Program-made: the position numbers and the translations under genes | Shown: in pieces, positions 1 to 64,000 of the stretch | Position numbering within the stretch: the stretch's first letter is position 1 | Layout: every line of letters begins with the position of its first letter | Source: an uncultured Elusimicrobia bacterium | GTDB lineage: Bacteria; Elusimicrobiota; Elusimicrobia; 2-01-FULL-59-12 | Assembly (NCBI GenBank): GCA_963702895.1 | Contig: OY969767.1 | Location: 2,208,001 to 2,272,000, forward strand | Reading direction: 5' to 3' | DNA length: 64,000 nucleotides | The notes under the pieces: generated by a model | Database searches by the model: none | What the model saw: only the letters and a program-made list of their open reading frames with translations | Told to the model about the DNA's origin: nothing

Positions 1-1134
1 GACACCGAAAGCATAACAGCCGGCCGAGCAAAAAGAAAAATTCGCGGCGCTGTCATCGAGATAATTGGTTCCGCCACCTGTTGCCGTGCCGGCAGTATTG
101 ATGTTGACGGCATTAAAAACAGTGTCGTTTTTTCGATTGTTCCAATAATAAGAATCCGAAACATGTTGCGGCTGGCCGTCGGGCGATGTGACGGGTGGCG
201 AAATGGAATCGTCATATTCTTCTGAAATGCGAGAGTAAACACTGCCGCTGGTCAGAACCTTGTTCCAAAAGACAAGCGCCCTTCCACCACGCTGACCCAG
301 GAAAGGGGAAGCTGCATACGAACCTCCATTGACGAGATTACCGTAAACCTCAACCCCCATGGTGGCGCTGACCCCGGAAGGTTGATTCCCATGTTCATCA
401 AATAACGGGAAAACGCTTTTAGAGAGATTGTAAGTATTGTATCGATTGGCATATCTCCCTCCGTGACCACCCGTATCCATGGTCTGCGAGGTGTTAAAGA
501 CGTTGTCCTCGTAATATAAATTGTCCGCGGTTCCATATTTAAACGTGAGGTTCGTCCAAGCTGCTGACTGCAACCCCAGGTTGTCAAAATGCACCGCTCC
601 AGTGAAGGTATTGTGATCCACCACGCCATAGACAGGCCCTGAGATCATCATCGTCGCAAGAGGAGTCCATTGGCAGTTCACAAAATTATTATGGTCAATT
701 CTGACTTTATTGACCGGAAAGAATACATTCGTGTTGGCTAAGAGCAAGGCGGGCGAGGTGTTGTTCAGATCAAAAGTAAAACCAGTTACTCTGAAGGGTT
801 CATTCGATGCCGGGTTCGTGGGAAGATAAGAAATCAAATACGAAGTATTTGGCATGTTCGATCGAATGAGTGTATGGCCTATGCCTGTGCCTTGAAAGAT
901 GACACCCTTCTTAATCTCAAGAGTGCTAGTCCATACGCATGAACCGGCGGGCACGAGCACCGTGTCCCCAGATGCTGCTGCCGTAATCGCCGCCTGCACG
1001 TCGGTCTGAGAACAACTGGCGGCGGTGACCGTGGCCGCCTGAACGGCCAACGGCGAAAATAGAAAATAGACAATAGACAGACCAGATAATCCATTTGCTA
1101 TTGTCCATTGTCGCCTTTGGCCGTTGACGTTCAC
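1..1134 (-). CDS. Secreted parallel beta-helix protein, sixth array member (runs off window; absent from ORF track)
   Basis: GTG at 1134 overlaps the TGA of the upstream gene (GTGA 1131-1134). Manual translation gives MNVNGQRRQWTIANGLSGLSIVYFLFSPLAVQA-ATVTAASCSQTDVQAAITAAASGDTVLVPAGSCVW...RIDHNNF...YGTADNLYYEDN, the same module as in the paralogs. Confidence 0.88.
   Translation of the reverse strand, partial: MNVNGQRRQWTIANGLSGLSIVYFLFSPLAVQAATVTAASCSQTDVQAAITAAASGDTVLVPAGSCVWTSTLEIKKGVIFQGTGIGHTLIRSNMPNTSYLISYLPTNPASNEPFRVTGFTFDLNNTSPALLLANTNVFFPVNKVRIDHNNFVNCQWTPLATMMISGPVYGVVDHNTFTGAVHFDNLGLQSAAWTNLTFKYGTADNLYYEDNVFNTSQTMDTGGHGGRYANRYNTYNLSKSVFPLFDEHGNQPSGVSATMGVEVYGNLVNGGSYAASPFLGQRGGRALVFWNKVLTSGSVYSRISEEYDDSISPPVTSPDGQPQHVSDSYYWNNRKNDTVFNAVNINTAGTATGGGTNYLDDSAANFSFCSAGCYAFGV
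1056..1110. repeat. Heptamer-armed hairpin (AATAGAC/A units) inside a signal-peptide coding region
   Basis: aaatagaaaatagacaatagacaga ... tccatttgctattgtccattg, imperfect inverted arms. Confidence 0.65.
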
Positions 1135-4100
1135 TTAATCACCACCACTTGCCCCGTCTTTTTGGCTCCGCCGTCGGCCTTCAGGACATACACGTAAATC
1201 CCGGAAGCCACCCGGTCGCCGCTCTCATTGGTCAGGTCCCAGGTGATGGAGCTGCTTGAGGTGGGCAGCGTCTTCACGTGATGCCCCGAGACCGTGAAGA
1301 TCTTGATCTCGGTATCGATCGTGAGACTGTCAAAAGTGACGGACCTCGCCGCGTGCCGGTCGCTCCGCCAAGGGTTGGGATAGACCCGGACCTGATCGAG
1401 ATTGGCTGACACCAGCGTTACCTGCGCCGAAGCCGGCGCCGAGGCCGTGCCCGCCGCGTCATAGGCGGTGACCGTCACTACGTAAGGACCAAGGTCCAGT
1501 CCCGCCGTGGCGAGATTCGCCTGCGGGGTCTGGGTGGTGAAGGAAGCGGAGCGGGCTGCGCTCGGTGCATGAACCGGCGAGCCGGCGACAGGGCGAGCCG
1601 GCGTCTGTGATGTTTCGCCGATTCCCCGATTCGCCGGTGCGCCGATTCGGTCAATGGGATTGAACGTCCACCCAAAATACGCCGCCGGTGTCGAACCGGT
1701 GTAGCCAGCCGAGACTTGAGCGTTCACCGGCAGATAAGCAGGCAGATCGAGCGTCGGCGTGGCGAGCCCCCCCGGCGGAGGAGGTGGAGGCGGCGGGGGC
1801 GGCGGCAGGACGGGGCCATAACAGTTGTTGGCATTAAAGTTCAGGACACCATTGGTTCTGGATGTGGTCTCAAAGCACACGCGTGCTGGAATTTTATAGA
1901 CATGACCGCCCACGCCGCTCACATTGCCACCGGTCACGTCTGGCCCAATCGAGGGCCAGGGGATCGCGGTGGGCCACCAGCTCGGCTTGGCCGAAAGATA
2001 AAGCGAGGCCGGTAGATCGTTTGTTGATGGAACAGGGTTGGAGAACTGGCTGAGTCCCGAGGGGACTTCGCTGGCGAGAAAGCGGGAGGTCCCGTTCACA
2101 GTGTCGTAGTTCCCCCAGCGAAGCAGTGTGGATTTGACGAGCGGATCTTCGAAGGAAGCGGGCAAGTTCCCAGAATCCCCCAACCGGAAAATCGACGTCT
2201 CGGGGCTCGTGAAGGAGGGGGTGACCGACTCGTAATTGGTGTGGTAGCCCGATCTTCCCAGCACATTACCGATGATGTTGAAAAAGCGGGTGAAGGAGTA
2301 GAGATTCACCGGCACGGTCTGAGCGGTCTTACCGGTCTCCCAGCCAATGAAATAATTTCGGAAGGCTGTAATGAAATGGTGGGTGCCGTGGATCACGTCC
2401 GCCGTGAAACCGGGCCCTTCATTGCCTTCATGCAGAATATATTCCGTGCCCGCCGCATGGGCGTAATTGCTGCCCTGCATCCAGTTGGCGGAGGCTGCGT
2501 AGTAATCATCGAACGCATAGTTGTAGGCTTCCACCAGGCCCGAGGCGGAGCCGCCCACCATCAAGGGCCCTGCGATATGATGGAAAATGTTGTTCTCCAC
2601 CAAATTGTCGGACCCCATATACGATTCAACCCCATAGCTTTGCGAGGCGGCATGCCGGGTGCCGTAGAAATAGCTATCACGCACCGTACAGTGCGCCGAC
2701 TCGTAGAGCCAGACGTGATTGCGGTCAGAGTTCAAATCTCGGACATTCTTGACCCAGCAGTCGTAGCACCAGATGAGGTAGATGTCTGAGCGGTTCCCGG
2801 ACGTGTTGAAGGTGTTATCCACAGACAGGTCTTCCACGCCGTTGCCGGAGGAGAACCCGCTCGAGTTCCCCCACCAGGCATGCGGGCTCTGTGACGCTCG
2901 CCAGTTCGGCATATAGAGACCCGGCGAGATGGTGACCAAGTTCCCGGCGATCGCGCTGACCTTGGTGAACTGCTGCTGAGCTCGATTGGGTTGGGCCCCG
3001 CCAGCCGGTCCTTGGTCCGCGCAGACACCTCCGGTGTCGCAGGCAAACACAGCTCCGGTATCCGCCGGATCATTGAGCTGGTCCAGAACGATCACCATCC
3101 CCACCGATAAACCGGTCGTATGGCTGAGCGTGATTTGGGTGGTTCCCTTGGCATAACCCGCTGTCCAGTTCGCGGTGTAGCGGGGGCTTTCCACGTAGTA
3201 GCTGTTGTCGGATGCTGCAACGCAGATATTGGCGCCCATCCCGCGGCACCGCGAACCGGACAGGAAGTTCAAGTAGGTTTTATCCGCCCCCGCCCCGCGT
3301 AGGGTCACGTTGTTCTTGCCGTTGAAATCAATGCCTTCCGAAAGGGTATAGGTCCCCGCAGGGATGTAAACGACCTGACCACTGGGGCAGGCTTGGATGG
3401 CGCTGTTGATCTCGGCGGCGCTGGCAAACGGAGGCAGGGTCGCGCAGATCGTGGTGCGGTTGGGAATCCCTCCGACCACGCCCGCCTGGCTCCAGTCGAT
3501 GGCCCGGGCGGGATCGAGGATGCCGGACCAAGGGATACCCGGCGGCGAAGTGGGCGCCTGCGTCGTAGCGCTGGCCGCGGCCGAGAGCGCCGAGACATTG
3601 CCGGCCGCATCATAAGCCGTCACGCGGTAGCTGTAAGACGTCGAAGACACAAGGCCCGTGCTTATATAGGAAGTCCCACTGGTGACGCTCGAGATCCAGA
3701 CCCCATTGCGATAAATCCCGTAGCCTGCCACCCCGACCGCATCGGTCGAGGCGGTCCAGGAAAGATTGATCGCTGTCGAAGAGACAGCCACCGCCGCAAG
3801 GCCCGTCGGCACGGATGGTGGGGTCGTGTCTGGCGGAGGGGGTGCTCCACTTGTTGCGGCGACGTAGAGGGTTTTGCTTGCGTAAAGCGGGTAAACCCTC
3901 ACGTCCAGCGATCCGCCGCCCACAGAGCAAGTGTAAGGACTTGCGTTGTCGACCGTGGTCGGGATGCGGTCTTCATAGCAAACCACGAACCGGACAAGCT
4001 CCGCATCGGAAGGCGTTACGGTCACCACCCCGCCCGACTGAGAATACGTCGCTGAGAGATCGTAGCCGCCAGGCCTATAGGAATACGCTCCGATGTCCGG

Positions 4101-5813
4101 TGCCGCGTTAGAACCATAGTAGACAGGTTCCCCGTTGGCCCAGGTAAACGGCGCCATAACCGTAATGGCATCACCGGAGATGGCAGATATTCTGACGGTG
4201 TCGTCGCCCACCGTGATGACATCGCCCACCACAAGATTGCCGCCATACTGAGTTAAATTAAGGTTATCCGCTCTGAAAAATCCGCCGCCATTGGCAAGCA
4301 CGTTAAAGGTGGTTCCTGTGCCGCCGCCACTGGTCGCGGTGAGCGGCCCCCCTCTCCCTCTGGCGCCGGAATGACTTTGCAGATGAAAGTCATCGTTGGC
4401 GTAATCCACAAACTGGGGGTTGGCGTTCCATTGGCCGTGCAGTTGAGTAGAAAATGGAGGAGCGAAGGTGACCGCTCCCTGCGGATCGTATCCCAAGTTG
4501 TAATCTATTTGATAGGTCATGCCCGCGCGATTACAACTGTTGTCTAAACTTAAACAGTACACCTCAAGATTGGACGCAGCACTATTTCCCCAACTCTCAT
4601 ATTCCAGGTTGTTGAGGATATAGGCATGATTCACCAAGGTGCCATACCAAGCCAGCCCATAGCGAACAGTGGGGTTGTACTCTTGTAAGTCAGCAGCCGT
4701 ATTATTGTAATACCGTATGTGGGTAATCGGCCCGACGGTGACCTGATTGATTCCCACGCCGCCGCTGCTCACATTGTGCCAGACGTTGCGGCGGAAGATA
4801 TTTTCCGTCATGGGGCCGCAGGCACCGGTGCAATTCCCGGGTTGGCCGTGACTGATCTGGGCCGTATGTTCATCCCCGGCGTTGCCGACACCCACTTGGA
4901 AGTGGCTCTCAATCAAACTGTTGCTCCAGCCCCGATTGTTTGAGCCGGTCTGAAAAACATCGGAATGACCACCCGAAGCTTCACTGAAATCGTGCGTGTA
5001 ATTTCCAATCCATCGGTTATGGGAGCCCATGATCAAGAATCCGTCGGGATGGGAATTATAAACTTCGTTATAGGCGATCAAACTATTGTCTCCAACAGTG
5101 CCGACAGCCATGCCGGAACCGTTGCCGATGCCGAAATTCGCTAAGGTGTTGCCGATGATGAGGCTATTATTAATCACTCCGGTGCAGCCGTAGCCGCATC
5201 GGATGCCATTACCTATCCCATTTCGAATGGTGTTGTTCCAAAACTCTAAATAGCTAACGGTACCGCATATCAAAACAACCCCACTTTGCATGTTGCAGGA
5301 TCCTTGATCCGAATCCATGACAAAGCCTATGACACGAATGAAGCTGTTGCCGGTAAAATCAAACCCGCAGACCGTGACGGCTCCGTCAGCCATGAACGTA
5401 ACGGTGTTCGCCACGGATGTGCCATTCACCGCCGGTGTAACGCGCTCTTCATACGTTCCGGGCTGAACGCGGACCACATCGCCCGCGCTGACGTGATCGG
5501 CCGCCCAGTCGATGGTCCGCCACGCCCCGCCCGAGGTGTTCGTCAATCCGGTGTTGGTGTTGTTCCCATCGGTGCGGACATAATAGGTGGCCGCCTGCGC
5601 CGCCGGAGCAGCCAGCAGCAAGAGAAGGCTGTATCGGAGTAACGGGGTAACGGTGTATCGGAGTAACGGAGTAACGGTGTATCGGGGTAACACCTCTAAG
5701 AGCGTAATGTGTTTACGTTGCTGTGACTCCGATACTCCGATACGCCCCGCCATCACATCGTTGGCGGGCCCGCCGTGATGTAGTGGCGGGCGATACGCCG
5801 ATACGAAGTTCAC
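1131..5813 (-). CDS. Secreted protein: beta-helix module, FN3, second pectin-lyase-like beta-helix module, Pro linker, Ig-like domain and FlgD-Ig/T9SS-A-like CTD
   Basis: Signal peptide LLLLLAAPAAQA. Asn-rich beta-helix repeats ending DIGAY. FN3 motif DTTPPSVPTGL...YRVTAYDAAGN. C-terminus VRVYPNPW...WDLTNESGDRVASGIYVY...KKTGQVVVIK. Confidence 0.88.
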   Translation of the reverse strand: MNFVSAYRPPLHHGGPANDVMAGRIGVSESQQRKHITLLEVLPRYTVTPLLRYTVTPLLRYSLLLLLAAPAAQAATYYVRTDGNNTNTGLTNTSGGAWRTIDWAADHVSAGDVVRVQPGTYEERVTPAVNGTSVANTVTFMADGAVTVCGFDFTGNSFIRVIGFVMDSDQGSCNMQSGVVLICGTVSYLEFWNNTIRNGIGNGIRCGYGCTGVINNSLIIGNTLANFGIGNGSGMAVGTVGDNSLIAYNEVYNSHPDGFLIMGSHNRWIGNYTHDFSEASGGHSDVFQTGSNNRGWSNSLIESHFQVGVGNAGDEHTAQISHGQPGNCTGACGPMTENIFRRNVWHNVSSGGVGINQVTVGPITHIRYYNNTAADLQEYNPTVRYGLAWYGTLVNHAYILNNLEYESWGNSAASNLEVYCLSLDNSCNRAGMTYQIDYNLGYDPQGAVTFAPPFSTQLHGQWNANPQFVDYANDDFHLQSHSGARGRGGPLTATSGGGTGTTFNVLANGGGFFRADNLNLTQYGGNLVVGDVITVGDDTVRISAISGDAITVMAPFTWANGEPVYYGSNAAPDIGAYSYRPGGYDLSATYSQSGGVVTVTPSDAELVRFVVCYEDRIPTTVDNASPYTCSVGGGSLDVRVYPLYASKTLYVAATSGAPPPPDTTPPSVPTGLAAVAVSSTAINLSWTASTDAVGVAGYGIYRNGVWISSVTSGTSYISTGLVSSTSYSYRVTAYDAAGNVSALSAAASATTQAPTSPPGIPWSGILDPARAIDWSQAGVVGGIPNRTTICATLPPFASAAEINSAIQACPSGQVVYIPAGTYTLSEGIDFNGKNNVTLRGAGADKTYLNFLSGSRCRGMGANICVAASDNSYYVESPRYTANWTAGYAKGTTQITLSHTTGLSVGMVIVLDQLNDPADTGAVFACDTGGVCADQGPAGGAQPNRAQQQFTKVSAIAGNLVTISPGLYMPNWRASQSPHAWWGNSSGFSSGNGVEDLSVDNTFNTSGNRSDIYLIWCYDCWVKNVRDLNSDRNHVWLYESAHCTVRDSYFYGTRHAASQSYGVESYMGSDNLVENNIFHHIAGPLMVGGSASGLVEAYNYAFDDYYAASANWMQGSNYAHAAGTEYILHEGNEGPGFTADVIHGTHHFITAFRNYFIGWETGKTAQTVPVNLYSFTRFFNIIGNVLGRSGYHTNYESVTPSFTSPETSIFRLGDSGNLPASFEDPLVKSTLLRWGNYDTVNGTSRFLASEVPSGLSQFSNPVPSTNDLPASLYLSAKPSWWPTAIPWPSIGPDVTGGNVSGVGGHVYKIPARVCFETTSRTNGVLNFNANNCYGPVLPPPPPPPPPPPGGLATPTLDLPAYLPVNAQVSAGYTGSTPAAYFGWTFNPIDRIGAPANRGIGETSQTPARPVAGSPVHAPSAARSASFTTQTPQANLATAGLDLGPYVVTVTAYDAAGTASAPASAQVTLVSANLDQVRVYPNPWRSDRHAARSVTFDSLTIDTEIKIFTVSGHHVKTLPTSSSSITWDLTNESGDRVASGIYVYVLKADGGAKKTGQVVVIK
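1571..1648. repeat. Octamer-armed hairpin in frame in the C-terminal Ig-like domain
   Basis: GAACCGGC/GAGCCGGC units facing TCGCCGAT/TCCCCGAT units. Confidence 0.75.
5631..5804. repeat. Octamer-armed palindrome (CGGnGTAW; 24-bp higher-order unit) with nested CCCGCC..GGCGGG hairpins, encoding the protein leader
   Basis: gtatcggagtaacggggtaacggt-type unit x2 plus a partial unit; opposite arm actccgatactccgatac; encodes RYTVTPLL repeats. Confidence 0.85.
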
Positions 5814-8800
5814 TTAATCACCACCACCTTCCCTGTCTTTTTGGCTCCGCCTTCCGCCTTCAGGTGATAGACATAGATCCCCGAGGCCACCCGGTCGCCG
5901 CTTTCATTGGTCAGGTCCCAGGTGACGGAGCTGCTTGAGCTCGGCAGCGTCTTCACATGGTGCCCCGAAACCGTGAAGATCTTGATCTCGGTATCGATCG
6001 TGAGACTGTCAAAAGTGACGGATCTCGCCGCGTGGCGGTCGCTCCGCCAAGGGTTGGGATAGACCCGCACCTGATCGAGATTGGCTGACACCAGCGTCAC
6101 CTGCGCCGATGCCGGTGAAGAGGCGCTGCCGGAGGCGTCATGGGCGGTGACGGTCACGAGGTATGTTCCCAGGTCAAGGTTCTGCGCGGCGAGGCTTGCG
6201 ACCGTTGAAGCGGTGGTGAAAGAGGCGCTGGGAGCATGTCCTGCGCCCAGCGTCCCGCGTCCCGCGTCTGGCGTCTCGCGTCCGACGTCAACCGCTGTCG
6301 GTGCTGGACTCGGGACCCGGGACTCGGGACTCGAGACTTGCGACGCGGGACTCGAGACTCGGGACTCGGGACTCGAGACTTGCGACGCGGGACTCGAGAC
6401 TCGGGACGCGGGACCCACCATCGACGTGAACGTCCAACTGAAATACGCCGGCGCCACAGACCCGCCGTAGCCGGCGCGCACTTCGGCGTTCACCGGCAAA
6501 TACGCGGGCAAATTCAGTGTCGGTGTAGCCAGGCTGCCGCCGGGCGGAGGCGGCGGAGGCGGCGGCGGTGGAGCGACTGTTGGGCAGTTACCGGAAGGGC
6601 AATACTCATAGGCTCCGATGTCCCAGGCACTCCCTTGTGGGCGGACGATGTTATCCTTGTCGTAGTTAAAACCAGCCTGAGGAACACCCACATTGATCGC
6701 AGGACTCACGGACTGAAGATGAAAATCGAAACGCGCAGGATCAACGAAGGCTGGGTCCTGATTGATGAGATCGGTAGGAGCGTAACGATTGGGGTAACCA
6801 AGCCGGTTTAAGAGGTTATGGCCGGACGAAATAATGACACCACCCGTCGCGCCGTCAGCCCAGTAGTTGGATCCAGCGTTGTAAAAGATATTGTTCTCAA
6901 CGATGCCGCTCGCGCCATCACTATAACCTATGCCGTGATACATGAGTTCAGCAAAGACATTGTTGTAGGCGTCGACATGGGTCACTTGCTCGACGCAGAG
7001 TCCCCACGCTCCTCCGGGCTGGCCGTCGGCAAAGGTTCCATGGAAGATGTTGTTGCGGAAGGTGAGGTGGGAGGAGTTGTGGTGGAAGGACGCTTCTGCC
7101 ATGAGTCCCTGATGGAAACTGGAACAGAAGTTCCCCTCAAAAATGATATTTCTGGCGTATTCCCCGTTGTTGTCGTACGTCTGGAAACAATCCACATGCG
7201 CCGCGGCGATCTCGGTTTGCAGGGTTCCGTGGAAATAGTTGTTTCGAAAGAGGATGTTTTCGCCAAAAAACCGCGAATAGTCCGAGTCCCCACTGCCCGG
7301 ATTAATTAAACGCTCGACTTCATTGTTTTCGATCACCCAATCCACCCCGCTGGCGACAATGCCCATCCCCGGTCGATAAATGCGGTTGTTGGCGATTTTG
7401 ACTCCTCTTTTGTAAGGCGGACTCCAAGCCCCCACAATCCCAGAACCGCTGTCATAAATGTAATTGTCCATCACTTCGACATAATCGCTGCCAACATAGA
7501 CGCCTTGCGTCTCATCCCAACCGGTGAGACCAAGAGTCGAAATGTTGAAGCCCTCAAGGCGCAGATAATTCGCGTTACGCGTGTTGAAGCCCTTCAGAGT
7601 GACCGATCGCCTCGGCTCGGCCCGGAAGGAAATACGAGCCCCTTCCTGCCCCGAGGCGCCGGACGGGAACCGAATTCGCTCCGGATAATTCCCCGCTTTG
7701 ACCACGACTGTTTCACCCGCCTTGACGGTATTGGCGGCCTTTTGAATGGTTTTCCAGGGCAAGACATCGGTCCCAGGATTGCTGTCGCTGGCGGAAGCAT
7801 GGTTCTGGTCGACATAGTAGGTGTTGGCAACGAGGGGGTGGGGGTAGGTGTAGGGGGTGTAGTAAGCAATCCAGGTGTTCGGCGCGGTGCATTGGTAGAG
7901 TGTGCCGGAAATCAGACTTGCCGGATTGGCACCGACCCTGCCGGTGAGATCCGTGCAGGATTGGTCCGTGGCCCAATAGCCGACACCGGGAGCGCAGGTT
8001 GCGGGGCGAGAGGCCAGCGTGCCGCACCCGACACCGGTGGCTCCATCGAATCCCGATTCCACGAACTTAAACCAATGGACATTTTCTGTTACTGTATAAC
8101 CGCAAGATGAATTGCAGTCTTTCATCCCCCTGCTATAGAGATTCGTTACTGCGCCTGTCATGCTGCCTTTTCGATTATTCCACGCATAGGTATCACTGAT
8201 GTGTTGCGGCTGGGTGTTCGTTGAAGGGCAATAAACACATTCACAGGATTCAATGGGATTTGTCGATGATCCCTCGGAATCCCTGATCCCCCAGCCGCTA
8301 AAACCGCTGGAGGTATAATTATTGAAAATAAGATGTTTGCCGCCTCTGAAATCGGTGTAACCATCAACTAAGGTAATATGATTGCCGTACATCTCTGACC
8401 CAAAACAAGACCGATAAGAACAAATACCGCTGCTCCCTGCGGCATCCCCATGCTGGTCAAACAACGGGTAACTTCCAGGGGAAGTGGCAACGATGGTGTT
8501 GTAGCGAAAAGCGTACCGATTCCCATATTGGCAATCGGCAACAACTTGACTGGCCTGAATATTGTTATCTTCCAGATAGAAATTGTCTGCTGTGCCGAAC
8601 GTCAAACCTGGCCAATTATCCCACCAATCCTGATCATCACCGCTGGAGAATCGGATGGGATAGCTGGTCCCGCTAAAGGTGTTGTGATCGGCGACGCCCC
8701 GATAACCGTTGATCGTGAGGGCCTGATCATGGGAATTGAGAAAAACATTATGATCGATTCGGATCTTGTTCTGAATGGTGAGACCAGAGCTTGAATAAGC

Positions 8801-9346
8801 CAGGACGATTCCACCGGTCTTATAATTAAAGTTAAAGGTAAAACTGGATAGCCTGAAGGCCCAATTTTGTGAAAAATCCGATGGCCGATAAAAAATTAAT
8901 ATAGGGCCTGTCCAGTCATAAATACCCGTGTAATCAGCAGTGATTGTAATATTGCCCGCCCCCGGCCCTACGATGTTCAGTCCTTTACTTATACACAGAG
9001 CAGCCCTTGTATTAGAGCCTGCGCAAGTACGGTAGGTGCTCCAGGTGGCACTGCCTGCCGGGATGATGACGGTATCTTCCGGCGCCGCCGCGTCAACGGC
9101 CGCCTGCACGTCCGCCTGACTGCAGCTGGCGGCATTGATCGTGGCCGCCTGCGCCGCCGGAGCAGCCAGCAGCAAGAGAAGGCTGTATCGGAGTAACGGG
9201 GTAACGGTGTATCGGAGTAACGTAGTAACGGTGTATCGGAGTAACGGAGTAACGGTGTATCGGGGTAACACCTCTAACAGCGTACTGTGTTCACGTTGCC
9301 GTGACTCCGGTACCCCGATACTCCGATACCCCGTTACGGAAATCAT
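5810..9346 (-). CDS. Secreted protein with two beta-helix modules (second DUF1565-like) and FlgD-Ig/T9SS-A-like CTD
   Basis: Signal peptide, AASCSQADVQAA module, YYVD..SDSNPGT..PWKTIQKAA module, DIGAYE, poly-Pro linker, shared C-terminal domain. Confidence 0.88.
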   Translation of the reverse strand: MISVTGYRSIGVPESRQREHSTLLEVLPRYTVTPLLRYTVTTLLRYTVTPLLRYSLLLLLAAPAAQAATINAASCSQADVQAAVDAAAPEDTVIIPAGSATWSTYRTCAGSNTRAALCISKGLNIVGPGAGNITITADYTGIYDWTGPILIFYRPSDFSQNWAFRLSSFTFNFNYKTGGIVLAYSSSGLTIQNKIRIDHNVFLNSHDQALTINGYRGVADHNTFSGTSYPIRFSSGDDQDWWDNWPGLTFGTADNFYLEDNNIQASQVVADCQYGNRYAFRYNTIVATSPGSYPLFDQHGDAAGSSGICSYRSCFGSEMYGNHITLVDGYTDFRGGKHLIFNNYTSSGFSGWGIRDSEGSSTNPIESCECVYCPSTNTQPQHISDTYAWNNRKGSMTGAVTNLYSRGMKDCNSSCGYTVTENVHWFKFVESGFDGATGVGCGTLASRPATCAPGVGYWATDQSCTDLTGRVGANPASLISGTLYQCTAPNTWIAYYTPYTYPHPLVANTYYVDQNHASASDSNPGTDVLPWKTIQKAANTVKAGETVVVKAGNYPERIRFPSGASGQEGARISFRAEPRRSVTLKGFNTRNANYLRLEGFNISTLGLTGWDETQGVYVGSDYVEVMDNYIYDSGSGIVGAWSPPYKRGVKIANNRIYRPGMGIVASGVDWVIENNEVERLINPGSGDSDYSRFFGENILFRNNYFHGTLQTEIAAAHVDCFQTYDNNGEYARNIIFEGNFCSSFHQGLMAEASFHHNSSHLTFRNNIFHGTFADGQPGGAWGLCVEQVTHVDAYNNVFAELMYHGIGYSDGASGIVENNIFYNAGSNYWADGATGGVIISSGHNLLNRLGYPNRYAPTDLINQDPAFVDPARFDFHLQSVSPAINVGVPQAGFNYDKDNIVRPQGSAWDIGAYEYCPSGNCPTVAPPPPPPPPPPGGSLATPTLNLPAYLPVNAEVRAGYGGSVAPAYFSWTFTSMVGPASRVSSPASQVSSPESRVSSPASQVSSPESRVPSPAPTAVDVGRETPDAGRGTLGAGHAPSASFTTASTVASLAAQNLDLGTYLVTVTAHDASGSASSPASAQVTLVSANLDQVRVYPNPWRSDRHAARSVTFDSLTIDTEIKIFTVSGHHVKTLPSSSSSVTWDLTNESGDRVASGIYVYHLKAEGGAKKTGKVVVIK
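6250..6416. repeat. Heptamer-armed hairpin (GCGTCCC / GGACTCG) in frame in the C-terminal Ig-like domain
   Basis: About 5 GCGTCnn units facing about 16 nGACnCG units; encodes SRVSSPASQVSSPE. Confidence 0.85.
9185..9337. repeat. Octamer-armed palindrome encoding the protein leader
   Basis: Three 24-bp units; opposite arm actccggtaccccgatactccgataccccgttac. Confidence 0.85.
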
Positions 9347-12300
9347 TTTATCACCACTACTTTTCCAGTCTTCTTGGCTCCGCCTTCCGCCTTCAGGTGA
9401 TAGACATAGATCCCCGAGGCCACCCGGTCGCCGCTTTCATTCGTCAGGTCCCAGGTGATGGAGCTGCTTGAGGTGGGCAGCGTCTTCACGTGATGCCCCG
9501 AGACCGTGAAGATCTTGATCTCGGTATCGATCGTGAGACTGTCAAAAGTGACGGACCTCGCCGCGTGCCGGTCGCTCCGCCAAGGGTTGGGATAGACCCG
9601 GACCTGATCGAGATTGGCTGACACCAGCGTTACCTGCGCCGATGCCGGTGAAGAGGCGCTGCCGGAGGCGTCATGGGCCGTGACGGTCACGAGGTATGTT
9701 CCCAGGTCAAGGTTCTGCGCGGCGAGGCTTGCGACCGTAGAAGCCGTGGTGAAAGAGGCGCTTGGAGCATGTCCCGCACTTAGCGTCCCGTGTCTCGCGT
9801 CTGGCGTCTCGCGTCCGACGTCAACCGCTGTCGGTGCTGGACTCGGGACCCGGGACCCGGGACTCGAGACTTGTGACGCGGGACTCGAGACTCGGGACGC
9901 GGGACTCGAGACTTGCGACGCGGGACTCGAGACTCGGGACGCGGGACCCACCATCGACGTAAACGTCCAACTGAAATACGCCGGCGCGACGGTGCCGCTG
10001 TAGCCGGCGCGCACTTCGGCGTTCACCGGCAAATACGCGGGCAAATTTAGTGTCGGCGTGGAGAGGCTCCCGGGCGGGGGAGGTGACGGCGGAGGGGGTG
10101 GCGGCAGCACGATCGGACAGCTGCCGGAGGGGCAATATTCATGCGCCCCTATGTCTGGAGCGGCCCCCCAAAGCACAAGGCGACCGCTAGAATCTCTAGA
10201 AAGATGAACCGGATCGCCACGACGGCGGGAGAGCGGAGATGAGAGCGTGATCAGGTTGGAGGCATAGTCGATGGAAGCGATTTGGGCCGCATTGCCCACC
10301 GAGCCCACAGCAATCCAATCCGGGTTCACAAGGCCGCCTTGACCATCCTGAAACATTCCAGCGTCATCCACCCGCAGGGAAACGCCGCTCTCAGGATCGT
10401 CGGCCGCCACATGGGTCAGGGGCCCACCTCGGTCCTTCGCGGGAGATTCCTCTTGAAGATTGAAATCGCCGCTCCCCGAATTCACAAACAAAGGATTTTG
10501 ATTCAGGACCACATTGGGTTCGCTCCGAATGGGATTTTGCCAGCCACACCCCGCACCACAGGAGGAGTTAAAGGCTAAATTGTTGGAGGCATAGAAACCT
10601 GGCTGTGAAGTCGTATCAAAGTTATAAACCTGGGCGTAATCACGGATGGTATCGGCATAAAGGTTGTTGATGATCTTGCCACCGGTCGAGCTATTCCAGC
10701 GGCCGGTCACGACCCATTCGGACGTCGCCGTATGCAAGGCCTGAAAGACCGTGTTGTTGTATTCCTTGATATTGTCGAATCCCGAATTCGCCACCATAAA
10801 ATAGCTTCCGATGGTGTCAACCGTATTGTGTCGAACGATCACGTTCTTGGCACCACAGGCCTGGCTATCCTGAAGCAGCAAAAAGTGGGCGTGACCGACC
10901 GGGGAGTTCCTCAAGATGTTGTTTTCATACAGGGCGTATTGCAGCGGGTTGGGGTAATAGGACGCGGCACAGGAGCTTTCGATCCCGTCAATGTGCAGGT
11001 GGTTGGAGGTTCCAGGGAAATCCGTCTCATAGGCGTCGTGGAGGACATTTTGGCGGACGACGTTAAACCGTCCCTCGAGCGCGATAAAATCGGTCACATG
11101 CGAAATGTCGTTGCCATCGATCAAGGTATGGTCACTAAAGGCGCCGATTCCGCGTGCTCCGTTGTTGGGAGCGGGCGTTTCGGAGCCACAATAGGAAATC
11201 GTATTGCTTTGGATCGTGATGTAGGAAGGCGGAGCGCTCTCATGCAAGCGGACGCAATTGCCCTGCGTGTGGTGGATCAAGTTGCGGAGGATCCGGGAAC
11301 CGGTCGAACTCTTGAAGTAGACAGCACCCCACGAATAGGAAGCACCGGCATGCTGCGTAAAACCCTGATCCGTAATTTCAAACCCCTGGATCACGATGTA
11401 ATTCTTTCCAATCACCCCAAATCCCGGCATTTTCACGCTGCCTTCCGCGAGAAAGGTGATCAGCTGCCCGGCTGAGCCGGAATGGGCAGGCCGAACATAT
11501 TCATCGTAAGACCCCGCGGCCACCCAGCAGGTGTCCCCCGCCACGGCGGCATTCGCACAGGCCTGGATCGTGGTGAAGTCTCCTGTTCCGTCGGGATGAA
11601 CTCGGTAGGCATGCCCACCCAGCGTCACGCTCTGCAGCGGATGCGGATAGGGGTAGGGGGTGTAGCCGGAATAGGCATTGGGACCCGAAGCGGTGAAGAC
11701 CATGGTGCCAACGCTTGGATAGGTCGTTCCGTCCGTCGGATAACTGCCGGAAGCTCCGTTGCATTGCGTGATTCCCGCCTGGCAGACAAAGGTCTCTCTG
11801 CCCCCCGTTGCCTGCGGGGCATGCAAGAAATAGTCCCTGTCTTTACGGATAAACGGATTAGAGACAGGATTTGCATTATCACCACAGGTTCCTGTTCCAG
11901 GCCCCGTGCAACAGAACATCGGAGTTCTACTCGCGATGCAATCGTAATTGGTAGGAGAGGTCTCTACAGAACCATAAGTCCCATCATTAAAGTCGTGCCC
12001 ACGGTACGTATTATTCCAGACAAACGTATTGTGAATCTGATCTTCAGCCGGCCACGCAACCCTGTGAACCGACCAATTATCGCTCGTATATTCTTCCTCG
12101 ACCAACATGATTCTGGGATTGTTGCTCACCGTGCCGGTGATGACATTGTTGTAAATAAGGTTTGCAGATCCGCGAGAGATGTACATAAAGTCGATTCGCT
12201 TTCCGGATTCTGTATTGTTGTAAAACTCGATGACCGACTGCCCTCTCCGTTGACATGAAGATGCTTGCCAGTAGCCGGCTCCCCCGCATCCGCCATCGGC

Positions 12301-13185
12301 GCTGCCGTGAGCCATGAAAGGAGTATAGGTACCCAGTGTATCGGGCACATCAGTGGCAGTAAAATCATTAAACCGAACCACCAGTTTCCCGCCGTTATGA
12401 GTCCCTATCTGTTCCTGGGTATAAGGCAATGTGTAACTTGCATTTGTAATGAAATGATTATCTTCAATGAAGAGAGCCTCGACCGTTCCGGCATCAAGGG
12501 ATGCCCATGAGGCGTCGGCGTTAGCCCGGCTTCCGGCACTAAAACCTATACTTTGTATCCCGTTGTAAAAATAATTATGGTCGATCAATCCTTTCATATG
12601 GTCAAAGGTGATAGGCACGTTTCCAAAATGAAACGTGTTGTGATCAATTCTGATTTGCCCGCCGTGAACGCCTCCCGCCATATCATGAACGCGGATGGCC
12701 GCCGCGGGAGTCCAGTTTGTCATCTGGAAAGTGAATCCGCTGACCCTGACAAGGCTGCTTGCGGTGAATCCCGTAATATTGAAGAACCCATCGGGCATAC
12801 CACCGCTTGCCGTTAATATCGTGTTGCCAGAACCTGCGCCCATGATGCTGAGCGGCTTGCTTACGTTCACCGCCGAAGTCCAAGTGCAGTTCCGTGAGGG
12901 GATCATCAGCACATCTCCAGCAGAGGCGCTGTTGATTGCCGCCTGCACGTCCGCCTGCGAACAGCTGGCGGCATTGATCGTGGCCGCCTGCGCCGGCGGA
13001 GCAGCCAGCAGCAAGAGAAGGCTGTATCGGAGTAACGGGGTAACGGGGTGTCGGAGTAACGGAGTAACGGTGTATCGGAGTAACGGAGTAACGGTGTATC
13101 GGGGTAACACCTCTAACAGCGTACTGTGTTCACGTTGCCGTGACTCCGGTACCCCGATACTCCGATACCCCGTTACGGAAATCAT
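9343..13185 (-). CDS. Secreted protein with two beta-helix modules and FlgD-Ig/T9SS-A-like CTD
   Basis: Same leader as 5810..9346, AASCSQADVQAA module, GDFTTIQAC module, DIGAHE, shared C-terminal domain. Confidence 0.88.
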   Translation of the reverse strand: MISVTGYRSIGVPESRQREHSTLLEVLPRYTVTPLLRYTVTPLLRHPVTPLLRYSLLLLLAAPPAQAATINAASCSQADVQAAINSASAGDVLMIPSRNCTWTSAVNVSKPLSIMGAGSGNTILTASGGMPDGFFNITGFTASSLVRVSGFTFQMTNWTPAAAIRVHDMAGGVHGGQIRIDHNTFHFGNVPITFDHMKGLIDHNYFYNGIQSIGFSAGSRANADASWASLDAGTVEALFIEDNHFITNASYTLPYTQEQIGTHNGGKLVVRFNDFTATDVPDTLGTYTPFMAHGSADGGCGGAGYWQASSCQRRGQSVIEFYNNTESGKRIDFMYISRGSANLIYNNVITGTVSNNPRIMLVEEEYTSDNWSVHRVAWPAEDQIHNTFVWNNTYRGHDFNDGTYGSVETSPTNYDCIASRTPMFCCTGPGTGTCGDNANPVSNPFIRKDRDYFLHAPQATGGRETFVCQAGITQCNGASGSYPTDGTTYPSVGTMVFTASGPNAYSGYTPYPYPHPLQSVTLGGHAYRVHPDGTGDFTTIQACANAAVAGDTCWVAAGSYDEYVRPAHSGSAGQLITFLAEGSVKMPGFGVIGKNYIVIQGFEITDQGFTQHAGASYSWGAVYFKSSTGSRILRNLIHHTQGNCVRLHESAPPSYITIQSNTISYCGSETPAPNNGARGIGAFSDHTLIDGNDISHVTDFIALEGRFNVVRQNVLHDAYETDFPGTSNHLHIDGIESSCAASYYPNPLQYALYENNILRNSPVGHAHFLLLQDSQACGAKNVIVRHNTVDTIGSYFMVANSGFDNIKEYNNTVFQALHTATSEWVVTGRWNSSTGGKIINNLYADTIRDYAQVYNFDTTSQPGFYASNNLAFNSSCGAGCGWQNPIRSEPNVVLNQNPLFVNSGSGDFNLQEESPAKDRGGPLTHVAADDPESGVSLRVDDAGMFQDGQGGLVNPDWIAVGSVGNAAQIASIDYASNLITLSSPLSRRRGDPVHLSRDSSGRLVLWGAAPDIGAHEYCPSGSCPIVLPPPPPPSPPPPGSLSTPTLNLPAYLPVNAEVRAGYSGTVAPAYFSWTFTSMVGPASRVSSPASQVSSPASRVSSPASQVSSPGSRVPSPAPTAVDVGRETPDARHGTLSAGHAPSASFTTASTVASLAAQNLDLGTYLVTVTAHDASGSASSPASAQVTLVSANLDQVRVYPNPWRSDRHAARSVTFDSLTIDTEIKIFTVSGHHVKTLPTSSSSITWDLTNESGDRVASGIYVYHLKAEGGAKKTGKVVVIK
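9783..9949. repeat. Heptamer-armed hairpin, same family as 6250-6416
   Basis: GCGTCnn / nGACnCG units with a few substitutions relative to the other copy. Confidence 0.85.
13024..13176. repeat. Octamer-armed palindrome encoding the protein leader
   Basis: Near-identical to 9185-9337. Confidence 0.85.
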
Positions 13186-16043
13186 TTTATCACCACCACT
13201 TTCCCCGTCTTTTTGGCTCCGCCTTCGGCCTTCAGGTGATACACGTAGATCCCCGAGGCCACACGGTCGCCGCTTTCGTTCGTCAGGTCCCAGGTGACCG
13301 AGCTGCTTGAGGTGGGCAGCGTCTTCACGTGGTGCCCCGAGACTGTAAAGATCTTGATCTCGGTATCGATCGTGAGACTGTCAAAAGTGATGGATCTCGC
13401 CGCATGCCGGTCACTCCGCCAGGGGTTGGGATAGACCCGCACCTGATCGAGATTCGCCGAGACGAGCGTCACTTGGGCTGAAGCAGGCGAGGAAGCATTG
13501 CCCGCCGCGTCAAAGGCTGTGACCGTCACCACGTAAGGCCCGAGGTCCAGTCCCGCCGTGGCGAGATTGGCCTGGGGGGTGCGGGTGGTGAAGGAAGCCG
13601 AAGGTGCCGGCTGCGCTCTAGGCTCTAGGCTCGAGGCTCCAGGGGAAGAAGAAGTGCTGTTGCCTAGAGCTTGGAGCCTGGAGCCTGGAGCGACACTTAC
13701 AGGGGTGAAGGTCCAACTGAAATAGGCCGCGGGCGTCGCGCCGGTGTAACCTGCCGTGATCTGGGCGTTGACCGGCAGATACTCCGGCAGATTGAGCGTC
13801 GGCGTGGAGAGGCTCCCAGGCGGTGGAGGCGGTGGAGGGGGTGGAGGAGGTGGAGGAGGCGGCGAAGTCGCCGCCTGGGTCGTCGCGCTGGCCGCGGCCG
13901 AGAGCGCCGAGATATTCCCGGCCGCATCATAAGCGGTCACGCGGTAGCTGTAGGTGGTCGAAGCCGAAAGGCCCGTGCTCGCATAGGACGTGCCCGAGCT
14001 GACGCTCGAGATCCAGACCCCATTGCGATAAATGCCGTAGCCTGCCACCCCGACCGCATCGGTCGAGGCGGCCCAGCTAAGATTGATCGTAGTGGAAGAA
14101 ACGGCCACCGCCACCAGGCCCGTCGGCACCGAAGGGGGGGTCGTGTCCGGCGGAGGGGGTGCTCCACTTGTTGCGGCGACGTAGAGGGTTTTGCTCGCGT
14201 AAAGCGGGTAAACCCTCACGCCGAGCGCTCCGCCGCCCACAGAGCAAGTGTAAGGACTTGCGTTGTCGACCGTGGTCGGGATGCGGTCTTCATAGCAAAC
14301 CACGAACCGGACAAGCTCCGCATCGGAAGGCGTTACGGTCACCACCCCGCCCGACTGAGAATAGGTCGCGCTCAAGGTGTAGCCGCCCGCCTTGTAGGGA
14401 TACGCCCCGATGTCGGGTGTGGCATCGTGACCGAAGTACACCGCCTCCCCGTTGGCCCATGTGAAGGACGGCGTAACGGTGATGGCGTTTCCTGAGATAC
14501 TCACCACGGTCACGACGTCGGTGCCGACCGTGATCGTATCGCCCACCACCACATTGCCGCCATATTGCGTGATGGTCGTATCATCATCAGAAAAGTAGCT
14601 GGCGTCACCCACCATGAACGTCGTGCCCGTATTGTTGGCGGACGTGACCGTCGTGAGCGGACCACCTGCATTTCGTGCGGGTGAGCCAGACTGAAGCGTA
14701 AAATCTCGAGTTGCCGCATTGGTCACTAATGGATTCGTATTCCGGAGAGAATGCGCTTCGGCGTTGATTGTACTCGCGTAATTGATCGATCCGCCTATAT
14801 CGTAAAAAATATTGTAGTCATGCACGGCGGGAGTATCATCATAGACACCGACTGGATTCGTCCCTGGCCACCACGCTTGGTGCCAGATATTGTTCAAGAC
14901 CCCTCGGCCAGCCGCGACGTTACTACCACGGTCATAAGTGACATAATGCGAGGCATATGCGATGGTTTCGTGATAAATTTTGAGGAAAGCCTGTCCGTCC
15001 GCAAGCCCAAAACACTGCCCGCCTGCGTTGCCATTACTGGACCAGACGTTTCGCCGGAATATCGTATAGGCGTCCAAGCTGGCTGAATTGGTTTCGATAT
15101 TGGTACAGTGATGTTCACTTCCGGACTCATCGGCGTAGAAATTCCCCTCATACAGTGAGTGGCCCAAGCCAATAGAATCCTGACCGGATTGAATGAAATC
15201 GGTATGAGATGAAGGAGCCGCATTCACATTATGGCTATAGTTGTTCAGTAGCCTATTTCTTTGCCCAAAGAGATAGATGAAGTCAACCTCGGGGGTGTCG
15301 GATTCGTTATAGGCAATGACGTTGCTGTTGCCACGAACCTGAAAATCTTTGAATGCGGAATGCTTAATCACATTGCCGATAAAGAGACAGTTGTTGGATT
15401 GGTATAGCCTAGCTCCGTTGTCCGTTCTTATGGAATCTCCTTCAAAGTTCTGTATGGTGTTATTCCATATCTCAACATAATCAGCATTTTGCAGGTAGAT
15501 CCCATCGTTTCTGGTATTTCCGCCTTCGACGATAAAACCTATCACTCGAATCCAATCGCCAGTAATGACCCATCCGAAATTCGTCACAGACCCATCAGCC
15601 ACGAAGGTGATGTAGTTTCCGGCAGACCCCGAGCTACTGGCCGTGACTACCTCTGCGTAAGTGCCCGCCTGCACCCGGATCACATCTCCCGCCGCGACGT
15701 GATCGGCCGCCCAGTCGATGGTCCGCCACGCCCCGCCCGAGGTGTTCGTCAATCCGGTGTTGGTGTTGTTCCCATCGGTGCGGACATAATAGGTCGCCGC
15801 CTGCGCCGCCGGAGCAGCCAGCAGCAAGAGAAGGCTGTATCGGAGTAACGGGGTAACGGTGTATCGGAGTAACGTAGTAACGGTGTATCGGAGTAACGGA
15901 GTAACGGTGTATCGGGGTAACACCTCTAAGAGCGTAATGTGTTTACGTTGCTGTGACTCCGATACTCCGATACGCCCCGCCATCACATCGTTGGCGGGCC
16001 CGCCGTGATGTAGTGGCGGGCGATACGCCGATACGAAGTTCAC
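13182..16043 (-). CDS. Secreted beta-helix plus FN3 protein with FlgD-Ig/T9SS-A-like CTD
   Basis: Leader and FN3 block nearly identical to those of 1131..5813; long poly-Pro linker; shared C-terminal domain. Confidence 0.88.
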   Translation of the reverse strand: MNFVSAYRPPLHHGGPANDVMAGRIGVSESQQRKHITLLEVLPRYTVTPLLRYTVTTLLRYTVTPLLRYSLLLLLAAPAAQAATYYVRTDGNNTNTGLTNTSGGAWRTIDWAADHVAAGDVIRVQAGTYAEVVTASSSGSAGNYITFVADGSVTNFGWVITGDWIRVIGFIVEGGNTRNDGIYLQNADYVEIWNNTIQNFEGDSIRTDNGARLYQSNNCLFIGNVIKHSAFKDFQVRGNSNVIAYNESDTPEVDFIYLFGQRNRLLNNYSHNVNAAPSSHTDFIQSGQDSIGLGHSLYEGNFYADESGSEHHCTNIETNSASLDAYTIFRRNVWSSNGNAGGQCFGLADGQAFLKIYHETIAYASHYVTYDRGSNVAAGRGVLNNIWHQAWWPGTNPVGVYDDTPAVHDYNIFYDIGGSINYASTINAEAHSLRNTNPLVTNAATRDFTLQSGSPARNAGGPLTTVTSANNTGTTFMVGDASYFSDDDTTITQYGGNVVVGDTITVGTDVVTVVSISGNAITVTPSFTWANGEAVYFGHDATPDIGAYPYKAGGYTLSATYSQSGGVVTVTPSDAELVRFVVCYEDRIPTTVDNASPYTCSVGGGALGVRVYPLYASKTLYVAATSGAPPPPDTTPPSVPTGLVAVAVSSTTINLSWAASTDAVGVAGYGIYRNGVWISSVSSGTSYASTGLSASTTYSYRVTAYDAAGNISALSAAASATTQAATSPPPPPPPPPPPPPPPGSLSTPTLNLPEYLPVNAQITAGYTGATPAAYFSWTFTPVSVAPGSRLQALGNSTSSSPGASSLEPRAQPAPSASFTTRTPQANLATAGLDLGPYVVTVTAFDAAGNASSPASAQVTLVSANLDQVRVYPNPWRSDRHAARSITFDSLTIDTEIKIFTVSGHHVKTLPTSSSSVTWDLTNESGDRVASGIYVYHLKAEGGAKKTGKVVVIK
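13614..13692. repeat. Heptamer-armed hairpin (GCTCTAG / CTGGAGC) in frame in the C-terminal Ig-like domain
   Basis: gctctag gctctag gctcgag gctccag ... ctagagc ttggagc ctggagc ctggagc. Confidence 0.85.
15837..16034. repeat. Octamer-armed palindrome encoding the protein leader
   Basis: Same as 5631-5804 with one extra 24-bp unit. Confidence 0.85.
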
Positions 16044-19000
16044 TTAATCACCACCACTTTCCCCGTCTTCTTGGCTCCGCCTTCCGCCTTCAGGTGATAG
16101 ACATAGATCCCCGAAGCCACCCGGTCGCCGCTTTCGTTCGTCAGGTCCCAGGTCACTGAGCTGCTTGAGCTCGGTAGCGTCTTCACGTGGTGTCCCGAGA
16201 CCGTGAAGATCTTAATCTCGGTATCGATCGTGAGACTGTCAAAAGTGACGGACCTCGCCGCGTGCCGGTCGCTCCGCCAGGGATTGGGATAGACCCGGAC
16301 CTGATCGAGATTGGCTGACACCAGCGTCACCTGCGCCGATGCCGGTGAAGAGGCGCTGCCGGAGGCGTCATGGGCCGTGACGGTCACGAGGTATGTTCCC
16401 AGGTCAAGATTCTGCGCGGCAAGGCTTGCGACCGTTGAAGCGGTGGTGAAAGAGGCGGAGGGAGCTCCGAAAGCGCGTCCGACGTCCGACGTGCGACGTC
16501 CAACGTCAACTCCAGACGTTTCATATGAGCCGCTTAGACGTCGGACCCGCCACACATCGGGCGGGCGCCTGTCGTGTGGAGCCTCGGACGTCGGACGGCT
16601 CACCGGTTCGCCGGTTCGGCCCACCTGAGTGAACGTCCAACTGAAATACGCCGGCGCCACAGACCCGCCGTAGCCGGCGCGGATCTCGGCGTTCACCGGC
16701 AGATAAGCCGGCAAGTTCAAGGTCGGGGTGGCCAGGCCGCCTGGTGGCGGAGGGGGCGGCGGAGGCGGAGGGGGTGGCAGGCCCGTTCTGAGCGGGTGGG
16801 GATAAGGATAAGGCGTATAGGAGGTTGACCAGGTGTTGGGCGCGGTGCATTGGTAGAGCGTGCCGGAAATCGGACTTGCCGGATTGGTACCGACCCGACC
16901 GGTGAGATCCGTGCAGGCTTGATCCGTGGCCCAATAGGCAACACCGGGCGTGCAGGTCGCCGGACGCGCGGCCAGCGTGCCGCACCCCATCCCCACAGTC
17001 CCATTGAAACCCGCCTGATGATTCCAATAATCAACATTTTCCGTAATGGTGTAAGGCGATCCGACCGCGGCATCGGCGCAGAAGTCCAAGCCTTTGGTCA
17101 TGGGGCGGAGAATTCCCCCACCGTAGTTCGCCCATACATACGAATTTTGAACATGCTGGGAGTACGCCGGGGAAGCGGGGCTTTGACAAGAATCACATGA
17201 ATACTGTGCATAGTACGGCTTGGCATAAGAAGAATCACTGGAGTTGTAAAACATTAACTGCCAACTACCCCTATGCGCCATCCAGGTGGAAAAATCCGGG
17301 CTATTGACGATCTTATTCCCGTAGTACTCGGATTTGATCGTGGACCATTGCTCACAAGAATCCTGATTAGGGTTGCAAGAACCGGCCACCGAGGGGCTGC
17401 AATTGGAATACCCGCAACAGCTATAACCCGGGCTCACTGACATGCTTTGCAATCCGTGATTGACCCACAGGCCCGAAAGGCCGGTGGCATTGGCCAGATC
17501 CGTGGTGTTGTACCGATAGACATAACCCGGCGCGCCCTGCCCGTGGTCGGTCAGTCCGCCCTCTATGGCCTGGGTAAAACGGATGGTGTTGTCCTCGATG
17601 AAGAAATTCGTCCCGGTCCCATACTCCCTCGGAACTAGCGCCCAGGAGACCGCGTCTCTCCCAAACGTTCTGATCACGTAGCCGACATTGATGAAATGAT
17701 TCAAATAGGCCACGCCATAAACCGGCCCGCTCACAACCACACCCGTATGTAAGGAATTCTGAAACGTGTTGTGGTGGATTTTGATATTGGACATGACTTT
17801 GGAGGTGCTTCCATTCCCTACGTAGAGAAGGCCTTGGTGCTTCGAAAGTGACTGGCCGTCCAAGGTAAATCCCGTGATTTCAAACGCCTCATTATGGGTC
17901 TGTGCCGTTGCATCCGGAATATAAGCGATCTGACCATGGTCGGAGGGTCCGTTCAGGGTAATCGTGGTGGGCCCCCCGATGCCACCCTGCAATTTGATGC
18001 CTTGGGTGAGGGAAAGCAATCGATTATACCCGCCGTAAGAAGTCTCGTTTGACCAGGTGCATGAACCGGCCGGAACGATGATCGTGTCCCCTCGTTCCGC
18101 AAGGTTCACAGCGGCCTGGACATCCGCCTGCGAACAGCTGGCAGCGCTGATCGGAGGCCGAACAAATTCATGGGCTCCCATATCCGGCGCCGTACCATTA
18201 AGCACCTCCCGGCCGCTCGAATCCTTATACAACCACACCGGCGCGTTGGCCGCCCAGCTGAGCGGGGATTTCAGCGTGATCGTGTTGGCCGCATAGTTGA
18301 TCGAGGCGATTGGCGCGCGATTGCCCGCACTCCCCACGGCAATCCAGTCCGCGAAGAAATTCACGTTCCGCGCCAGGTCGGACCCCCACGACCCATCCTG
18401 AAAATATAACGCATCGTTCACTTTCACGGTGATCGAGTTGCTTCCGGAGCCTACGGTGGTCGTTAAAGGGGCGCCCTGATCGATCGCAGGCGAATCCGAT
18501 TGAAGGCGTAAATCGGGCAGGGTCTTGCTGGTGGGATCGTCGAGAGAAGGATTGAGGAATTTAGGGTTGCCTTTGACGGTTGTCCAGTTATTTTCGATGG
18601 TCGCGATCCCCGGATAATCGGCTGGATTCAGTCCCGTGTCGACCGTGATATCAAGGCCCGTGTAGAGAGTCCCGGGATAGAGGTCCGGCAAACTCAGGTA
18701 GTACGAAAAATTATCGTAGACCAGATTGTTTTTGAGGACATTTTCGAGGGTCGCCGAATAAAGGGTGATCCCGGCGAGCTTCCCGGGGCATGTCGAGCAT
18801 CCCGGCTGCGTCTTCTGCATGTAAGGGTAGGTCCACCCGTTGTGGAAAAAGGTGTTGTTGTAGACCCGGTTGTTGGTCGAGCCGGTCCCGCCCGCGCCAA
18901 TCTTGCCGTAGGAGGCGTACTTAAAATAGAGTCCCGCCTGCTGGCCATTGTAAATGGAGTTGAACCGGACGATGTTTTTCGGCGCCGCCAGAGACAACAC

Positions 19001-20014
19001 AGCCTCCCCCGGATTGTTCGGGTTGGCGGAAGAATGGCCCATTCGATTACTCTCCATCAACACATAAGTCCCGTCGCGTCCGAAATCTTCCGACAACTGC
19101 ATGCCTCGGTGACCGTATTTCCCGTTCGGCATGGGCGGATAGCCGCAGGTGCCGCCAGAAGTGTCCGGTATCCAGCCTTCGTTGTGTAGCACGTTGTTGC
19201 GGAATACGGTGAAGGCGCCGTAATTGTCAAAGAGCGCGTGCCCCGCGTACTCCAGCATATTGTCTTCGATCGTGTTGAAGTTGTTATCACCGGTATAGGG
19301 TGGGTACGACGGATTCGGCGGGTCCCCGATGCGCACCAGATCACGCCCTTCATAGCATTGGGTTGGATCATTCGCGGTGCGGTGGGCCTTGGAAAACGTA
19401 TTGTGGTGGACCCAGTTGTGGGTGCTGTAACAACTCATCACGCTCCCGCCGCTGCACCAGCTGCCGATGAAAAAGCCTTGGACAACATCCTCGCCGGTCT
19501 CGCTCCGGAAAACGCAGCGGGCGACTTCGTTATAGCTGGACGAATGGATGATCATGGCCCAGCGCGCGAGGTTGAGAAACGTGATCCCATCGACCTTGAT
19601 GTATCGATTTTTCGAAAGCACCAGACCCCAGCCGCAGTCAAGGCATCCAGTCCCTTTGATCACCGGCGTTTCACCCGGAGCGGCGGCGAAGGTAATGCGG
19701 GAATTCTTGTCCGCGCCGGAATTCGCCGGTGAAATGCCGGCCTGGCCCGGAGTGGACAATAAATACGTGCCTCCTTTGAGGTAAACCAGATCGCCCGCAA
19801 CCGCCTTGGCATTGGCGGTGGGCAGTGAACAATAGTTGCTTCCCGGATCGCTCTCGCTCTGGCAGCTCGCCCAGGAGGATGTCCCCGTTGGGCTCACCCA
19901 ATAGGTCGCCGCTCTAAGCTCACGGCTGCCCGCAAACAACAGCCCCGCGCATAAAGCGGCGCCGAACACCCAACGGGTGCCTGACCTATGAGATTGAGAT
20001 GTCAATTGGCGCAT
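16040..20014 (-). CDS. First gene of the array: secreted protein with two beta-helix modules and FlgD-Ig/T9SS-A-like CTD
   Basis: Ordinary signal peptide with no repeat leader; internal AASCSQADVQAA module; shared C-terminal domain. Confidence 0.88.
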   Translation of the reverse strand: MRQLTSQSHRSGTRWVFGAALCAGLLFAGSRELRAATYWVSPTGTSSWASCQSESDPGSNYCSLPTANAKAVAGDLVYLKGGTYLLSTPGQAGISPANSGADKNSRITFAAAPGETPVIKGTGCLDCGWGLVLSKNRYIKVDGITFLNLARWAMIIHSSSYNEVARCVFRSETGEDVVQGFFIGSWCSGGSVMSCYSTHNWVHHNTFSKAHRTANDPTQCYEGRDLVRIGDPPNPSYPPYTGDNNFNTIEDNMLEYAGHALFDNYGAFTVFRNNVLHNEGWIPDTSGGTCGYPPMPNGKYGHRGMQLSEDFGRDGTYVLMESNRMGHSSANPNNPGEAVLSLAAPKNIVRFNSIYNGQQAGLYFKYASYGKIGAGGTGSTNNRVYNNTFFHNGWTYPYMQKTQPGCSTCPGKLAGITLYSATLENVLKNNLVYDNFSYYLSLPDLYPGTLYTGLDITVDTGLNPADYPGIATIENNWTTVKGNPKFLNPSLDDPTSKTLPDLRLQSDSPAIDQGAPLTTTVGSGSNSITVKVNDALYFQDGSWGSDLARNVNFFADWIAVGSAGNRAPIASINYAANTITLKSPLSWAANAPVWLYKDSSGREVLNGTAPDMGAHEFVRPPISAASCSQADVQAAVNLAERGDTIIVPAGSCTWSNETSYGGYNRLLSLTQGIKLQGGIGGPTTITLNGPSDHGQIAYIPDATAQTHNEAFEITGFTLDGQSLSKHQGLLYVGNGSTSKVMSNIKIHHNTFQNSLHTGVVVSGPVYGVAYLNHFINVGYVIRTFGRDAVSWALVPREYGTGTNFFIEDNTIRFTQAIEGGLTDHGQGAPGYVYRYNTTDLANATGLSGLWVNHGLQSMSVSPGYSCCGYSNCSPSVAGSCNPNQDSCEQWSTIKSEYYGNKIVNSPDFSTWMAHRGSWQLMFYNSSDSSYAKPYYAQYSCDSCQSPASPAYSQHVQNSYVWANYGGGILRPMTKGLDFCADAAVGSPYTITENVDYWNHQAGFNGTVGMGCGTLAARPATCTPGVAYWATDQACTDLTGRVGTNPASPISGTLYQCTAPNTWSTSYTPYPYPHPLRTGLPPPPPPPPPPPPGGLATPTLNLPAYLPVNAEIRAGYGGSVAPAYFSWTFTQVGRTGEPVSRPTSEAPHDRRPPDVWRVRRLSGSYETSGVDVGRRTSDVGRAFGAPSASFTTASTVASLAAQNLDLGTYLVTVTAHDASGSASSPASAQVTLVSANLDQVRVYPNPWRSDRHAARSVTFDSLTIDTEIKIFTVSGHHVKTLPSSSSSVTWDLTNESGDRVASGIYVYHLKAEGGAKKTGKVVVIK
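16475..16620. repeat. Heptamer-armed hairpin (ACGTCCG / TCGGACG) with nested CCACAC..GTGTGG element, in frame
   Basis: gcgtccg acgtccg acgtgcg acgtcca ... tcggacg tcggacg. The nested part (16546-16581) resembles the reverse complement of 28070-28111. Confidence 0.75.
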
Positions 20015-20340
20015 TATTATTAAGTATGTCTCTCCTCTGTTAAGACCATATTACGAACCTGTAAGGCTACTCTGGCAACTCCGTTTCTATACCGACATTG
20101 AATGAAAGTAAAGAATAATTAAGAAATTAAACGTCTCTAAATATATGCTTGATATATAGAGGCGATTTAGTGTCCTTTTTTGCATGATTTGGACAATTGG
20201 AAGCTCATCATTTTGATCCTTTGGGCCTATCATTCCCAGGATCTCCGAAAAGACGACATGACCTATCAAGGGGCGCTTACATCTCTGTAAATACAAATCG
20301 AAACGAATTCTAGATAGTTATTCTAATTGGCCTAAAATTA

Positions 20341-20385
20341 ATAACAGGCTGTTTACCAAGATTAACAATCCTGTTACTTAGTTAC
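20341..20385. promoter_or_regulatory. Phased TAAC/GTTAC boxes in the AT-rich divergent intergenic region
   Basis: ataac-N6-tttac-N5-ttaac-N6-gttac. taacaatcctgttac resembles taacaagcctgtaac at 61508. Confidence 0.4.
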
Positions 20386-20449
20386 AGTTCAAATGAATTT
20401 TGCATGGCTGACTTCAGACTGTAACTTTCGCTCGTTACCCTCAAGTAGC

Positions 20450-23400
20450 ATGCGCTTCTTACTAAGGACGAAAGAATCGCTCCTGTGCCTTGTGCTGCTT
20501 TTGGGAGGCGTCCCCCTTTTGGCTTCGGGCCCAACCGATGCCAAGGGGCTCAAGCGGCCCGATTGGAGCCGCCGCCCCCGTACGGTCCTCTACGAACCGA
20601 GCCCGAACGCGACACCCGCTCAAAGACAAGCGCTTCGAAATGTTTTGAAACGTCACGGGCTGGCTCGAAAACGGTCATTCGCCGGCGGCAAAATGGAGCA
20701 TGCCGAAGCCCCGGTGACGATCACCCAACCCGAGGAATCAATCGCCCGCGAACTGGAAGCCACGGGGGCGGTCCTTTTTGCCGAACCCGATTATGCCCTG
20801 AGCCCCCAACAAATCCCCAATGACCCTCTCTACACGCAGCAATGGCACCATGGAGCCATCCGCTCGCCTGAAGCGTGGGACATCACGCGCGGCGCCGACA
20901 CCGTGCTTGTGGCGCTCTGCGATACGGGAGTGGATGCCCATCACCCGGATTTAGTTGAAAACCTGCAGCTGCCAGGCTTGAACAGCGCCGATCTCTCCAG
21001 CAATACCGACGACGCGGTGGGTCACGGGACCGCGGTCGCGGGCCTCTTGGGCGCTCAAGGAAACAATCTACAAGGTGTCGCTGGCGTGGCCTGGAACGTG
21101 AAGATCGTTCCGGTGCGTGTCACCAATGACACGGTCTCCGGCAGCGCCTATCTCTCGGACATCGCCGAAGGCATCCGCTGGGCAGCGGGCCAGGGTGCAA
21201 GGGTCATCAATTTAAGCTACGGCGCCGGCGGAAGCGCCACGATCGCCTCCGCGGCAGGTGAGGCGCGCCACCAGGGAGCTCTGACTTTTGTCGCGGCCGG
21301 CAATGACGGCCTCGAGATGGACATCCCGAATTACCCTTCGCTGATCCTTGTGGGCGCGACGGACCCTGCGGACAGCCGCGCGTCATGGTCCAATTACGGG
21401 AACGCGGTGGATCTGGTGGCGCCCGGGCTGAATTTAGAAACCACGCTGCGGCGCCGGCTCTACGGCCCCGTGAGCGGGACCTCCGGCGCTGCTCCGATCG
21501 CGGCCGGCGCCGCAGCCTTGATCTTATCTGCCAACCCCTCGCTCGACCCAGATCAGGTGGAAGAAGCGCTCGGGTCGACCGCCAAGGATCTCGGGGCGCC
21601 CGGCACGGACACCGTTTATGGTCAGGGACTGGTCGATGTCGGCGCTGCCGTCGCGCTGGCCAAGACCCTATCGGGCGGGATCGGAGGCTCCGGCGCTGGG
21701 GGTGGAGCGTCCGGACCGGGCTCCGGAGGCGGAGGAACGGGGTCCAATGCTGCCATCGAAGGAACGCTCGAGGTCTTGGTGGAGGAAGATTTTGTCCAAT
21801 ACGTTCGATATCGATATTTCTTGAAGACGCGATCGGAGCGTCTCGAGATACAATTTTCTCCAGGGAGTGACCTCTCCCATCTGAAGACGGGCATGAGCGT
21901 TCGATTGCGCGGTGCCGAGCGTTCGGGCAGCATGCTTTCGGTTCCCCCTATCAGTCCCTCGAACTTGGAGGTGATTTCGGCCCCCGCCATGCTCACGACC
22001 GGCGAACACAAAGTGGCGGTGCTCCTCGTCAACTTCCAAAATGACACGCGTCAGCCCTGGACGCCGACCCAAGCCTATAACACCGTGATTGTCTCCGGAG
22101 GCAATTACTACAAGAGCGCTTCTTACGATCTCACGTGGTTGACGGGGAACGTCTTTGGCTATTACACCTTGCCCATCAATGTTCCTTCCACATGCGATCC
22201 CGACCAAATTCAAAACCTTGCCGACGCTGCCGCCGCAGCGGCGGGCGTCAATCTTTCGGGATATACGCATGTGATGTATGCCTTCCCGCGAGTGAGCGCC
22301 TGCAGCTGGGCGGGTCTTGCCAGCATCGGAGGCCCCGCGTCCTGGATCAACGGGTATCTGGACACGCGGGTCGTCCCCCATGAATTAGGCCACAATTACG
22401 GGATGCGCCATTCCCACTCCACCGACTGCGGCTCTGTCCCTTACACGCCCGGTCGCAGCGGCTGCGCGCAGGATGAATACGGGGACCTCTATGCCACCAT
22501 GGGGAGCGGGTATCCTTTTGGCCACCATTTTAACGCTCCTCATAAGGAACTGATGAAATGGACCACCATCCAAAATGTCACCGCAAGCGGCGTTTACACC
22601 TTAACACCGATCAATTCGGCCGCCTCCGGCACGAAGGGCATCAAAGTGACGGCGACGGGTGCGACGTCAGAGACCTACTACTTGGAGTACAACACGCAAT
22701 TTACGAACGCCCAATATGTTCCCGGCGCGGTACTCCGTTTAGGGAAGACCGAAACGTGGCTCTTGGACATGACCCCCGGCAGCTTATCGTCGGATTTCTA
22801 CGACCCGGTCCTGCCTGTCGGCCGGTTCTACACCGAGCCGGTCCAAGGAATCACCTTTACCCCGATCCGTGCCGATGCTTCCGCGCTGCAGATTCAAATC
22901 AACTTCGAAGGGACGCCCAATACGCCCCCGACGATCAGCGTGGCGCCAGCCGCCACGCCCAATCCCGTGACCAGCACCACGACCCTTTTGTCCGTTCTGG
23001 GGGCCGATGACGGCGGGGAAGCGGGTCTCCTCTACAGCTGGTCGACGACCGGCACGCCGCCGGCCGCAGTCACCTTCACCGCCAATGGCTCGAACGCCGC
23101 CAAGAACACGACCGCGCGCTTCACGAAGGCCGGCAGCTACAGTTTCCTCGTCACGATCCGCGATCCGGGCGGCCTCACCGTCACAAGTCCTGTGAATGTC
23201 ACGGTGAACCAGACGCTCACCATCGTGACGGTGAGCCCGGCCGACGTCAGCGTACAGGTCGGCCGCACACAAACCTTTAGCGCAAGCGGCTTGGATCAAT
23301 TTGGGCAGCTCTTGTCCAGTCCCCCCACCTTTGTCTGGGCGGTTTCGGGGGGCGGGACTATTTCAACCACGGGGCTTTTCACCGCGGGCGCGGTCGCGGG

Positions 23401-24109
23401 GGGTCCTTTCACCGTGACGGCCTCCGCGGGCGGAATATCCGGCAGCGCGACGGTGCGTGTTGAAGAGATCGCGCCGCCGCCGCCTCCTCCGCCTCCCCCT
23501 CCTCCTCCGGAAGTGCTGCCGGCCCCGGTTCTGCGTCTACCCGAATACATGACCGTAGACGGCACCTTGAGCGTAGAATACGACCCGGCGCTTGCCAGCA
23601 TCAGCTTTATCTGGGAGATCGAGTGGCTGAGCGGCAGCTTAGGAGGAGCGGCCCCACGGCCTGGGGCAAGTTCTGCTCTGGGGAGAGCCTTGCGTGCCGG
23701 TTTTCGCACGACGAGCCCCGTCGCGAGCCTGGCGAGCTACCACTTGGATCCGGGCTACTATCAGATCACGGTGCAGGCCACCGATGGCGGGAGTCGGGTC
23801 TCTACGCCGGCTCAAGGCTATGTCACCTTGGTCGCGTCCAATTTGGACCATGTGCGCGCGTTTCCGAACCCCTGGCGGAGCGATCGCCATACGGGCGGCG
23901 TGACGCTCGATGGGCTCACCCTTCAGTCGACCGTCAAGATCTTTTCCGTATCGGGCCATGCGGTCAAAGAGTTGACCGTGACGGGAAGCGCTGCCTCCTG
24001 GGATCTCACCAATGACCAGGGCGAGAAAGTGGCCTCCGGCCTGTACCTCTACCTCATCCAAGATCCTCAAGGCGCGAAGAAAACGGGCCAACTCGTGATC
24101 ATCCGCTAA
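20450..24109 (+). CDS. Secreted dual protease: S8 subtilase plus metzincin (M11-like) domain, Ig-like domains and FlgD-Ig/T9SS-A-like CTD
   Basis: S8 triad motifs DTG, HGT, GTSGAAP; zinc motif HELGHNYGMRH; C-terminus FPNPW...WDLTND.GEKVASGLYLY. ATG 20450 gives a normal signal peptide (ORF open from 20393). Confidence 0.88.
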   Translation: MRFLLRTKESLLCLVLLLGGVPLLASGPTDAKGLKRPDWSRRPRTVLYEPSPNATPAQRQALRNVLKRHGLARKRSFAGGKMEHAEAPVTITQPEESIARELEATGAVLFAEPDYALSPQQIPNDPLYTQQWHHGAIRSPEAWDITRGADTVLVALCDTGVDAHHPDLVENLQLPGLNSADLSSNTDDAVGHGTAVAGLLGAQGNNLQGVAGVAWNVKIVPVRVTNDTVSGSAYLSDIAEGIRWAAGQGARVINLSYGAGGSATIASAAGEARHQGALTFVAAGNDGLEMDIPNYPSLILVGATDPADSRASWSNYGNAVDLVAPGLNLETTLRRRLYGPVSGTSGAAPIAAGAAALILSANPSLDPDQVEEALGSTAKDLGAPGTDTVYGQGLVDVGAAVALAKTLSGGIGGSGAGGGASGPGSGGGGTGSNAAIEGTLEVLVEEDFVQYVRYRYFLKTRSERLEIQFSPGSDLSHLKTGMSVRLRGAERSGSMLSVPPISPSNLEVISAPAMLTTGEHKVAVLLVNFQNDTRQPWTPTQAYNTVIVSGGNYYKSASYDLTWLTGNVFGYYTLPINVPSTCDPDQIQNLADAAAAAAGVNLSGYTHVMYAFPRVSACSWAGLASIGGPASWINGYLDTRVVPHELGHNYGMRHSHSTDCGSVPYTPGRSGCAQDEYGDLYATMGSGYPFGHHFNAPHKELMKWTTIQNVTASGVYTLTPINSAASGTKGIKVTATGATSETYYLEYNTQFTNAQYVPGAVLRLGKTETWLLDMTPGSLSSDFYDPVLPVGRFYTEPVQGITFTPIRADASALQIQINFEGTPNTPPTISVAPAATPNPVTSTTTLLSVLGADDGGEAGLLYSWSTTGTPPAAVTFTANGSNAAKNTTARFTKAGSYSFLVTIRDPGGLTVTSPVNVTVNQTLTIVTVSPADVSVQVGRTQTFSASGLDQFGQLLSSPPTFVWAVSGGGTISTTGLFTAGAVAGGPFTVTASAGGISGSATVRVEEIAPPPPPPPPPPPPEVLPAPVLRLPEYMTVDGTLSVEYDPALASISFIWEIEWLSGSLGGAAPRPGASSALGRALRAGFRTTSPVASLASYHLDPGYYQITVQATDGGSRVSTPAQGYVTLVASNLDHVRAFPNPWRSDRHTGGVTLDGLTLQSTVKIFSVSGHAVKELTVTGSAASWDLTNDQGEKVASGLYLYLIQDPQGAKKTGQLVIIR

Positions 24110-24134
24110 CCGGGAATCTTTTCTGAAAGCGGGC

Positions 24135-24334
24135 GCAAGTAAATTCTTTAATGACAAAAGGTCTCTCCTTGCCTTTGAAGTAGGCCGTGGTGCGACTAGC
24201 TATTTGAGCGTTTTTCTTACCGTCGCCTCGTCTTGATGCTTAAGCTGTACTCACACTTTTCTTCGTCCACGACGTCTGGACACTGTAATGGTTCGAGGCC
24301 GGGTCCCTTACGCTGCAGTTAAACGCGGCTTCCG
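24135..24334 (-). ncRNA. Candidate bridge/seek RNA of the IS110 element
   Basis: About 200 nt non-coding, 3' of the recombinase; contains 13 nt (24308-24320) identical to junction sequence 25457-25469. Confidence 0.6.
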
Positions 24335-25378
24335 TTAAGATTTCGCCAAGGCGACTCGACCAAATCGATACATCTTTTCCTTATACTTCCTCTTGTTCTT
24401 CAGGCATACCCACATGATCTCTGCCATCTTTCTGGCCACTGCCACAATAGCGACCGATGACAGCTTTCGAATTCTTCGTTGCTGATAAAAGGCTTTAAAG
24501 TACGGTGATACAGATACAGCCGTCCAACAGGCCTCGATTAATGCGTAGCGTAAATAGCGGTTACAAGACGGGATCAATCCTCCGTGATACGTCTTACCCC
24601 CTGAACTGTAGGTACTACACACCACGCCACAGTACGATGCAAACCGCGCAGCCGTCGGAAACCGTTCAATGGTGTCAATTTCCAAGGCCATCAGAGCACT
24701 TAAGATCTTGCCGACCCCAGGAAATGAATCGACAAGCTCGCGCAAAGGGTGATCCCTTAAAACCCGATCAATCCATTCTTCTGTCGCTCGAATTTGGACG
24801 CGAATCTCATCGAGCAATGCCATGTGGGATCTCAATAAATGCTGGTGCATCTCCGGAAGCTCCAAAGCCTTCAGCCACGCCCGGCCATGCGCTCCAAACA
24901 AGTCGCTTCGTTCGGGAACGTCAACATGAAGTCGGTCGAGTAAATCATGAACTCGATTCTTGATCACCGTTTGTCCCTTCACTAGCCATAGTCGGTGCCG
25001 CAATAGCGCTTTCTGTTCCCGCCGATCTCGACTCGGCACGTGGATTGTTGGGGTCACCCCCAAACGTAGCAGCAGGGCATGTGCCGTTGCATCGATTTTG
25101 TCTGTTTTGATAAACGAGTCGGCGATCAATCGTGATCTATAAGGATTGGCCAACACCGGATTCATCCCGAGATCTTCCAGAATGTCATAGGCAATGCCCC
25201 AGCTCCGTCCAGATTCCAATACACTTTGCACCGGTTCTCCTGGAGGAATCGCCTCTTTAACTTGTGCAAGACCTTCTCGCCGTGTGGGGACTTGACCTTC
25301 CCATACAATCTCGCCAGACTCCCTCATAGCCACAACCTGACAATACTTCTTGTGATGATCAATGCCGATGGATATCAT
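24335..25378 (-). CDS. IS110-family DEDD recombinase/transposase
   Basis: N-terminal IGIDHHK, KTDKIDA, PGVG, SYCG...YSSGGK, RYLRYALIEA, VAVARK motifs; RBS ggagg. Confidence 0.93.
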   Translation of the reverse strand: MISIGIDHHKKYCQVVAMRESGEIVWEGQVPTRREGLAQVKEAIPPGEPVQSVLESGRSWGIAYDILEDLGMNPVLANPYRSRLIADSFIKTDKIDATAHALLLRLGVTPTIHVPSRDRREQKALLRHRLWLVKGQTVIKNRVHDLLDRLHVDVPERSDLFGAHGRAWLKALELPEMHQHLLRSHMALLDEIRVQIRATEEWIDRVLRDHPLRELVDSFPGVGKILSALMALEIDTIERFPTAARFASYCGVVCSTYSSGGKTYHGGLIPSCNRYLRYALIEACWTAVSVSPYFKAFYQQRRIRKLSSVAIVAVARKMAEIMWVCLKNKRKYKEKMYRFGRVALAKS

Positions 25379-25472
25379 GATTTTGGGCCTCCTGGGGTTA
25401 TTAAGGTGTCTTTACCGACAGCCTTGTTTATAACTCTCTTGAGGCCCGCTTTCATATTACGCTGCAGTTGTC

Positions 25473-25498
25473 GTCATCCCGGTGAAAACCGGGATCCA
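25473..25498. repeat. RPE/REP-like palindrome GTCATCCCGG-N-CCGGGATCCA
   Basis: gtcatcccggtgaaaaccgggatcca; same family at 27561-27642 and 28047-28175. Confidence 0.75.
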
Positions 25499-25558
25499 GT
25501 CCATCGGATTCCAAGGTGTTACACTTGACACAGGCCCCCGCAGCCGCCAGACTTGAGC

Positions 25559-26158
25559 ATGTCCGAAAGATCACTCAAGTCCCTGTTCGCCGTCGCGCTC
25601 TTGATTCTGGTGGCGCTTTATTGGCACAGCCATCGCCCCTCTCCTGCCCGCTCCGGGCCGCTCGTCCGGGAGGTGCCGGAAATCGGCTCACCTGCCGCGC
25701 CGCCCTTTCCCTACAAGAAGCACACGATCACGCCCATCGCGTCGATCAAGTTCCGCGCGCGGGTTCTGTCCACCGAGCGCTATTACGCCGACCGTGGCGC
25801 GAAGCTCTCCCCGATGGACCTGGCCATCGGCTGGCGCGGGATGTCCGACTCGGCCTATCTCAAAGACCTCAAAATCTCGCAGTTCATGCGCTGGTACTAT
25901 TTCCGCTACAAAGAAGCGCCGCTCTCGGATGACACCATCTACCAGCAGAGCAAGAATGTCCACCTAATCCCTGCCCAGCGCCAGACGTGGAAGCGCCTGC
26001 AGTCTGTTCGTACGGGACATGTGGTCCGCGCGCGGGGCTCGCTCGTCAATATCACGGGGCCCAACGGCTTCACCTGGAACAGCCATCCCACCCTTGGCGG
26101 CTCCGGCCAGGGATCGTGCTGGCTGATGTGGGTGGAGGACGTTCAGATCGAGAATTAA
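25559..26158 (+). CDS. Hypothetical protein with an N-terminal membrane anchor
   Basis: About 200-aa ORF with hydrophobic N-terminal segment LFAVALLILVALYW. Confidence 0.75.
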   Translation: MSERSLKSLFAVALLILVALYWHSHRPSPARSGPLVREVPEIGSPAAPPFPYKKHTITPIASIKFRARVLSTERYYADRGAKLSPMDLAIGWRGMSDSAYLKDLKISQFMRWYYFRYKEAPLSDDTIYQQSKNVHLIPAQRQTWKRLQSVRTGHVVRARGSLVNITGPNGFTWNSHPTLGGSGQGSCWLMWVEDVQIEN

Positions 26159-26159
26159 A

Positions 26160-26258
26160 GTATCGGGGTAACGGAGTACCGGGGTATCGGAGTCACAACT
26201 TGTTTCTTGTGCCGTTGCGCCGTTACTCCGTTACTCCGGCACCCCGTTCCTCCGATAC
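26160..26258. repeat. Free-standing octamer-armed palindrome between convergent genes
   Basis: gtatcggg gtaacgga gtaccggg gtatcgga ... ccgttact ccgttact ccggcacc ccgttcct ccgatac; same units as the array-gene leaders. Confidence 0.85.
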
Positions 26259-26262
26259 GGAC

Positions 26263-27528
26263 TTATTGAATCTGCAGGCTGCGCATGATCTTCTCGCAGT
26301 CGACGACGTACTGCAGGTAGAGCTCGCCCGGCATCTGGCACATGAGGGCGTATCCGGCGCGCTCACGCACGAGAAGCAAGGTCCGGAACCGCATGTAGTC
26401 CCCGCCATATTGCCACAGAAGCCCGTGGCCGGCCGGATAATCCACATCACGGACGTTGGCTTCCTGGACGCCCCACTGGCGGGCGACTTGCTTGGCGAAA
26501 TCTTGGACGCCCATTTCCTCCGGCAGCCGGAAGCGCTGCAGGATTCCCCTCACTTCGGCTTCGGGCCCATTAAAAGACACCAGGGTCTGCAGTCGCCGGT
26601 TGTCGAGCTTCCACCCTTGGGGCACCTTGACCGAGAGGCCAAATGACTTGTTCTCGTAGGTGTTCCCGGTGATGATGCCGCGCTCCGGGGAATCGCCGCG
26701 GGGGAGCTTGGCCACCATGGCCTGGTATTTGTCGCGGTTGTAGCCAAGCGGCAGCCCGGATTGATTGATCGCTCCAATCCACCGGTGGGATTTCGCGCGG
26801 CGGTCCGTTGTGTCCGGGTGAGTTTTCCAATAGGGGCTGATGCGCTGGGCGGCTTGTTCCTCCTTTTCGATCTTGTCCAGGCGCTCAAAAAAGGTGTAAG
26901 AGGCTTCCGGGTCGTAGCCGGCCCGGGCGGCGTACACCACGCCGTAGCGGTCCGCCTCGATCTCGTTCTTTCGGCCATAGCCGAGGAGGTAGAGGTTTTC
27001 GTAGACGCTCGCCGCCTGGGCCAGGGCGAGTGCAGCTTCGCCGGCGCCGGCCACCATCCCTCCCACAACGCCCAGCGCGGTGAGCGTCCCCAGGAGCCCC
27101 GCGGTTTGGAGCATCTCAATGCCGTGCCAGGCGGCGATATGCGTGATTTCGTGGCCCAGCACGATCGCGAGTTCCGCCTCGTCGGCAATTTCCATCAGCA
27201 GGCCCCGCGTGACAAACACGAAGCCGCCGGGCACGGCGAAGGCGTTCAGGATATCGGTATCGAGGATTGTGAAATCATAGGGGAGGTCCGGCCGGTCGGA
27301 GGCTTTGGCCACGCGCTGGCCGATCTGGTCGAGATAAATCTGCCACTCGAGGTCTTTGTAGCTGCCATACTCCTTGACGATCTGCTCTTTGGTCTTGCGG
27401 CCGATTTCAAGTTCTGTCTTTTGGGAGATGAACTTCACCTGGCGCTGCTTCGTCACATAATTTTTGGCGCAGGCGGACAGGCCGCAGCAAAGGACAACCA
27501 GCAGCAACAGCTTGGGGGCGTTCCTCAC
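26263..27528 (-). CDS. M48-family zinc metalloprotease lipoprotein (BepA/YfgC-like)
   Basis: NAFAVPGG, HEITH, EIEAD and THP motifs; lipobox GLSAC. Start inferred at GTG 27528 because the longer ORF reads through repeats. Confidence 0.85.
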   Translation of the reverse strand: MRNAPKLLLLVVLCCGLSACAKNYVTKQRQVKFISQKTELEIGRKTKEQIVKEYGSYKDLEWQIYLDQIGQRVAKASDRPDLPYDFTILDTDILNAFAVPGGFVFVTRGLLMEIADEAELAIVLGHEITHIAAWHGIEMLQTAGLLGTLTALGVVGGMVAGAGEAALALAQAASVYENLYLLGYGRKNEIEADRYGVVYAARAGYDPEASYTFFERLDKIEKEEQAAQRISPYWKTHPDTTDRRAKSHRWIGAINQSGLPLGYNRDKYQAMVAKLPRGDSPERGIITGNTYENKSFGLSVKVPQGWKLDNRRLQTLVSFNGPEAEVRGILQRFRLPEEMGVQDFAKQVARQWGVQEANVRDVDYPAGHGLLWQYGGDYMRFRTLLLVRERAGYALMCQMPGELYLQYVVDCEKIMRSLQIQ

Positions 27529-27674
27529 AAATTCAGTCCTCACACACTCACAAACTCGGGTGTCATCCCCCCCGGCTGTAAGGGGGGGATCCATCATGTT
27601 GTCTAAGGGCACCTGTGGATCCCGGCTTTCGCCGGGATGACAGCTCAAAGAGTCTATAAGTTTGTGAGCGTCCC
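27511..27674. repeat. Nested palindrome: degenerate GGGGnCGTTCC REP-like shell around an RPE-like core (27561-27642)
   Basis: cttgggggcgttcctcacaaa...cacaaactc [tgtcatcccc...ggatcc...ggatcccggctttcgccgggatgaca] ...agtttgtgagcgtccc. Confidence 0.7.
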
Positions 27675-27685
27675 TTGTGTGTAGG

Positions 27686-27946
27686 TTAATCTTCGAGGGA
27701 GATTTCGATGCCACCCAGGCGGGACGCGACGAGGTTGTAGATATAGGCCATAAGCGCATTCACGAGGGCTCCGACCACACCATACAAAATTGGGGCGAGG
27801 ACGAGCGTCACCACACCTTCTAGGAATTTCTTATCGAGGACCGACGCGATCATAAGGACAAAGCCGACCAAAAGACCGGCAACAGCCCCCAGCACGAGCG
27901 ACATTTTGAACACCGACATCACGCCAATTGAGCTTAACGATTTCAT
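27686..27946 (-). CDS. Small two-TM membrane protein (DUF3566-like)
   Basis: RBS ggagg before ATG 27946; SIGVMSVFK...YNLVASRLGGIEI pattern. Confidence 0.75.
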   Translation of the reverse strand: MKSLSSIGVMSVFKMSLVLGAVAGLLVGFVLMIASVLDKKFLEGVVTLVLAPILYGVVGALVNALMAYIYNLVASRLGGIEISLED

Positions 27947-28010
27947 GAGTTCCTCCTTCGCGTTTCGCAAGATTTTGGATAGTTTACACATTTTGTGCCG
28001 CAACTGCCAG

Positions 28011-28218
28011 ACGGCTTGGGGACGTTCCTCACGGTCTCACGCCAGTTGTCATCCCGGCGAAAGCCGGCCCTCCACACAACCGGCGGGCCGTCCGCCCTGC
28101 CGTGTGGCGGACGGGATCCATCAATCCGATTTGATGCTCTGATGGATCCCCCCCTTACAACCGGGGGGGATGACACTCAAGGAAGTGCGTGAGATCGTGA
28201 GGAACGTCCCCAAGCCGT
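28011..28218. repeat. Three-layer nested palindromic element
   Basis: Outer 32-bp inverted arms acggcttggggacgttcctcacgRtctcacgc; middle RPE-like 28047-28175; inner CCACAC..GTGTGG hairpin 28068-28112. Confidence 0.85.
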
Positions 28219-28395
28219 TAGGTTTTGTGAAGCCCGCCTGAAGGAGCCATCGGGGCCGGGATCGCGGGAGCGCAGCGGAGAAAGCTCGCGTGTGGCGCAC
28301 TCAGAGCGGACGAGCATACGACGCAGAACGAAAAAAGGATACGGCCTGAAAACTGGTGAGGACGAACCGGAAGCGATTCCAACTTCCGCATTTCT

Positions 28396-30159
28396 TCATC
28401 GCACATATTCCTTGGAATCGATCTGAAGGTCAAAGTTCGAGGTGCGGATTTTGTGGTTGACCACGTCGTTATAAAAAACATAGAGCGTCGTGCCGTTGTC
28501 CATGACGAAGTTGCCGTCCACCCGCGCCGCTCCTAAGAGCGTCCAGTTGTTATCGCCGGCAGGAGGCCCGCTCGTATTGAGATGCAGGCCTCCGGCGACA
28601 TAGAGGAAACCACGAAAGTCGATATGGCGGTCCACGGCGGACCCGGAACAGACAGCACCACCGCTGCAGGTGGAATACGGATCTTCCTTCCCGATAGTCG
28701 GAGGAATATAGACGGCCGTCGCCGGGGCGAAGCTCGCGGGCTGGGTGTTGTTTCCCAGCGTGAGCTTTCCGGAGACATAAAAGGTGCCGCTTCCGAGATC
28801 CACCGCGAAACGGTGAAATTCCGCGTTGCCATTGATATAGATGAACTTGTCCGTGCCGTCCCCGAGAGTGAAATTGTCGAATATGGCCGCGCCGGCGCTC
28901 GTGTCCGGAAAGTAACATTTGTCCGCATAGGCAGCGGGCCTGGGGCAGGGCGCGCCTCCGCACTGAGGAGGCGTGGGACAGGTCGAATTTTGGGCTTGGA
29001 TCACATAATACCGCCGGTCAATCGTCGAGGGCGTGCCGGCGGAGGTGTAAGCCCAGTATGCTTTCTGATCGCTGGGTGCGTGCGGATCGTCCGTTCGGGG
29101 CAGGATAGCGCCCCCCGCAAACTTCCGAGGCCTCTGGGTAGCGGCGTTGTGCGCGTCGAGGGTCCAGGTCGCCGTGCTACGGACCACAATTGGCCCCATT
29201 TCGACACGAAGCGTAGACCCTCCCGCGCTCTGATTGGGAGGGTAAGCCAAGTCGAGCGCCGCGGAGGCGCTGTAGCTGGAAGGAAGTTTCGCCCCCACCG
29301 TCTGCTGGCTCACGACCGCGTAAATCGAAGCGCCGGGGATGGCCGTTCCGTCACGCTCCACCGCCCGAGAGAAAATGCCGACCTGATAGCGCTGCAGACC
29401 GCCCACCCCCGGGCTGGTGACGGAACTATAGCTGACGGAAAAGTACCCCCCTTGCGCGCTTGAGACAATCTCCGGGGCCGGGAGCCCGCCGCCCGCCAGA
29501 TAGGGCCAATTCGGGGGATTGCCGGGCATGGTTTGCACGCGAACGGTGAGATTCTTCGAATACTCTCCAAAGCCACTGACGTAAGCCGCTGCTGAATTTT
29601 GCATCCCCCATTGAAATTGATACTCACCGAACGCCGAGGGCGCATGAATATTAAATGTAAAGGTCACGGTTGAACGGCACAATACAGTTTCCGCCAGCGG
29701 CACTTCACCATCATCATCCCAAATTATGTTGGGTAATGGATTGACGGCGATCAGTTTATAGCCGCCAGCGGCGGTCCAAGTGGTCTGGCCCACGTTCTGG
29801 AAGGTGACCTTGACGGGCATGCTGTCGTCTTTAGCCATGGCCAGAGGCACGACTTGAGAGATGAAGCGGGCGTTCTCGACGTTCGGATGTAAGCCCTGGA
29901 GGTCCGGGCTGATGGCCCCCGCCGCCTGCGCAGGGTTAGAGGGCACGGTGGACGACGACAACTGCTGGATCGCGTAGGAAAGGCCCTCTTCGGCCACCAT
30001 CTGGGACTTGGTTTGCTTGTGGGATATGCCACTATGCTTGACGGTGGACCTGTTCACAAAGACCATAATGGGAATGGCGACCAGAAGCATGACAAAGAGG
30101 AGCGCCGCGATCAACAGGGCCTGGCCGGACTCATTCATCAATCGGCGTTGGGTCCTCAT
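28396..30159 (-). CDS. PilX-like minor pilin with an inserted NBR1-Ig-like domain
   Basis: NESGQALLIAALLF...VAEEGLSYAI N-terminus; internal NARFISQ..VTFQNVGQTTW..FTFNIHAP..GEYQFQW; ATGA overlap with the upstream gene. Confidence 0.72.
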   Translation of the reverse strand: MRTQRRLMNESGQALLIAALLFVMLLVAIPIMVFVNRSTVKHSGISHKQTKSQMVAEEGLSYAIQQLSSSTVPSNPAQAAGAISPDLQGLHPNVENARFISQVVPLAMAKDDSMPVKVTFQNVGQTTWTAAGGYKLIAVNPLPNIIWDDDGEVPLAETVLCRSTVTFTFNIHAPSAFGEYQFQWGMQNSAAAYVSGFGEYSKNLTVRVQTMPGNPPNWPYLAGGGLPAPEIVSSAQGGYFSVSYSSVTSPGVGGLQRYQVGIFSRAVERDGTAIPGASIYAVVSQQTVGAKLPSSYSASAALDLAYPPNQSAGGSTLRVEMGPIVVRSTATWTLDAHNAATQRPRKFAGGAILPRTDDPHAPSDQKAYWAYTSAGTPSTIDRRYYVIQAQNSTCPTPPQCGGAPCPRPAAYADKCYFPDTSAGAAIFDNFTLGDGTDKFIYINGNAEFHRFAVDLGSGTFYVSGKLTLGNNTQPASFAPATAVYIPPTIGKEDPYSTCSGGAVCSGSAVDRHIDFRGFLYVAGGLHLNTSGPPAGDNNWTLLGAARVDGNFVMDNGTTLYVFYNDVVNHKIRTSNFDLQIDSKEYVR

Positions 30160-30698
30160 AGGGATTCCACCATTTGAACGCGGTAATTGGGAATGAGGAT
30201 CGAGGAGGACCGGGAAAGGTCCTTCGTGTCGTCCCAAAACGCGTCGATTTGAAGGGAGACGGACACAACCGCCGGATCCATCGAATTCCCTGTGAAGATC
30301 AGTGCCGTGACGTTTTTCGCAAGCACCTGGGGAGCTTGGATAAAGTTATTCCCGTAGACCGTGTGCGTCACCGGATCCAGATAAACGGAATAAGCCGTTG
30401 TGCCGTTCGGCAGTGGCGTTTGCAGCTCAAAATTGACCTTCGAATTGGGCACGGTGGACCCCGCGGGCGTCGAGATGACCAGGGTCTCCGCTCTGCCTTT
30501 GCGGATCATCTGCTGGATGCGCTCAAGGCCGACCCGGCTGTCCTGGTTGACCATTTGACGGACCGCCATGCGCTTAAAAAACGTCACATTGCTGAACAGG
30601 ATCTTCGCCACCACCGCGAGGATAGCGGTCGCCATGGCCGCCACGATCAGCGTTTCCACAAGCGTGAAGCCTCGATCCGCTGGAAGGATCCGCCTCAT
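30156..30698 (-). CDS. Prepilin-type protein (PilW-like minor pilin)
   Basis: RG|FTLVETLIV class III signal; ATGA overlap. Confidence 0.85.
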   Translation of the reverse strand: MRRILPADRGFTLVETLIVAAMATAILAVVAKILFSNVTFFKRMAVRQMVNQDSRVGLERIQQMIRKGRAETLVISTPAGSTVPNSKVNFELQTPLPNGTTAYSVYLDPVTHTVYGNNFIQAPQVLAKNVTALIFTGNSMDPAVVSVSLQIDAFWDDTKDLSRSSSILIPNYRVQMVESL

Positions 30699-31225
30699 CG
30701 GAACGCCATGCTTTCCATGTTCACTTGGTAGAGGTGGCCGCGACTGGACCATGTGACATTGATATGGATTTTTTTCAGCCCCTTATCGGCTCCTCTTTCC
30801 CCCATGGTCCCGTTGGAGCAAGTGGACTGCCAGGCCGCTCCCACCCGTTCGACGAGGTGAATGCATTCATGTCTGGTGTAGACGATAGTGGCTTCCTGAA
30901 AGAAGGCGTTCGTGTAGCGGGCGTGCGTCAGGTCTTCCCGGCTGCAGTCGCACCCCCCCATGGTTGGAAAGAGCGCGATGCCGGAAATGGGAAAATTGGA
31001 GTCGACTCCGGTCTCCCGGGGTGTGGTGTCCAAGAGCGCATAAGGTTGCGCTTTGAGGTCCTGCATCCTGGCCGCCGCAAAACTCATCGCCAAGGACCGG
31101 CGGCGGCTGTTGGTGAGCGCTTCCGAGGCTTTGGGCAGCGTGAGCGAGAGTATCGCGACCGAGCCGGCCACCAGCACCGAGACCATCAGCAGCTCAATCA
31201 TGGTGGTTCCTGTCTGGCTCATCAT
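30695..31225 (-). CDS. Prepilin-type protein (PilV-like minor pilin)
   Basis: TG|TTMIELLMV; C-terminal KKIHINVTW; ATGA overlap with the Cys-rich gene. Confidence 0.8.
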   Translation of the reverse strand: MMSQTGTTMIELLMVSVLVAGSVAILSLTLPKASEALTNSRRRSLAMSFAAARMQDLKAQPYALLDTTPRETGVDSNFPISGIALFPTMGGCDCSREDLTHARYTNAFFQEATIVYTRHECIHLVERVGAAWQSTCSNGTMGERGADKGLKKIHINVTWSSRGHLYQVNMESMAFR

Positions 31226-32109
31226 GGGCAATTTTCCGGGGGCACGTCCGACTGGGGCTCGATCGTCGCGCCGGACTCGACATCCTTACTTCCCGTCGCC
31301 GGCGCGCGCACATACGTCCTTTGCCCGTCAGCGCCGACCACAGACTTCCAGCAGGTCAGGTAGTATCTCCCATGGGTGACCTCGAGGTCAAGACTTCCGT
31401 TTGGCCCCACCACGCCCGAGATAATCTTCGGCCGCGCCACCGCCGAAGCGCTGATCTGGGGAGGCATCGCCGCCCCGGCCCATGTAATCGTACTCAGCAT
31501 CACAAAGCTCCCCGAGGGGGCCCGCACCTGCACCCTCGACGTCGCCCCCCGTAACGTAAACGTGTAGCTGCTCAAGGGGACCGCTTCCAAAGAAGCCGGT
31601 GAGGCCGTCTGCTTCCGGTCAGTGACCACATTCAAGGAGAAGGAGGCGCCCTCAAGCGTGGGCCCAAAGTTGAACCAGCCCGTCGGGTCGGTGTTCTGCA
31701 CCATGTACGGGCGCCCATCCGAGGTGCGAAGCTCCACAGGAACACCCTTGAGCTCCAGGACGGTGGGCCAGACCTCGTCCGCAAGGACCCGGCCGCAAAC
31801 CCCTCCTGCCGCGCAAGCGCAGACCGGCGGCGGAGGAAAGGTGCAGTTCCCATCGCAAGCCCATCCGCCGCTGCCACACATAGGGACCGCCCCGCAGGCG
31901 CCACCTATAGGTCTTGTCATATGAAAAGCGCAGACGCCGGAACTGCACAGACCGCTCGAGCACTGGTTACCGCAATCGCAGGTCGCGCAAGGAGCGCGCC
32001 CTGAGCTGGTGCAGACGAAGCCGCAACAAGAGACACTGCAACAGTCGCCGTTCACGGCACAGGGGTCTCCATCGGGGGCACAACAAACCTGGGCCCCGGG
32101 ACAGCTCCC
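31156..32109. repeat. Direct repeat of about 950 bp, copy 1 (copy 2 at 38170-39123)
   Basis: Offset 7014 bp; only a handful of substitutions seen by eye. Confidence 0.92.
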
Positions 32110-33054
32110 TCCGCAACCATCATCGCAGGTGCTTCCAATGCATGTCGAGTCTCTGCAGGAGCAATCGGGGCCCTTGATCCCGGCACAGTTCCCTCCGCAA
32201 CCATCATCGCAGGTGCTTCCAATGCATGTCGAGTCTCTGCAGGAGCAATCAGGGGTACAAGCACTGCAATCTTTGATCCCAGCGCAGGTCCCTCCGCAAC
32301 CATCATCGCAGGTGCTTCCAATGCATGTCGAGTCTCTGCAGGAGCAATCGGGGCCCTTGATCCCGGCACAGTTCCCTCCGCAACCATCATCGCAGGTGCT
32401 TCCAATGCATGTCGAGTCTCTGCAGGAGCAATCAGGGGTACAAGCACTGCAATCTTTGATCCCAGCGCAAGTACCTCCGCAACCATCATCGCAGGTGCTT
32501 CCAATGCATGTCGAGTCTCTGCAGGAGCAATCATAGGTGCCTGGCTTGGAGCATGTGCCGTCGCACTCGATCTTCCCGCCCGGGCATCCGCAATCAGCTT
32601 TCCAGTTAGCGTGGCAAGTGCAATCACAGGTTCCGTCACAGAGAATAGAAGGGTTGCTATTGAAGCAGCCCGGCGCAATCCAGCCGGGGGTCGAGGAGGT
32701 ACACGGTAGCGCCTCTTCCACCACGCAGGCGCAGTAGCACGAACCGACTGCCACTTCGCAGCGGGGCGAGCTTGACGGGCAATCATCGTCTCCGTCGCAA
32801 ATTACTAAGGCGGGGTTGCAGCATGAACTCCCGCAGTCGGTGCATTCGCCCACACCGCTCAACATGTCACAAAACTGACATGTCTCATTTGTCTCGCATT
32901 CCCCATCCGCTTCGCTGCACGAAAAGCTCACGGGGCCGCAGGCCGCGGAGCTGACGGTCCCAGGCAGGAAAACAAGCGCCGCCAGCGCCAGAACCAGGGA
33001 AAGCGGGAGGGAGGCAAGCACGCTCGCTATGAAATGATCGATTCTTTTTCTCAT
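31222..33054 (-). CDS. Secreted Cys-rich repeat protein A
   Basis: Signal peptide; five DCSCRDSTCIGSTCDDGCGGxC repeats; C-terminal ~295 aa shared with 38236..40299. Confidence 0.85.
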   Translation of the reverse strand: MRKRIDHFIASVLASLPLSLVLALAALVFLPGTVSSAACGPVSFSCSEADGECETNETCQFCDMLSGVGECTDCGSSCCNPALVICDGDDDCPSSSPRCEVAVGSCYCACVVEEALPCTSSTPGWIAPGCFNSNPSILCDGTCDCTCHANWKADCGCPGGKIECDGTCSKPGTYDCSCRDSTCIGSTCDDGCGGTCAGIKDCSACTPDCSCRDSTCIGSTCDDGCGGNCAGIKGPDCSCRDSTCIGSTCDDGCGGTCAGIKDCSACTPDCSCRDSTCIGSTCDDGCGGNCAGIKGPDCSCRDSTCIGSTCDDGCGGSCPGAQVCCAPDGDPCAVNGDCCSVSCCGFVCTSSGRAPCATCDCGNQCSSGLCSSGVCAFHMTRPIGGACGAVPMCGSGGWACDGNCTFPPPPVCACAAGGVCGRVLADEVWPTVLELKGVPVELRTSDGRPYMVQNTDPTGWFNFGPTLEGASFSLNVVTDRKQTASPASLEAVPLSSYTFTLRGATSRVQVRAPSGSFVMLSTITWAGAAMPPQISASAVARPKIISGVVGPNGSLDLEVTHGRYYLTCWKSVVGADGQRTYVRAPATGSKDVESGATIEPQSDVPPENCP

Positions 33055-33055
33055 C

Positions 33056-33745
33056 TCACTTGTCCGCGCCGCGCGATTTTCCAGGCGCAAGCGCCCCGGC
33101 CCATTCCGGGTCAATCCACACCTTCTCCGATTGGCGCGCTTTGCTCACCGCGCGGGTCCACCGCCCCTGGGAAATCCGTCGGTAAAGATCCTCCCGTTTC
33201 GATTCATACGGGGGCGACTTGGCGCTCAGGACCATTCCACGGTTGCCTTTCCTGGCAGCTTTGGCCGGCGTTTCGGGGTATTGCGACCGGTAAAGGGCTA
33301 GAACCTCCTCCTCCCTGACGGGCTCCTCCGCCTCCAGGCGCTCGCGCAGCAGGCCCACCAGCGTCACGCGGCGCGCCACGGCCAGCGGCGCATAAGACGT
33401 TGCTTCACGGTCAAGCCCGCGCCTCTCGGCGAGGACGATCAGGGATTGCTGATTGATAAGCGTCTCAAGAAGCCGCCGCTTGCCGTCCGGTCCTGCCAGC
33501 TGCGCCGGCGGATTGCGCTGGGTGAAGGTTTTGTAAGCTTCGTCCAAATCGGAGAGTCTGATGCTGCGGTGCCCCACGCGCGCCAGAACCGGCTGATGGA
33601 CTTCATACCACCAGATCCTGGTCTCGGTCGCCAGAGCCCGCAGGAGCTGCGCGGCGTCGTGACGATCGACCTGGGACGCCCGGCATCCTCCGCCCGCAAG
33701 CAAGAGGAGTGCCGCCAAATACGGACAGATTTGGTTGAAGTTCAT
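33056..33745 (-). CDS. Lipoprotein, SurA/PrsA N-terminal-like foldase
   Basis: LLLLAGGGC lipobox-like motif; VLARVG..I..SDL...LLETLI.Q..L...AERRGLD pattern. Confidence 0.6.
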   Translation of the reverse strand: MNFNQICPYLAALLLLAGGGCRASQVDRHDAAQLLRALATETRIWWYEVHQPVLARVGHRSIRLSDLDEAYKTFTQRNPPAQLAGPDGKRRLLETLINQQSLIVLAERRGLDREATSYAPLAVARRVTLVGLLRERLEAEEPVREEEVLALYRSQYPETPAKAARKGNRGMVLSAKSPPYESKREDLYRRISQGRWTRAVSKARQSEKVWIDPEWAGALAPGKSRGADK

Positions 33746-33994
33746 CGGAGCTTCCTATTTATATCATAAGACTGTTACGCTGCTGTTAACGAATTCTCAA
33801 CGATTTGTAACATTTTCGATAAGGCTAGATGAGCCACCAGAGGGAGTCCATAACGGGCCCAAGGACTCTGGGCTGTTATCGGTTTTGGGTGGGAAATGAA
33901 GGGTGTGAGTAGTTGAGCCGCCGCGTAATATCAATGCAATCGTGAAGCAGTAGGGTCTCTAAATCCACCCGATGGGTGGAAAAGGAGGCCCGCC

Positions 33995-35122
33995 ATGACA
34001 CCCGAATGTCCGCGCTGTGGCAGCAGCCACACACACCGTCACGATTTTCGGACGTACCGGAAGATCAGTTTGTCAGGAGTGGAATCGAAAGGATACCAAC
34101 GATGGTTCTGCGTCGCGTGCAACAAGCCATTTATTCCAGTCGAGCAAAAGCGCGACTCGATGACGTCCTACGACCAGGAGGTCAAAGAACAATCAACGAT
34201 TCTCTATATCGATACCGGAGGCTCCTACCGGGCGGTGATGCGGCAACTGCATCAATGGGGACTGCCGCATGTGCAGACCTACCAGGTCTGGCTGTGGATT
34301 CAAGACATGGGGCACCGCTGCGCCGATCCTTTTACCGTGAGCCAACGGCTGGATCCGAAATGGTCCGGCTGGCTGCAGGTCGATGGCGACCGGATTCCGG
34401 TGGAAGGGATGGATGTCTCCATTCTGGCGGCCTTCGATGCCAACACACGGGACGTTCCGGGCGTGATTCTGGGGCGCGAAACGGAGGTCAATTATCGGGA
34501 ATTATTCGGGCAACTCAAGGAGCTGAACTATCCGCTCAAGGGGCTGACTTCCGACGGAGACAGCGCCATCCTTCTCGCCTACAAGAGCGTCTATCCGAAA
34601 GGCATCCATCAGCGTTGCACGGTTCATTTTCAGCGCAACTTAGACGCGTTGCTCGAGCCTCGCTTCGCGACCTACCCGCAGTTGCCCACCGAATACGAAC
34701 GCTTTCAAAAAGCCTATCACCAGTTTGTCAGCGCGGCGCACTGGTACCAGGCCAAGGAGTGGGTGCGGTTCTTTCTGCACTATCCTTCGTTCCAAAGGCT
34801 GATGTTCAAGCCGGCACGGGATTTGTTTCTTCGTACGCTCCCACAAATCATTCCGGCGTTCTTTCATCCCGGCATGCCGCGAACCAACAACTTGATCGAA
34901 AACCTCTTCCGCTTTATGGACCGGCGCTTAACGCCCATGGACCGCTTTCATGCGCGCGAGGCCGCCTGGGCGATCGTCAAGCTGCTCGTCTTATTCTATC
35001 GATTTCATCAATTCGACAACCCGTCCAAAGCGTATCGGCACATCAAAGGCAAGTCGCCGCTTCAACTGGCCGGTGTCGACACCAGCAAGCTGTTCTGGCT
35101 GGACATGGGCACAAAAGGATGA
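33995..35122 (+). CDS. DDE transposase with N-terminal zinc ribbon (IS1/IS6/IS256-like; family uncertain)
   Basis: CPRC...QRWFCVAC; VDGD, TSDG, QRCTVH, TNNLIE motifs; RBS aaggagg. Confidence 0.85.
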   Translation: MTPECPRCGSSHTHRHDFRTYRKISLSGVESKGYQRWFCVACNKPFIPVEQKRDSMTSYDQEVKEQSTILYIDTGGSYRAVMRQLHQWGLPHVQTYQVWLWIQDMGHRCADPFTVSQRLDPKWSGWLQVDGDRIPVEGMDVSILAAFDANTRDVPGVILGRETEVNYRELFGQLKELNYPLKGLTSDGDSAILLAYKSVYPKGIHQRCTVHFQRNLDALLEPRFATYPQLPTEYERFQKAYHQFVSAAHWYQAKEWVRFFLHYPSFQRLMFKPARDLFLRTLPQIIPAFFHPGMPRTNNLIENLFRFMDRRLTPMDRFHAREAAWAIVKLLVLFYRFHQFDNPSKAYRHIKGKSPLQLAGVDTSKLFWLDMGTKG

Positions 35123-35137
35123 TTTTTCCACCCAAAG

Positions 35138-36522
35138 GAGTTACCATCAAAAGTGCTGGAAATAGGTTCTGAGGCAAGGAAGGATTTGCCTTAGGAATAG
35201 ATAACGGCGTACCCTTTCGTTGAACCAAACAAACCTGTCCGTTCAAGCGGACAATAAACGAAAAGGAGACGCCGTTATGAAGACCATTGTAAACGTGAAA
35301 GGCTGCGAACACAAAGAGAGCATGCTGGATTATCTGGCCCGAGAGGGAGCGCGCAAAATGCTGGTGGAAGCCCTGGAGGAAGAAGTGACGATGTATCTGG
35401 AGCGGCGGCGCTATGAGCGGGCGAAGAGCCTGGAGAAAGGCTATCGCAACGGAACCCGGGAGCGGAAGGTGACAGTTTTGGGAGCAGGTTTAAAGCTCTC
35501 GGTGCCGCAAGTCGACGGGGGCGAGTTTGAGTCGAGCATCTTGCGTCCGTACCAGCGGCGAACCGAGGGTGTCGAGGAGTTATTCCGGCGGCTGTACCTG
35601 GAGGGGCTCTCGAGCCGGGACTTTGAGCCGGCGATGCGAGCACTGATCGGGGATGGAGCCACCTTATCAGCCAGCACGATCCTGCGTTTATCGGCGAAGT
35701 TTCAATCGGACCTGGCCACCTTCAGCCGCCGGGACTTATCCGAAACGCGTTACGCCTATGTCTGGGCGGACGGCGTGTACTTGAAGGCCGGGCTGGAGAA
35801 AGAGAATACGGCGCTTTTAGTGTTGGTTGGCGTGAATGCCGATGGGAAGAAAGAGCTGATTGCTCTGATGGAAGGCTACCGGGAGAGCCGGGATTCCTGG
35901 AAGGAAATCTGGCGAGGGGTGGCGGAGCGTGGAATGCCCGCTCCGCTCTTGGTTATCGGCGATGGGATGGGTGGGCTCTGGGAGGCGGTGGCGGAGGTCT
36001 ATCCGACCGCCAAAGATCAACGGTGCTGGAAGCACAAGATGCGCAACGTCGTGGATAAAGTGCCGAAGGCCAAGCAAGAGGAGGTGCTCAACCGTCTGCG
36101 CGTAGCGTATCAGGCGGAGCGTCGAGAAGACGCGGAGAATCACCTGGCCTTGTTAGCCGAGGACCTGGAGATTCGCTACCCGAAGGCGGCGGCTTGTATC
36201 CGGAAGGACCATGACGCCTTGCTGCGCTACTTCGACTTTCCGAAGGAGCACTGGGTGCATTTAAAGACGAGCAATCCGATCGAGTCGGTCTTCGCGGGGG
36301 TCCGATTGCGAACTCGCGTTGTGCGGCGGTTTCAGAAATCTCGCACGGGAGTAGCGTTCGTCTACAAAATCATTGAACGCCTGGCGCAATTCTGGAAGCC
36401 GATTGAGAAGCCGGAATTGGTGATGGGATTATTCGTCGAACGAGAGAAGCTGGAGGTAGCGGCCTAAGAGACTTTCGACCAAAGGGGCGCCGATCGATTT
36501 CCATCACATTTGACTAAAGCTC
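35138..36522 (+). mobile_element. IS256-family element, copy 1
   Basis: TIRs gagttaccatcaaaagtgctggaaat / gagctttagtcaaatgtgatggaaat (reverse complement); 8-bp TSD acccaaag at 35130-35137 and 36523-36530. Confidence 0.92.
35277..36467 (+). CDS. IS256-family transposase
   Basis: GYRNG, YLEGLSSRD, WADGVY, IGDG, QRCWKH, TSNPIES motifs; RBS aaaggag before ATG 35277. Confidence 0.93.
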   Translation: MKTIVNVKGCEHKESMLDYLAREGARKMLVEALEEEVTMYLERRRYERAKSLEKGYRNGTRERKVTVLGAGLKLSVPQVDGGEFESSILRPYQRRTEGVEELFRRLYLEGLSSRDFEPAMRALIGDGATLSASTILRLSAKFQSDLATFSRRDLSETRYAYVWADGVYLKAGLEKENTALLVLVGVNADGKKELIALMEGYRESRDSWKEIWRGVAERGMPAPLLVIGDGMGGLWEAVAEVYPTAKDQRCWKHKMRNVVDKVPKAKQEEVLNRLRVAYQAERREDAENHLALLAEDLEIRYPKAAACIRKDHDALLRYFDFPKEHWVHLKTSNPIESVFAGVRLRTRVVRRFQKSRTGVAFVYKIIERLAQFWKPIEKPELVMGLFVEREKLEVAA

Positions 36523-36628
36523 ACCCAAAGTCAATAACGGGCCCAAGGACTCCATAGGCCTATTGGGACGGAATATTTGGACGTTTGTTCTATTCCCTCC
36601 ATCAGGGAAGCTTGCTATCCTGAGCTCT

Positions 36629-37681
36629 GTGAAGAACGGTCCCCGCACCATGCTCCTCGTCCTCATGGCGGCATTTGCAACGAGCGCCTGCAATGACAAG
36701 AACGACTCGGCACAAGAGCCCCCTCCTGGCACTCCGAGCAACCCGCAAACCCCCGAGTATAAGATATACTCCTGTACCGTGCCCGGCACGAATGGAAGCC
36801 AGACAATCCAAGTCATTTACGATATCAATCAGCCTCCTATCGACCCGGATTTGATGGTCAAAAGGATAGGTTCATTCCCCTCCAAGCATCTGGCTGGCCT
36901 CAGCACCGTGCACTACTCGACCATCATTGATGAGGTGGCGATGAATGTCTATCCCGGCCTGAACTCAGCGCAGATGGACGAGTGGCAAGTGATCGCAGCC
37001 GGCAAGGAAAGCCCGAAGGATGAGTTCCGAGCCTTTTACGCCAAATGGTTCACGAGCAAGCCGGACGCGCTGCTCAGCCAATTCTTATCAGCTTTAAGGT
37101 CCGGAGCCAGCCAATTCGCTTCGGAATACCTCTATATGGCAGGGCTATTTGCTGATCCCCTCAAGCAAATGATTATCGCTTACGCCGGTTTGTTTAGCGA
37201 CGGCACTCCTACCTTTACGCGCACGAATTATCTGTACTATAGCTTCACGGGTAACATCTTCAAGCTGGCAGGTATAAGTTTCAGGATGCAGATTGTCTCT
37301 GGAAGACTCAGCATTGTGGACATCGACGGCGCTCCCGTCGTGCCGCTGGCTGTGCCAAACATGTTCATCGAACAAGTGCTTCTGGCGCCGGTGAGTGCCT
37401 CGTCTGTCAGCAGCACGCCTCCTTCCGCGCCCGGCGGAGCGTCGCTGGCCCCAGACCGCCAGGAAGCAGCGAGTACGGCGATCGTCTCACCAACAGCGGC
37501 GCGTTCCGTCTACGTCAGCCCGAGAAGACCGAACGAGTACCGCAGCACTCTCGACACGGGCGCCCGCCAGGAGATCCTCCGCGAGATCGACAACTTGACA
37601 TCCGATCCTTCCTACATCCTCGATCACGCTCCCGGCACCATTCCCCACGGGTTCTCCATCGACTCCCGCCAAGCGAAATAG
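36629..37681 (+). CDS. Lipoprotein A of unknown function (paralog of 42833..43828)
   Basis: Lipobox ATSAC; collinear similarity to lipoprotein B with an identical last 22 aa. Start inferred at GTG 36629. Confidence 0.75.
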   Translation: MKNGPRTMLLVLMAAFATSACNDKNDSAQEPPPGTPSNPQTPEYKIYSCTVPGTNGSQTIQVIYDINQPPIDPDLMVKRIGSFPSKHLAGLSTVHYSTIIDEVAMNVYPGLNSAQMDEWQVIAAGKESPKDEFRAFYAKWFTSKPDALLSQFLSALRSGASQFASEYLYMAGLFADPLKQMIIAYAGLFSDGTPTFTRTNYLYYSFTGNIFKLAGISFRMQIVSGRLSIVDIDGAPVVPLAVPNMFIEQVLLAPVSASSVSSTPPSAPGGASLAPDRQEAASTAIVSPTAARSVYVSPRRPNEYRSTLDTGARQEILREIDNLTSDPSYILDHAPGTIPHGFSIDSRQAK

Positions 37682-37813
37682 CGCCAAAGAACGATACAGC
37701 AACGACGAGGGGACGTTCCATCACAAACGTCACAAACTCTAAAGCGCAGGTGCCAGCACCGGGAGCCTAGGGAGTTTGTGACGTTTGTGATGGAACGTCC
37801 CCAAGTAGTTGAG
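37612..37813. repeat. Direct repeat of about 200 bp, copy 1 (copy 2 at 43759-43960)
   Basis: Offset 6147 bp; covers the lipoprotein 3' end, the REP hairpin and the last codons of the giant gene. Confidence 0.92.
37709..37802. repeat. REP-like hairpin with 31-bp perfect arms
   Basis: ggggacgttccatcacaaacgtcacaaactc ... gagtttgtgacgtttgtgatggaacgtcccc. Confidence 0.9.
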
Positions 37814-38055
37814 TCATTTGTGACCGCCCCAGAGCTCGTCGAACTCATCTGGTTGAGGGTTGAGCCGCCCATTCAGGTGTTCGTGGAGGAGAGGAGCGCC
37901 CCGGCGCCGCCAGAGACGCCCCGCGTCGGGGCGGCAGGGCAAGAAGCGGGACAATCGATGAATCGCTCCATTTGATCTTGGGCAAGCTGGCAGCCTCCCA
38001 AAAGAAGGGCACTCCCCAAAAACGTGCCGAGAAATGGAAATGAAAAATGCTTCAT
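37804..38055 (-). pseudogene. Deleted relic of the giant fibre gene's 3' end, fused to a lipoprotein-like signal
   Basis: AAPTRG..GAGALLSSTNT*(TGA for TGG) then GSTLNQMSSTSSGAVTND, versus giant-gene AAPTWGAGATGLLSSTNTW and GSTINQKGSTGSGSVEID. Confidence 0.7.
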
Positions 38056-38169
38056 TGATTCGTTTGGATATAGCAAACGGAGGCTGGGTCGACAAGAAAA
38101 CGAACCTCAGCCAAGACAAACGATAAGGGGATGTTCTTCAGGAACGAAAGGACGCGGTTTAGGGACAGA

Positions 38170-38239
38170 CGACCGAGCCGGCCACCAGCACCGAGACCAT
38201 CAGCAGCTCAATCATGGTGGTTCCTGTCTGGCTCATCAT
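38170..38239 (-). pseudogene. 5' fragment of the PilV-like gene (prepilin leader only)
   Basis: Identical to 31156-31225, then diverges. Confidence 0.8.
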
Positions 38240-40299
38240 GGGCAATTTTCCGGGGGCACGTCCGACTGGGGCTCGATCGTCGCGCCGGACTCGACATCCT
38301 TACTTCCCGTCGCCGGCGCGCGCACATACGTCCTTTGCCCGTCAGCGCCGACCACAGACTTCCAGCAGGTCAGGTAGTATCTCCCATGGGTGACCTCGAG
38401 GTCAAGACTTCCGTTTGGCCCCACCACGCCCGAGATAATCTTCGGCCGCGCCACCGCCGAAGCGCTGATCTGGGGAGGCATCGCCGCCCCGGCCCATGTA
38501 ATCGTACTCAGCATCACAAAGCTCCCCGAGGGGGCCCGCACCTGCACCCTCGACGTCGCCCCCCGTAACGTAAACGTGTAGCTGCTCAAGGGGACCGCTT
38601 CCAAAGAAGCCGGTGAGGCCGTCTGCTTCCGGTCAGTGACCACATTCAAGGAGAAGGAGGCGCCCTCAAGCGTGGGCCCAAAGTTGAACCAGCCCGTCGG
38701 GTCGGTGTTCTGCACCATGTACGGGCGCCCATCCGAGGTGCGAAGCTCCACAGGAACACCCTTGAGCTCCAGGACGGTGGGCCAGACCTCGTCCGCAAGG
38801 ACCCGGCCGCAAACCCCTCCTGCCGCGCAAGCGCAGACCGGCGGCGGAGGAAAGGTGCAGTTCCCATCGCAAGCCCATCCGCCGCTGCCACACATAGGGA
38901 CCCCCCCGCAGGCGCCACCTATAGGTCTTGTCATATGAAAAGCGCAGACGCCGGAACTGCACAGACCGCTCGAGCACTGGTTACCGCAGACGCAGGTCGC
39001 GCAAGGAGCGCGCCCTGAGCTGGTGCAGACAAAGCCGCAACAAGAGACACTGCAACAGTCGCCGTTCACGGCACAGGGGTCTCCATCGGGGGCGCAACAA
39101 ACCTGGGCCCCGGGACAGCTCCCGCCGCATCCATCAGGGCAGGTGCTTCCAACGCAGGTCGTGGCGGCGCAGGAGCAATCGGGGCCCTTGGTCCCAGCGC
39201 AATTACCTCCGCAACCATCAGGGCAGGTGTTTCCAACGCATGTCGTGGCGGCGCAGGCGCAATTGGGGCCCTTGGTCCCAGCGCAATTACCTCCGCAACC
39301 ATCAGGGCAGGTGCTTCCAACGCAGGTCGTGGCGGCGCAGGAGCAATCGGCGGCGCAACAAAACTGGGTCCCGGCACAGTTCCCTCCGCAACCATCAGGG
39401 CAGGTGCTTCCAACGCAGGTCGTGGCGGCGCAGGAGCAATCGGGGCCCTTGGTCCCAGCGCAATTACCTCCGCAACCATCAGGGCAGGTGCTTCCAACGC
39501 ATGTCGTGGCGGCGCAGGCGCAATTGGGGGCGCAACAACCCAGGGTCCCGGCACAGTTCCCGCCGCAACCATCAGGGCAGGTGCTTCCAACACATGTCGT
39601 GGCGGCGCAGGAGCAATCGGGAGCGCAACAACCCAGGGTCCCGGCACAGTTCCCTCCGCAACCATCACTGCAGGTGCTTCCAACGCAGGTCGTGGCGGCG
39701 CAGGAGCAATCGGGAGCGCAACAACCCAGGGTCCCGGCACAGTTCCCGCCGCAACCATCACTGCAGGTGCTTCCAACGCAGGTCGTGGCGGCGCAGGAGC
39801 AATCGGGGGCGCAACAACCCAGGGTCCCGGCACAGCTCCCGCCGCATCCATCAGCGCAGGTGCTTCCAACGCATGTCGTGGCGGCGCAGGAGCAATCGGG
39901 GCCCTTGGTCCCAGCGCAATTACCTCCGCATCCATCGGGGCAGGTGCTTCCAGCGCATGTCGTGGCGGCGCAGGAGCAATCAGGGGCGCAGGGGGGTGTG
40001 CAGGTATCGGTCATGCAATCCTCAACACAACAACCGTGGGCGGCGCAATCTGGCTCAGCCAGCTTGGCTTCGCAATAGGCAACACCGGACCAACCCGCCG
40101 GACACGAGCAATCTAACAAACCGATGGGGTGGCAAGCACCGGCATCCCAATAGTCAGATCGGCATATATCATCAAGAGCCGAGCTTGTGACAACCTCAAT
40201 GCAAACGACAGCAAAGGACACGAGCGCCAGCCGCGCGGCGGCCGCCAGGCGTTTTCGGAGCAACAGCAAGCATCCCCTCTTTGTTAATTCAGGAGTCAT
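38236..40299 (-). CDS. Secreted Cys-rich repeat protein B
   Basis: Signal peptide; about ten (D/N)CxCAATTCVGSTCxDGCGGxCAGT repeats; C-terminus shared with protein A. Confidence 0.85.
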   Translation of the reverse strand: MTPELTKRGCLLLLRKRLAAAARLALVSFAVVCIEVVTSSALDDICRSDYWDAGACHPIGLLDCSCPAGWSGVAYCEAKLAEPDCAAHGCCVEDCMTDTCTPPCAPDCSCAATTCAGSTCPDGCGGNCAGTKGPDCSCAATTCVGSTCADGCGGSCAGTLGCCAPDCSCAATTCVGSTCSDGCGGNCAGTLGCCAPDCSCAATTCVGSTCSDGCGGNCAGTLGCCAPDCSCAATTCVGSTCPDGCGGNCAGTLGCCAPNCACAATTCVGSTCPDGCGGNCAGTKGPDCSCAATTCVGSTCPDGCGGNCAGTQFCCAADCSCAATTCVGSTCPDGCGGNCAGTKGPNCACAATTCVGNTCPDGCGGNCAGTKGPDCSCAATTCVGSTCPDGCGGSCPGAQVCCAPDGDPCAVNGDCCSVSCCGFVCTSSGRAPCATCVCGNQCSSGLCSSGVCAFHMTRPIGGACGGVPMCGSGGWACDGNCTFPPPPVCACAAGGVCGRVLADEVWPTVLELKGVPVELRTSDGRPYMVQNTDPTGWFNFGPTLEGASFSLNVVTDRKQTASPASLEAVPLSSYTFTLRGATSRVQVRAPSGSFVMLSTITWAGAAMPPQISASAVARPKIISGVVGPNGSLDLEVTHGRYYLTCWKSVVGADGQRTYVRAPATGSKDVESGATIEPQSDVPPENCP

Positions 40300-40426
40300 T
40301 CTTTGAGCGGTACCCTTTAGAGGCTATCGCATCGCATGAACGAAATCAAGACCCATTCTTCCAGGGTGAATTCCGTCCTTAAGCAAAACACGCGTTATGG
40401 CTGCCGAAAAATGCTATTTATTACGT

Positions 40427-41296
40427 ATGAAGTTGATCTCATTTGCCCTGGTGCTTCTACCCGTCGGCTTGGTCTGGCTGGCGGGGTGTCAGAGGCGCGA
40501 TCTTCCGGCTTGGTCGGAACTTTTTCAGGACCAATACCTCCGCCAAGAGGAAGGCCGTACTGTGGCCCGCGTGGATGGACTGCCCATTACCGAGGCGGAG
40601 ATCCTGTCGTGGGCGGAGAGCGCGCCCCATGTCTTTGAGGCTGCCCTGGCCAGCCGTGCAGGGCGCCAGCAATTTATGGACTCCCTCATCCGACAAAGAA
40701 TCTGGGTACAGTGGGCCCGGCGCAGCGGTGCTGACGATCTGCACTACCGCTTGGGCATTCGCCGACACCGCTATACGATGCTGGCGCGAGCACTTCGCGA
40801 AAAACTCGCCAAAAATGCTGTTGCAGGAAACGCCGCTCAAGCAGGCGATGGAACAGAGGACACCGCACCAGAGCTGACCGAAGTCGAGGCGAGCCTGCTC
40901 CATGTGCGGAGTCTCCAGGATGCAAAACGCTTGCAGAGCCTTCTTCAGCAGGGCATGCGCCCTGAGTCGGTGAAGCACCTCTCCGTCAACGGAAAACCGC
41001 TTCCGACACCTGCCGCGGCGCCCTTTGATCTCGACGCAGCCCTTAAAAAATTGAAGGATGGCCAGGCTTCCTCGCCCATCAAGCTTGGCAAGGGTTATGC
41101 CATCCTTCGGCGCAACAACACGCGCCGATTGCCCGCCCCGATGGCTCTAAGGGAACCAACACGCCAGATCAAAGAAGAAGATTTCGGAGCACAATTTAAC
41201 CAAGTCAAAGCAGACATGAAAATCGAAATTGACGAATCTGTTTTGGATGCCGTTCTCCCCTTAAAAAAACCTGCCGCTTCGACGAAAGAACCTTAA
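40427..41296 (+). CDS. Lipoprotein, PrsA/PpiC-like foldase (degenerate parvulin)
   Basis: Lipobox LAGC; TVARVDG..ITEAE; VEASLLHV...LKDGQASSPIK...GYAIL. Confidence 0.7.
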   Translation: MKLISFALVLLPVGLVWLAGCQRRDLPAWSELFQDQYLRQEEGRTVARVDGLPITEAEILSWAESAPHVFEAALASRAGRQQFMDSLIRQRIWVQWARRSGADDLHYRLGIRRHRYTMLARALREKLAKNAVAGNAAQAGDGTEDTAPELTEVEASLLHVRSLQDAKRLQSLLQQGMRPESVKHLSVNGKPLPTPAAAPFDLDAALKKLKDGQASSPIKLGKGYAILRRNNTRRLPAPMALREPTRQIKEEDFGAQFNQVKADMKIEIDESVLDAVLPLKKPAASTKEP

Positions 41297-41339
41297 GGCA
41301 AAACCTTTTCAGCCTGATACTTTGGGGGCCAGGAAAGAA

Positions 41340-42727
41340 GAGTTCTTGTCAAATGTACTGGAAATAGGGCAACGCCCCTTTCGTTGAATGTCTCTTAGGC
41401 CGCGACCTCCAGCTTCTCTCTTTCCACAAATAGTACTTCAACCAATTCCGGCTTTGCGATCGGCTTCCAGAACTGCGCTAAACGCTCAATGACCTTGTAG
41501 ACGAATGCCACGCCTGTTCGGGATTTCTGGAACCGGCGCACGACTCGCGTCCGCAACCGCACTCCCGCGAAGACCGACTCAATCGGATTGCTCGTCTTCA
41601 AATGGACCCAGTGCTCCTTCGGAAAGTCGAAGTACCTCAGCAACGTGTCATGATCCTTGCGCACACAAGCCGCAGCCTTCGGATAGCGAATTTCAAGATC
41701 CTCAGCCAACAAGGCCAACTGGTTCTCCGCGTCTTCGCGGCGCTCCGCCTGATAGGCCACCCGCAGGCGATTGAGGACTTCATCCTGCTTAGCCTTCGGC
41801 ACTTTATCCACGACGTTGCGCATCTTGTGCTTCCAACACCGTTGATCCTTCGCCGAGGGATACACCTCTGCCACCGCCTCCCAGAGCCCTCCGATCCCGT
41901 CGCCGATGACCAACAGCGGAGCAGGCATACCGCGCTCCGCGACCCCTCTCCAGATTTCCTTCCAGGAATCCCGGCTCTCCCGGTAGCCTTCCATCAGCGC
42001 GATCAGTTCCTTCTGGCCTTTCGCGTTGACGCCCACCAGAACCAGAAGCGCTGTGTTCTCTTTTTCCAGCCCCGCTTTTAAATACACGCCGTCTGCCCAG
42101 ACATAGGCGTAACGCGTCTCCGATAGGTCCCGGCGACTGAACGTAGCCAGGTCCGACTGAAACTTCGCCGATAGACGCAGGATCGTGCTGGCTGATAAGG
42201 TGGCTCCATCCCCGATCAGTGCTCGCAACGCCGGCTCAAAGTCCCGACTCGAGAGTCCCTCCAGGTACAGCCGCCGGAATAACTCCTCGACCCCTTCCGT
42301 CCGCCGCTGGTAGGGCCGCAAGATGCTCGACTCAAACTCGCCTCCGTCCACCTGGGGCACCGATAGCTTCAGCCCCGCCCCCAACACCGTCACCTTCCGC
42401 TCCCGCGTTCCGTTCCGATAGCCTTTCTCCAGATTCTTCGCCCGTTCATAGCGCCGACGCTCTAAATACATCGTCACTTCTTCTTCCAGGGCCTCCACCA
42501 GCATCTTGCGCGCTCCTTCACGGGCCAGATAATCCACCATGCTCTCGCCTTTGTGCTGAGTCCCTTTCTCGTTTACAATGGTTTCCATAACGGCGTCTCC
42601 TTTTCGTTTATTGTCCGCTCGAACGGACAGGTTTGTGTGTTTCAACGAAAGGGTACGCCGTTTCTATTTCCTAAGGCAAATCCTTCCTTGCCTTAAAACC
42701 TATTTCCAGCACTTTTGATGGTAACTC
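41340..42727 (-). mobile_element. IS256-family element, copy 2 (diverged isoform)
   Basis: TIRs gagttcttgtcaaatgtactggaaatagg / gagttaccatcaaaagtgctggaaatagg (reverse complement); 8-bp TSD ggaaagaa at 41332-41339 and 42728-42735. Confidence 0.92.
41395..42588 (-). CDS. IS256-family transposase
   Basis: Close paralog of 35277..36467 with many synonymous differences. Confidence 0.93.
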   Translation of the reverse strand: METIVNEKGTQHKGESMVDYLAREGARKMLVEALEEEVTMYLERRRYERAKNLEKGYRNGTRERKVTVLGAGLKLSVPQVDGGEFESSILRPYQRRTEGVEELFRRLYLEGLSSRDFEPALRALIGDGATLSASTILRLSAKFQSDLATFSRRDLSETRYAYVWADGVYLKAGLEKENTALLVLVGVNAKGQKELIALMEGYRESRDSWKEIWRGVAERGMPAPLLVIGDGIGGLWEAVAEVYPSAKDQRCWKHKMRNVVDKVPKAKQDEVLNRLRVAYQAERREDAENQLALLAEDLEIRYPKAAACVRKDHDTLLRYFDFPKEHWVHLKTSNPIESVFAGVRLRTRVVRRFQKSRTGVAFVYKVIERLAQFWKPIAKPELVEVLFVEREKLEVAA

Positions 42728-42832
42728 GGAAAGAAGCTTTGCAAGACCCAGCTGGATCATGGGTCTTTTAGCGTAGTTTTTTAGACAAAAGTTCGATTCA
42801 CTTCATCCAGCTCATTGATATAGAGTTAAGCC

Positions 42833-43828
42833 ATGCTTACACTCAAACACCGCACGGTCTGGAGCATCACCTTGGTGCTCGGCCATGCGTTGATGACGGG
42901 CTGCAAAGAGGAGACATCGTCAACGACGCCTCCTCCTCCACCCTTTGTCGACTCCTCGTTCACCTATGTCGTTCCGGGCACCTCCCATCAGATCAATATC
43001 ATCGACGATGTGGCCAGCGCCACTCCCTCCAAAGAGGACATGACGCAGGCGCTTGATGTCATTCCGGCAGCTCACTTGACCAGCCTGACAACGCTGCATT
43101 TCAGCAGCTACGCCAACGACATTGCGACCAGCCTCTATGACAGGTTGACGCCGGCGCAGCGCGACGAGTGGGCGAGCTTTCAAGTGGCCTCCGATGCCAA
43201 GAAGGAGTTCTCCAACTACTATTACCGGTGGCTGAACACCAACGGCGGGGCGCTCATGAAGGAAGATGTATTAAGTGCGCTTCCGGCCAATAACCCCAAG
43301 TCGGCTTCCAAGTGGCTTTTCATGGCAGCCCTCTTTGCCGACCAGAGCAGCAGCCAGATCATTATCTTTACGGGCCTGACCGCATTGCCCTCGAAACGGG
43401 CCTATTTCCCCTATTCCATGTCAGGGAATACCCTTACGATTGTTGGCCACAAATTTCTGCTGGCCGTGGTCGACGGAAAATTGTCGGTCGTTGGACTCGA
43501 CGGTACGCCCGTGACGCCTGCGTCTGTTCCAAGCATCTTTGTGGAACGCGTGATCCTGAATCCCCGCCCGGCCATCCTATCCAACACGCTCAGCTCCCAG
43601 ACCTCCGAGAGGCCGCTTGACGCGGGGTTATCTTCACAAGGTGCAGGGGCTCTCAACTATATCAGCCCTCAGAGTCCCGATGTCTATCGACCAGTGACCG
43701 ACTCCGCCGCCCAGGACGAACTTGCAAAAGAAATCCAGCGGCTGCGGGCCGATCCCCGCTACATCCTCGATCACGCTCCCGGCACCATTCCCCACGGGTT
43801 CTCCATCGACTCCCGCCAAGCGAAATAG
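42833..43828 (+). CDS. Lipoprotein B of unknown function
   Basis: Lipobox LMTGC followed by a Pro-rich tether; paralog of lipoprotein A. Confidence 0.8.
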   Translation: MLTLKHRTVWSITLVLGHALMTGCKEETSSTTPPPPPFVDSSFTYVVPGTSHQINIIDDVASATPSKEDMTQALDVIPAAHLTSLTTLHFSSYANDIATSLYDRLTPAQRDEWASFQVASDAKKEFSNYYYRWLNTNGGALMKEDVLSALPANNPKSASKWLFMAALFADQSSSQIIIFTGLTALPSKRAYFPYSMSGNTLTIVGHKFLLAVVDGKLSVVGLDGTPVTPASVPSIFVERVILNPRPAILSNTLSSQTSERPLDAGLSSQGAGALNYISPQSPDVYRPVTDSAAQDELAKEIQRLRADPRYILDHAPGTIPHGFSIDSRQAK

Positions 43829-43855
43829 CGCCAAAGAACGATACAGCAACGACGA

Positions 43856-43949
43856 GGGGACGTTCCATCACAAACGTCACAAACTCTAAAGCGCAGGTGC
43901 CAGCACCGGGAGCCTAGGGAGTTTGTGACGTTTGTGATGGAACGTCCCC
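43856..43949. repeat. REP-like hairpin between convergent genes
   Basis: Identical to 37709-37802; abuts the giant gene's stop codon. Confidence 0.9.
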
Positions 43950-46900
43950 TAGTAGTTGAGGGTGTAGGCGAGATTGTCGTAGGTCGAATCGACGTCGTTG
44001 AAGATGAAAGCCATGTAATCCGTCTTGTTGCCCGCGCTGGAGAGGACAGGATAGGCCCCACCCGGGAAGCGGATGGTCCCCGGCCAATTGATGTTGCGGC
44101 CGCCCGTCGCGTCTTGCTTCACCATGAGCACATACTTGCGGCCCGAAATTCCATTGGCGAAGGTGAGCGTGGGGTTGCCGGTGAGCACCACATGCTGCGT
44201 GTTGCCGTTGGACCAGTCGATTTCAACAGAACCCGAGCCGGTCGAACCCTTCTGATTAATGGTCGAGCCAAATTGGCCGTTCGTGATGGCAAGCGACGCG
44301 TTGTTCACCACCACCATCGAGCTAAACGTGACGCTCGACACATAGGTTTGCCCCGCCGTCCAGGTATTCGTGGAACTGAGGAGGCCCGTGGCGCCTGCCC
44401 CCCACGTCGGCGCCGCACCGGGGCCGTTCGATTGAAGCACCTGGCTGGCCGTCCCTGCGCTGCCGCTCAAAACGAGTGCGCCGTTTAAGGCCAGCTGCGT
44501 CTGGACCGTGCCGCTGGACACATAGAACGTCGATCCCGTCTGGAGACTCTGCGTGAGCTGGATGTAGCTCGTCGCGCCGCCCGGTAGGTCCCCCGCCACA
44601 AGCCCGGCACTCACGAGCTTTTTGCTGCCGTCAGTCTTGACGAATTGGCTGGCCGAAAGGTCATTGGCGGTCACACTGCCCGCCACCACGCCGTAGGTGA
44701 CGCCCACGCCGCCCGCACTGGTCACGGTGAGACTGGAGGTCAGGGTCTTGACGCCTGAAATCGTTTGGTTGGTGTCGGTGTAGACGACGTTCGCCGGCAG
44801 GTCGCCCGAGGCGATGGTGGCGCTCACGAGCTTCTTGTTCCCATCGGTCTTGACGAACTGGCTGGCGCTCAAGTCGTTGGCCGTGACGCTGCCGGCCACC
44901 ACGCCGTAGGTCACGCTCACGCCGCTTGGCGAAGCGATGGTCTGGCCGCCGGTCCAGGTGTTGGTGGAGCTCAAGTACGCCACGGTCGACGGCAGCACCG
45001 TGCTGGCAATGCCCGTCACAATGTTGGCGCCGGTGAGATTCGTCAGTCCCGTTCCAAGGCCCGTAAAGCTGCCCGCTGCCACACCGTAGGTGACGCCCAC
45101 GCCGCCCGCACTGGTCACGGTGAGACTGGAGGTCAGGGTCTTGACGCCTGAAATCGTTTGGTTGGTGTCGGTGTAGACGACGTTCGCCGGCAGGTCGCCT
45201 GAAGCGATGGTGGCGCTCACGAGTTTTTTGCTGCTGTCGGTTTTCACAAACTGGCTGGCCGTTAGGGGGTTGAGTTGCAGGCTGCCGGCGTTGACGATGA
45301 GGTTGGTGCTCACCGTCACATCGTTCTGGAACGTCTGCCAGGCCGTCCAGGTATTGGTGGAATTGAGCAAGGCGCTTGCGCTGGCCGGGCTCACCCACGT
45401 GGGCGCGGCACCAGGACCCTGGCTCTGCAGCACCTGCCCGCTCGTCCCCGAATTGTTGCTCGCAAGCACGGCTCCGGAGACGACCAAGTTGGACGAGATC
45501 GTGACCGCCTGCCCGGAGGCTCCGAAGAGCGCGGCGTTCGCTACGGTGATGCTGGAGCCATAGGTCTGCGGCGCGCTCCAAAGCTGGTTTTTGTCCACAT
45601 AGGCCACGGTCGACGGCAGCACCGTGCTGGCAATGCCCGTCACAATGTTGGCGCCGGTGAGATTCGTCAGTCCCGTTCCAAGACCCGTAAAGCTTCCCGC
45701 TGCCACACCGTAGGTGACGCCCACGCCGCCCGCACTGGTCACGGTGAGACTGGAGGTCAGGGTCTTGACGCCTGAAATCGTTTGGTTGGTGTCGGTGTAG
45801 ACGACGTTCGCCGGCAGGTCGCCTGAAGCGATGGTGGCGCTCACGAGTTTTTTGCTGCTGTCGGTTTTCACAAACTGGCTGGCCGTTAGGGGGTTGAGTT
45901 GCAGGCTGCCGGCGTTCACGATCAAGTTCGTGCTCACCGTCACATCGTTCTGGAACGTCTGCCAGGCCGTCCAGGTGTTGGTGGAGTTGAGCAAGGCGCT
46001 TGCGCTGGCCGGGCTCACCCACGTGGGCGCGGCACCAGGACCCTGGCTCTGCAGCACCTGCCCGCTCGTCCCCGAATTGTTGCTCGCAAGCACGGCTCCG
46101 GAGACGACCAAGTTGGACGAGATCGTGACCGCCTGCCCAGAAGCACCGAGTAATGCGGCATTGGTCACCGTGACGCTCGACCCATACGTCTGCGGCGCGC
46201 TCCAAAGCTGGTTTTTGTCCACATAGGCCACAGTCGACGGCAGCACCGTGCTGGCAATGCCCGTCACAATGTTGGCGCCGGTGAGATTCGTCAGTCCCGT
46301 TCCAAGACCCGTAAAGCTTCCCGCTGCCACGCCGTAGGTGACGCCCACGCCGCCCGCACTGGTCACGGTGAGACTGGAGGTCAGGGTCTTGACGCCTGAA
46401 ATCGTTTGGTTGGTGTCGGTGTAGACGACGTTCGCCGGCAGGTCGCCTGAAGCGATGGTGGCGCTCACGAGTTTTTTGCTGCTGTCGGTTTTCACAAACT
46501 GGCTGGCCGTTAGGGGGTTGAGTTGCAGGCTGCCGGCGTTGACGATGAGGTTGGTGCTCACCGTCACATCGTTCTGGAACGTCTGCCAGGCCGTCCAGGT
46601 ATTGGTGGAATTGAGCAAGGCGCTTGCGCTGGCCGGGCTCACCCACGTGGGCGCGGCACCAGGACCCTGGCTCTGCAGCACCTGCCCGCTCGTCCCCGAA
46701 TTGTTGCTCGCAAGCACGGCTCCGGAGACGACCAAGTTGGACGAGATCGTGACCGCCTGCCCGGAGGCTCCGAAGAGCGCGGCGTTCGCTACGGTGATGC
46801 TGGAGCCATAGGTCTGCGGCGCGCTCCAAAGCTGGTTTTTGTCCACATAGGCCACGGTCGACGGCAGCACCGTGCTGGCAATGCCCGTCACAATGTTGGC

Positions 46901-49900
46901 GCCGGTGAGATTCGTCAGTCCCGTTCCAAGACCCGTAAAGCTTCCCGCTGCCACACCGTAGGTGACGCCCACGCCGCCCGCACTGGTCACGGTGAGACTG
47001 GAGGTCAGGGTCTTGACGCCTGAAATCGTTTGGTTGGTGTCCGTGTAGACGACGTTCGCCGGCAGGTCGCCTGAAGCGATGGTGGCGCTCACGAGTTTTT
47101 TGCTGCTGTCGGTTTTCACAAACTGGCTGGCCGTTAGGGGGTTGAGTTGCAGGCTGCCGGCGTTCACGATCAAGTTCGTGCTCACCGTCACATCGTTCTG
47201 GAACGTCTGCCAGGCCGTCCAGGTGTTGGTGGAGTTGAGCAAGGCGCTCGCGCTCGCCGGGTCCACCCACGTCGGAACGCTTCCTGCTCCGTTGGACTGC
47301 AGGACTTGACCGGAGCTGCCGCTTGCACCCGCAAGCTTCAGCGTGTTCTGGATATTGAGATCAAGAACCGTGCCGCTTGACACATAGAAGGTTGCCCCGG
47401 CTTGGAGGGTCTCCCGGATCAAAATGACGTCCGTGGCGGCATTGGTGATGAGATCACTCCATGCGCCGTTTTGGTAGCCGCGGAATTTAGCGCCGCTGGC
47501 GTTATAGTAGATCATGCCGTTGACCCCGACCGCCGGGTCCCCGGCGTCAGACTTGCGCGGCACAAGGATACTTCCCCCATCCCCTGTGATGTCCAAAAGC
47601 GCCTGGGGATTCGCTGTGCCGATGCCCACCAGGCCCCCCAACATCGCCAGATAAGCGTTCGAGGAGATGCTCACCGCCTGCCCGGAGGCTCCGAAGAGCG
47701 CGGCGTTCGCTACGGTGATGCTGGAGCCATAGGTCTGCGGCGCGCTCCAGAGCTGGTTTTTGTCCACATAGGCCACGGTTGACGGCAGCACCGTGCTGGC
47801 AATGCCCGTCACAATGTTGGCGCCGGTGAGATTCGTCAGTCCCGTTCCAAGGCCCGTAAAGCTTCCCGCTGCCACGCCGTAGGTGACGCCCACGCCGCCC
47901 GCACTGGTCACGGTGAGACTGGAGGTCAGGGTCTTGACGCCTGAAATCGTTTGGTTGGTGTCGGTGTAGACGACGTTCGCCGGCAGGTCGCCTGAAGCGA
48001 TGGTGGCGCTCACGAGTTTTTTGCTGCTGTCGGTTTTCACAAACTGGCTGGCCGTTAGAGGGTTGAGTTGCAGGCTGCCGGCGTTGACGATGAGGTTGGT
48101 GCTCACCGTCACATCGTTCTGGAACGTCTGCCAGGCCGTCCAGGTGTTGGTGGAATTGAGCAAGGCGCTTGCGCTGGCCGGGCTCACCCACGTGGGCGCG
48201 GCACCAGGACCCTGGCTCTGCAGCACCTGCCCGCTCGTCCCCGAATTGTTGCTCGCAAGCACGGCTCCGGAGACGACCAAGTTGGACGAGATCGTGACCG
48301 CCTGCCCAGAAGCACCGAGTAATGCGGCATTGGTCACCGTGACGCTCGACCCATACGTCTGCGGCGCGCTCCAAAGCTGGTTTTTGTCCACATAGGCCAC
48401 AGTCGACGGCAGCACCGTGCTGGCAATGCCCGTCACAATGTTGGCGCCGGTGAGATTCGTCAGTCCCGTTCCAAGGCCCGTAAAGCTGCCCGCTGCCACA
48501 CCGTAGGTGACGCCCACGCCGCCCGCACTGGTCACGGTGAGACTGGAGGTCAGGGTCTTGACGCCTGAAATCGTTTGGTTGGTGTCGGTGTAGACGACGT
48601 TCGCCGGCAGGTCGCCTGAAGCGATGGTGGCGCTCACGAGTTTTTTGCTGCTGTCGGTTTTCACAAACTGGCTGGCCGTTAGGGGGTTGAGTTGCAGGCT
48701 GCCGGCGTTCACGATCAAGTTCGTGCTCACCGTCACATCGTTCTGGAACGTCTGCCAGGCCGTCCAGGTGTTGGTGGAGTTGAGCAAGGCGCTCGCGCTC
48801 GCCGGGTCCACCCACGTCGGCGCGGCGCTCGCGCCACCCGACTGCAGAATCTGACCGCTTGATCCCACGCTGCCGTTGATCGAAAGCGGGGCGTTGGCGG
48901 TTAAGGTCAGGGTCCCGGCTGTCACACCGTAGCTCACCGCCGCGCCGCCGATGCTCGTCACCGTGACGCTTGAGCCATAGGTCTGCGGCGCGCTCCAAAG
49001 CTGGTTTTTGTCCACATAGGCCACGGTCGACGGCAGCACCGTGCTGGCAATGCCCGTCACAATGTTGGCGCCGGTGAGATTCGTCAGTCCCGTTCCAAGG
49101 CCCGTAAAGCTGCCCGCTGCCACACCGTAGGTGACGCCCACGCCGCCCGCACTGGTCACGGTGAGACTGGAGGTCAGGGTCTTGACGCCTGAAATCGTTT
49201 GGTTGGTGTCGGTGTAGACGACGTTCGCCGGCAGGTCGCCTGAGGCGATGGTGGCGCTCACGAGCTTCTTGTTCCCATCGGTCTTGACGAACTGGCTGGC
49301 GCTCAAGTCGTTGGCCGTGACGCTGCCGGCCACCACGCCGTAGGTCACGCTCACGCCGCTTGGCGAAGCGATGGTCTGGCCGCCGGTCCAGGTGTTGGTG
49401 GAGCTCAAGTACGCCACGGTCGACGGCAGCACCGTGCTGGCAATGCCCGTCACAATGTTGGCGCCGGTGAGATTCGTCAGTCCCGTTCCAAGACCCGTAA
49501 AGCTTCCCGCTGCCACGCCGTAGGTGACGCCCACGCCGCCCGCACTGGTCACGGTGAGACTGGAGGTCAGGGTCTTGACGCCTGAAATCGTTTGGTTGGT
49601 GTCCGTGTAGACGACGTTCGCCGGCAGGTCGCCTGAAGCGATGGTGGCGCTCACCAGCTTCTTGTCGGCATCGGTCTTCACAAATTGGCTGGCGGTGAGG
49701 GGGTTGAGTCGGACGCTGCCGGCGTTCACGATCAAGTTCGTGCTCACCGTCACATCGTTCTGGAACGTCTGCCAGGCCGTCCAGGTGTTGGTGGAGTTGA
49801 GCAAGGCGCTCGCGCTCGCCGGGTCCACCCACGTCGGCGCGGCGCTCGCGCCACCCGACTGCAGAATCTGACCGCTTGATCCCACGCTGCCGTTGATCGA

Positions 49901-52900
49901 AAGCGGGGCGTTGGCCGTCAAGGTCAAAGTCCCGGCTGTCACACCGTAGCTCACCGCCGCGCCGCCGATGCTCGTCACCGTGACGCTTGAGCCATAGGTC
50001 TGCGGCGCGCTCCAAAGCTGGTTTTTGTCCACATAGGCCACGGTCGACGGCAGCACCGTGCTGGCAATGCCCGTCACAATGTTGGCGCCGGTGAGATTCG
50101 TCAGTCCCGTTCCAAGGCCCGTAAAGCTGCCCGCTGCCACACCGTAGGTGACGCCCACGCCGCCCGCACTGGTCACGGTGAGACTGGAGGTCAGGGTCTT
50201 GACGCCTGAAATCGTTTGGTTGGTGTCGGTGTAGACGACGTTCGCCGGCAGGTCGCCTGAGGCGATGGTGGCGCTCACGAGCTTCTTGTTCCCATCGGTC
50301 TTGACGAACTGGCTGGCGCTCAAGTCGTTGGCCGTGACGCTGCCGGCCACCACGCCGTAGGTCACATTCAATCCACCGGAAGAGGTCATGATCTGGTTGG
50401 CCGTCCAGGTGTTGGTCGAGGCGAGTAGGGCGCTGGCCTGTGCCGGGTCCACCCACGTCGGAACGCTTCCTGCTCCGTTGGACTGCAGGACTTGACCGGA
50501 GCTGCCGCTTGCACCCGCAAGCTTCAGCGTGTTCTGGATATTGAGATCAAGAACCGTGCCGCTTGACACATAGAAGGTTGCCCCGGCTTGGAGGGTCTCC
50601 CGGATCAAAATGACGTCCGTGGCGGCATTGGTGATGAGATCACTCCATGCGCCGTTTTGGTAGCCGCGGAATTTCGCGCCGCTGGCGTTATAGTAGATCA
50701 TGCCGTTGACCCCGACCGCCGGGTCCCCGGCGTCAGACTTGCGCGGCACAAGGATACTTCCCCCATCCCCTGTGATGTCCAAAAGCGCCTGGGGATTCGC
50801 CGTGCCGATGCCCACCAGGCCCCCCAACATCGCCAGATAAGCGTTCGAGGAGATGCTCACCGCCTGCCCGGAGGCTCCGAAGAGCGCGGCGTTCGCTACG
50901 GTGACGCTTGAGCCATAGGTCTGCGGCGCGCTCCAAAGCTGGTTTTTGTCCACATAGGCCACAGTCGACGGCAGCACCGTGCTGGCAATGCCCGTCACAA
51001 TGTTGGCGCCGGTGAGATTCGTCAGTCCCGTTCCAAGGCCCGTAAAGCTGCCCGCTGCCACACCGTAGGTGACGCCCACGCCGCCCGCACTGGTCACGGT
51101 GAGACTGGAGGTCAGGGTCTTGACGCCTGAAATCGTTTGGTTGGTGTCGGTGTAGACGACGTTCGCCGGCAGGTCGCCTGAAGCGATGGTGGCGCTCACG
51201 AGTTTTTTGCTGCTGTCGGTTTTCACAAACTGGCTGGCCGTTAGAGGGTTGAGTTGCAGGCTGCCGGCGTTGACGATGAGGTTGGTGCTCACCGTCACAT
51301 CGTTCTGGAACGTCTGCCAGGCCGTCCAGGTGTTGGTCGAGGCCAGCAAGACGTCCGCTGAGCCAGGATTGACCCACGTCGGAACGGCGCCCGGGCCATT
51401 GGATTGCAGCACCTGCCCGGAGGAGCCGACGCCATTACCCGCCACCACCATGCTCGAGAACGTCACGCTCGACACGAAGGTCTGGCCCGCTGTCCAGGTG
51501 TTGGTAGATGAAAGGAGGCTGCTCGCGCCAGGGACAGCCACCCAGGTAGGAGCGGCCCCGGGCCCGTTACTTTGAAGGGTGTAACCACTGGAGCCCGCGC
51601 TTCCACCGGCGACGAGTTCCCCATTTAAGGTCAGGCTCCCCGCGACGACGCCATAAATGGCCCGAAGACCGCCAGGTCCCAAGACCGTGGCGCTCGACCC
51701 TACATAAAGGAAGTCCGGATAAGCGGTCGAACCTGCCTGCAAGGTATTGGTGTTCAAAATGTATTCGCCGGCACCGGCTGGTGCCCACGTGAGTCCGCCC
51801 GCGCCGTTATTGCTCAGAACACCGACGGTGTGGGCCGCTGGCCAGTTGTAGCTCAGCCCTTTGACGTTCACATCGCCTGTGGTGGTGACGCTGCCCGCCA
51901 CCAAACCGTAAGTCAGACCGATGCCGCCGGGCGCGCTCACGGCGATCGAAGAGACGTACATCTGCGTCGCCGTCCAGGTGTTGGTGGAATTGAGCAAGGC
52001 GCTCGCGCTCGCCGGGTCCACCCACGTCGGAACGCTTCCTGCTCCGTTGGACTGCAGGACTTGACCGGAGCTGCCGCTTGCACCCGCAAGCTTCAGCGTG
52101 TTCTGGATATTGAGATCAAGAACCGTGCCGCTTGACACATAGAAGGTTGCCCCGGCTTGGAGGGTCTCCCGGATCAAAATGACGTCCGTGGCGGCATTGG
52201 TGATGAGATCACTCCATGCGCCGTTTTGGTAGCCGCGGAATTTAGCGCCGCTGGCGTTATAGTAGATCATGCCGTTGACCCCGACCGCCGGGTCCCCGGC
52301 GTCAGACTTGCGCGGCACAAGGATACTTCCCCCATCCCCTGTGATGTCCAAAAGCGCCTGGGGATTCGCTGTGCCGATGCCCACCAGGCCCCCCAACATC
52401 GCCAGATAAGCGTTCGAGGAGATGCTCACCGCCTGCCCGGAGGCTCCGAAGAGCGCGGCGTTCGCTACGGTGATGCTGGAGCCATAGGTCTGCGGCGCGC
52501 TCCAAAGCTGGTTTTTGTCCACATAGGCCACGGTTGACGGCAGCACCGTGCTGGCAATGCCCGTCACAATGTTGGCGCCGGTGAGATTCGTCAGTCCCGT
52601 TCCAAGGCCCGTAAAGCTTCCCGCTGCCACGCCGTAGGTGACGCCCACGCCGCCCGCACTGGTCACGGTGAGACTGGAGGTCAGGGTCTTGACGCCTGAA
52701 ATCGTTTGGTTGGTGTCGGTGTAGACGACGTTCGCCGGCAGGTCGCCTGAGGCGATGGTGGCGCTCACGAGCTTCTTGTCGGCATCGGTCTTGACGAACT
52801 GGCTGGCGCTCAAGTCGTTGGCCGTGACGCTGCCGGCCACCACGCCGTAGGTCACATTCAATCCACCGGAAGAGGTCATGATCTGGTTGGCCGTCCAGGT

Positions 52901-55900
52901 GTTGGTCGAGGCGAGTAGGGCGCTGGCCTGTGCCGGGTCCACCCACGTCGGAACGCTTCCTGCTCCGTTGGACTGCAGGACTTGACCGGAGCTGCCGCTT
53001 GCACCCGCAAGCTTCAGCGTGTTCTGGATATTGAGATCAAGAACCGTGCCGCTCGAGACATAGAACGTCGCCCCGGCTTGGAGGGTCTCCCGGATCAAAA
53101 TGACGTCCGTGGCGGCATTGGTGATGAGATCACTCCATGCGCCGTTTTGGTAGCCGCGGAATTTCGCGCCGCTGGCGTTATAGTAGATCATGCCGTTGAC
53201 CCCGACCGCCGGGTCCCCGGCGTCAGACTTGCGCGGCACAAGGATACTTCCCCCATCCCCTGTGATGTCCAAAAGCGCCTGGGGATTCGCCGTGCCGATG
53301 CCCACCAGGCCCCCCAACATCGCCAGATAAGCGTTCGAGGAGATGCTCACCGCCTGCCCGGAGGCTCCGAAGAGCGCGGCGTTCGCTACGGTGACGCTTG
53401 AGCCATAGGTCTGCGGCGCGCTCCAAAGCTGGTTTTTGTCCACATAGGCCACCGTCGACGGCAGCACCGTGCTCGGGATGCCGCTCGCGATACTCGAGCC
53501 GGTGAGGCCCGTGAGCCCGGAGCCGAGACCCGTAAAGCTTCCCGCTGCCACACCGTAGGTGACGCCCACGCCGCCCGCACTGGTCACGGTGAGACTGGAG
53601 GTCAGGGTCTTGACGCCTGAAATCGTTTGGTTGGTGTCGGTGTAGACGACGTTCGCCGGCAGGTCGCCTGAAGCGATGGTGGCGCTCACGAGTTTTTTGC
53701 TGCTGTCGGTTTTCACAAACTGGCTGGCCGTTAGAGGGTTGAGTTGCAGGCTGCCGGCGTTGACGATGAGGTTGGTGCTCACCGTCACATCGTTCTGGAA
53801 CGTCTGCCAGGCCGTCCAGGTGTTGGTCGAGGCCAGCAAGACGTCCGCTGAGCCAGGATTGACCCACGTCGGAACGGCGCCCGGGCCATTGGATTGCAGC
53901 ACCTGCCCGGAGGAGCCGACGCCATTACCCGCCACCACCATGCTCGAGAACGTCACGCTCGACACGAAGGTCTGGCCCGCTGTCCAGGTGTTGGTAGATG
54001 AAAGGAGGCTGCTCGCGCCAGGGACAGCCACCCAGGTAGGAGCGGCCCCGGGCCCGTTACTTTGAAGGGTGTAACCACTGGAGCCCGCGCTTCCACCGGC
54101 GACGAGTTCCCCATTTAAGGTCAGGCTCCCCGCGACGACGCCATAAATGGCCCGAAGACCGCCAGGTCCCAAGACCGTGGCGCTCGACCCTACATAAAGG
54201 AAGTCCGGATAAGCGGTCGAACCTGCCTGCAAGGTATTGGTGTTCAAAATGTATTCGCCGGCACCGGCTGGTGCCCACGTGAGTCCGCCCGCGCCGTTAT
54301 TGCTCAGAACACCGACGGTGTGGGCCGCTGGCCAGTTGTAGCTCAGCCCTTTGACGTTCACATCGCCTGTGGTGGTGACGCTGCCCGCCACCAAACCGTA
54401 AGTCAGACCGATGCCGCCGGGCGCGCTCACGGCGATCGAAGAGACGTACATCTGCGTCGCCGTCCAGGTGTTGGTGGAATTGAGCAAGGCACTCGCGCTC
54501 GCCGGGTCCACCCACGTCGGTGCGGCGCTCGCGCCACCCGACTGCAGAATCTGACCGCTTGATCCCACGCTGCCGTTGATCGAAAGCGGGGCGTTGGCCG
54601 TCAAGGTCAAAGTCCCGGCTGTCACACCGTAGCTCACCGCCGCGCCGCCGATGCTCGTCACCGTGACGCTTGAGCCATAGGTCTGCGGCGCGCTCCAAAG
54701 CTGATTTTTGTCCACATAGGCCACGGTCGACGGCAGCACCGTGCTGGCAATGCCCGTCACAATGTTGGCGCCGGTGAGATTCGTCAGTCCCGTTCCAAGA
54801 CCCGTAAAGCTTCCCGCTGCCACGCCGTAGGTGACGCCCACGCCGCCCGCACTGGTCACGGTGAGACTGGAGGTCAGGGTCTTGACGCCTGAAATCGTTT
54901 GGTTGGTGTCGGTGTAGACGACGTTCGCCGGCAGGTCGCCTGAAGCGATAGTGGCGCTCACGAGCTTCTTGTCGGCATCGGTCTTCACAAATTGGCTGGC
55001 GGTGAGGGGGTTGAGTCGGACGCTGCCGGCATTGACAATCAAGTTCGTGCTCACCGTCACATCGTTCTGGAACGTCTGCCAGGCCGTCCAGGTGTTGGTG
55101 GAGTTGAGCAAGGCGCTCGCGCTCGCCGGGTCGACCCACGTCGGAACGCTTCCTGCTCCGTTGGACTGCAGGACTTGACCGGAGCTGCCGCTTGCACCTG
55201 CAAGCTTCAGCGTGTTCTGGATATTGAGATCAAGAACCGTGCCGCTTGACACATAGAACGTTGAACCGGGCTGCAGCGATTCCTTCACATGGATGTAATT
55301 GGTGTTGCCGTAGACCAACACATCCACATAAACTTTGGTCGCCGCATCGTAGGGCCCGGTGGGGTCGAGCAAGTTGTTGATCTGATGGCTGTTCATGCTC
55401 AAGGATTGGCTTTGGGCGCCGACACCTGTGATGTTCGGATAGATGCTGCTTTGCACGGCCGCCGGATAGACCGAAAGGGGCGTGATGGAGGAGGCAACGA
55501 CCGTGTTGGGCAGGGTGCCGTTTGCCAGGGCAGCCAGCGCCACGGACTGCGCCGGGAGGGCAATGGAGCTGCCCACCCGCAAGGCTTGGACGGTACCGCT
55601 CGAGACAAAGAAGGTCGCGCCGCTCTGGAGGCTGTCGCTCAAAAGGATGAAGGTGGTGGCCCCGCCGGCGAGGCTGCCGGCCGAGCCGGCGGAGGTGGCG
55701 TAAGAAGCGGTCGCGGCGTTGCCCGTGATGTCGATGCCGGCCGTTCCCGCGCTGATGTTCGCGGGGGTGAGGGCCGTCAGGCCTGAGCCCACGCCCGTGA
55801 AGCTGCCCGCGACGACACCGTAGGTGACGTTCAGGCCGCCGGAGGAGGTCATGATTTGGTTCGCCGTCCAGGTGTTGGTGGTGGCGAGCAGGGTGCTCGC

Positions 55901-58036
55901 GCTTGCCGGGTCGACCCAGGTCGGAACGCTTCCTGCTCCGTTGGACTGCAGGACTTGACCGGAGCTGCCGCTTGCACCCGCAAGCTTCAGCGTGTTCTGG
56001 ATATTGAGATCAAGAACCGTGCCGCTTGACACATAGAAGGTTGCCCCGGCTTGGAGGGTCTCCCGGATGAGAATGACGTCCGTGGCGGCATTGGTGATGA
56101 GATCGCTCCATGCACCGTTTTGGTAGCCGCGGAATTTCGCGCCGCTGGCGTTATAGTAGATCATGCCGTTGACCCCGACCGCCGGGTCCCCGGCGTCGGA
56201 CTTGCGCGGCACAAGGATACTTCCCCCATCCCCTGTGATGTCCAAAAGCGCCTGGGGATTCGCTGTGCCGATGCCCACCAGGCCCCCCAACATCGCCAGA
56301 TAAGCGTTCGAGGAGATGCTCACCGCCTGCCCGGAGGCTCCGAAGAGCGCGGCGTTCGCTACGGTGATGCTGGAGCCATAGGTCTGCGGCGCGCTCCAAA
56401 GCTGGTTTTTGTCCACATAGGCCACGGTCGAGGGCAGCACAGCGCTGGCGATACCGCTCGCAATGTTGGCACCGGTGAGACCTGTCAGGCCTGAACCGAG
56501 ACCCGTAAAGCTGCCCGCCACCACGCCGTAGGTGACGTTCAAACCGCCGGAAGAAGTCACGATCTGGTTGGCCGTCCAGGTGTTGGTGGTAGAAAGCAGG
56601 GCGCTGGCCTGCGCCGGGTCCACCCACGTCGGCGCGGCGCTCGCGCCACCCGACTGCAGGACCTGGCCGGAGGAACCCACGCTGCCGTTGATCGAAAGCG
56701 GGGCGTTCGCGGTGAGGGTCAAAGTCCCGGCCGTCACGCCATAAGTGACCGCCGCGCCGCCAGCACTCGTCACCGTGATGCTCGACCCATACGTCTGCGG
56801 CGCGCTCCAAAGCTGGTTCTTGTCCACATAGGCCACCGTCGACGGCAGTACCGCGCTCGGGATGCCCGTCACGATGTTGGCGCCGGTGAGGCTCGTGAGG
56901 TTGGTGCCCAGGCCCGTAAAGCTCCCCGCCACCACACCATAAGTCACGTTCAGCCCGCCGGAAGAGGTCATGATCTGGTTGGCCGTCCAGGTGTTGGTCG
57001 TCGAAAGAAGCGCGCTGGCGCTGGCCGCCGGGACCCACGTCGGGGCCGATCCGGCCCCGTTTGATTGGAGCACCTCGCCGCTTGAGCCTGCGCTGCCGTT
57101 GATCGAAAGCGGGGCATTCGCCAAGAGGGTGAGGCTCCCCGCCACCACGCCGTAAGTGGCGCTCATGCCGCCGGCATGCGTCACCGTGATGCTCGAAGCA
57201 AAGGTCTTGTTGCCCGTGATGTTCTGGTCGGTGTCCGTGTAGACCACATTGGCCGGCAAATCACCTCCGGCGATGGTCGCGCTCACGAGCTTCTTGTTCC
57301 CATCGGTCTTGACGAACTGGCTCGCGCTCAGATCATTGGCCGTCACGCTGCCCGCCACGATGCCGTAGATCACGTTCAGCCCGCCGGCGTTCGTCACGGT
57401 GAGACTCGAGATCATGGTCACAGGGTTCTGGAACGTCTGATCGGCCGTCCAGGTGTTGGTTGAGTTGAGCAAGCCGTCGCCGGCAATGAGACCGTCGACG
57501 TACTCCTTCGTGGTCAGTTCGGAATCGACCGTCGGCGTGAGTGATCCGCTCTTGCGCGGGAAGGTGGAAAAGGTCTTCAGGCCGTCGATGGATTGGGCCG
57601 TGAAGGTATCGATAAAGGCGTCATAGGTCCGGCCGGAGAGCATGTGCGTGTTGAAGGAAAAAGGCGCGCTCAAAAGCGTTTCGCGCGGCGTAAGGGCTTC
57701 CCCTTCGACCTCGATCTGCAAATAGACGGACGTGCTGTCAAAGACCGAAAAGGGGATGGGCGTCCCCGATCCGATCGAGGCGTTGAAGACGCCGTTGGTG
57801 ACCGTGAGGGTCTGGGATTCGGACCAGGGGCTGGCCGCGGGGAGCTGCGTGCCTCCGGAGAGATCGCTATAAAACTTGAAAACGAAATCGATATTGCCGC
57901 TCGTGGGATTGTTGCTCGTGTCGGTGAGGCGCCCCTGGAAATTGATCACCTGGGGGACATCGGCCGCATAAGACAGGCCGATCGAAAATACCACTAAACT
58001 CACGAGCCGTATGAGGTGGCGTGCGTTCCGGGTCAC
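43949..58036 (-). CDS. Giant (4695 aa) secreted modular fibre/adhesin-like protein with a phage-tail-fibre-like C-terminal domain
   Basis: Signal peptide LSYA|AD; N-domain VPQVINFQGRLTD...LTPR..LLSAPF; recurring STNTWT, GSSGQVLQS.G...PTW and SQFVKTD..KKLVS modules; C-terminus IDWSNGNTQ..LTGN...QDATGGR..NWP..FPGG..P.LS..GNKTD. Confidence 0.85.
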   Translation of the reverse strand: MTRNARHLIRLVSLVVFSIGLSYAADVPQVINFQGRLTDTSNNPTSGNIDFVFKFYSDLSGGTQLPAASPWSESQTLTVTNGVFNASIGSGTPIPFSVFDSTSVYLQIEVEGEALTPRETLLSAPFSFNTHMLSGRTYDAFIDTFTAQSIDGLKTFSTFPRKSGSLTPTVDSELTTKEYVDGLIAGDGLLNSTNTWTADQTFQNPVTMISSLTVTNAGGLNVIYGIVAGSVTANDLSASQFVKTDGNKKLVSATIAGGDLPANVVYTDTDQNITGNKTFASSITVTHAGGMSATYGVVAGSLTLLANAPLSINGSAGSSGEVLQSNGAGSAPTWVPAASASALLSTTNTWTANQIMTSSGGLNVTYGVVAGSFTGLGTNLTSLTGANIVTGIPSAVLPSTVAYVDKNQLWSAPQTYGSSITVTSAGGAAVTYGVTAGTLTLTANAPLSINGSVGSSGQVLQSGGASAAPTWVDPAQASALLSTTNTWTANQIVTSSGGLNVTYGVVAGSFTGLGSGLTGLTGANIASGIASAVLPSTVAYVDKNQLWSAPQTYGSSITVANAALFGASGQAVSISSNAYLAMLGGLVGIGTANPQALLDITGDGGSILVPRKSDAGDPAVGVNGMIYYNASGAKFRGYQNGAWSDLITNAATDVILIRETLQAGATFYVSSGTVLDLNIQNTLKLAGASGSSGQVLQSNGAGSVPTWVDPASASTLLATTNTWTANQIMTSSGGLNVTYGVVAGSFTGVGSGLTALTPANISAGTAGIDITGNAATASYATSAGSAGSLAGGATTFILLSDSLQSGATFFVSSGTVQALRVGSSIALPAQSVALAALANGTLPNTVVASSITPLSVYPAAVQSSIYPNITGVGAQSQSLSMNSHQINNLLDPTGPYDAATKVYVDVLVYGNTNYIHVKESLQPGSTFYVSSGTVLDLNIQNTLKLAGASGSSGQVLQSNGAGSVPTWVDPASASALLNSTNTWTAWQTFQNDVTVSTNLIVNAGSVRLNPLTASQFVKTDADKKLVSATIASGDLPANVVYTDTNQTISGVKTLTSSLTVTSAGGVGVTYGVAAGSFTGLGTGLTNLTGANIVTGIASTVLPSTVAYVDKNQLWSAPQTYGSSVTVTSIGGAAVSYGVTAGTLTLTANAPLSINGSVGSSGQILQSGGASAAPTWVDPASASALLNSTNTWTATQMYVSSIAVSAPGGIGLTYGLVAGSVTTTGDVNVKGLSYNWPAAHTVGVLSNNGAGGLTWAPAGAGEYILNTNTLQAGSTAYPDFLYVGSSATVLGPGGLRAIYGVVAGSLTLNGELVAGGSAGSSGYTLQSNGPGAAPTWVAVPGASSLLSSTNTWTAGQTFVSSVTFSSMVVAGNGVGSSGQVLQSNGPGAVPTWVNPGSADVLLASTNTWTAWQTFQNDVTVSTNLIVNAGSLQLNPLTASQFVKTDSSKKLVSATIASGDLPANVVYTDTNQTISGVKTLTSSLTVTSAGGVGVTYGVAAGSFTGLGSGLTGLTGSSIASGIPSTVLPSTVAYVDKNQLWSAPQTYGSSVTVANAALFGASGQAVSISSNAYLAMLGGLVGIGTANPQALLDITGDGGSILVPRKSDAGDPAVGVNGMIYYNASGAKFRGYQNGAWSDLITNAATDVILIRETLQAGATFYVSSGTVLDLNIQNTLKLAGASGSSGQVLQSNGAGSVPTWVDPAQASALLASTNTWTANQIMTSSGGLNVTYGVVAGSVTANDLSASQFVKTDADKKLVSATIASGDLPANVVYTDTNQTISGVKTLTSSLTVTSAGGVGVTYGVAAGSFTGLGTGLTNLTGANIVTGIASTVLPSTVAYVDKNQLWSAPQTYGSSITVANAALFGASGQAVSISSNAYLAMLGGLVGIGTANPQALLDITGDGGSILVPRKSDAGDPAVGVNGMIYYNASGAKFRGYQNGAWSDLITNAATDVILIRETLQAGATFYVSSGTVLDLNIQNTLKLAGASGSSGQVLQSNGAGSVPTWVDPASASALLNSTNTWTATQMYVSSIAVSAPGGIGLTYGLVAGSVTTTGDVNVKGLSYNWPAAHTVGVLSNNGAGGLTWAPAGAGEYILNTNTLQAGSTAYPDFLYVGSSATVLGPGGLRAIYGVVAGSLTLNGELVAGGSAGSSGYTLQSNGPGAAPTWVAVPGASSLLSSTNTWTAGQTFVSSVTFSSMVVAGNGVGSSGQVLQSNGPGAVPTWVNPGSADVLLASTNTWTAWQTFQNDVTVSTNLIVNAGSLQLNPLTASQFVKTDSSKKLVSATIASGDLPANVVYTDTNQTISGVKTLTSSLTVTSAGGVGVTYGVAAGSFTGLGTGLTNLTGANIVTGIASTVLPSTVAYVDKNQLWSAPQTYGSSVTVANAALFGASGQAVSISSNAYLAMLGGLVGIGTANPQALLDITGDGGSILVPRKSDAGDPAVGVNGMIYYNASGAKFRGYQNGAWSDLITNAATDVILIRETLQAGATFYVSSGTVLDLNIQNTLKLAGASGSSGQVLQSNGAGSVPTWVDPAQASALLASTNTWTANQIMTSSGGLNVTYGVVAGSVTANDLSASQFVKTDGNKKLVSATIASGDLPANVVYTDTNQTISGVKTLTSSLTVTSAGGVGVTYGVAAGSFTGLGTGLTNLTGANIVTGIASTVLPSTVAYVDKNQLWSAPQTYGSSVTVTSIGGAAVSYGVTAGTLTLTANAPLSINGSVGSSGQILQSGGASAAPTWVDPASASALLNSTNTWTAWQTFQNDVTVSTNLIVNAGSVRLNPLTASQFVKTDADKKLVSATIASGDLPANVVYTDTNQTISGVKTLTSSLTVTSAGGVGVTYGVAAGSFTGLGTGLTNLTGANIVTGIASTVLPSTVAYLSSTNTWTGGQTIASPSGVSVTYGVVAGSVTANDLSASQFVKTDGNKKLVSATIASGDLPANVVYTDTNQTISGVKTLTSSLTVTSAGGVGVTYGVAAGSFTGLGTGLTNLTGANIVTGIASTVLPSTVAYVDKNQLWSAPQTYGSSVTVTSIGGAAVSYGVTAGTLTLTANAPLSINGSVGSSGQILQSGGASAAPTWVDPASASALLNSTNTWTAWQTFQNDVTVSTNLIVNAGSLQLNPLTASQFVKTDSSKKLVSATIASGDLPANVVYTDTNQTISGVKTLTSSLTVTSAGGVGVTYGVAAGSFTGLGTGLTNLTGANIVTGIASTVLPSTVAYVDKNQLWSAPQTYGSSVTVTNAALLGASGQAVTISSNLVVSGAVLASNNSGTSGQVLQSQGPGAAPTWVSPASASALLNSTNTWTAWQTFQNDVTVSTNLIVNAGSLQLNPLTASQFVKTDSSKKLVSATIASGDLPANVVYTDTNQTISGVKTLTSSLTVTSAGGVGVTYGVAAGSFTGLGTGLTNLTGANIVTGIASTVLPSTVAYVDKNQLWSAPQTYGSSITVANAALFGASGQAVSISSNAYLAMLGGLVGIGTANPQALLDITGDGGSILVPRKSDAGDPAVGVNGMIYYNASGAKFRGYQNGAWSDLITNAATDVILIRETLQAGATFYVSSGTVLDLNIQNTLKLAGASGSSGQVLQSNGAGSVPTWVDPASASALLNSTNTWTAWQTFQNDVTVSTNLIVNAGSLQLNPLTASQFVKTDSSKKLVSATIASGDLPANVVYTDTNQTISGVKTLTSSLTVTSAGGVGVTYGVAAGSFTGLGTGLTNLTGANIVTGIASTVLPSTVAYVDKNQLWSAPQTYGSSITVANAALFGASGQAVTISSNLVVSGAVLASNNSGTSGQVLQSQGPGAAPTWVSPASASALLNSTNTWTAWQTFQNDVTVSTNLIVNAGSLQLNPLTASQFVKTDSSKKLVSATIASGDLPANVVYTDTNQTISGVKTLTSSLTVTSAGGVGVTYGVAAGSFTGLGTGLTNLTGANIVTGIASTVLPSTVAYVDKNQLWSAPQTYGSSVTVTNAALLGASGQAVTISSNLVVSGAVLASNNSGTSGQVLQSQGPGAAPTWVSPASASALLNSTNTWTAWQTFQNDVTVSTNLIVNAGSLQLNPLTASQFVKTDSSKKLVSATIASGDLPANVVYTDTNQTISGVKTLTSSLTVTSAGGVGVTYGVAAGSFTGLGTGLTNLTGANIVTGIASTVLPSTVAYVDKNQLWSAPQTYGSSITVANAALFGASGQAVTISSNLVVSGAVLASNNSGTSGQVLQSQGPGAAPTWVSPASASALLNSTNTWTAWQTFQNDVTVSTNLIVNAGSLQLNPLTASQFVKTDSSKKLVSATIASGDLPANVVYTDTNQTISGVKTLTSSLTVTSAGGVGVTYGVAAGSFTGLGTGLTNLTGANIVTGIASTVLPSTVAYLSSTNTWTGGQTIASPSGVSVTYGVVAGSVTANDLSASQFVKTDGNKKLVSATIASGDLPANVVYTDTNQTISGVKTLTSSLTVTSAGGVGVTYGVVAGSVTANDLSASQFVKTDGSKKLVSAGLVAGDLPGGATSYIQLTQSLQTGSTFYVSSGTVQTQLALNGALVLSGSAGTASQVLQSNGPGAAPTWGAGATGLLSSTNTWTAGQTYVSSVTFSSMVVVNNASLAITNGQFGSTINQKGSTGSGSVEIDWSNGNTQHVVLTGNPTLTFANGISGRKYVLMVKQDATGGRNINWPGTIRFPGGAYPVLSSAGNKTDYMAFIFNDVDSTYDNLAYTLNY

Positions 58037-58149
58037 GTGACCTTTCTATAGGAGAAGAGCCCAGACCTCAAGTATCAAACTTGTAAATTTTTTGAGGATG
58101 GAACAGTTCTAGATCTCGGCATGTTTTTAGGAGGGCGTGAGAGTTCGTT

Positions 58150-58164
58150 GAGATTTTGGTGAGC
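58150..58164. promoter_or_regulatory. 15-bp motif GAGATTTTGGTGAGC upstream of the giant gene
   Basis: Exact second copy at 60721-60735, upstream of the next minus-strand gene. Confidence 0.45.
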
Positions 58165-58189
58165 CGCTACACGCCTTAACAAAAGGTTT

Positions 58190-58541
58190 GGGCCGGGCGA
58201 GCTCCGCTCGCTCCATGGCGTTTTCTCCTCCTTCGCCAAGGATACGGAGGAGCGCCGTTTCCCTTCGGACAGGCCTCACAACTCCCGTTCGCCTGTTCCT
58301 CTTCGACGGGACCAGCGGCGATCAACTCATCCGCCGCAGGTCCTCGTCCCCCAGGCCCCCTATCTTCAGAGGATGGGGGACTTCGTCGGACCCCGTCCTC
58401 TTGGTAAGCGCGACTGCGCGATATCGTCGGGGCCGCCCCATCCTTATACCGGTATAGGAAAGTGGGGCGGACAGTTCGGCCTCGGCGTCCTCAGGGATCC
58501 GGCTGAAAACGCCAAGTCGCTCGCCAGAGCTCGCCCGGCCC
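58190..58541. repeat. Structured MITE-like element with 15-bp terminal inverted repeat and inner module 58341-58474
   Basis: gggccgggcgagctc / gagctcgcccggccc; inner stem tggcgttttc / gaaaacgcca. Confidence 0.75.
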
Positions 58542-58606
58542 TCGTTGGCTGCAGGTGGTCACTTCTCAATAAAATCTGACAAGCATTCCACTATCAAATG
58601 CGCCCG

Positions 58607-58897
58607 CGGCAGAGCATGGGACGAGCGAGTGACTTGAGGCTTGAGCCCCGAAGGCGGAGACGATGCTCCGAGCACTGTCCGCCCCGCTTCCTCCAGAAGT
58701 TTTCATGGCTGGGGTGGCCCCGGCATTACACGCGCCTACGGCGCTTATAAAGTGGGCGGGGCCGACGAAGTCCCCCGTCCTCTTGAACGAGGGGGTCCGG
58801 GGGACGAGGAGTTGTGCGAGGAGTCGGAACCTGAGGGGCGCCCCCCCAGACTTCTGGGGGGCAAGCCGAACGGAACGAGCTGTCCCATGCTCTGCCG
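58607..58897. repeat. Structured MITE-like element with 16-bp terminal inverted repeat and inner module 58675-58810
   Basis: cggcagagcatgggac / gtcccatgctctgccg; inner module is a diverged reverse complement of 58341-58474. Confidence 0.75.
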
Positions 58898-58903
58898 AGG
58901 GAG

Positions 58904-60607
58904 CTAGCGCGCGACGACGACCGTCCCCGAGGCCGAGGTGCCTCCCTGCTCGATCTGGTAGAGGTAGATGCCGCCGGGGACGGCTTTGCCTCCGTCGTCT
59001 TTGCCATCCCAGGCCAGCGTCGAATCGGAGGCAGGTCCGGGCGCAAGCTCCGCCACAAAAGCATCCGAGAGGTCATACATTTTCCCGGAGAGCGGCAGGA
59101 GCTGCGGGTTGTCAAACTCGAAAATCACTTTGTCATTCCAACCGTCGCCATTCGGCGAAAAGATCCGCGGGTAGACGCGCGTGAGGACGAGTCCCGACGC
59201 GTGGGAGGCGGCCCGGATCTGGAAGTGCCCGATTCTTGGCGCCGTAAAGGAGACCGTGTTGTCGGTCGTATTGATGACGGCCGAGGTTTTGACCCACTCG
59301 TTGCCGTTAAACCAGAAGAGCGAGAGCTCCTCGGCCGCCTGCGCGGAATCGATGAGCGGGATCCTGAACGGTCGGCTCGCCGCAGGTGCCCCGGGAACAA
59401 CGACGCCGCCTGAGACGCTGTAGGCGAGCGTCCCCCGGAGGACCGGCAAAGCAAACGTGGGGGCGGCAATCTCCTCCCCCGTATCGTAGTTGAAGAGCTT
59501 CACCGACATGGACCGGGCGACGCGGCCGGTCTCTTCCGAGGAAACTTCCGTCAAGGTGAGCTCGAGGTCTGATCCATAGGTGGTTTGGCCGCGCAAGAAG
59601 ACATTGGCGGAGTTCTGCGGGAGCTGGATCCGTGAGACGAAATCGGATGCCACAAAATAATGGTTCAGGTCGCTCGAGTCATCCAAGACCCTGCTCCAGT
59701 CGGAGGTCTGGCCGTCCGTGTCGATAGTTTTAAGCGCGTAATAGGTCACCGTGCCGTCCGTGGTCGTCGTCCAACTCGCCGCCGCGGGCGTCGACACAAC
59801 CACCCACTGACTGCGCGCTTGGAGGAGGCTGGTCGAGGTGTAAATCTGATAGCCGAAGAGGTTCGTCATGGCGCTGCCATCGGTGCGCTCGGTGACGGCG
59901 TGCCACTGGAAATCGATCTGATAGGCGCTGGGACCTGTTTGTGTGCGCGTCAGCGAAAATCCCGTCGGCATGCGGGGCAGGCTCGCCGTGCCGGGGATCG
60001 TCACCGTGATGCTGTTGCTGGTGGCGCTCGGCACATTCAGGTCATTGAGCGCCAAGACCCTGTACTCGTAGGTGGCCCCCGGCGTGACGCTTGCGTCCGT
60101 CGAGGTCGTGGCGGTTTCGCTGGCGATCGCCGAAAACGAAAGGCCGTCGGAGCTGCGCTCAACCACAAAGACCGTCCCGTCGGGATTGCCGTTGCCGTCC
60201 CAGGAGAGCCCCACGGCGATGAAGCTCACCGAGGTCGTCGTCAGGGCGAGCGGCGGATTGGCCAGGGTGCAGGTGCTCACCGAAGCGGTCCAGCTTGACG
60301 AGCTGTCTTCGACCGTGTCATAGGCGATCACGCGGGTGAAATAGACGGCGTTCACGTCGAGCGCCGTGAAGGTCGAGCTCAGGACCAGCGTGCTCGAAGA
60401 GTGCGGCTCGACGAAGGCGCTCGAGGCGAGCTCCACCGTATACTGGACCGTGGTTCCGGCGAGTCCTTGCCAGTCCACCGCGAGCGTCGTGGCCGTAACG
60501 CTCGAGAAAACGACCGCGGTCGGGTCGGGCGGCGCCGCCTCAAGGCGCGCGGCCACCAGCAGAGGCGCGAGGACGCCCCCCAGAAATAGCGATAGTCTTC
60601 TGGCCAT
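58904..60607 (-). CDS. Secreted FN3-repeat protein with a gliding-motility-associated (T9SS type-B-like) C-terminal domain
   Basis: Signal peptide; FN3 motifs (LSWD...YEYRVLALN); FSPNGDGWND...WDGKD..G..VPGGIYLYQ. ORF is open from 60643. Confidence 0.82.
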   Translation of the reverse strand: MARRLSLFLGGVLAPLLVAARLEAAPPDPTAVVFSSVTATTLAVDWQGLAGTTVQYTVELASSAFVEPHSSSTLVLSSTFTALDVNAVYFTRVIAYDTVEDSSSSWTASVSTCTLANPPLALTTTSVSFIAVGLSWDGNGNPDGTVFVVERSSDGLSFSAIASETATTSTDASVTPGATYEYRVLALNDLNVPSATSNSITVTIPGTASLPRMPTGFSLTRTQTGPSAYQIDFQWHAVTERTDGSAMTNLFGYQIYTSTSLLQARSQWVVVSTPAAASWTTTTDGTVTYYALKTIDTDGQTSDWSRVLDDSSDLNHYFVASDFVSRIQLPQNSANVFLRGQTTYGSDLELTLTEVSSEETGRVARSMSVKLFNYDTGEEIAAPTFALPVLRGTLAYSVSGGVVVPGAPAASRPFRIPLIDSAQAAEELSLFWFNGNEWVKTSAVINTTDNTVSFTAPRIGHFQIRAASHASGLVLTRVYPRIFSPNGDGWNDKVIFEFDNPQLLPLSGKMYDLSDAFVAELAPGPASDSTLAWDGKDDGGKAVPGGIYLYQIEQGGTSASGTVVVAR

Positions 60608-60743
60608 ACACACCCATATAGAGTGGAATAGTCCTTCCGACAAGTATTTTTGTTGTAAAGAATTTGAGGTTAATACAGACTGATTTTTAGACTATTTTTG
60701 AAACCGGCCGTCTGTTTCGTGAGATTTTGGTGAGCTGCAACAG

Positions 60744-60873
60744 CTTGGGGACGGTCTCCAGACTTCCGGCGACCGCCCGCCGGATGTCTTGGCGGACGTT
60801 CCTCACGATCTCACGGTTGCGAGCAGCGAGACAAGATAGGCAACACCGTGAGATCGTGAGGAACGTCCCCAAG
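60744..60873. repeat. REP-like hairpin (GGGGACGTTCCTCACGATCTCACG family) with an insertion in the left arm
   Basis: cttggggacg[...ccgccggatgtcttggcgg]acgttcctcacgatctcacgg ... ccgtgagatcgtgaggaacgtccccaag. Confidence 0.8.
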
Positions 60874-60880
60874 GCGTAAG

Positions 60881-60997
60881 GCCAAGAGTGCTGGGGGTAG
60901 GACGTGAGCTCGTCGAAGCGAGCTCACGCCTACGTAGGGCGAAGCCCGCCAGATTTATCCGCCTTCGCTCGGCATGCTGCCGCGCAGCTTCGGCGGA
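60881..60997 (-). pseudogene. tRNA-Tyr 3'-half copy with hairpins inserted at the T-loop and anticodon loop
   Basis: Matches 61019-61076 except that the T-loop is replaced by cgtgagctcgtcgaagcgagctcacg; breaks at the anticodon into tccgccttcgct...gcttcggcgga. Confidence 0.8.
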
Positions 60998-61026
60998 CAA
61001 GCAGTTTACGCACGAGAGGCCAAGAG

Positions 61027-61110
61027 TGCTGGGGGTAGGATTTGAACCTACGTAGGGCGTAGCCCGCCAGATTTACAGTCTGGTGCATTTGACCGCTCTG
61101 CCACCCCAGC
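61027..61110 (-). tRNA. tRNA-Tyr(GTA)
   Basis: GCTGGGG acceptor stem, CCAGA-CTGTAAA-TCTGG anticodon arm, long variable arm, GGTTCAAATCC; CCA not encoded. Confidence 0.95.
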
Positions 61111-61144
61111 ACTCTTGGCCCAAAGAGCATTCTGCATTTGCTTG

Positions 61145-61202
61145 TCCCCCGCAGCCTTGGCGAAGGGGGAACCGCTCTGCCACCCCAGCACCCTTGGCCC
61201 AA
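61145..61202 (-). pseudogene. tRNA-Tyr 5'-fragment copy ending in a hairpin at the D-loop
   Basis: 61171-61202 repeats the leader plus GCTGGGGTGGCAGAGCGGT, then tcccccttcgccaaggctgcggggga (minus strand). Confidence 0.75.
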
Positions 61203-61506
61203 CACGGTTCTGGTTTTCAACTGCGCGGGCGTTATTATACAACGCCCTACGAAGGCGTGAGCTTGTCGCTTTTTTCGTGTCGCCCTCCCCCTCCTTCAAC
61301 GAACAACGGAAGCCCAGAAGAGCGGCAGCCCTGAACAGCGGCAGACCCGAGGGGCAGCGAGTGGCCCTTCTCTTTGAAAGTACCTCTCATCGCCATTCCG
61401 GCATGCCGACGTTCGGGTTTGCCGCCGCTCTTGTCCCCATGCAGTGGGTCCCCCAACCCTTCACAAGGCCTCCCTGCGTCCGAGATATCCTTCCTTTCAT
61501 GGAAAG

Positions 61507-61544
61507 TTAACAAGCCTGTAACAATGCGTTAATCGTGCTGTAAC
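61507..61544 (+). promoter_or_regulatory. Four direct pentamer boxes at 11-bp spacing upstream of the PorV-like gene
   Basis: ttaac-N6-gtaac-N6-ttaat-N6-gtaac. Confidence 0.5.
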
Positions 61545-61581
61545 CTTCGAGGGTCATACTTATCGCGACAGGGCTATAGTT

Positions 61582-63081
61582 ATGAAAACAATCCATAGAG
61601 TCTATCACGGGAAGGCCGGCCGTTTTCGCCCCGTTCGACGGTTCACAAGGGCGTCGTGGGCCGTTCTTTTGTCTTTTTCCATCGCGATCTCCACGCTTCT
61701 TCCCGTCTCAAGTTTCGCGGCAGGCCCGGGGACAACGAGCGGCGATCTCCTCAAGGTCCCGGTCAGCGCCCGCGCGATCGGCATGGGCGAAGCCTACACG
61801 GCGCTCGCCAACGATTCGTCCGCCCTCGACTGGAACCCCGCGGGCATGTCCTTTATGCAGCAGAAGGAAGCGGCCTTCATGCACTCATCGCTCTACGAAG
61901 GCATCCATTATGAGCGCCTGGCCTTTGCCGCCCCTGGCGACAGCTATTCTTACGGAGCGTCCATGTCCTATCTGGGATATGGCTCGATGGAAGGCTTCGA
62001 CAACAACGGAATCCCCATCGGCGATCAGTCCGCCTACTCGTATCTTTTGACCGGCGGCCTGGCCTCGATGGTGCACGACCGCCTGTCCCTGGGCGTGACC
62101 GCCTCTTACCTCCGTCAAAAACTGGCGGACACCTCCGCCGGTACCGCGGTCTTTAATACCGGTATCCTCTACGAGCTCGCCTCGCGCCCGTGGGGCGGAG
62201 CCTACCGGCTGGGATTTTCGGCCTTGAACCTGGGACCGGGCCTCGAATTTGTCTCCGAGTCGAACCCGCTCCCTCGCAAATACAGGTTCGGCGCTTCGGC
62301 CCTGCATCTCAAGGATTTGCCCCTGAATCTGGCGGCGGACGTTCTCATGCCCAATGACAACTCGACGACGTTTTCCATGGGTTCGGAATATTGGTTTAAA
62401 GAGATGATCGCGCTGCGCTTGGGCTACGCGGGCTCGCGCGATGAGGGGAGCGGTCTGCGCCTGGGCTTCGGCTTTCGTCACCGGGATATTCTCTTCGACT
62501 ATGCCTTTAGTGACCAGGGGGACCTGGGATCGGCGCATCGCTTCGAGATGATGTTCCGCTGGGGGGACCGGATGCATCCGCTCAACCGCGAACAGCGCGC
62601 GATCCTCAAGGAAGCCAAGCGCGCGGGGACGGAGCAGGATTTTGTGCAGGAGATCCTCACGCTCAACGAGATCTTAAACACGGACCCGACCAATGACCGG
62701 ATTTTGCGAAAGATGATTCTAGCGCATGAAGCGATGCTCAAGAACGAGCTCCAGGACGTGATGACGGCCGACGGCCGACCAGCCCCTCCGGAAGAGGAGA
62801 TTCCATCGCCTGAGGAATTCGCGCTGCAGGACATGGTGCCCGGGCAGCAGGCGATCGTGAGCAACACCGTGCCTGCCAATTTTGACCCTGCCGACCCGCT
62901 CGGGCTCGGGAACCTCCCCGACACCCTCAGCCATCAAGCCCCCGCGGCGACGCCCGGCGTTGTGAGCGCGCCTTCGGCCGTGCCGGCCGTCGAGAAGGCC
63001 GCCGCGAGCTTCGATGCAGACATCTCCGCCGGTCCGGAATCCGACGGGATCCTGCTCAAACCCAGCGACATCTACAACTAA
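61582..63081 (+). CDS. PorV/PorQ-family (UPF0164) outer-membrane beta-barrel with a C-terminal low-complexity extension
   Basis: LKVPVSARAIGMGEAYTALANDSSALDWNPAG signature; amphipathic strands ending FDYAF..GDLGSAHRF. Confidence 0.85.
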   Translation: MKTIHRVYHGKAGRFRPVRRFTRASWAVLLSFSIAISTLLPVSSFAAGPGTTSGDLLKVPVSARAIGMGEAYTALANDSSALDWNPAGMSFMQQKEAAFMHSSLYEGIHYERLAFAAPGDSYSYGASMSYLGYGSMEGFDNNGIPIGDQSAYSYLLTGGLASMVHDRLSLGVTASYLRQKLADTSAGTAVFNTGILYELASRPWGGAYRLGFSALNLGPGLEFVSESNPLPRKYRFGASALHLKDLPLNLAADVLMPNDNSTTFSMGSEYWFKEMIALRLGYAGSRDEGSGLRLGFGFRHRDILFDYAFSDQGDLGSAHRFEMMFRWGDRMHPLNREQRAILKEAKRAGTEQDFVQEILTLNEILNTDPTNDRILRKMILAHEAMLKNELQDVMTADGRPAPPEEEIPSPEEFALQDMVPGQQAIVSNTVPANFDPADPLGLGNLPDTLSHQAPAATPGVVSAPSAVPAVEKAAASFDADISAGPESDGILLKPSDIYN

Positions 63082-63168
63082 GGGACGTTCCATCACAAAC
63101 GTCACAAACTCCTGCATCTTTGCGCTTGGTGCTCTGAAGTTTGTGACGTTTGTGATGGAACGTCCCTT
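63080..63168. repeat. REP-like hairpin directly at the PorV-like stop codon
   Basis: Same arms as 37709-37802 with a different loop. Confidence 0.9.
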
Positions 63169-63200
63169 CGTCGTATGGACTATGAGGGATGCGGGCTTTT

Positions 63201-63273
63201 AGCCGACGATAGGACTCGAACCTACAACCTGCTGTTTACAAAACAGCTGCTCTACCAATTGAGCTACGTCGGC
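63201..63273 (-). tRNA. tRNA-Thr(TGT)
   Basis: GCCGACG acceptor stem, GCTC/GAGC D-stem, GCTGT-TTTGTAA-ACAGC anticodon arm, GGTTCGAGTCC; CCA not encoded. Confidence 0.95.
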
Positions 63274-63292
63274 TAAAAGCCCGCCACCACTA

Positions 63293-63399
63293 AACCTGCT
63301 GCATACAAAACAGCTGCTCTACCCATTCCCGCCACACGACGATCGGGCCCGCCATAGCTCGCCACTCTTCTGGCGAGCGCCGGCGGGAGCTACGTCGGC
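63293..63399 (-). pseudogene. tRNA-Thr 5'-half copy with a ~60-bp CCCGCC..GGCGGG hairpin in the D-loop
   Basis: Matches 63226-63273 apart from the insert 63328-63387 and 3 substitutions. Confidence 0.8.
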
Positions 63400-63421
63400 A
63401 AAATCTTCAAATACCAAGAAC

Positions 63422-63820
63422 TTATGCATGGCTCTTGAAACGACTGAGATCAAGAATATGCTTGTCATAATCAATGATAGTTCGGCAACGCCGTAGAAAA
63501 TTTAACCCAATGAAACCGCTGATCTCAGGAATCTCTGGAATATCTTGGCAGGTGACAGCAACGTGATGTGCATAAGCACTTCCAATCCGCATCTCAAGAA
63601 CAAGGACGGACGGAATTTTAATGCTGCCATTGGCCGTGATAATCGTCACCTTTCGATGTGACCCACTTAATTTATAGCCCAGGCTAATAGCGAGTTCAGT
63701 GGAAATTGAACAGTATTCTGCTCCTGTATCAAGCAAGAGGTCGGCTTTCTGAACGGTTTTCGGCCCCGTGATAACCGATGGAAGAATGATAGGCCCTGCA
63801 GGTTGAAGCGGAAATCTCAA
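63422..63820 (-). CDS. Retropepsin-like (clan AA) aspartyl protease
   Basis: LLDTGA, ITANG and GFIGLNFL motifs; TTG start overlaps the upstream stop. Confidence 0.88.
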   Translation of the reverse strand: MRFPLQPAGPIILPSVITGPKTVQKADLLLDTGAEYCSISTELAISLGYKLSGSHRKVTIITANGSIKIPSVLVLEMRIGSAYAHHVAVTCQDIPEIPEISGFIGLNFLRRCRTIIDYDKHILDLSRFKSHA

Positions 63821-64000
63821 AAGAAGAAACCTACGCCACGCGGGACAACCGGCCCGTTAAACGTAATGTAAACGTTATTCAACCCCTTGCGATCAATAAA
63901 ATCATGAATGGATTTTCTTGTCTTCGCAGTGCCCAACACATCTCCTTCAACAGCGGGTTTCTCTCTTCGAATCTTGAAAACCATCCACTGATTTTTAAAC
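63817..64000 (-). CDS. Small protein (DUF5678-like) coupled to the aspartyl protease; partial
   Basis: Manual translation ...FKNQWMVFKIRREKPAVEGDVLGTAKTRKSIHDF...YITFNGPVVPRGVGFFF*; TTGA overlap. Confidence 0.6.
   Translation of the reverse strand, partial: FKNQWMVFKIRREKPAVEGDVLGTAKTRKSIHDFIDRKGLNNVYITFNGPVVPRGVGFFF

Follow-up and report, generated by a model that had tools for sequence, protein, structure and literature searches.

In the Neisseria pilE/pilS system, many truncated, promoterless silent pilS copies donate sequence non-reciprocally to one expression locus, and the position of the variable segment between conserved sequence allows RecA-dependent transfer. Neisseria pilC1 and pilC2 are examples of the PilC/PilY1 type of protein, whose C-terminal beta-propeller corresponds to the Pfam family Neisseria_PilC. 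PilY1 is described as a protein with a signal peptide, a poorly conserved N-terminus and a conserved C-terminal domain, and the same account describes Myxococcus xanthus as carrying several alternative PilY1/minor-pilin sets in one genome, in separate complete clusters (cluster_1-3) (PMC7541494). Docking of PilC/PilY1 is reported to occur by the last ~10 residues, which enter PilK and complete its beta-sheet (PMC13533445). In Helicobacter pylori, the paralogs babA, babB and babC are reported to form chimeras by gene conversion (PMC4552749).

The locus described here lies in a window of 64,000 nucleotides from an uncultured Elusimicrobiota bacterium, whose genome is assembled as a single contig of 2.72 Mb (98% complete, 1.8% contaminated). 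Two copies of a module, units A and B, are arranged head to tail, each with genes for a secreted Cys-rich surface protein, a weakly SurA-like lipoprotein and an orphan lipoprotein, followed by a palindrome. A preliminary description of the window had reported near-identical left and right arms at offsets of 7014 and 6147 around strongly different interiors, and measurement bears this out. The left arms (31156..32100 and 38170..39114) are 99.47% identical over 945 bp. Their first 733 bp (31156-31888) are identical, with the first difference at 31889. Identity sets in abruptly at 31156/38170, inside a gene on the A side, and at the other end similarity runs on into the Cys repeats (1367 bp at 92.7%). 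Left arm A covers the 5′ end of a pilin gene and the constant C-terminal region of the Cys-rich protein CysA; left arm B includes a pilin-gene stub (38160..38245), in which 23-25 codons at 38170-38245, identical to the pilV-like 5′ end, are followed by VCP and a stop. The right arms (37602..37813 and 43749..43960) are 98.1% identical over 212 bp. In unit A, this arm comprises the last 26 codons of lipoA, the palindrome and a 12-nt equivalent of the end of a giant repeat protein gene, and in unit B it includes the palindrome (43847-43958) and the giant-gene stop codon. Between the arms, synonymous sites are saturated, so identity is not uniform across the units, and uniform identity was what the preliminary description had named as speaking against its reading. 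Its account of divergent interiors was correct for the genes themselves, but it overlooked that part of the difference is IS DNA, since three IS256-family insertions (a nested pair at 33869-36543 and a single one at 41340-42727) account for 4.1 kb of the total of 12.8 kb. The gene content per unit is as described there, including the opposite orientation of the foldase-like genes and the distant relationship of the lipoprotein paralogs.

CysA (31222..33114, minus strand) has 630 aa when read from a TTG and probably 610 aa when read from the ATG at 33054, the latter being the length in the gene call. It contains 82 Cys (13%) and consists of a unique N-terminus, five Cys repeats and a constant C-terminal region with a twin beta-sandwich at its end. 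The repeat array (32095..32533) is composed of 84/99-nt units, and two 183-nt double units within it are about 98-99% identical. CysB (38236..40299, minus strand) has 687 aa, 106 Cys (15.4%), ten Cys repeats and a CysA-like constant C-terminal region; its array (39085..39993) is composed of 84/93-nt units that are 86-88% alike. The last ~290 aa of the two proteins are 99% identical, whereas the N-termini are unrelated and the repeats differ in number and consensus. Both arrays are still in frame. CysB is a full gene with its own ATG start codon, its own 97-bp upstream region and a signal-peptide-like N-terminus, an appearance that was also noted by eye for CysA and the homologs.

A near-full constant domain was found in 61 of the 149 best representative matches examined, and 55 of these 61 proteins have it at their very C-terminal end. 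Across the family, N-termini are unrelated and contain Cys repeats, NHL-like repeats or Pro linkers. The variable-N/constant-C pattern that had been pointed out for the two units is thus real, and it belongs to a whole protein family: the twin beta-sandwich of the constant C-terminal region marks out a family that is unannotated and whose N-termini are hypervariable. In the AF2 model, the constant domain forms two beta-sandwiches (pLDDT 89.4), and the best PDB matches of this model are domains of the CnaB/SpaA/SdrD-B type. The predicted fold is a generic CarboxypepD_reg/CnaB-type stalk fold with no PilY1 propeller. A Pfam scan of CysA and CysB gave no family at E <= 0.01 and no PilY1/PilC beta-propeller. 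An invariant Cys168-Cys209 pair in the family alignment suggests that the C-terminal tail may be tied to the domain by a disulfide, which would fit poorly with strand donation in the style of PilY1.

CysA stands at the head of a pilin-like operon. The pilV/PilI-like prepilin (30695..31231, minus strand, 178 aa), which shares its first 23-25 codons with the left arm, begins with TG/TTMIE and has Glu at +5. The minor pilin p198 (30156..30752, minus strand, probable start 30698) is prepilin-like and shows RG/FTLVE at the N-terminus. Both carry the class III pilin signal (Gly at -1, hydrophobic helix, Glu5), whereas the third pilin-like gene, p613 (28396..30237, minus strand, probable start 30159), encodes a large protein that starts with G/QALLIAALL and lacks Glu5. 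The pilV-like and p198 proteins of the window score below the Pfam N_methyl cut-off in the genome scan; their orthologs in the relative G004 are above it (23.9 vs 21.2 bits for the pilV-like protein), and the p198 alignment profile matches type IV pilin N-termini in the PDB with E-values of 8.6e-4 to 0.011. For p613, orthologs are present in G001, G004 and G010; searches of Pfam and PDB gave no sequence match, and a GspK/PilX signature was not detectable. It occupies the GspK/PilX position, which points to a corresponding role. ATGA stop/start overlaps occur at CysA/pilV, pilV/p198 and p198/p613. As read from these overlaps, translation of CysA is coupled to that of the three pilin-like genes, whose order is GspI-J-K-like, and the succession of a small pilin, a ~200-aa pilin and a large pilin without Glu5 parallels PilI-J-K/GspI-J-K synteny. 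The intact pilin operon is joined to unit A only, as had been noted, and unit B holds the stub. In all three relatives' loci examined (G001, G004 and G010), a Cys-protein homolog is encoded directly upstream of pilin-like genes, and the pilV-like gene is present in two of the three. The genome contains 11 PilB/GspE-type ATPase matches above cut-off and four secretins.

Judged by sequence and predicted fold, the layout of CysA and CysB resembles that of PilY1/PilC, and the proteins are not homologous. As in PilY1/PilC, a secreted non-pilin protein is encoded together with minor pilins, and one organism has more than one adhesin variant. The parallel extends to the build of the protein, with a signal peptide, a poorly conserved, hypervariable N-terminal part as the putative business end and a conserved C-terminal part. 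In contrast to PilY1/PilC, the Cys-rich proteins have the twin CarboxypepD_reg/CnaB-like beta-sandwich instead of a beta-propeller, the adhesin gene is the first of the operon, and binding to the pilins is putative. Unlike the M. xanthus clusters, the variants are arranged in tandem, have one pilin set in common and are identical in the DNA of the docking module. Because CysA and CysB share this C-terminal module, either could mount on the single minor-pilin set, and the organism would then have two alternative pilus tips. Docking on the pilins is proposed here by analogy, and CysB is presumably expressed.

The form of the identity step bears on the origin of the two units. Third-codon identity between lipoA and lipoB is 0.12-0.52 in 13 windows (325 aligned columns) and then rises to 0.76 and 1.0, the latter value holding across the last ~26 codons. 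The Cys genes agree at every codon position throughout their final ~210 codons. Selection cannot explain such a jump, and homologous recombination or gene conversion, which the preliminary description had put forward, is therefore the right kind of explanation. We consider it probable that the locus is an old head-to-tail duplication of the leading module of a pilus tip operon that was made mosaic by homologous recombination and then colonised by IS elements. The ancestral module would have extended from about codon 25 of the first pilin-like gene as far as the giant-gene 3′ end and would have contained the SurA-N-like lipoprotein, the secreted Cys-rich protein, the orphan lipoprotein and the palindromic element. 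After its duplication, 26 codons of the pilin gene would have remained as a stub at the junction, together with a decaying fragment of the giant gene. The giant repeat protein gene (43949..58036, minus strand, 4695 aa), with 624-nt repeats at 97-99%, is intact only beside unit B, as had been observed. A unique junction of 356 bp (37814..38169), which has no second copy in the genome, contains a decayed remnant with an in-frame stop that resembles residues 4541-4607 of the giant protein. This resemblance consists of two collinear tblastn matches (E 0.03 and 0.13) and involves a recurrent motif of the giant protein. Of the giant-gene 3′ end that had been assigned to unit A, the last 12 nt in the arm are thus confirmed, while the rest is a weak, decayed remnant. 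The interiors differ as much as old alleles would, and two stretches, of ~945 bp and ~212 bp, are (nearly) identical. This may have come about either by gene conversion between the tandem copies or by a foreign allele that replaced one interior through crossovers in the arms; we infer these two routes as alternatives. Near-identical segments also occur between other surface-protein paralogs that neighbour each other in this genome, and the locus looks like the product of ordinary recombination between duplicated adhesin genes, not of a dedicated switching system.

The three IS256-family elements are simple intergenic insertions, probably of later date. ISX (33869..36543, plus strand) is IS256-related, has a transposase (33995-35122, 375 aa) with a Zn-finger N-terminus, and is flanked by the 9-bp target duplication CAAGGACTC at 33860-33868 and 36544-36552. 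Its transposase scores barely above the Pfam cut-off (22 bits vs 21) and otherwise matches Zn-finger domain models only, which marks ISX as a distant IS256 relative. A second copy, 99.2% identical, is located at genome position 2505561-2506843. Nested within ISX is IS256 type A (35138..36522, plus strand; transposase 35220-36467; 8-bp duplication ACCCAAAG), with a Pfam Transposase_mut match at E 8.6e-73, an NCBIfam IS256 score of 303.7 bits vs a cut-off of 150 and four genome copies. IS256 type B (41340..42727, minus strand; transposase 41395-42645; 8-bp duplication TTCTTTCC, given in IS orientation) matches Pfam at E 2.1e-73 and has five genome copies at an identity of at least 99.9%. Types A and B show what characterizes the IS256 family, namely a DDE transposase of the Mutator type, terminal inverted repeats, a length of ~1.39 kb, 8-9-bp duplications and several identical genome copies. 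Unlike ordinary IS256 elements, the same site in both ISX copies is occupied by IS256 subtypes that differ by 13%. All three insertions are intergenic, and each is flanked on both sides by a matching 8-9-bp target duplication, which indicates that no IS-mediated inversion or deletion followed insertion. The elements do not fit a composite transposon or an IS-mediated rearrangement, as each IS has its own flanking duplication and the two IS256 types share only 87% identity and lie in opposite orientations.

On the other hand, these insertions could be signs of decay. In such a reading, the locus is a neutral by-product, namely a decaying duplicated accessory locus whose arms owe their identity to a single, recent, chance conversion tract, in which a dispensable region gathers IS elements and CysB has no role. 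Three insertions within 13 kb would fit, as would the location of ISX ~120 bp upstream of foldA, in the one space of the CysA operon that can hold a promoter, the separation of foldB from lipoB by IS256-B, the decay of the pilin stub and the giant-gene remnant, and the orphan status of the lipoproteins. Yet all six protein genes of both units still have intact open frames, each with a signal peptide or a lipobox, the insertions spare every gene, both Cys-repeat arrays have kept their frame, and two separate arms are homogenised instead of one tract. We therefore regard this neutral origin as possible but unlikely.

Programmed cassette exchange, in which unit B would be a stored variant swapped into the pilin operon through the arms for antigenic variation, was suggested by the preliminary description and appears improbable to us. 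In its favour, the variable part lies precisely between the conserved arms, the pilin genes are coupled to unit A only and the family as a whole is variable at the N-terminus and constant at the C-terminus. Also under the favoured reading, a RecA-type crossover in the left arms would, as had been correctly stated, delete 7014 bp and place CysB before the intact pilin genes (a B-only locus). One in the right arms would remove 6147 bp, and the resulting A-only locus would have the intact giant gene; both outcomes would keep the flanking genes intact. However, recombination between direct repeats leads to irreversible deletion. The whole genome contains two copies each of the constant domain and of the lipoA/B-type lipoprotein and no more, and the proposed check on cassette number in relatives gave a second copy in none but this genome, with any match in 30 of the 401 genomes of Elusimicrobiota. 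Neither a recombinase or invertase gene nor a conserved recombination signal was seen at the arm ends, the nearest recombinase-like genes are IS transposases, and an Rfam search matched no RNA family. The notion of a dedicated system, whether for stockpiling cassettes or for exchanging modules, is not supported, given these numbers, the lack of a recombinase at the arm ends and a CysB that is no promoterless partial cassette; similar near-identical segments join other paralogs here as well. The locus shares with pilE/pilS the conserved arms (99.5% and 98%) around interiors saturated at synonymous sites, but it has two complete genes in place of promoterless, 5′-truncated donors, the gene is not a major pilin, and a recombination-initiating element was not found. 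The bab genes, as described in the cited account, resemble the locus in being paralogous adhesin genes with a homologous C-terminal part and a divergent part (ligand-binding in bab), in which intragenomic homologous recombination yields mosaics and changes the variant at the expressed locus. Differences from that account are that bab encodes outer-membrane proteins at dispersed loci, whereas the proteins here are secreted, linked to a pilus operon and encoded in direct tandem. Additionally, the homogenised tracts also cover parts of neighbouring genes, namely the pilin 5′ end and the lipoprotein 3′ end, as well as the palindrome, and chimeras were not observed at this locus.

An assembly artefact, in which alleles of one locus from two strains would stand in tandem in a closed genome derived from a metagenome, is very improbable, for although the organism is uncultured, its relatives are MAGs and an assembler could be misled by arms of 0.2-0.9 kb, passage from right arm to left arm requires the genome-unique 356-bp junction, which resembles an evolved remnant and not a flank, the left arm starts abruptly in a gene while the B side continues into unique DNA, each unit has different IS types with their own target duplications, and the assembly is a single contig of high completeness. 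In the one public run with this DNA (15% of sampled words, short contigs, depth 2-5), a bridging record was not found.

The remaining genes of the module also differ between the units. foldA (33056..33745, minus strand; lipobox LAGGGC), whose stop lies 1 nt before the CysA ATG, has weak, sub-threshold matches to SurA_N_3 (E 0.0027) and an EpsD-type PPIase (E 0.0025). foldB (40397..41296, plus strand; lipobox LAGC) is divergent from CysB, has a weak PPIase/SurA-like match that is likewise sub-threshold (Rotamase_2, E 0.0013) and a distant paralog at genome position 2614538-2615386. The two show almost no similarity apart from a marginal 56-57-residue match. lipoA (36650..37681, plus strand, 343 aa; lipobox ATSAC) and lipoB (42833..43828, plus strand, 331 aa) share 38% identity and do not differ in their last 26 codons; among 5.8 billion proteins, lipoA has no relative besides lipoB, and no family was matched. 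Foldase and lipoprotein genes are absent from the loci of G001, G004 and G010, and it is their position here that suggests a link to the pilus. The palindromic REP-like element (copy A, 37700..37811) consists of 40-nt arms and a 32-nt spacer, folds with -76.2 kcal/mol (z -11.8), may act as a terminator and occurs at nine loci of the genome.

The DNA between 31156 and 43960 had been described as two tandem units, A (31156-~37960) and B (38170-43960), with near-identical arms around divergent interiors. Two repeat tools and self-BLAST confirmed both arm pairs at the proposed offsets. The left arm (31156-32100 and 38170-39114) extends over 945 bp with 99.47% identity. Its copies share 733 identical bases first, scattered differences appear from 31889 onward, and the match runs on into the Cys repeats at lower identity (1367 bp, 92.7%). 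In a base-by-base alignment, similarity is absent to the left of 31156 and 38170. The right arm (37602-37813 and 43749-43960) comprises 212 bp with 98.1% identity. No further copy of either arm was found in the genome, except for a palindrome inside the right arm that belongs to a family with 9 genome loci. These REP-like palindromes (~95-112 bp, 40-nt arms, -76 kcal/mol, z -11.8) are located at 37700-37811, 43847-43958 and 63082-63174 in the window and at six other genome loci; here they lie between convergent genes, and one palindrome arm contains the stop codon of the giant gene.

The described contrast between arms and interiors was borne out by a codon-position profile, in which identity is not uniform across the units. 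The secreted Cys-rich proteins CysA and CysB are identical in their last ~290 residues except for 2-3, and the final ~210 codons of their genes are the same at all three codon positions. Further upstream, 5 repeats (CSCRDSTCIGSTCDDGCGG) in CysA stand against 10 (CSCAATTCVGSTCPDGCGG) in CysB, and the N-termini are unrelated (27% in a forced alignment). The orphan lipoproteins lipoA and lipoB share 38% identity; third-position identity in their codon alignment is 0.12-0.52 across thirteen consecutive 25-column windows, whereas the two final windows abruptly reach 0.76 and 1.0. Between foldA and foldB a single marginal match of 56-57 residues was obtained, and the 'foldase' label of these lipoproteins is based only on sub-threshold SurA_N, Rotamase and EpsD matches. 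Since purifying selection cannot erase synonymous differences, the common ancestor of the arms is much younger than that of the interiors. In a locus of the same-genus genome G003 (L005, 985-2256, plus strand), a 423-aa protein carries the Cys repeat unit CSCAASTCIGSTCSDGCGG..., as in the Cys array of the window, and its end resembles a T9SS sorting tail by eye; the repeat is thus a module common to different surface-protein classes in the genus.

The gene list of the preliminary description was essentially correct, but it needs two corrections, regarding the giant-gene 3' end of unit A and three missed insertion sequences. Leaving these insertions aside, unit A carries foldA, CysA, pilV-like, p198 and p613, all on the minus strand, and a divergent lipoA, followed by the palindrome and a junction. 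The stop codon of foldA lies 1 nt ahead of the CysA ATG, and ATGA stop/start overlaps are found at CysA/pilV-like, pilV-like/p198 and p198/p613. In unit B, likewise without insertions, CysB (minus strand) is followed by a 26-codon pilin stub, and foldB and lipoB are divergent from CysB; next come the palindrome and the intact, convergent giant gene (43949-58036, minus strand). The giant-gene 3' end assigned to unit A holds for 12 nt inside the right arm, a stretch within which the stop codon is altered in copy A, and beyond the arm only a weak remnant is present. On the minus strand of the 356-bp junction, tblastn gave two collinear matches to giant-protein residues 4541-4586 and 4590-4607 (45% and 61% identity; E 0.03 and 0.13 with a 421-nt subject), with an in-frame stop. 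A small ORF at 37873-38076 (minus strand), with a lipoprotein-type signal at its start (MKHFSFPFLGTFLGSALLLGGC), extends into this decayed giant-gene-like sequence; it may have arisen by chance or be left over from another gene.

A 1.38-kb inverted repeat (35138-36522 and 41340-42727, 87% identical) consists of two IS256-family elements (Pfam Transposase_mut, E 8.6e-73 and 2.1e-73; NCBIfam IS256, 303.7 bits against a cut-off of 150), which represent two subtypes with 4 and 5 genome copies. The element at 35138-36522 is nested inside a third one, ISX (33869-36543), whose 375-aa transposase has a Zn finger at its N-terminus and matches the Mutator family at a borderline score; a second, 99.2% identical ISX copy lies elsewhere in the genome. 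Target duplications of 8 or 9 bp match on both sides of all three elements, so these are simple insertions into intergenic DNA and have not recombined with one another since insertion. An invertible segment and 'foldase' genes were therefore rejected as readings of the inverted repeat. Together, the insertions account for ~4.1 kb of the 12.8-kb feature and are the main reason why the units differ in length. In both ISX copies (33869-36543, and 2504126-2506843 of C1, the contig of the window), an IS256-family element occupies an identical position and is flanked by an identical target duplication (ACCCAAAG / CACCCAAA). It is of subtype A in the window and of the 87% identical subtype B in the other copy, which suggests that the nested element was swapped by recombination with other copies after ISX and its insert had been copied together.

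At the duplication end points, the pilin 5' stub is joined to giant-gene-like DNA through unique, partly decayed sequence, and these end points fit a head-to-tail duplication reaching from pilin codon ~25 to the giant-gene 3' end. The locus is most likely an old tandem duplication, whose arms may since have been homogenized through gene conversion. Alternatively, a diverged allele could have replaced one interior via crossovers in the arms. We lean slightly towards such an import, because the junction remnant is less decayed than the saturated synonymous sites predict, although the remnant itself is weakly supported. Similar mosaics are found among neighbouring genes for T9SS-tail proteins: two paralogs 23.6 kb apart share a 1996-bp segment with 97.3% identity (13879-15874 and C1:2198244-2200239), and a second pair 9.3 kb apart shares 557 bp with 97.5% (C1:2196026-2196582 and 2205334-2205890), while outside these segments the paralogs differ in the same pattern as units A and B. 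Due to these near-identical segments, the mosaic looks like a general habit of the genome and not like a special device.

This observation also weighs against programmed switching via the arms, the cassette exchange that had been proposed for the locus. Its geometry stands: a crossover between the left arms would leave a B-only locus on the intact pilin operon, as predicted, and one between the right arms an A-only locus with the intact giant gene, giving two clean outcomes. However, any direct repeat of 0.2-1 kb allows such crossovers and the outcome is irreversible. Moreover, the locus lacks anything like a recombinase target and has no dedicated recombinase, and the genome contains only two copies, both of them complete genes. 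Matches at E <= 1e-10 were obtained in 30 of 401 Elusimicrobiota genomes, and two full copies only in this one. Switching is unsupported and rather unlikely. That the two units were joined wrongly during assembly is unlikely, given that the path from right arm to left arm requires the unique 356-bp junction, that the IS types differ between the units and each element has a target duplication of its own, and that the left arm starts abruptly inside a gene. A search of public reads listed three runs, with no RNA run among them; just one of the three matched, with 0.15 of the sampled words, and yielded 21 short low-depth contigs. The eight listed are 167-553 bp long at a depth of 2-4.6, and the one at 31142-31363 extends only 14 nt to the left of the left-arm start and bridges nothing.

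Homologs of the Cys proteins in relatives keep only the last ~200 residues, ending ...YYLTCWKP...CP, and differ wholly in their N-terminal parts (Pro-rich, Cys-rich or other). A profile of this constant domain gave 2594 matches at E <= 0.001 among 1.84 billion representative proteins, many of which cover only a repeated CarboxypepD_reg-like sub-domain in giant proteins, and the following breakdown refers to the best 149. A near-full domain was found in 61 of them, in 55 of these at most 15 residues from the C-terminus. Among these 55 proteins, 29 end in CP and 34 carry at least 150 residues ahead of the domain; 11 of the 34 are Cys-rich (8% or more Cys), and others have NHL-like repeats or Pro linkers. 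The invariant Cys pair of the family alignment consists of C168 and the terminal C209. An AF2 model (pLDDT 89.4) shows two beta-sandwiches, with Gram-positive pilin, CnaB, SdrD-B and Bacteroides adhesin stalk domains as best PDB matches (E about 1e-5, TM 0.22-0.39) and the same families in the Atlas; as modelled, the constant domain thus has a fold typical of generic stalks. The Cys protein is not named by any Pfam, NCBIfam or PADLOC model. After sequence retrieval, candidates from genomes G046 and G158 were rejected as members, since neither has the C-terminal end of the family; the G046 protein is a pilin-fused relative. This 651-aa large pilin-like protein (locus L028, 6386-8341, minus strand; another pilin gene follows) and a 910-aa one in the present genome (C1:~525300-528030, minus strand) have prepilin N-termini (G|FSLIE and G|ATLAE, respectively) and C-terminal regions related to positions 1 to ~150 of the constant domain, and represent a pilin-fused version of the beta-sandwich module.

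Directly upstream of pilin-like genes, a constant-domain homolog (24-37% identity) was found in all three relatives' loci examined (G001, G004 and G010); a search of the G010 locus did not find the pilV-like gene. The three pilin-like genes follow the order small, ~200-aa, large without Glu5, as in PilI-J-K and GspI-J-K. Class III signal motifs are present in the pilV-like protein (G|TTMIE) and p198 (G|FTLVE), and p613 has a hydrophobic N-terminus without Glu5. In a genome-wide N_methyl scan the first two fell below the Pfam cut-off, whereas their G004 orthologs are above it. In PDB profile searches, p198 matched type IV pilin N-termini and the pilV-like protein gave no significant match; p613 showed no GspK/PilX signature there or in Pfam, which was also blank for four p613 orthologs. 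The genome encodes 11 PilB/GspE-type ATPase matches above cut-off and 4 secretins.

PilY1, as outlined in PMC7541494, has a signal peptide, a poorly conserved N-terminal part and a conserved C-terminal part, and is encoded with minor pilins; the layout of the Cys proteins corresponds to this outline. They are not members of the PilY1 family, since the propeller is absent, but by analogy with PilY1/PilC the tandem locus would work like a variable tip adhesin duplicated in place. According to PMC13533445, the last ~10 residues of PilC/PilY1 complete the sheet of PilK and thereby hold the protein in place. In the Cys proteins, the constant domain would anchor the variable Cys-rich part to the tip complex, and the C168-C209 pair may tie the tail down instead of leaving it free for strand donation. 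Because both proteins share the constant region, both would fit a single pilin set, and two different pilus tips would then be possible in one organism, with CysA production coupled to that of the pilins and CysB expressed from the 97 bp upstream of its own gene. That the lipoproteins are helpers for specific Cys-rich parts, as co-variation and position might indicate, is only a guess. The locus also resembles the H. pylori bab paralogs, which have a C-terminal part in common and in which gene conversion yields mosaics (PMC4552749). In contrast to pilE/pilS cassettes, the Cys copies are neither truncated nor numerous, so this is not that system.

Read jointly, the data could describe a so far undescribed non-PilY1 tip adhesin family in some Elusimicrobiota, present here as a tandem two-allele array that sorts adhesins by crossover, a picture that we regard as rather doubtful. 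In such proteins, a signal peptide would precede an N-terminal binding module that can be exchanged freely, and the constant twin beta-sandwich behind it would end in Cys-Pro. Recombination would keep the docking module and the pilin 5' end identical, so that one pilus takes two adhesins, and one crossover at either arm would cleanly leave A or B alone, so that populations could maintain and sort adhesin alleles in a simple manner, without a recombinase. Should the Cys proteins indeed act as tip adhesins, type IV filaments would have a non-PilY1 way of carrying variable adhesins, and this in a phylum whose biology has hardly been studied by experiment; within the paper library searched, none names Elusimicrobia together with PilY1, or Elusimicrobiota together with minor pilin. 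The locus would also provide a clean natural example of partial concerted evolution: identity is kept in the adhesin part that has to fit the shared machinery, and divergence to saturation is seen in the ligand-binding part and the companion lipoproteins. If the proteins do not act in this way, an ordinary duplicated, IS-ridden accessory region is left. The most useful outcomes are the clear case of partial concerted evolution and the unannotated constant-domain family, whose alignment (A2) is a usable handle for finding such adhesins in metagenomes.

In word-indexed protein searches, queries with the constant domain, pilV-like and lipoA/lipoB matched nothing beyond the proteins of the window itself. 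A metagenome contig scan for close strains gave only Cys-repeat look-alikes in other organisms (10 loci), and a genome-contig scan gave 4 distant loci. The lipoprotein genes had no homologs in the relatives' loci or elsewhere searched, and the best lipoA score in the Atlas (0.78) gave no lead. Across 24000-46000 nothing reached the Rfam gathering score, and PADLOC matched none of 7 proteins. A sigma-70 promoter and terminator scan, which is not informative for this phylum, gave 12 promoter-like sites against 4.3 expected; 5 of these fall within the Cys repeat unit, and another 2 represent one site in both arms.

The genome is closed (2.72 Mb, 57% G+C, 98% complete, 1.8% contamination), with the window at bases 2208001-2272000, and its closest relatives in the genome collection are metagenome-assembled Elusimicrobiota. 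Surface-protein genes are abundant around the tandem module. A gene for an IS110-family (RNA-guided) transposase (24335-25378, minus strand; 229 bits in NCBIfam, where the cut-off is 140) is located 6 kb away from it. A dense cluster at 1131-24109 and 58904-63081 encodes T9SS-type components within an Elusimicrobiota genome: very large beta-helix/fn3 proteins with T9SS tails (Por_Secre_tail), in a row at 1131-20014 and 20393-24109, an S8/M11 protease with a T9SS tail and a PorV/PorQ-family gene (61582-63081). The giant protein (4695 aa) has no convincing Pfam family; it carries a signal peptide, its gene contains 624-nt internal repeats at 97-99% identity, and the motif AAPTW...LLSSTNTW recurs many times.

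Follow-up and report, generated by a model that had tools for sequence, protein, structure and literature searches.

Rickettsia palindromic elements and the Correia/NEMIS MITEs are tiny non-coding hairpin elements that make short target duplications and sometimes lie inside genes. HUH (Y1) elements insert without target duplication. IS1397 and ISKpn1 target the loops of palindromic units, and the intervening sequences of rRNA helices are extra stem-loops at helix tips that are removed by RNase III. Behind a tRNA gene, the tyrT-rtT region of E. coli holds tandem repeats, each carrying the 3' end of that tRNA. Integrases, as Williams reportedly set out in 2002, have att sites within tRNA genes: the sequence breaks at the anticodon loop or T-loop, the gene is restored, and its displaced 3' copy ends up downstream. 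Families of REP tagged with GTAG/CGTC are described in PMC3733652. PMC13096335 presents SegB as a free-standing GIY-YIG homing endonuclease of T-even phage tRNA clusters, and reports a nuclease-dependent tandem amplification whose segment is joined via microhomology with the tRNA. Here we describe partial tRNA copies that lie beside an intact gene and are interrupted by hairpins, an arrangement for which we found no published description.

The window, that is, the whole stretch of 64,000 nt analyzed here, contains exactly two intact tRNA genes according to ARAGORN and Rfam, both on the minus strand, and each is accompanied by incomplete, hairpin-interrupted copies of itself (Table 1). The copies were mapped by seed-and-extend comparison of each tRNA with its own flanks, combined with reading of the sequence, and tRNA positions are counted from the ARAGORN start. 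A sequence-only reading of this DNA had reported a downstream Tyr 3' copy with hairpins at the anticodon loop and the T-loop, which we confirmed (60879..60997), and an upstream Thr 5' copy with a D-loop hairpin of 60 bp, which we recovered as an insert at the D-stem/D-loop edge. Its statement that all four breaks fall at loops also holds, in that each touches a loop. The same reading had let the upstream Tyr 5' copy end in a D-loop hairpin. The hairpin is indeed there, but the copy does not end with it: the tRNA sequence resumes at position 20, and the hairpin is therefore an insertion.

Table 1. Features of the tRNA-Tyr and tRNA-Thr loci, in window coordinates.
Feature	Position	Strand	Basis or remark
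Dispersed GC-rich hairpin repeat copy, downstream of the Tyr locus	60740..60795	.	blastn-short
MITE-like long hairpin, GGGGACGTTCC...GGAACGTCCCC family	60794..60868	.	14 paired copies in genome
Tyr 3' copy, positions 71-94 (T-stem 3' strand, acceptor 3' strand, 9 nt of trailer)	60879..60902	-	24 nt, 0 mismatches
26-nt perfect hairpin (10-bp stem, 6-nt loop) instead of Tyr T-loop positions 65-70	60903..60928	-	RNAfold -17.2 kcal/mol
Tyr 3' copy, positions 36-64, from within the anticodon loop	60929..60957	-	29 nt, 1 mismatch (variable loop)
40-nt hairpin adjoining the anticodon-loop breakpoint of the Tyr 3' copy	60958..60997	-	Sequence reading and fold
tRNA-Tyr leader-trailer helix (10 bp), trailer half	61016..61025	-	Pairs with 61111-61120
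Intact tRNA-Tyr(GTA), CCA not encoded	61026..61110	-	ARAGORN; Rfam tRNA 64.7 bits
tRNA-Tyr leader-trailer helix, leader half	61111..61120	-	Pairs with 61016-61025
Tyr 5' copy resumed, positions 20-27	61133..61140	-	8-nt exact match straight after the insert
30-nt insert with hairpin in the Tyr 5' copy D-loop, between positions 19 and 20	61141..61170	-	
Tyr 5' copy, positions -12..19 (leader, acceptor 5' strand, D-arm 5' part)	61171..61202	-	32 nt, 1 mismatch
Inverted fragment: Tyr positions 51-64 and one T-loop hairpin arm	61243..61263	+	21 nt at 95% to 60921-60941, reverse orientation; 14-nt inverted match
Second MITE-like hairpin, GGGGACGTTCC family, immediately downstream of tRNA-Thr	63083..63165	.	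88-91% matches at 4 other genome places
Intact tRNA-Thr(TGT), 18-bp leader-trailer plus acceptor helix	63200..63274	-	ARAGORN; Rfam 74.7 bits
Thr 5' copy, positions 15-49	63293..63327	-	35 nt, 3 mismatches
59-nt insert at the Thr D-stem/D-loop edge; degenerate double-hairpin repeat, a further hairpin nested in one loop	63328..63386	-	RNAfold -32.9 kcal/mol
Thr 5' copy, positions -2..14	63387..63403	-	17 nt, 1 mismatch
Retropepsin-like aspartyl protease ORF, directly upstream of the Thr 5' copy	63425..63856	-	PF13975, E 1.6e-12

The inserts at the two loci differ in kind. The three Tyr hairpins (D-loop, anticodon-loop and T-loop) are unique sequences with no relatives elsewhere in the genome by blastn-short, and they lack the target footprint of a MITE, since there is no overlap at 19|20 and the T-loop is replaced, not simply interrupted. 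The Thr insert, by comparison, matches the double hairpins of Phe and Asn T-loop copies over 21 nt at 90%. Further repeats surround the loci. The copy at 60740..60795 has matches of 86-94% at several other genome sites, one of which adjoins tRNA-Arg(CCT), and the MITE-like hairpin at 60794..60868 is absent from the homologous place in G003, a genome of the same genus. The intact tRNA-Tyr is flanked by a leader and trailer with 17 bp of perfect complementarity, acceptor stem counted in, and its leader-trailer helix covaries across 10 genomes; a conserved 10-bp helix of this type surrounds about one third of the tRNAs. An intron-containing, split or permuted tRNA gene does not fit these loci: uninterrupted Tyr and Thr genes are present, the copies are incomplete (Tyr positions 28-35 are missing and the Thr copy stops near 49), and no Rfam intron family was matched.

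The copies are not chance matches, as a 14-mer match within 1.4 kb of a tRNA is expected at about 3e-4 per gene. The sequence-only reading had staked its case on such copies recurring beside other tRNA genes, and they do. Across the genome carrying the window (G000), a direct partial copy, defined as a direct match of at least 14 nt no more than 700 bp from the tRNA, accompanies 29 of 48 tRNA calls, upstream at 18 loci, downstream at 21 and on both sides at 10; the pattern is thus not peculiar to Tyr and Thr. The same kind of script found copies beside 7 of 33 tRNAs in G004, a genome of the same family, and beside none of 32 in G026, which belongs to another family of the class. Independent versions also accompany Tyr and Thr in G002, G005, G008, G009 and G010 and turn up at the metagenome locus L029, and both the retained tRNA part and the inserts vary from genome to genome. 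Overall, interrupted copies are found at most tRNA genes of G000 and its close relatives.

Most of these remnants have a local look. Fifty of 58 remnant fragments best match the tRNA gene they adjoin, the spacers between copies and intact genes at Tyr and Thr are only 12-68 nt, and tandem arrays stand behind Gln (82-bp period), Val (120 bp) and Phe in G000. In G010, a clean tandem duplication consists of a 40-nt leader plus Tyr positions 1-36 and carries no cargo. We consider it highly improbable that the copies are classical att remnants, that is, displaced 3' ends left by integrase-bearing islands that have disappeared since entering at the T-loop or anticodon loop. The Tyr 3' copy, spanning the anticodon loop to the 3' end with trailer, does have the shape ascribed to an att repeat, and elsewhere in the genome an integrase gene (2517030-2517503) adjoins a tRNA-Ser 3' fragment. 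However, no island lies in the 68-nt gap between the Tyr gene and its 3' copy, the regional ORF list contains no integrase, and the array periods are only 82-120 bp. Two observations of the sequence-only reading point the same way and proved sound: no integrase is nearby (none in the window, and the genome's four tyrosine recombinases all at least 245 kb from it), and 5' copies, which do not fit a 3'-end att duplication, lie upstream at 18 loci compared with 21 for 3' copies.

Among 35 curated, non-redundant interruptions, 30 touch a loop, one a linker and four a stem. The proposal that insert positions are non-random relative to tRNA structure is therefore upheld in part. The T-loop is hit in 17 of 35 cases against an expectation of 8/74 (P = 2.5e-8), whereas the general loop excess is modest under a generous rule, with 30 loop-compatible events compared with 23.5 expected (P = 0.012). 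The strong signal is a single exact T-loop site, at which sequence could matter as much as structure. This insertion point is fixed mid-loop at TTC|RA, which we take to be standard tRNA positions 56|57, and is often accompanied by a 2-nt target duplication. A 42-44-bp double-hairpin repeat with such a duplication accounts for most of the T-loop inserts. A transposon-like footprint marks 21 of the 35 interruptions, in which the tRNA pieces on either side share 2-3 nt; the shared letters are CG where the loop reads TTCG and CA where it reads TTCA.

The repeat itself is abundant and clustered. Two-fold symmetry marks the type-1 double hairpin, whose ends read yCCGmCACAC; 22 of 92 type-1 ends follow GTTC[GA], 21 of them no more than 1 kb from a tRNA. 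The 1-kb surroundings of tRNAs make up 2.8% of the genome yet hold 23 of 119 hairpin pairs (P = 3e-13), the other 96 lying farther away. Junctions of GGTTCR with a type-1 hairpin number 19 in G000, 13 in G007, 4 in G001 and 3 in G005, all members of one family, while outside the family single matches were recovered in 6 of 140 genomes. Away from tRNA loci, only 9 of 91 double hairpins occupy a larger hairpin's loop, which weighs against the explanation favored below, although the control rate is 1.4%. The RNase P RNA of G000, a functional RNA of 642 nt, also has large insertions in its helix loops.

That the unique Tyr hairpins grew in place, by template switching at tRNA inverted repeats that lengthens stems and makes perfect palindromes, appears unlikely to us, although several features would suit it. 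The three hairpins have no genomic relatives, and the T-loop hairpin can be read as the 5-bp T-stem plus 10 perfect pairs around a TTCGA-like apex. Hairpins are nested within hairpin loops both in the Thr insert and in the MITE copy at genome position 2236020. In-place growth would also create complementary leaders and trailers, and these do differ much in sequence between G000 and G003 (both tRNAs) and among 10 genomes (Tyr). Yet covariation of leader and trailer is equally expected from selection on an RNA helix, no templated donor for the Tyr hairpins was found nearby, and most inserts elsewhere are recognizable repeat families with 2-nt target overlaps, which argues for insertion.

Insertion raises the question of a mobilizing enzyme. 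The only Y1_Tnp match in G000 is a truncated 89-aa frame; Y1_Tnp genes occur in 20 of 30 other genomes searched, including 9 of 10 in the family, and no type-1 or double hairpins flank the relatives' Y1 genes in the four loci examined. With no transposase assignable to the hairpins by the Y1_Tnp search, their mobility is put forward as a candidate property, and one that the uniqueness of the Tyr hairpins does not support for these three.

Two comparisons bear on whether copy or hairpin came first. In the homologous unit of G005, a retropepsin ORF is followed by a Thr 5' copy whose D-loop is uninterrupted exactly at the point of the 59-nt insert in G000, and this empty site shows that the Thr copy preceded its hairpin. 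A near-identical metagenome contig from run X1, a single contig of 155 nt at depth 2.2, matches 60794-60957 with one other letter and lacks 20 of the 26 letters of the T-loop hairpin, so the Tyr copy probably preceded that hairpin as well. The sequence-only reading had suggested that the hairpin process either generates or exploits local duplications; these cases speak for exploiting, and none speaks for generating.

The explanation that we favor, and to which we give an even chance of being right, is that spare tRNA pieces arising from local duplication or cassette insertion were later colonized by palindromic elements while selection kept the gene clean. A short local duplication, or a small cassette duplicating part of the gene, would produce redundant Tyr and Thr leftovers, and either route, both of which we deduce from the present arrangement, would leave one whole gene by construction. 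Leftovers would pile up at most tRNA genes in this Elusimicrobiota family, and small GC-rich palindromic elements of REP-like or MITE-like type, both single hairpins and 42-44-bp double hairpins, would colonize them. The elements would favor the unpaired apex of tRNA arms, with T-loop hits at one fixed mid-loop point. Selection would presumably remove insertions from the functional copy and keep it free of hairpins, and such purging would explain why hairpins are seen only in spare pieces. The earlier suggestion that the process preserves the essential gene is right as to the outcome, an intact gene at both Tyr and Thr, but a special preserving mechanism is not needed, because the gene survives any tandem duplication, and hits in a sole functional copy would be lethal.

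The cassette route could be taken further, and the copies viewed as scars of small selfish tRNA-gene cassettes (GIY-YIG nuclease, toxin-antitoxin and others) that brought or duplicated a tRNA piece and have since lost their cargo at Tyr and Thr. A hairpin where the cassette came in, or close by, would put the displaced piece out of action, and one copy would stay whole. In G000, five tRNA loci between them carry six GIY-YIG ORFs or remnants, namely Asn (two), Gln(TTG), Ala(GGC), Ile/Ala(TGC) and Arg(TCT)/Lys(CTT), and 6 of 9 small GIY-YIG loci counted are within 400 bp of a tRNA (P = 1e-9). Behind each of the two Asn cassettes comes an Asn 3' copy whose T-loop contains a double hairpin, and a tRNA 5' fragment lies past the ORF in the Ala(GGC) and Gln(TTG) cassettes. 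At Thr, a retropepsin-like ORF lies upstream of the 5' copy in G000, within a stretch (63404-64000) of 44% GC compared with 59% for the window, and a protein 85% identical to it occupies the same place in G005. There, a Thr 5' copy and the intact Thr gene are also separated by a small ORF and the gene for a BrnT toxin (PF04365, E 2.5e-23). L029 has a hairpin-bearing Tyr 5' copy together with an ORF, putatively GIY-YIG by eye, downstream of the intact gene. A precedent comes from phage T6, where SegB drives a segment of tRNA-Tyr to amplify in tandem (PMC13096335). We nevertheless judge this reading rather unlikely for Tyr and Thr. A profile built from the genome's own copies recovered no GIY-YIG ORF or remnant within 900 bp of either gene, the copies stand only tens of nucleotides from the intact genes, and the plain duplication of G010 includes the leader and has no cargo. 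Moreover, remnants are mostly copies of the adjoining gene, double hairpins are also common far from tRNAs, and nuclease action on tRNA gene DNA is a prediction.

In five genomes from three genera (G000, G002, G003 by eye, G005 and G009), a remnant of the Thr 5' copy holds its position upstream of the intact gene. This is long persistence for junk and counts against reading the copies as leftovers. Interrupted copies might instead be working RNA elements co-transcribed with the tRNA, such as processing or folding signals, nuclease decoys or regulators, although we find this quite improbable. By eye, a TGTATAAT motif can be seen upstream of both the Tyr 5' copy in G000 (61241..61234) and the tRNA-Tyr of G003, which would probably place the copy in the transcript; against this, a consensus promoter scan gave no site at the Tyr locus. 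In some remnants double changes preserve T-stem pairing, and the T-stems of the Pro(TGG), Met and Ala(TGC) remnants differ from the adjoining gene yet still pair, a hint that they have a different origin or that selection acts on the hairpin. However, the Tyr copies are absent from G003 and G002, both of the same genus: the tRNA-Tyr of G003 has no copies of at least 13 nt, and that genome lacks about 300 nt of the G000 locus. The kept part and the inserts differ in every genome, and Rfam, besides chance sub-threshold matches to microRNA hairpins, matched only tRNA.

Beyond the colonization of leftovers by palindromic elements, we tentatively entertain a wider view, in which this lineage's tRNA genes carry a two-part parasitic system, made up of T-loop-targeting double hairpins and small cargo cassettes, with the leader-trailer helix as host response. 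If so, the 42-44-bp double hairpins would enter the exact mid-T-loop point and other arm apices with a 2-nt duplication, recognizing folded or palindromic tRNA-arm DNA, while the cassettes (Slx1-like GIY-YIG nuclease, BrnT toxin, retropepsin-like protease) would bring their own tRNA piece. The leader-trailer helix would let the host fold and process the right copy amid look-alike pieces in the transcript. Such a two-part parasite of tRNA genes would be a so far undescribed system.

Among the known systems, the hairpins resemble REP/BIME/REPIN in being GC-rich units of about 20-22 nt that occur in many copies, often paired as inverted doublets or clustered, and mainly in intergenic DNA. The 119 adjacent hairpin pairs and 92 type-1 ends are REP-like, as is the Thr insert in degenerate form, whereas the three Tyr hairpins are not. 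Unlike RAYT-mobilized REP, most T-loop inserts have a 2-nt flank overlap, the GTAG-like word lies within the loop and not at the 5' end, and the genome has no full RAYT gene, just the truncated Y1 frame. A single favored target in tRNA T-loop DNA is also a difference, as the available part of PMC3733652 does not mention one. With the palindromic MITEs the elements share inverted ends, hairpin folding and short target duplications; terminal inverted repeats together with a short duplication are found in the type-1 double hairpin and not in the Tyr inserts. They differ from those MITEs in that the target is a tRNA-arm apex in spare copies and the duplicated dinucleotide is CG or CA, not TA.

As for the copies, the Gln, Val and Phe arrays are like tyrT-rtT, while the Tyr and Thr copies are single, hairpin-interrupted and on both sides of the gene, and most tRNA genes are affected, not one operon. 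The Tyr 3' copy is like an att repeat, being a 3' part and downstream; the Tyr and Thr 5' copies are upstream and thus unlike one, and the absence of an integrase or island, spacers of tens of nucleotides and 5' copies that are equally frequent set the loci apart from att sites. As in the SegB case (PMC13096335), a GIY-YIG gene adjoins tRNA genes at five other loci of the genome, placed between the intact tRNA and its partial copy; here, however, the setting is a chromosome and not a phage, the SegB unit holds a whole tRNA and no hairpins, and Tyr and Thr have no nuclease gene beside them. Finally, the loci are like IS1397, ISKpn1 and the rRNA intervening sequences in placing DNA at a hairpin apex, for which the RNase P RNA of the same genome offers a further comparison. 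In place of a full IS or an insert in functional rRNA, the DNA added at Tyr and Thr consists of 26-60-nt hairpins in non-functional pieces of tRNA.

The window holds two intact tRNA genes, those for Tyr and Thr; neither ARAGORN nor Rfam found a further one in it. We compared each tRNA plus 25 nt of flank with its surroundings and read the sequence directly, and recovered all the pieces that the sequence-only reading had described beside the two genes. One of them is corrected. The upstream Tyr 5' copy does carry a D-loop hairpin but does not end in it: tRNA positions 20..27 resume after the insert, so the hairpin is inserted inside the D-loop, and the copy stops where D-stem and anticodon-stem meet. 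On the 3' side of the intact Tyr gene, 28 nt of trailer and spacer are followed by a 40-nt hairpin and then by the 3' copy. As had been noted, there is no integrase near the window; the four tyrosine recombinases of the genome lie at least 245 kb away. All four breaks in the window fall in loops, which is not significant taken alone.

Features of the Tyr and Thr loci (window coordinates; tRNA positions count from the ARAGORN start)
Feature	tRNA positions	Coordinates	Strand	Basis
Thr upstream 5' copy, first part	-2..14	63403..63387	minus	flank matching
Thr 59-nt insert at D-stem/D-loop edge, nested hairpins		63386..63328	minus	
Thr 5' copy, remainder	15..49	63327..63293	minus	flank matching
Intact tRNA-Thr(TGT)		63200-63274	minus	ARAGORN, Rfam
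Thr leader-trailer helix		flanks of 63200-63274		
Tyr upstream 5' copy	-12..19	61202..61171	minus	flank matching
Tyr 5' copy insert, 30 nt with hairpin		61170..61141	minus	sequence reading
Tyr 5' copy, resumed	20..27	61140..61133	minus	flank matching
Intact tRNA-Tyr(GTA)		61026-61110	minus	ARAGORN, Rfam
Tyr leader-trailer helix halves		61016-61025 with 61111-61120		
Tyr 40-nt hairpin ahead of 3' copy		60997..60958	minus	sequence reading
Tyr 3' copy, first part, starting inside anticodon loop	36..64	60957..60929	minus	flank matching
26-nt perfect hairpin of Tyr 3' copy	replaces T-loop 65-70	60928..60903	minus	
Tyr 3' copy, second part, to acceptor 3' strand plus 9 nt trailer	71..94	60902..60879	minus	

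The two loci are separated by a gene for a PorV/UPF0164-like outer-membrane protein (61582-63078). Since Thr and Tyr are adjacent in most relatives, this gene intervenes in the present genome (G000) and in its congener G003. Two members of a 66-190-bp hairpin family with ends GGGGACGTTCC...GGAACGTCCCC also occur here (60794-60868 and 63083-63165). The family has 14 paired copies genome-wide, with two stem variants and variable loops, and the copy at genome position 2236020 has several more hairpins nested in its loop.

Adjacent partial copies, which the sequence-only reading had proposed to look for at other tRNA loci, are widespread in this genome, a single contig of 2.72 Mb with 57% GC and 48 tRNA calls. 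A direct partial copy of at least 14 nt lies within 700 bp of 29 of the 48 calls, matches that are other tRNA genes being left out. Upstream copies, found at 18 loci, are always 5' parts; downstream copies, found at 21, are essentially 3' parts; both occur at 10. The 3' pieces that follow Gln, Val and Phe are arrayed in tandem, repeating every 82, 120 and ~116 bp, respectively. Elsewhere, 7 of 33 tRNAs have partial copies in the same-family genome G004 and 0 of 32 in G026, from another family of the class. Partial copies also accompany the Tyr and Thr genes of five relatives (G002, G005, G008, G009 and G010); these differ from the copies here and have hairpins in the anticodon, D or T loop. 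The same holds for a metagenome locus at a greater distance (L029). The copy and hairpin process is therefore recurrent within the family and no single inherited oddity. Among the metagenome contigs, a search with an exact 28-nt tRNA-Tyr word gave no same-species variant; the six loci it hit belong to other species.

Partial copies have practical consequences: they hamper the assembly of tRNA loci and cause false or odd tRNA calls. For example, one of the 48 calls, an 87-nt ARAGORN "tRNA-Glu" (G000:C1:1666618-1666704, in genome coordinates), is an interrupted copy, made up of the 5' copy (1..50) of the neighboring tRNA-Glu(TTC) and its leader. The intact tRNA-Glu(TTC) at this locus is enclosed by a 22-bp flank helix.

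To place the inserts on the cloverleaf, we curated 35 non-redundant interruptions of partial copies, excluding tandem-array repeats of one event and junctions spanning the intact gene. About eight T-loop or anticodon-loop cases, picked by eye only from the hairpin list, stayed outside this set (near Arg(CCT), Met, Asp, Thr(CGT), Arg(CCG), Glu(CTC), Pro(TGG) and the Arg/Lys cluster). The interruptions touched a loop in 30 cases, a linker in 1 and a stem in 4 (Leu(CAG) 60/59; Pro(TGG) 13/12 and 65/64; Phe 40/42). An event was scored as "loop" when any position of its ambiguous range touched a loop base, and because this generous rule gives 23.5 loop events under random placement, the general excess is modest (P = 0.012). 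The T-loop, however, received 17 of the 35 interruptions, against an expected share of 8/74 (P = 2.5e-8), all at one mid-loop point between TTC and RA, which we take to be standard tRNA positions 56 and 57. The signal for the loop targeting proposed from sequence alone is strong in the T-loop and modest for loops in general.

Large hairpin insertions also occupy several helix loops of the RNase P RNA (G000:C1:1392247-1392888; 1297-1938 of the extracted locus L023), which measures 642 nt against a 367-position model; thus, functional RNA genes carry loop inserts too. In such genes, selection alone would confine inserts to loops. One of these insertions consists of CTCAGAG-type tandem units, as in the hairpin behind tRNA-Val.

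Most T-loop inserts are a 42-44-bp double hairpin with two 6-7-bp GC stems and 8-nt loops. Loop 1 begins with ACAC/AGAC and loop 2 finishes with GTGT/GTCT, making the element two-fold symmetric; its ends have the form yCCGmCACAC. A second hairpin type has 9-nt loops with CTAC/GTAG-like words. Ends of type-1 hairpins, the units of the double-hairpin repeat, are preceded by GTTC[GA] in 22 of 92 cases, 21 of them within 1 kb of a tRNA. The 1-kb surroundings of tRNAs, which make up 2.8% of the genome, hold 23 of the 119 hairpin pairs (P = 3e-13). The junction of GGTTCR with a type-1 hairpin occurs 19, 13, 4 and 3 times in four genomes of the family, and as single matches in 6 of 140 genomes of other families. 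The Thr insert in the window includes a degenerate type-1 hairpin (90% over 21 nt against the hairpins of the Phe and Asn copies); for the three Tyr hairpins, the genome contains no related sequence at all.

At 21 of the 35 interruptions, the tRNA pieces on either side share 2-3 nt, and this overlap tracks the target, being CG where the loop reads TTCG and CA where it reads TTCA. It resembles a target-site duplication and argues against the mechanism of an HUH transposase (RAYT). We also rejected RAYT as the mobilizer on other grounds: the genome has a truncated Y1 transposase frame only, and the Y1 genes of relatives lack flanking hairpins at the four loci compared. A 247-aa Y1 transposase-like ORF lies ~90 bp downstream of tRNA-Tyr in G004 (1449-2189 of locus L013), and its truncated homolog here is at genome position 390719-390889. 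Outside tRNAs, the loop of a larger hairpin holds 9 of 91 double hairpins, compared with 1.4% in shifted controls; such nesting is enriched, but it is not the rule. A first test of flank complementarity, allowing a 3-nt offset and too strict for 7-nt loops, gave no excess (3/114 versus 1.7% in controls); a relaxed test gave a moderate one.

Relatives also bear on the order of events. G005 has the same unit as the window, a retropepsin-like ORF (85% protein identity) with the Thr 5' copy ~10-20 nt on, and its D-loop is uninterrupted exactly at the point of the 59-nt insert, so the Thr copy preceded the insert. Three metagenome runs of DNA contigs each contribute a small share to the stretch, most of the pieces coming from tRNAs of other organisms. 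One 155-nt contig of run X1 matches 60794-60957 but for one letter and the absence of 20 of the 26 T-loop-hairpin letters; it retains six, the size of the replaced loop part, and diverges from our genome at both ends. As this contig is single and of low depth, it only faintly suggests that the T-loop hairpin was gained recently. In G003, tRNA-Tyr has no copies of at least 13 nt, and ~300 nt of the locus are missing.

We infer how the copies form from two sets of loci. In G010, a 40-nt leader and Tyr positions 1-36 are cleanly duplicated in tandem, and the tandem arrays of our genome include repeated trailer; one source would therefore be short tandem duplication with one breakpoint in the gene, which would keep the intact gene automatically. 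The second source may be cassette insertion. Six GIY-YIG ORFs or remnants occur at five tRNA loci, several bracketed by tRNA pieces. In G005, a BrnT toxin gene and a small ORF (1483-2200 of locus L014) sit between the intact Thr gene and a Thr 5' copy (positions -3..38) ending in the anticodon loop. In two genera, the Thr copy has a low-GC retropepsin-like cassette beside it. The phage enzyme SegB is a precedent for nuclease-driven amplification at tRNA genes (PMC13096335). At the Tyr and Thr loci of the window, no cargo or cassette remnant is left, with no GIY-YIG ORF or remnant within 900 bp of either gene, and either source may have acted there.

The small GIY-YIG nuclease ORFs or remnants lie at G000:C1 205875-206093, 580611-580847, 1652969-1653178, 1700934-1701170 and 1813166-1813693. 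Two follow tRNA-Asn in tandem, their frames extending into an Asn partial copy and double hairpin; another, with an in-frame TGA, occupies the Ile-Ala spacer between both tRNAs. In the window, the stretch 63404-64060 (44% GC), flanked by an rRNA-methyltransferase-like gene and the Thr 5' copy, encodes the retropepsin-like aspartyl protease and a 69-aa ORF with no Pfam match. The protease ORF, at the same place in G005, is absent from the other Thr loci compared.

The adjacent gene is the best match for 50 of 58 remnant fragments, which favors a local origin of the copies. That the remnants are foreign alleles was rejected, as just 8 of the 58 are closer to another tRNA gene than to the neighbor. 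Copies on both sides as a single event were likewise rejected, with 10 such loci observed versus 7.9 of 48 predicted by independence from the 18 upstream and 21 downstream. Near Pro(TGG), Met and Ala(TGC), some T-arm remnants have T-stems that still pair although two or three of the pairs are not those of the adjacent gene (G000:C1 1652390-1652800, 1396425-1396485 and 581000-581050), and those beside Gly(TCC), Gly(CCC) and Gly(GCC) are closer to other Gly genes than to their neighbor. A tyrosine-recombinase gene at G000:C1:2516793-2517503 adjoins a 3' fragment of tRNA-Ser; the fragment fits each of the four Ser genes, of which the nearest is 15 kb away, and looks like an ordinary island attachment remnant. 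Overall, the proposal of a loop-seeking micro-element that generates or exploits local duplications is supported in outline for exploiting spare tRNA pieces and unsupported for generating them.

The intact genes have a further feature. At 19 of 48 tRNAs (about a third), mostly those without encoded CCA, the leader is complementary to the trailer over at least 10 bp (mode 17 bp), which lengthens the acceptor stem by ~10 bp, usually to 17 bp in all. Across 10 genomes the Tyr helix shows covariation, with 93.5% of cells paired, changes on both sides at 14 of 17 pairs and the observed score reached in 0 of 500 shuffles; one position three pairs out is unpaired in 5 of the 10. A full-text search of the openly accessible literature found no paper on such 10-bp helices. 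A binding step of bacterial RNase P is reported to be inhibited when the leader pairs with the 3' end (PMC9433436). At the Tyr locus, a scan for consensus promoters and terminators gave nothing, and terminator-like sites were as frequent as in shuffled sequence. The conserved helix raises a separate question on pre-tRNA processing.

Should the T-loop preference stem from recognition of folded tRNA-arm DNA, a miniature mobile element would here be choosing its target in a new kind of way, and the case would serve as a natural system in which to study the survival of essential single-copy RNA genes under attack. The same search of openly accessible full texts found no description of hairpin elements inside the T-loops of leftover tRNA-gene pieces. 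Large islands borne by integrases are known to use tRNA genes as landing pads. In the present genome these genes appear instead as hotspots of very small events, with duplications (20-150 bp), hairpin elements (26-60 nt) and integrase-free mini-cassettes at ~60% of the tRNA genes in this free-living bacterium. We file the inserts as elements of the REP/MITE kind, a variant whose target is unusual and which acts on tRNA-gene leftovers present across the lineage.
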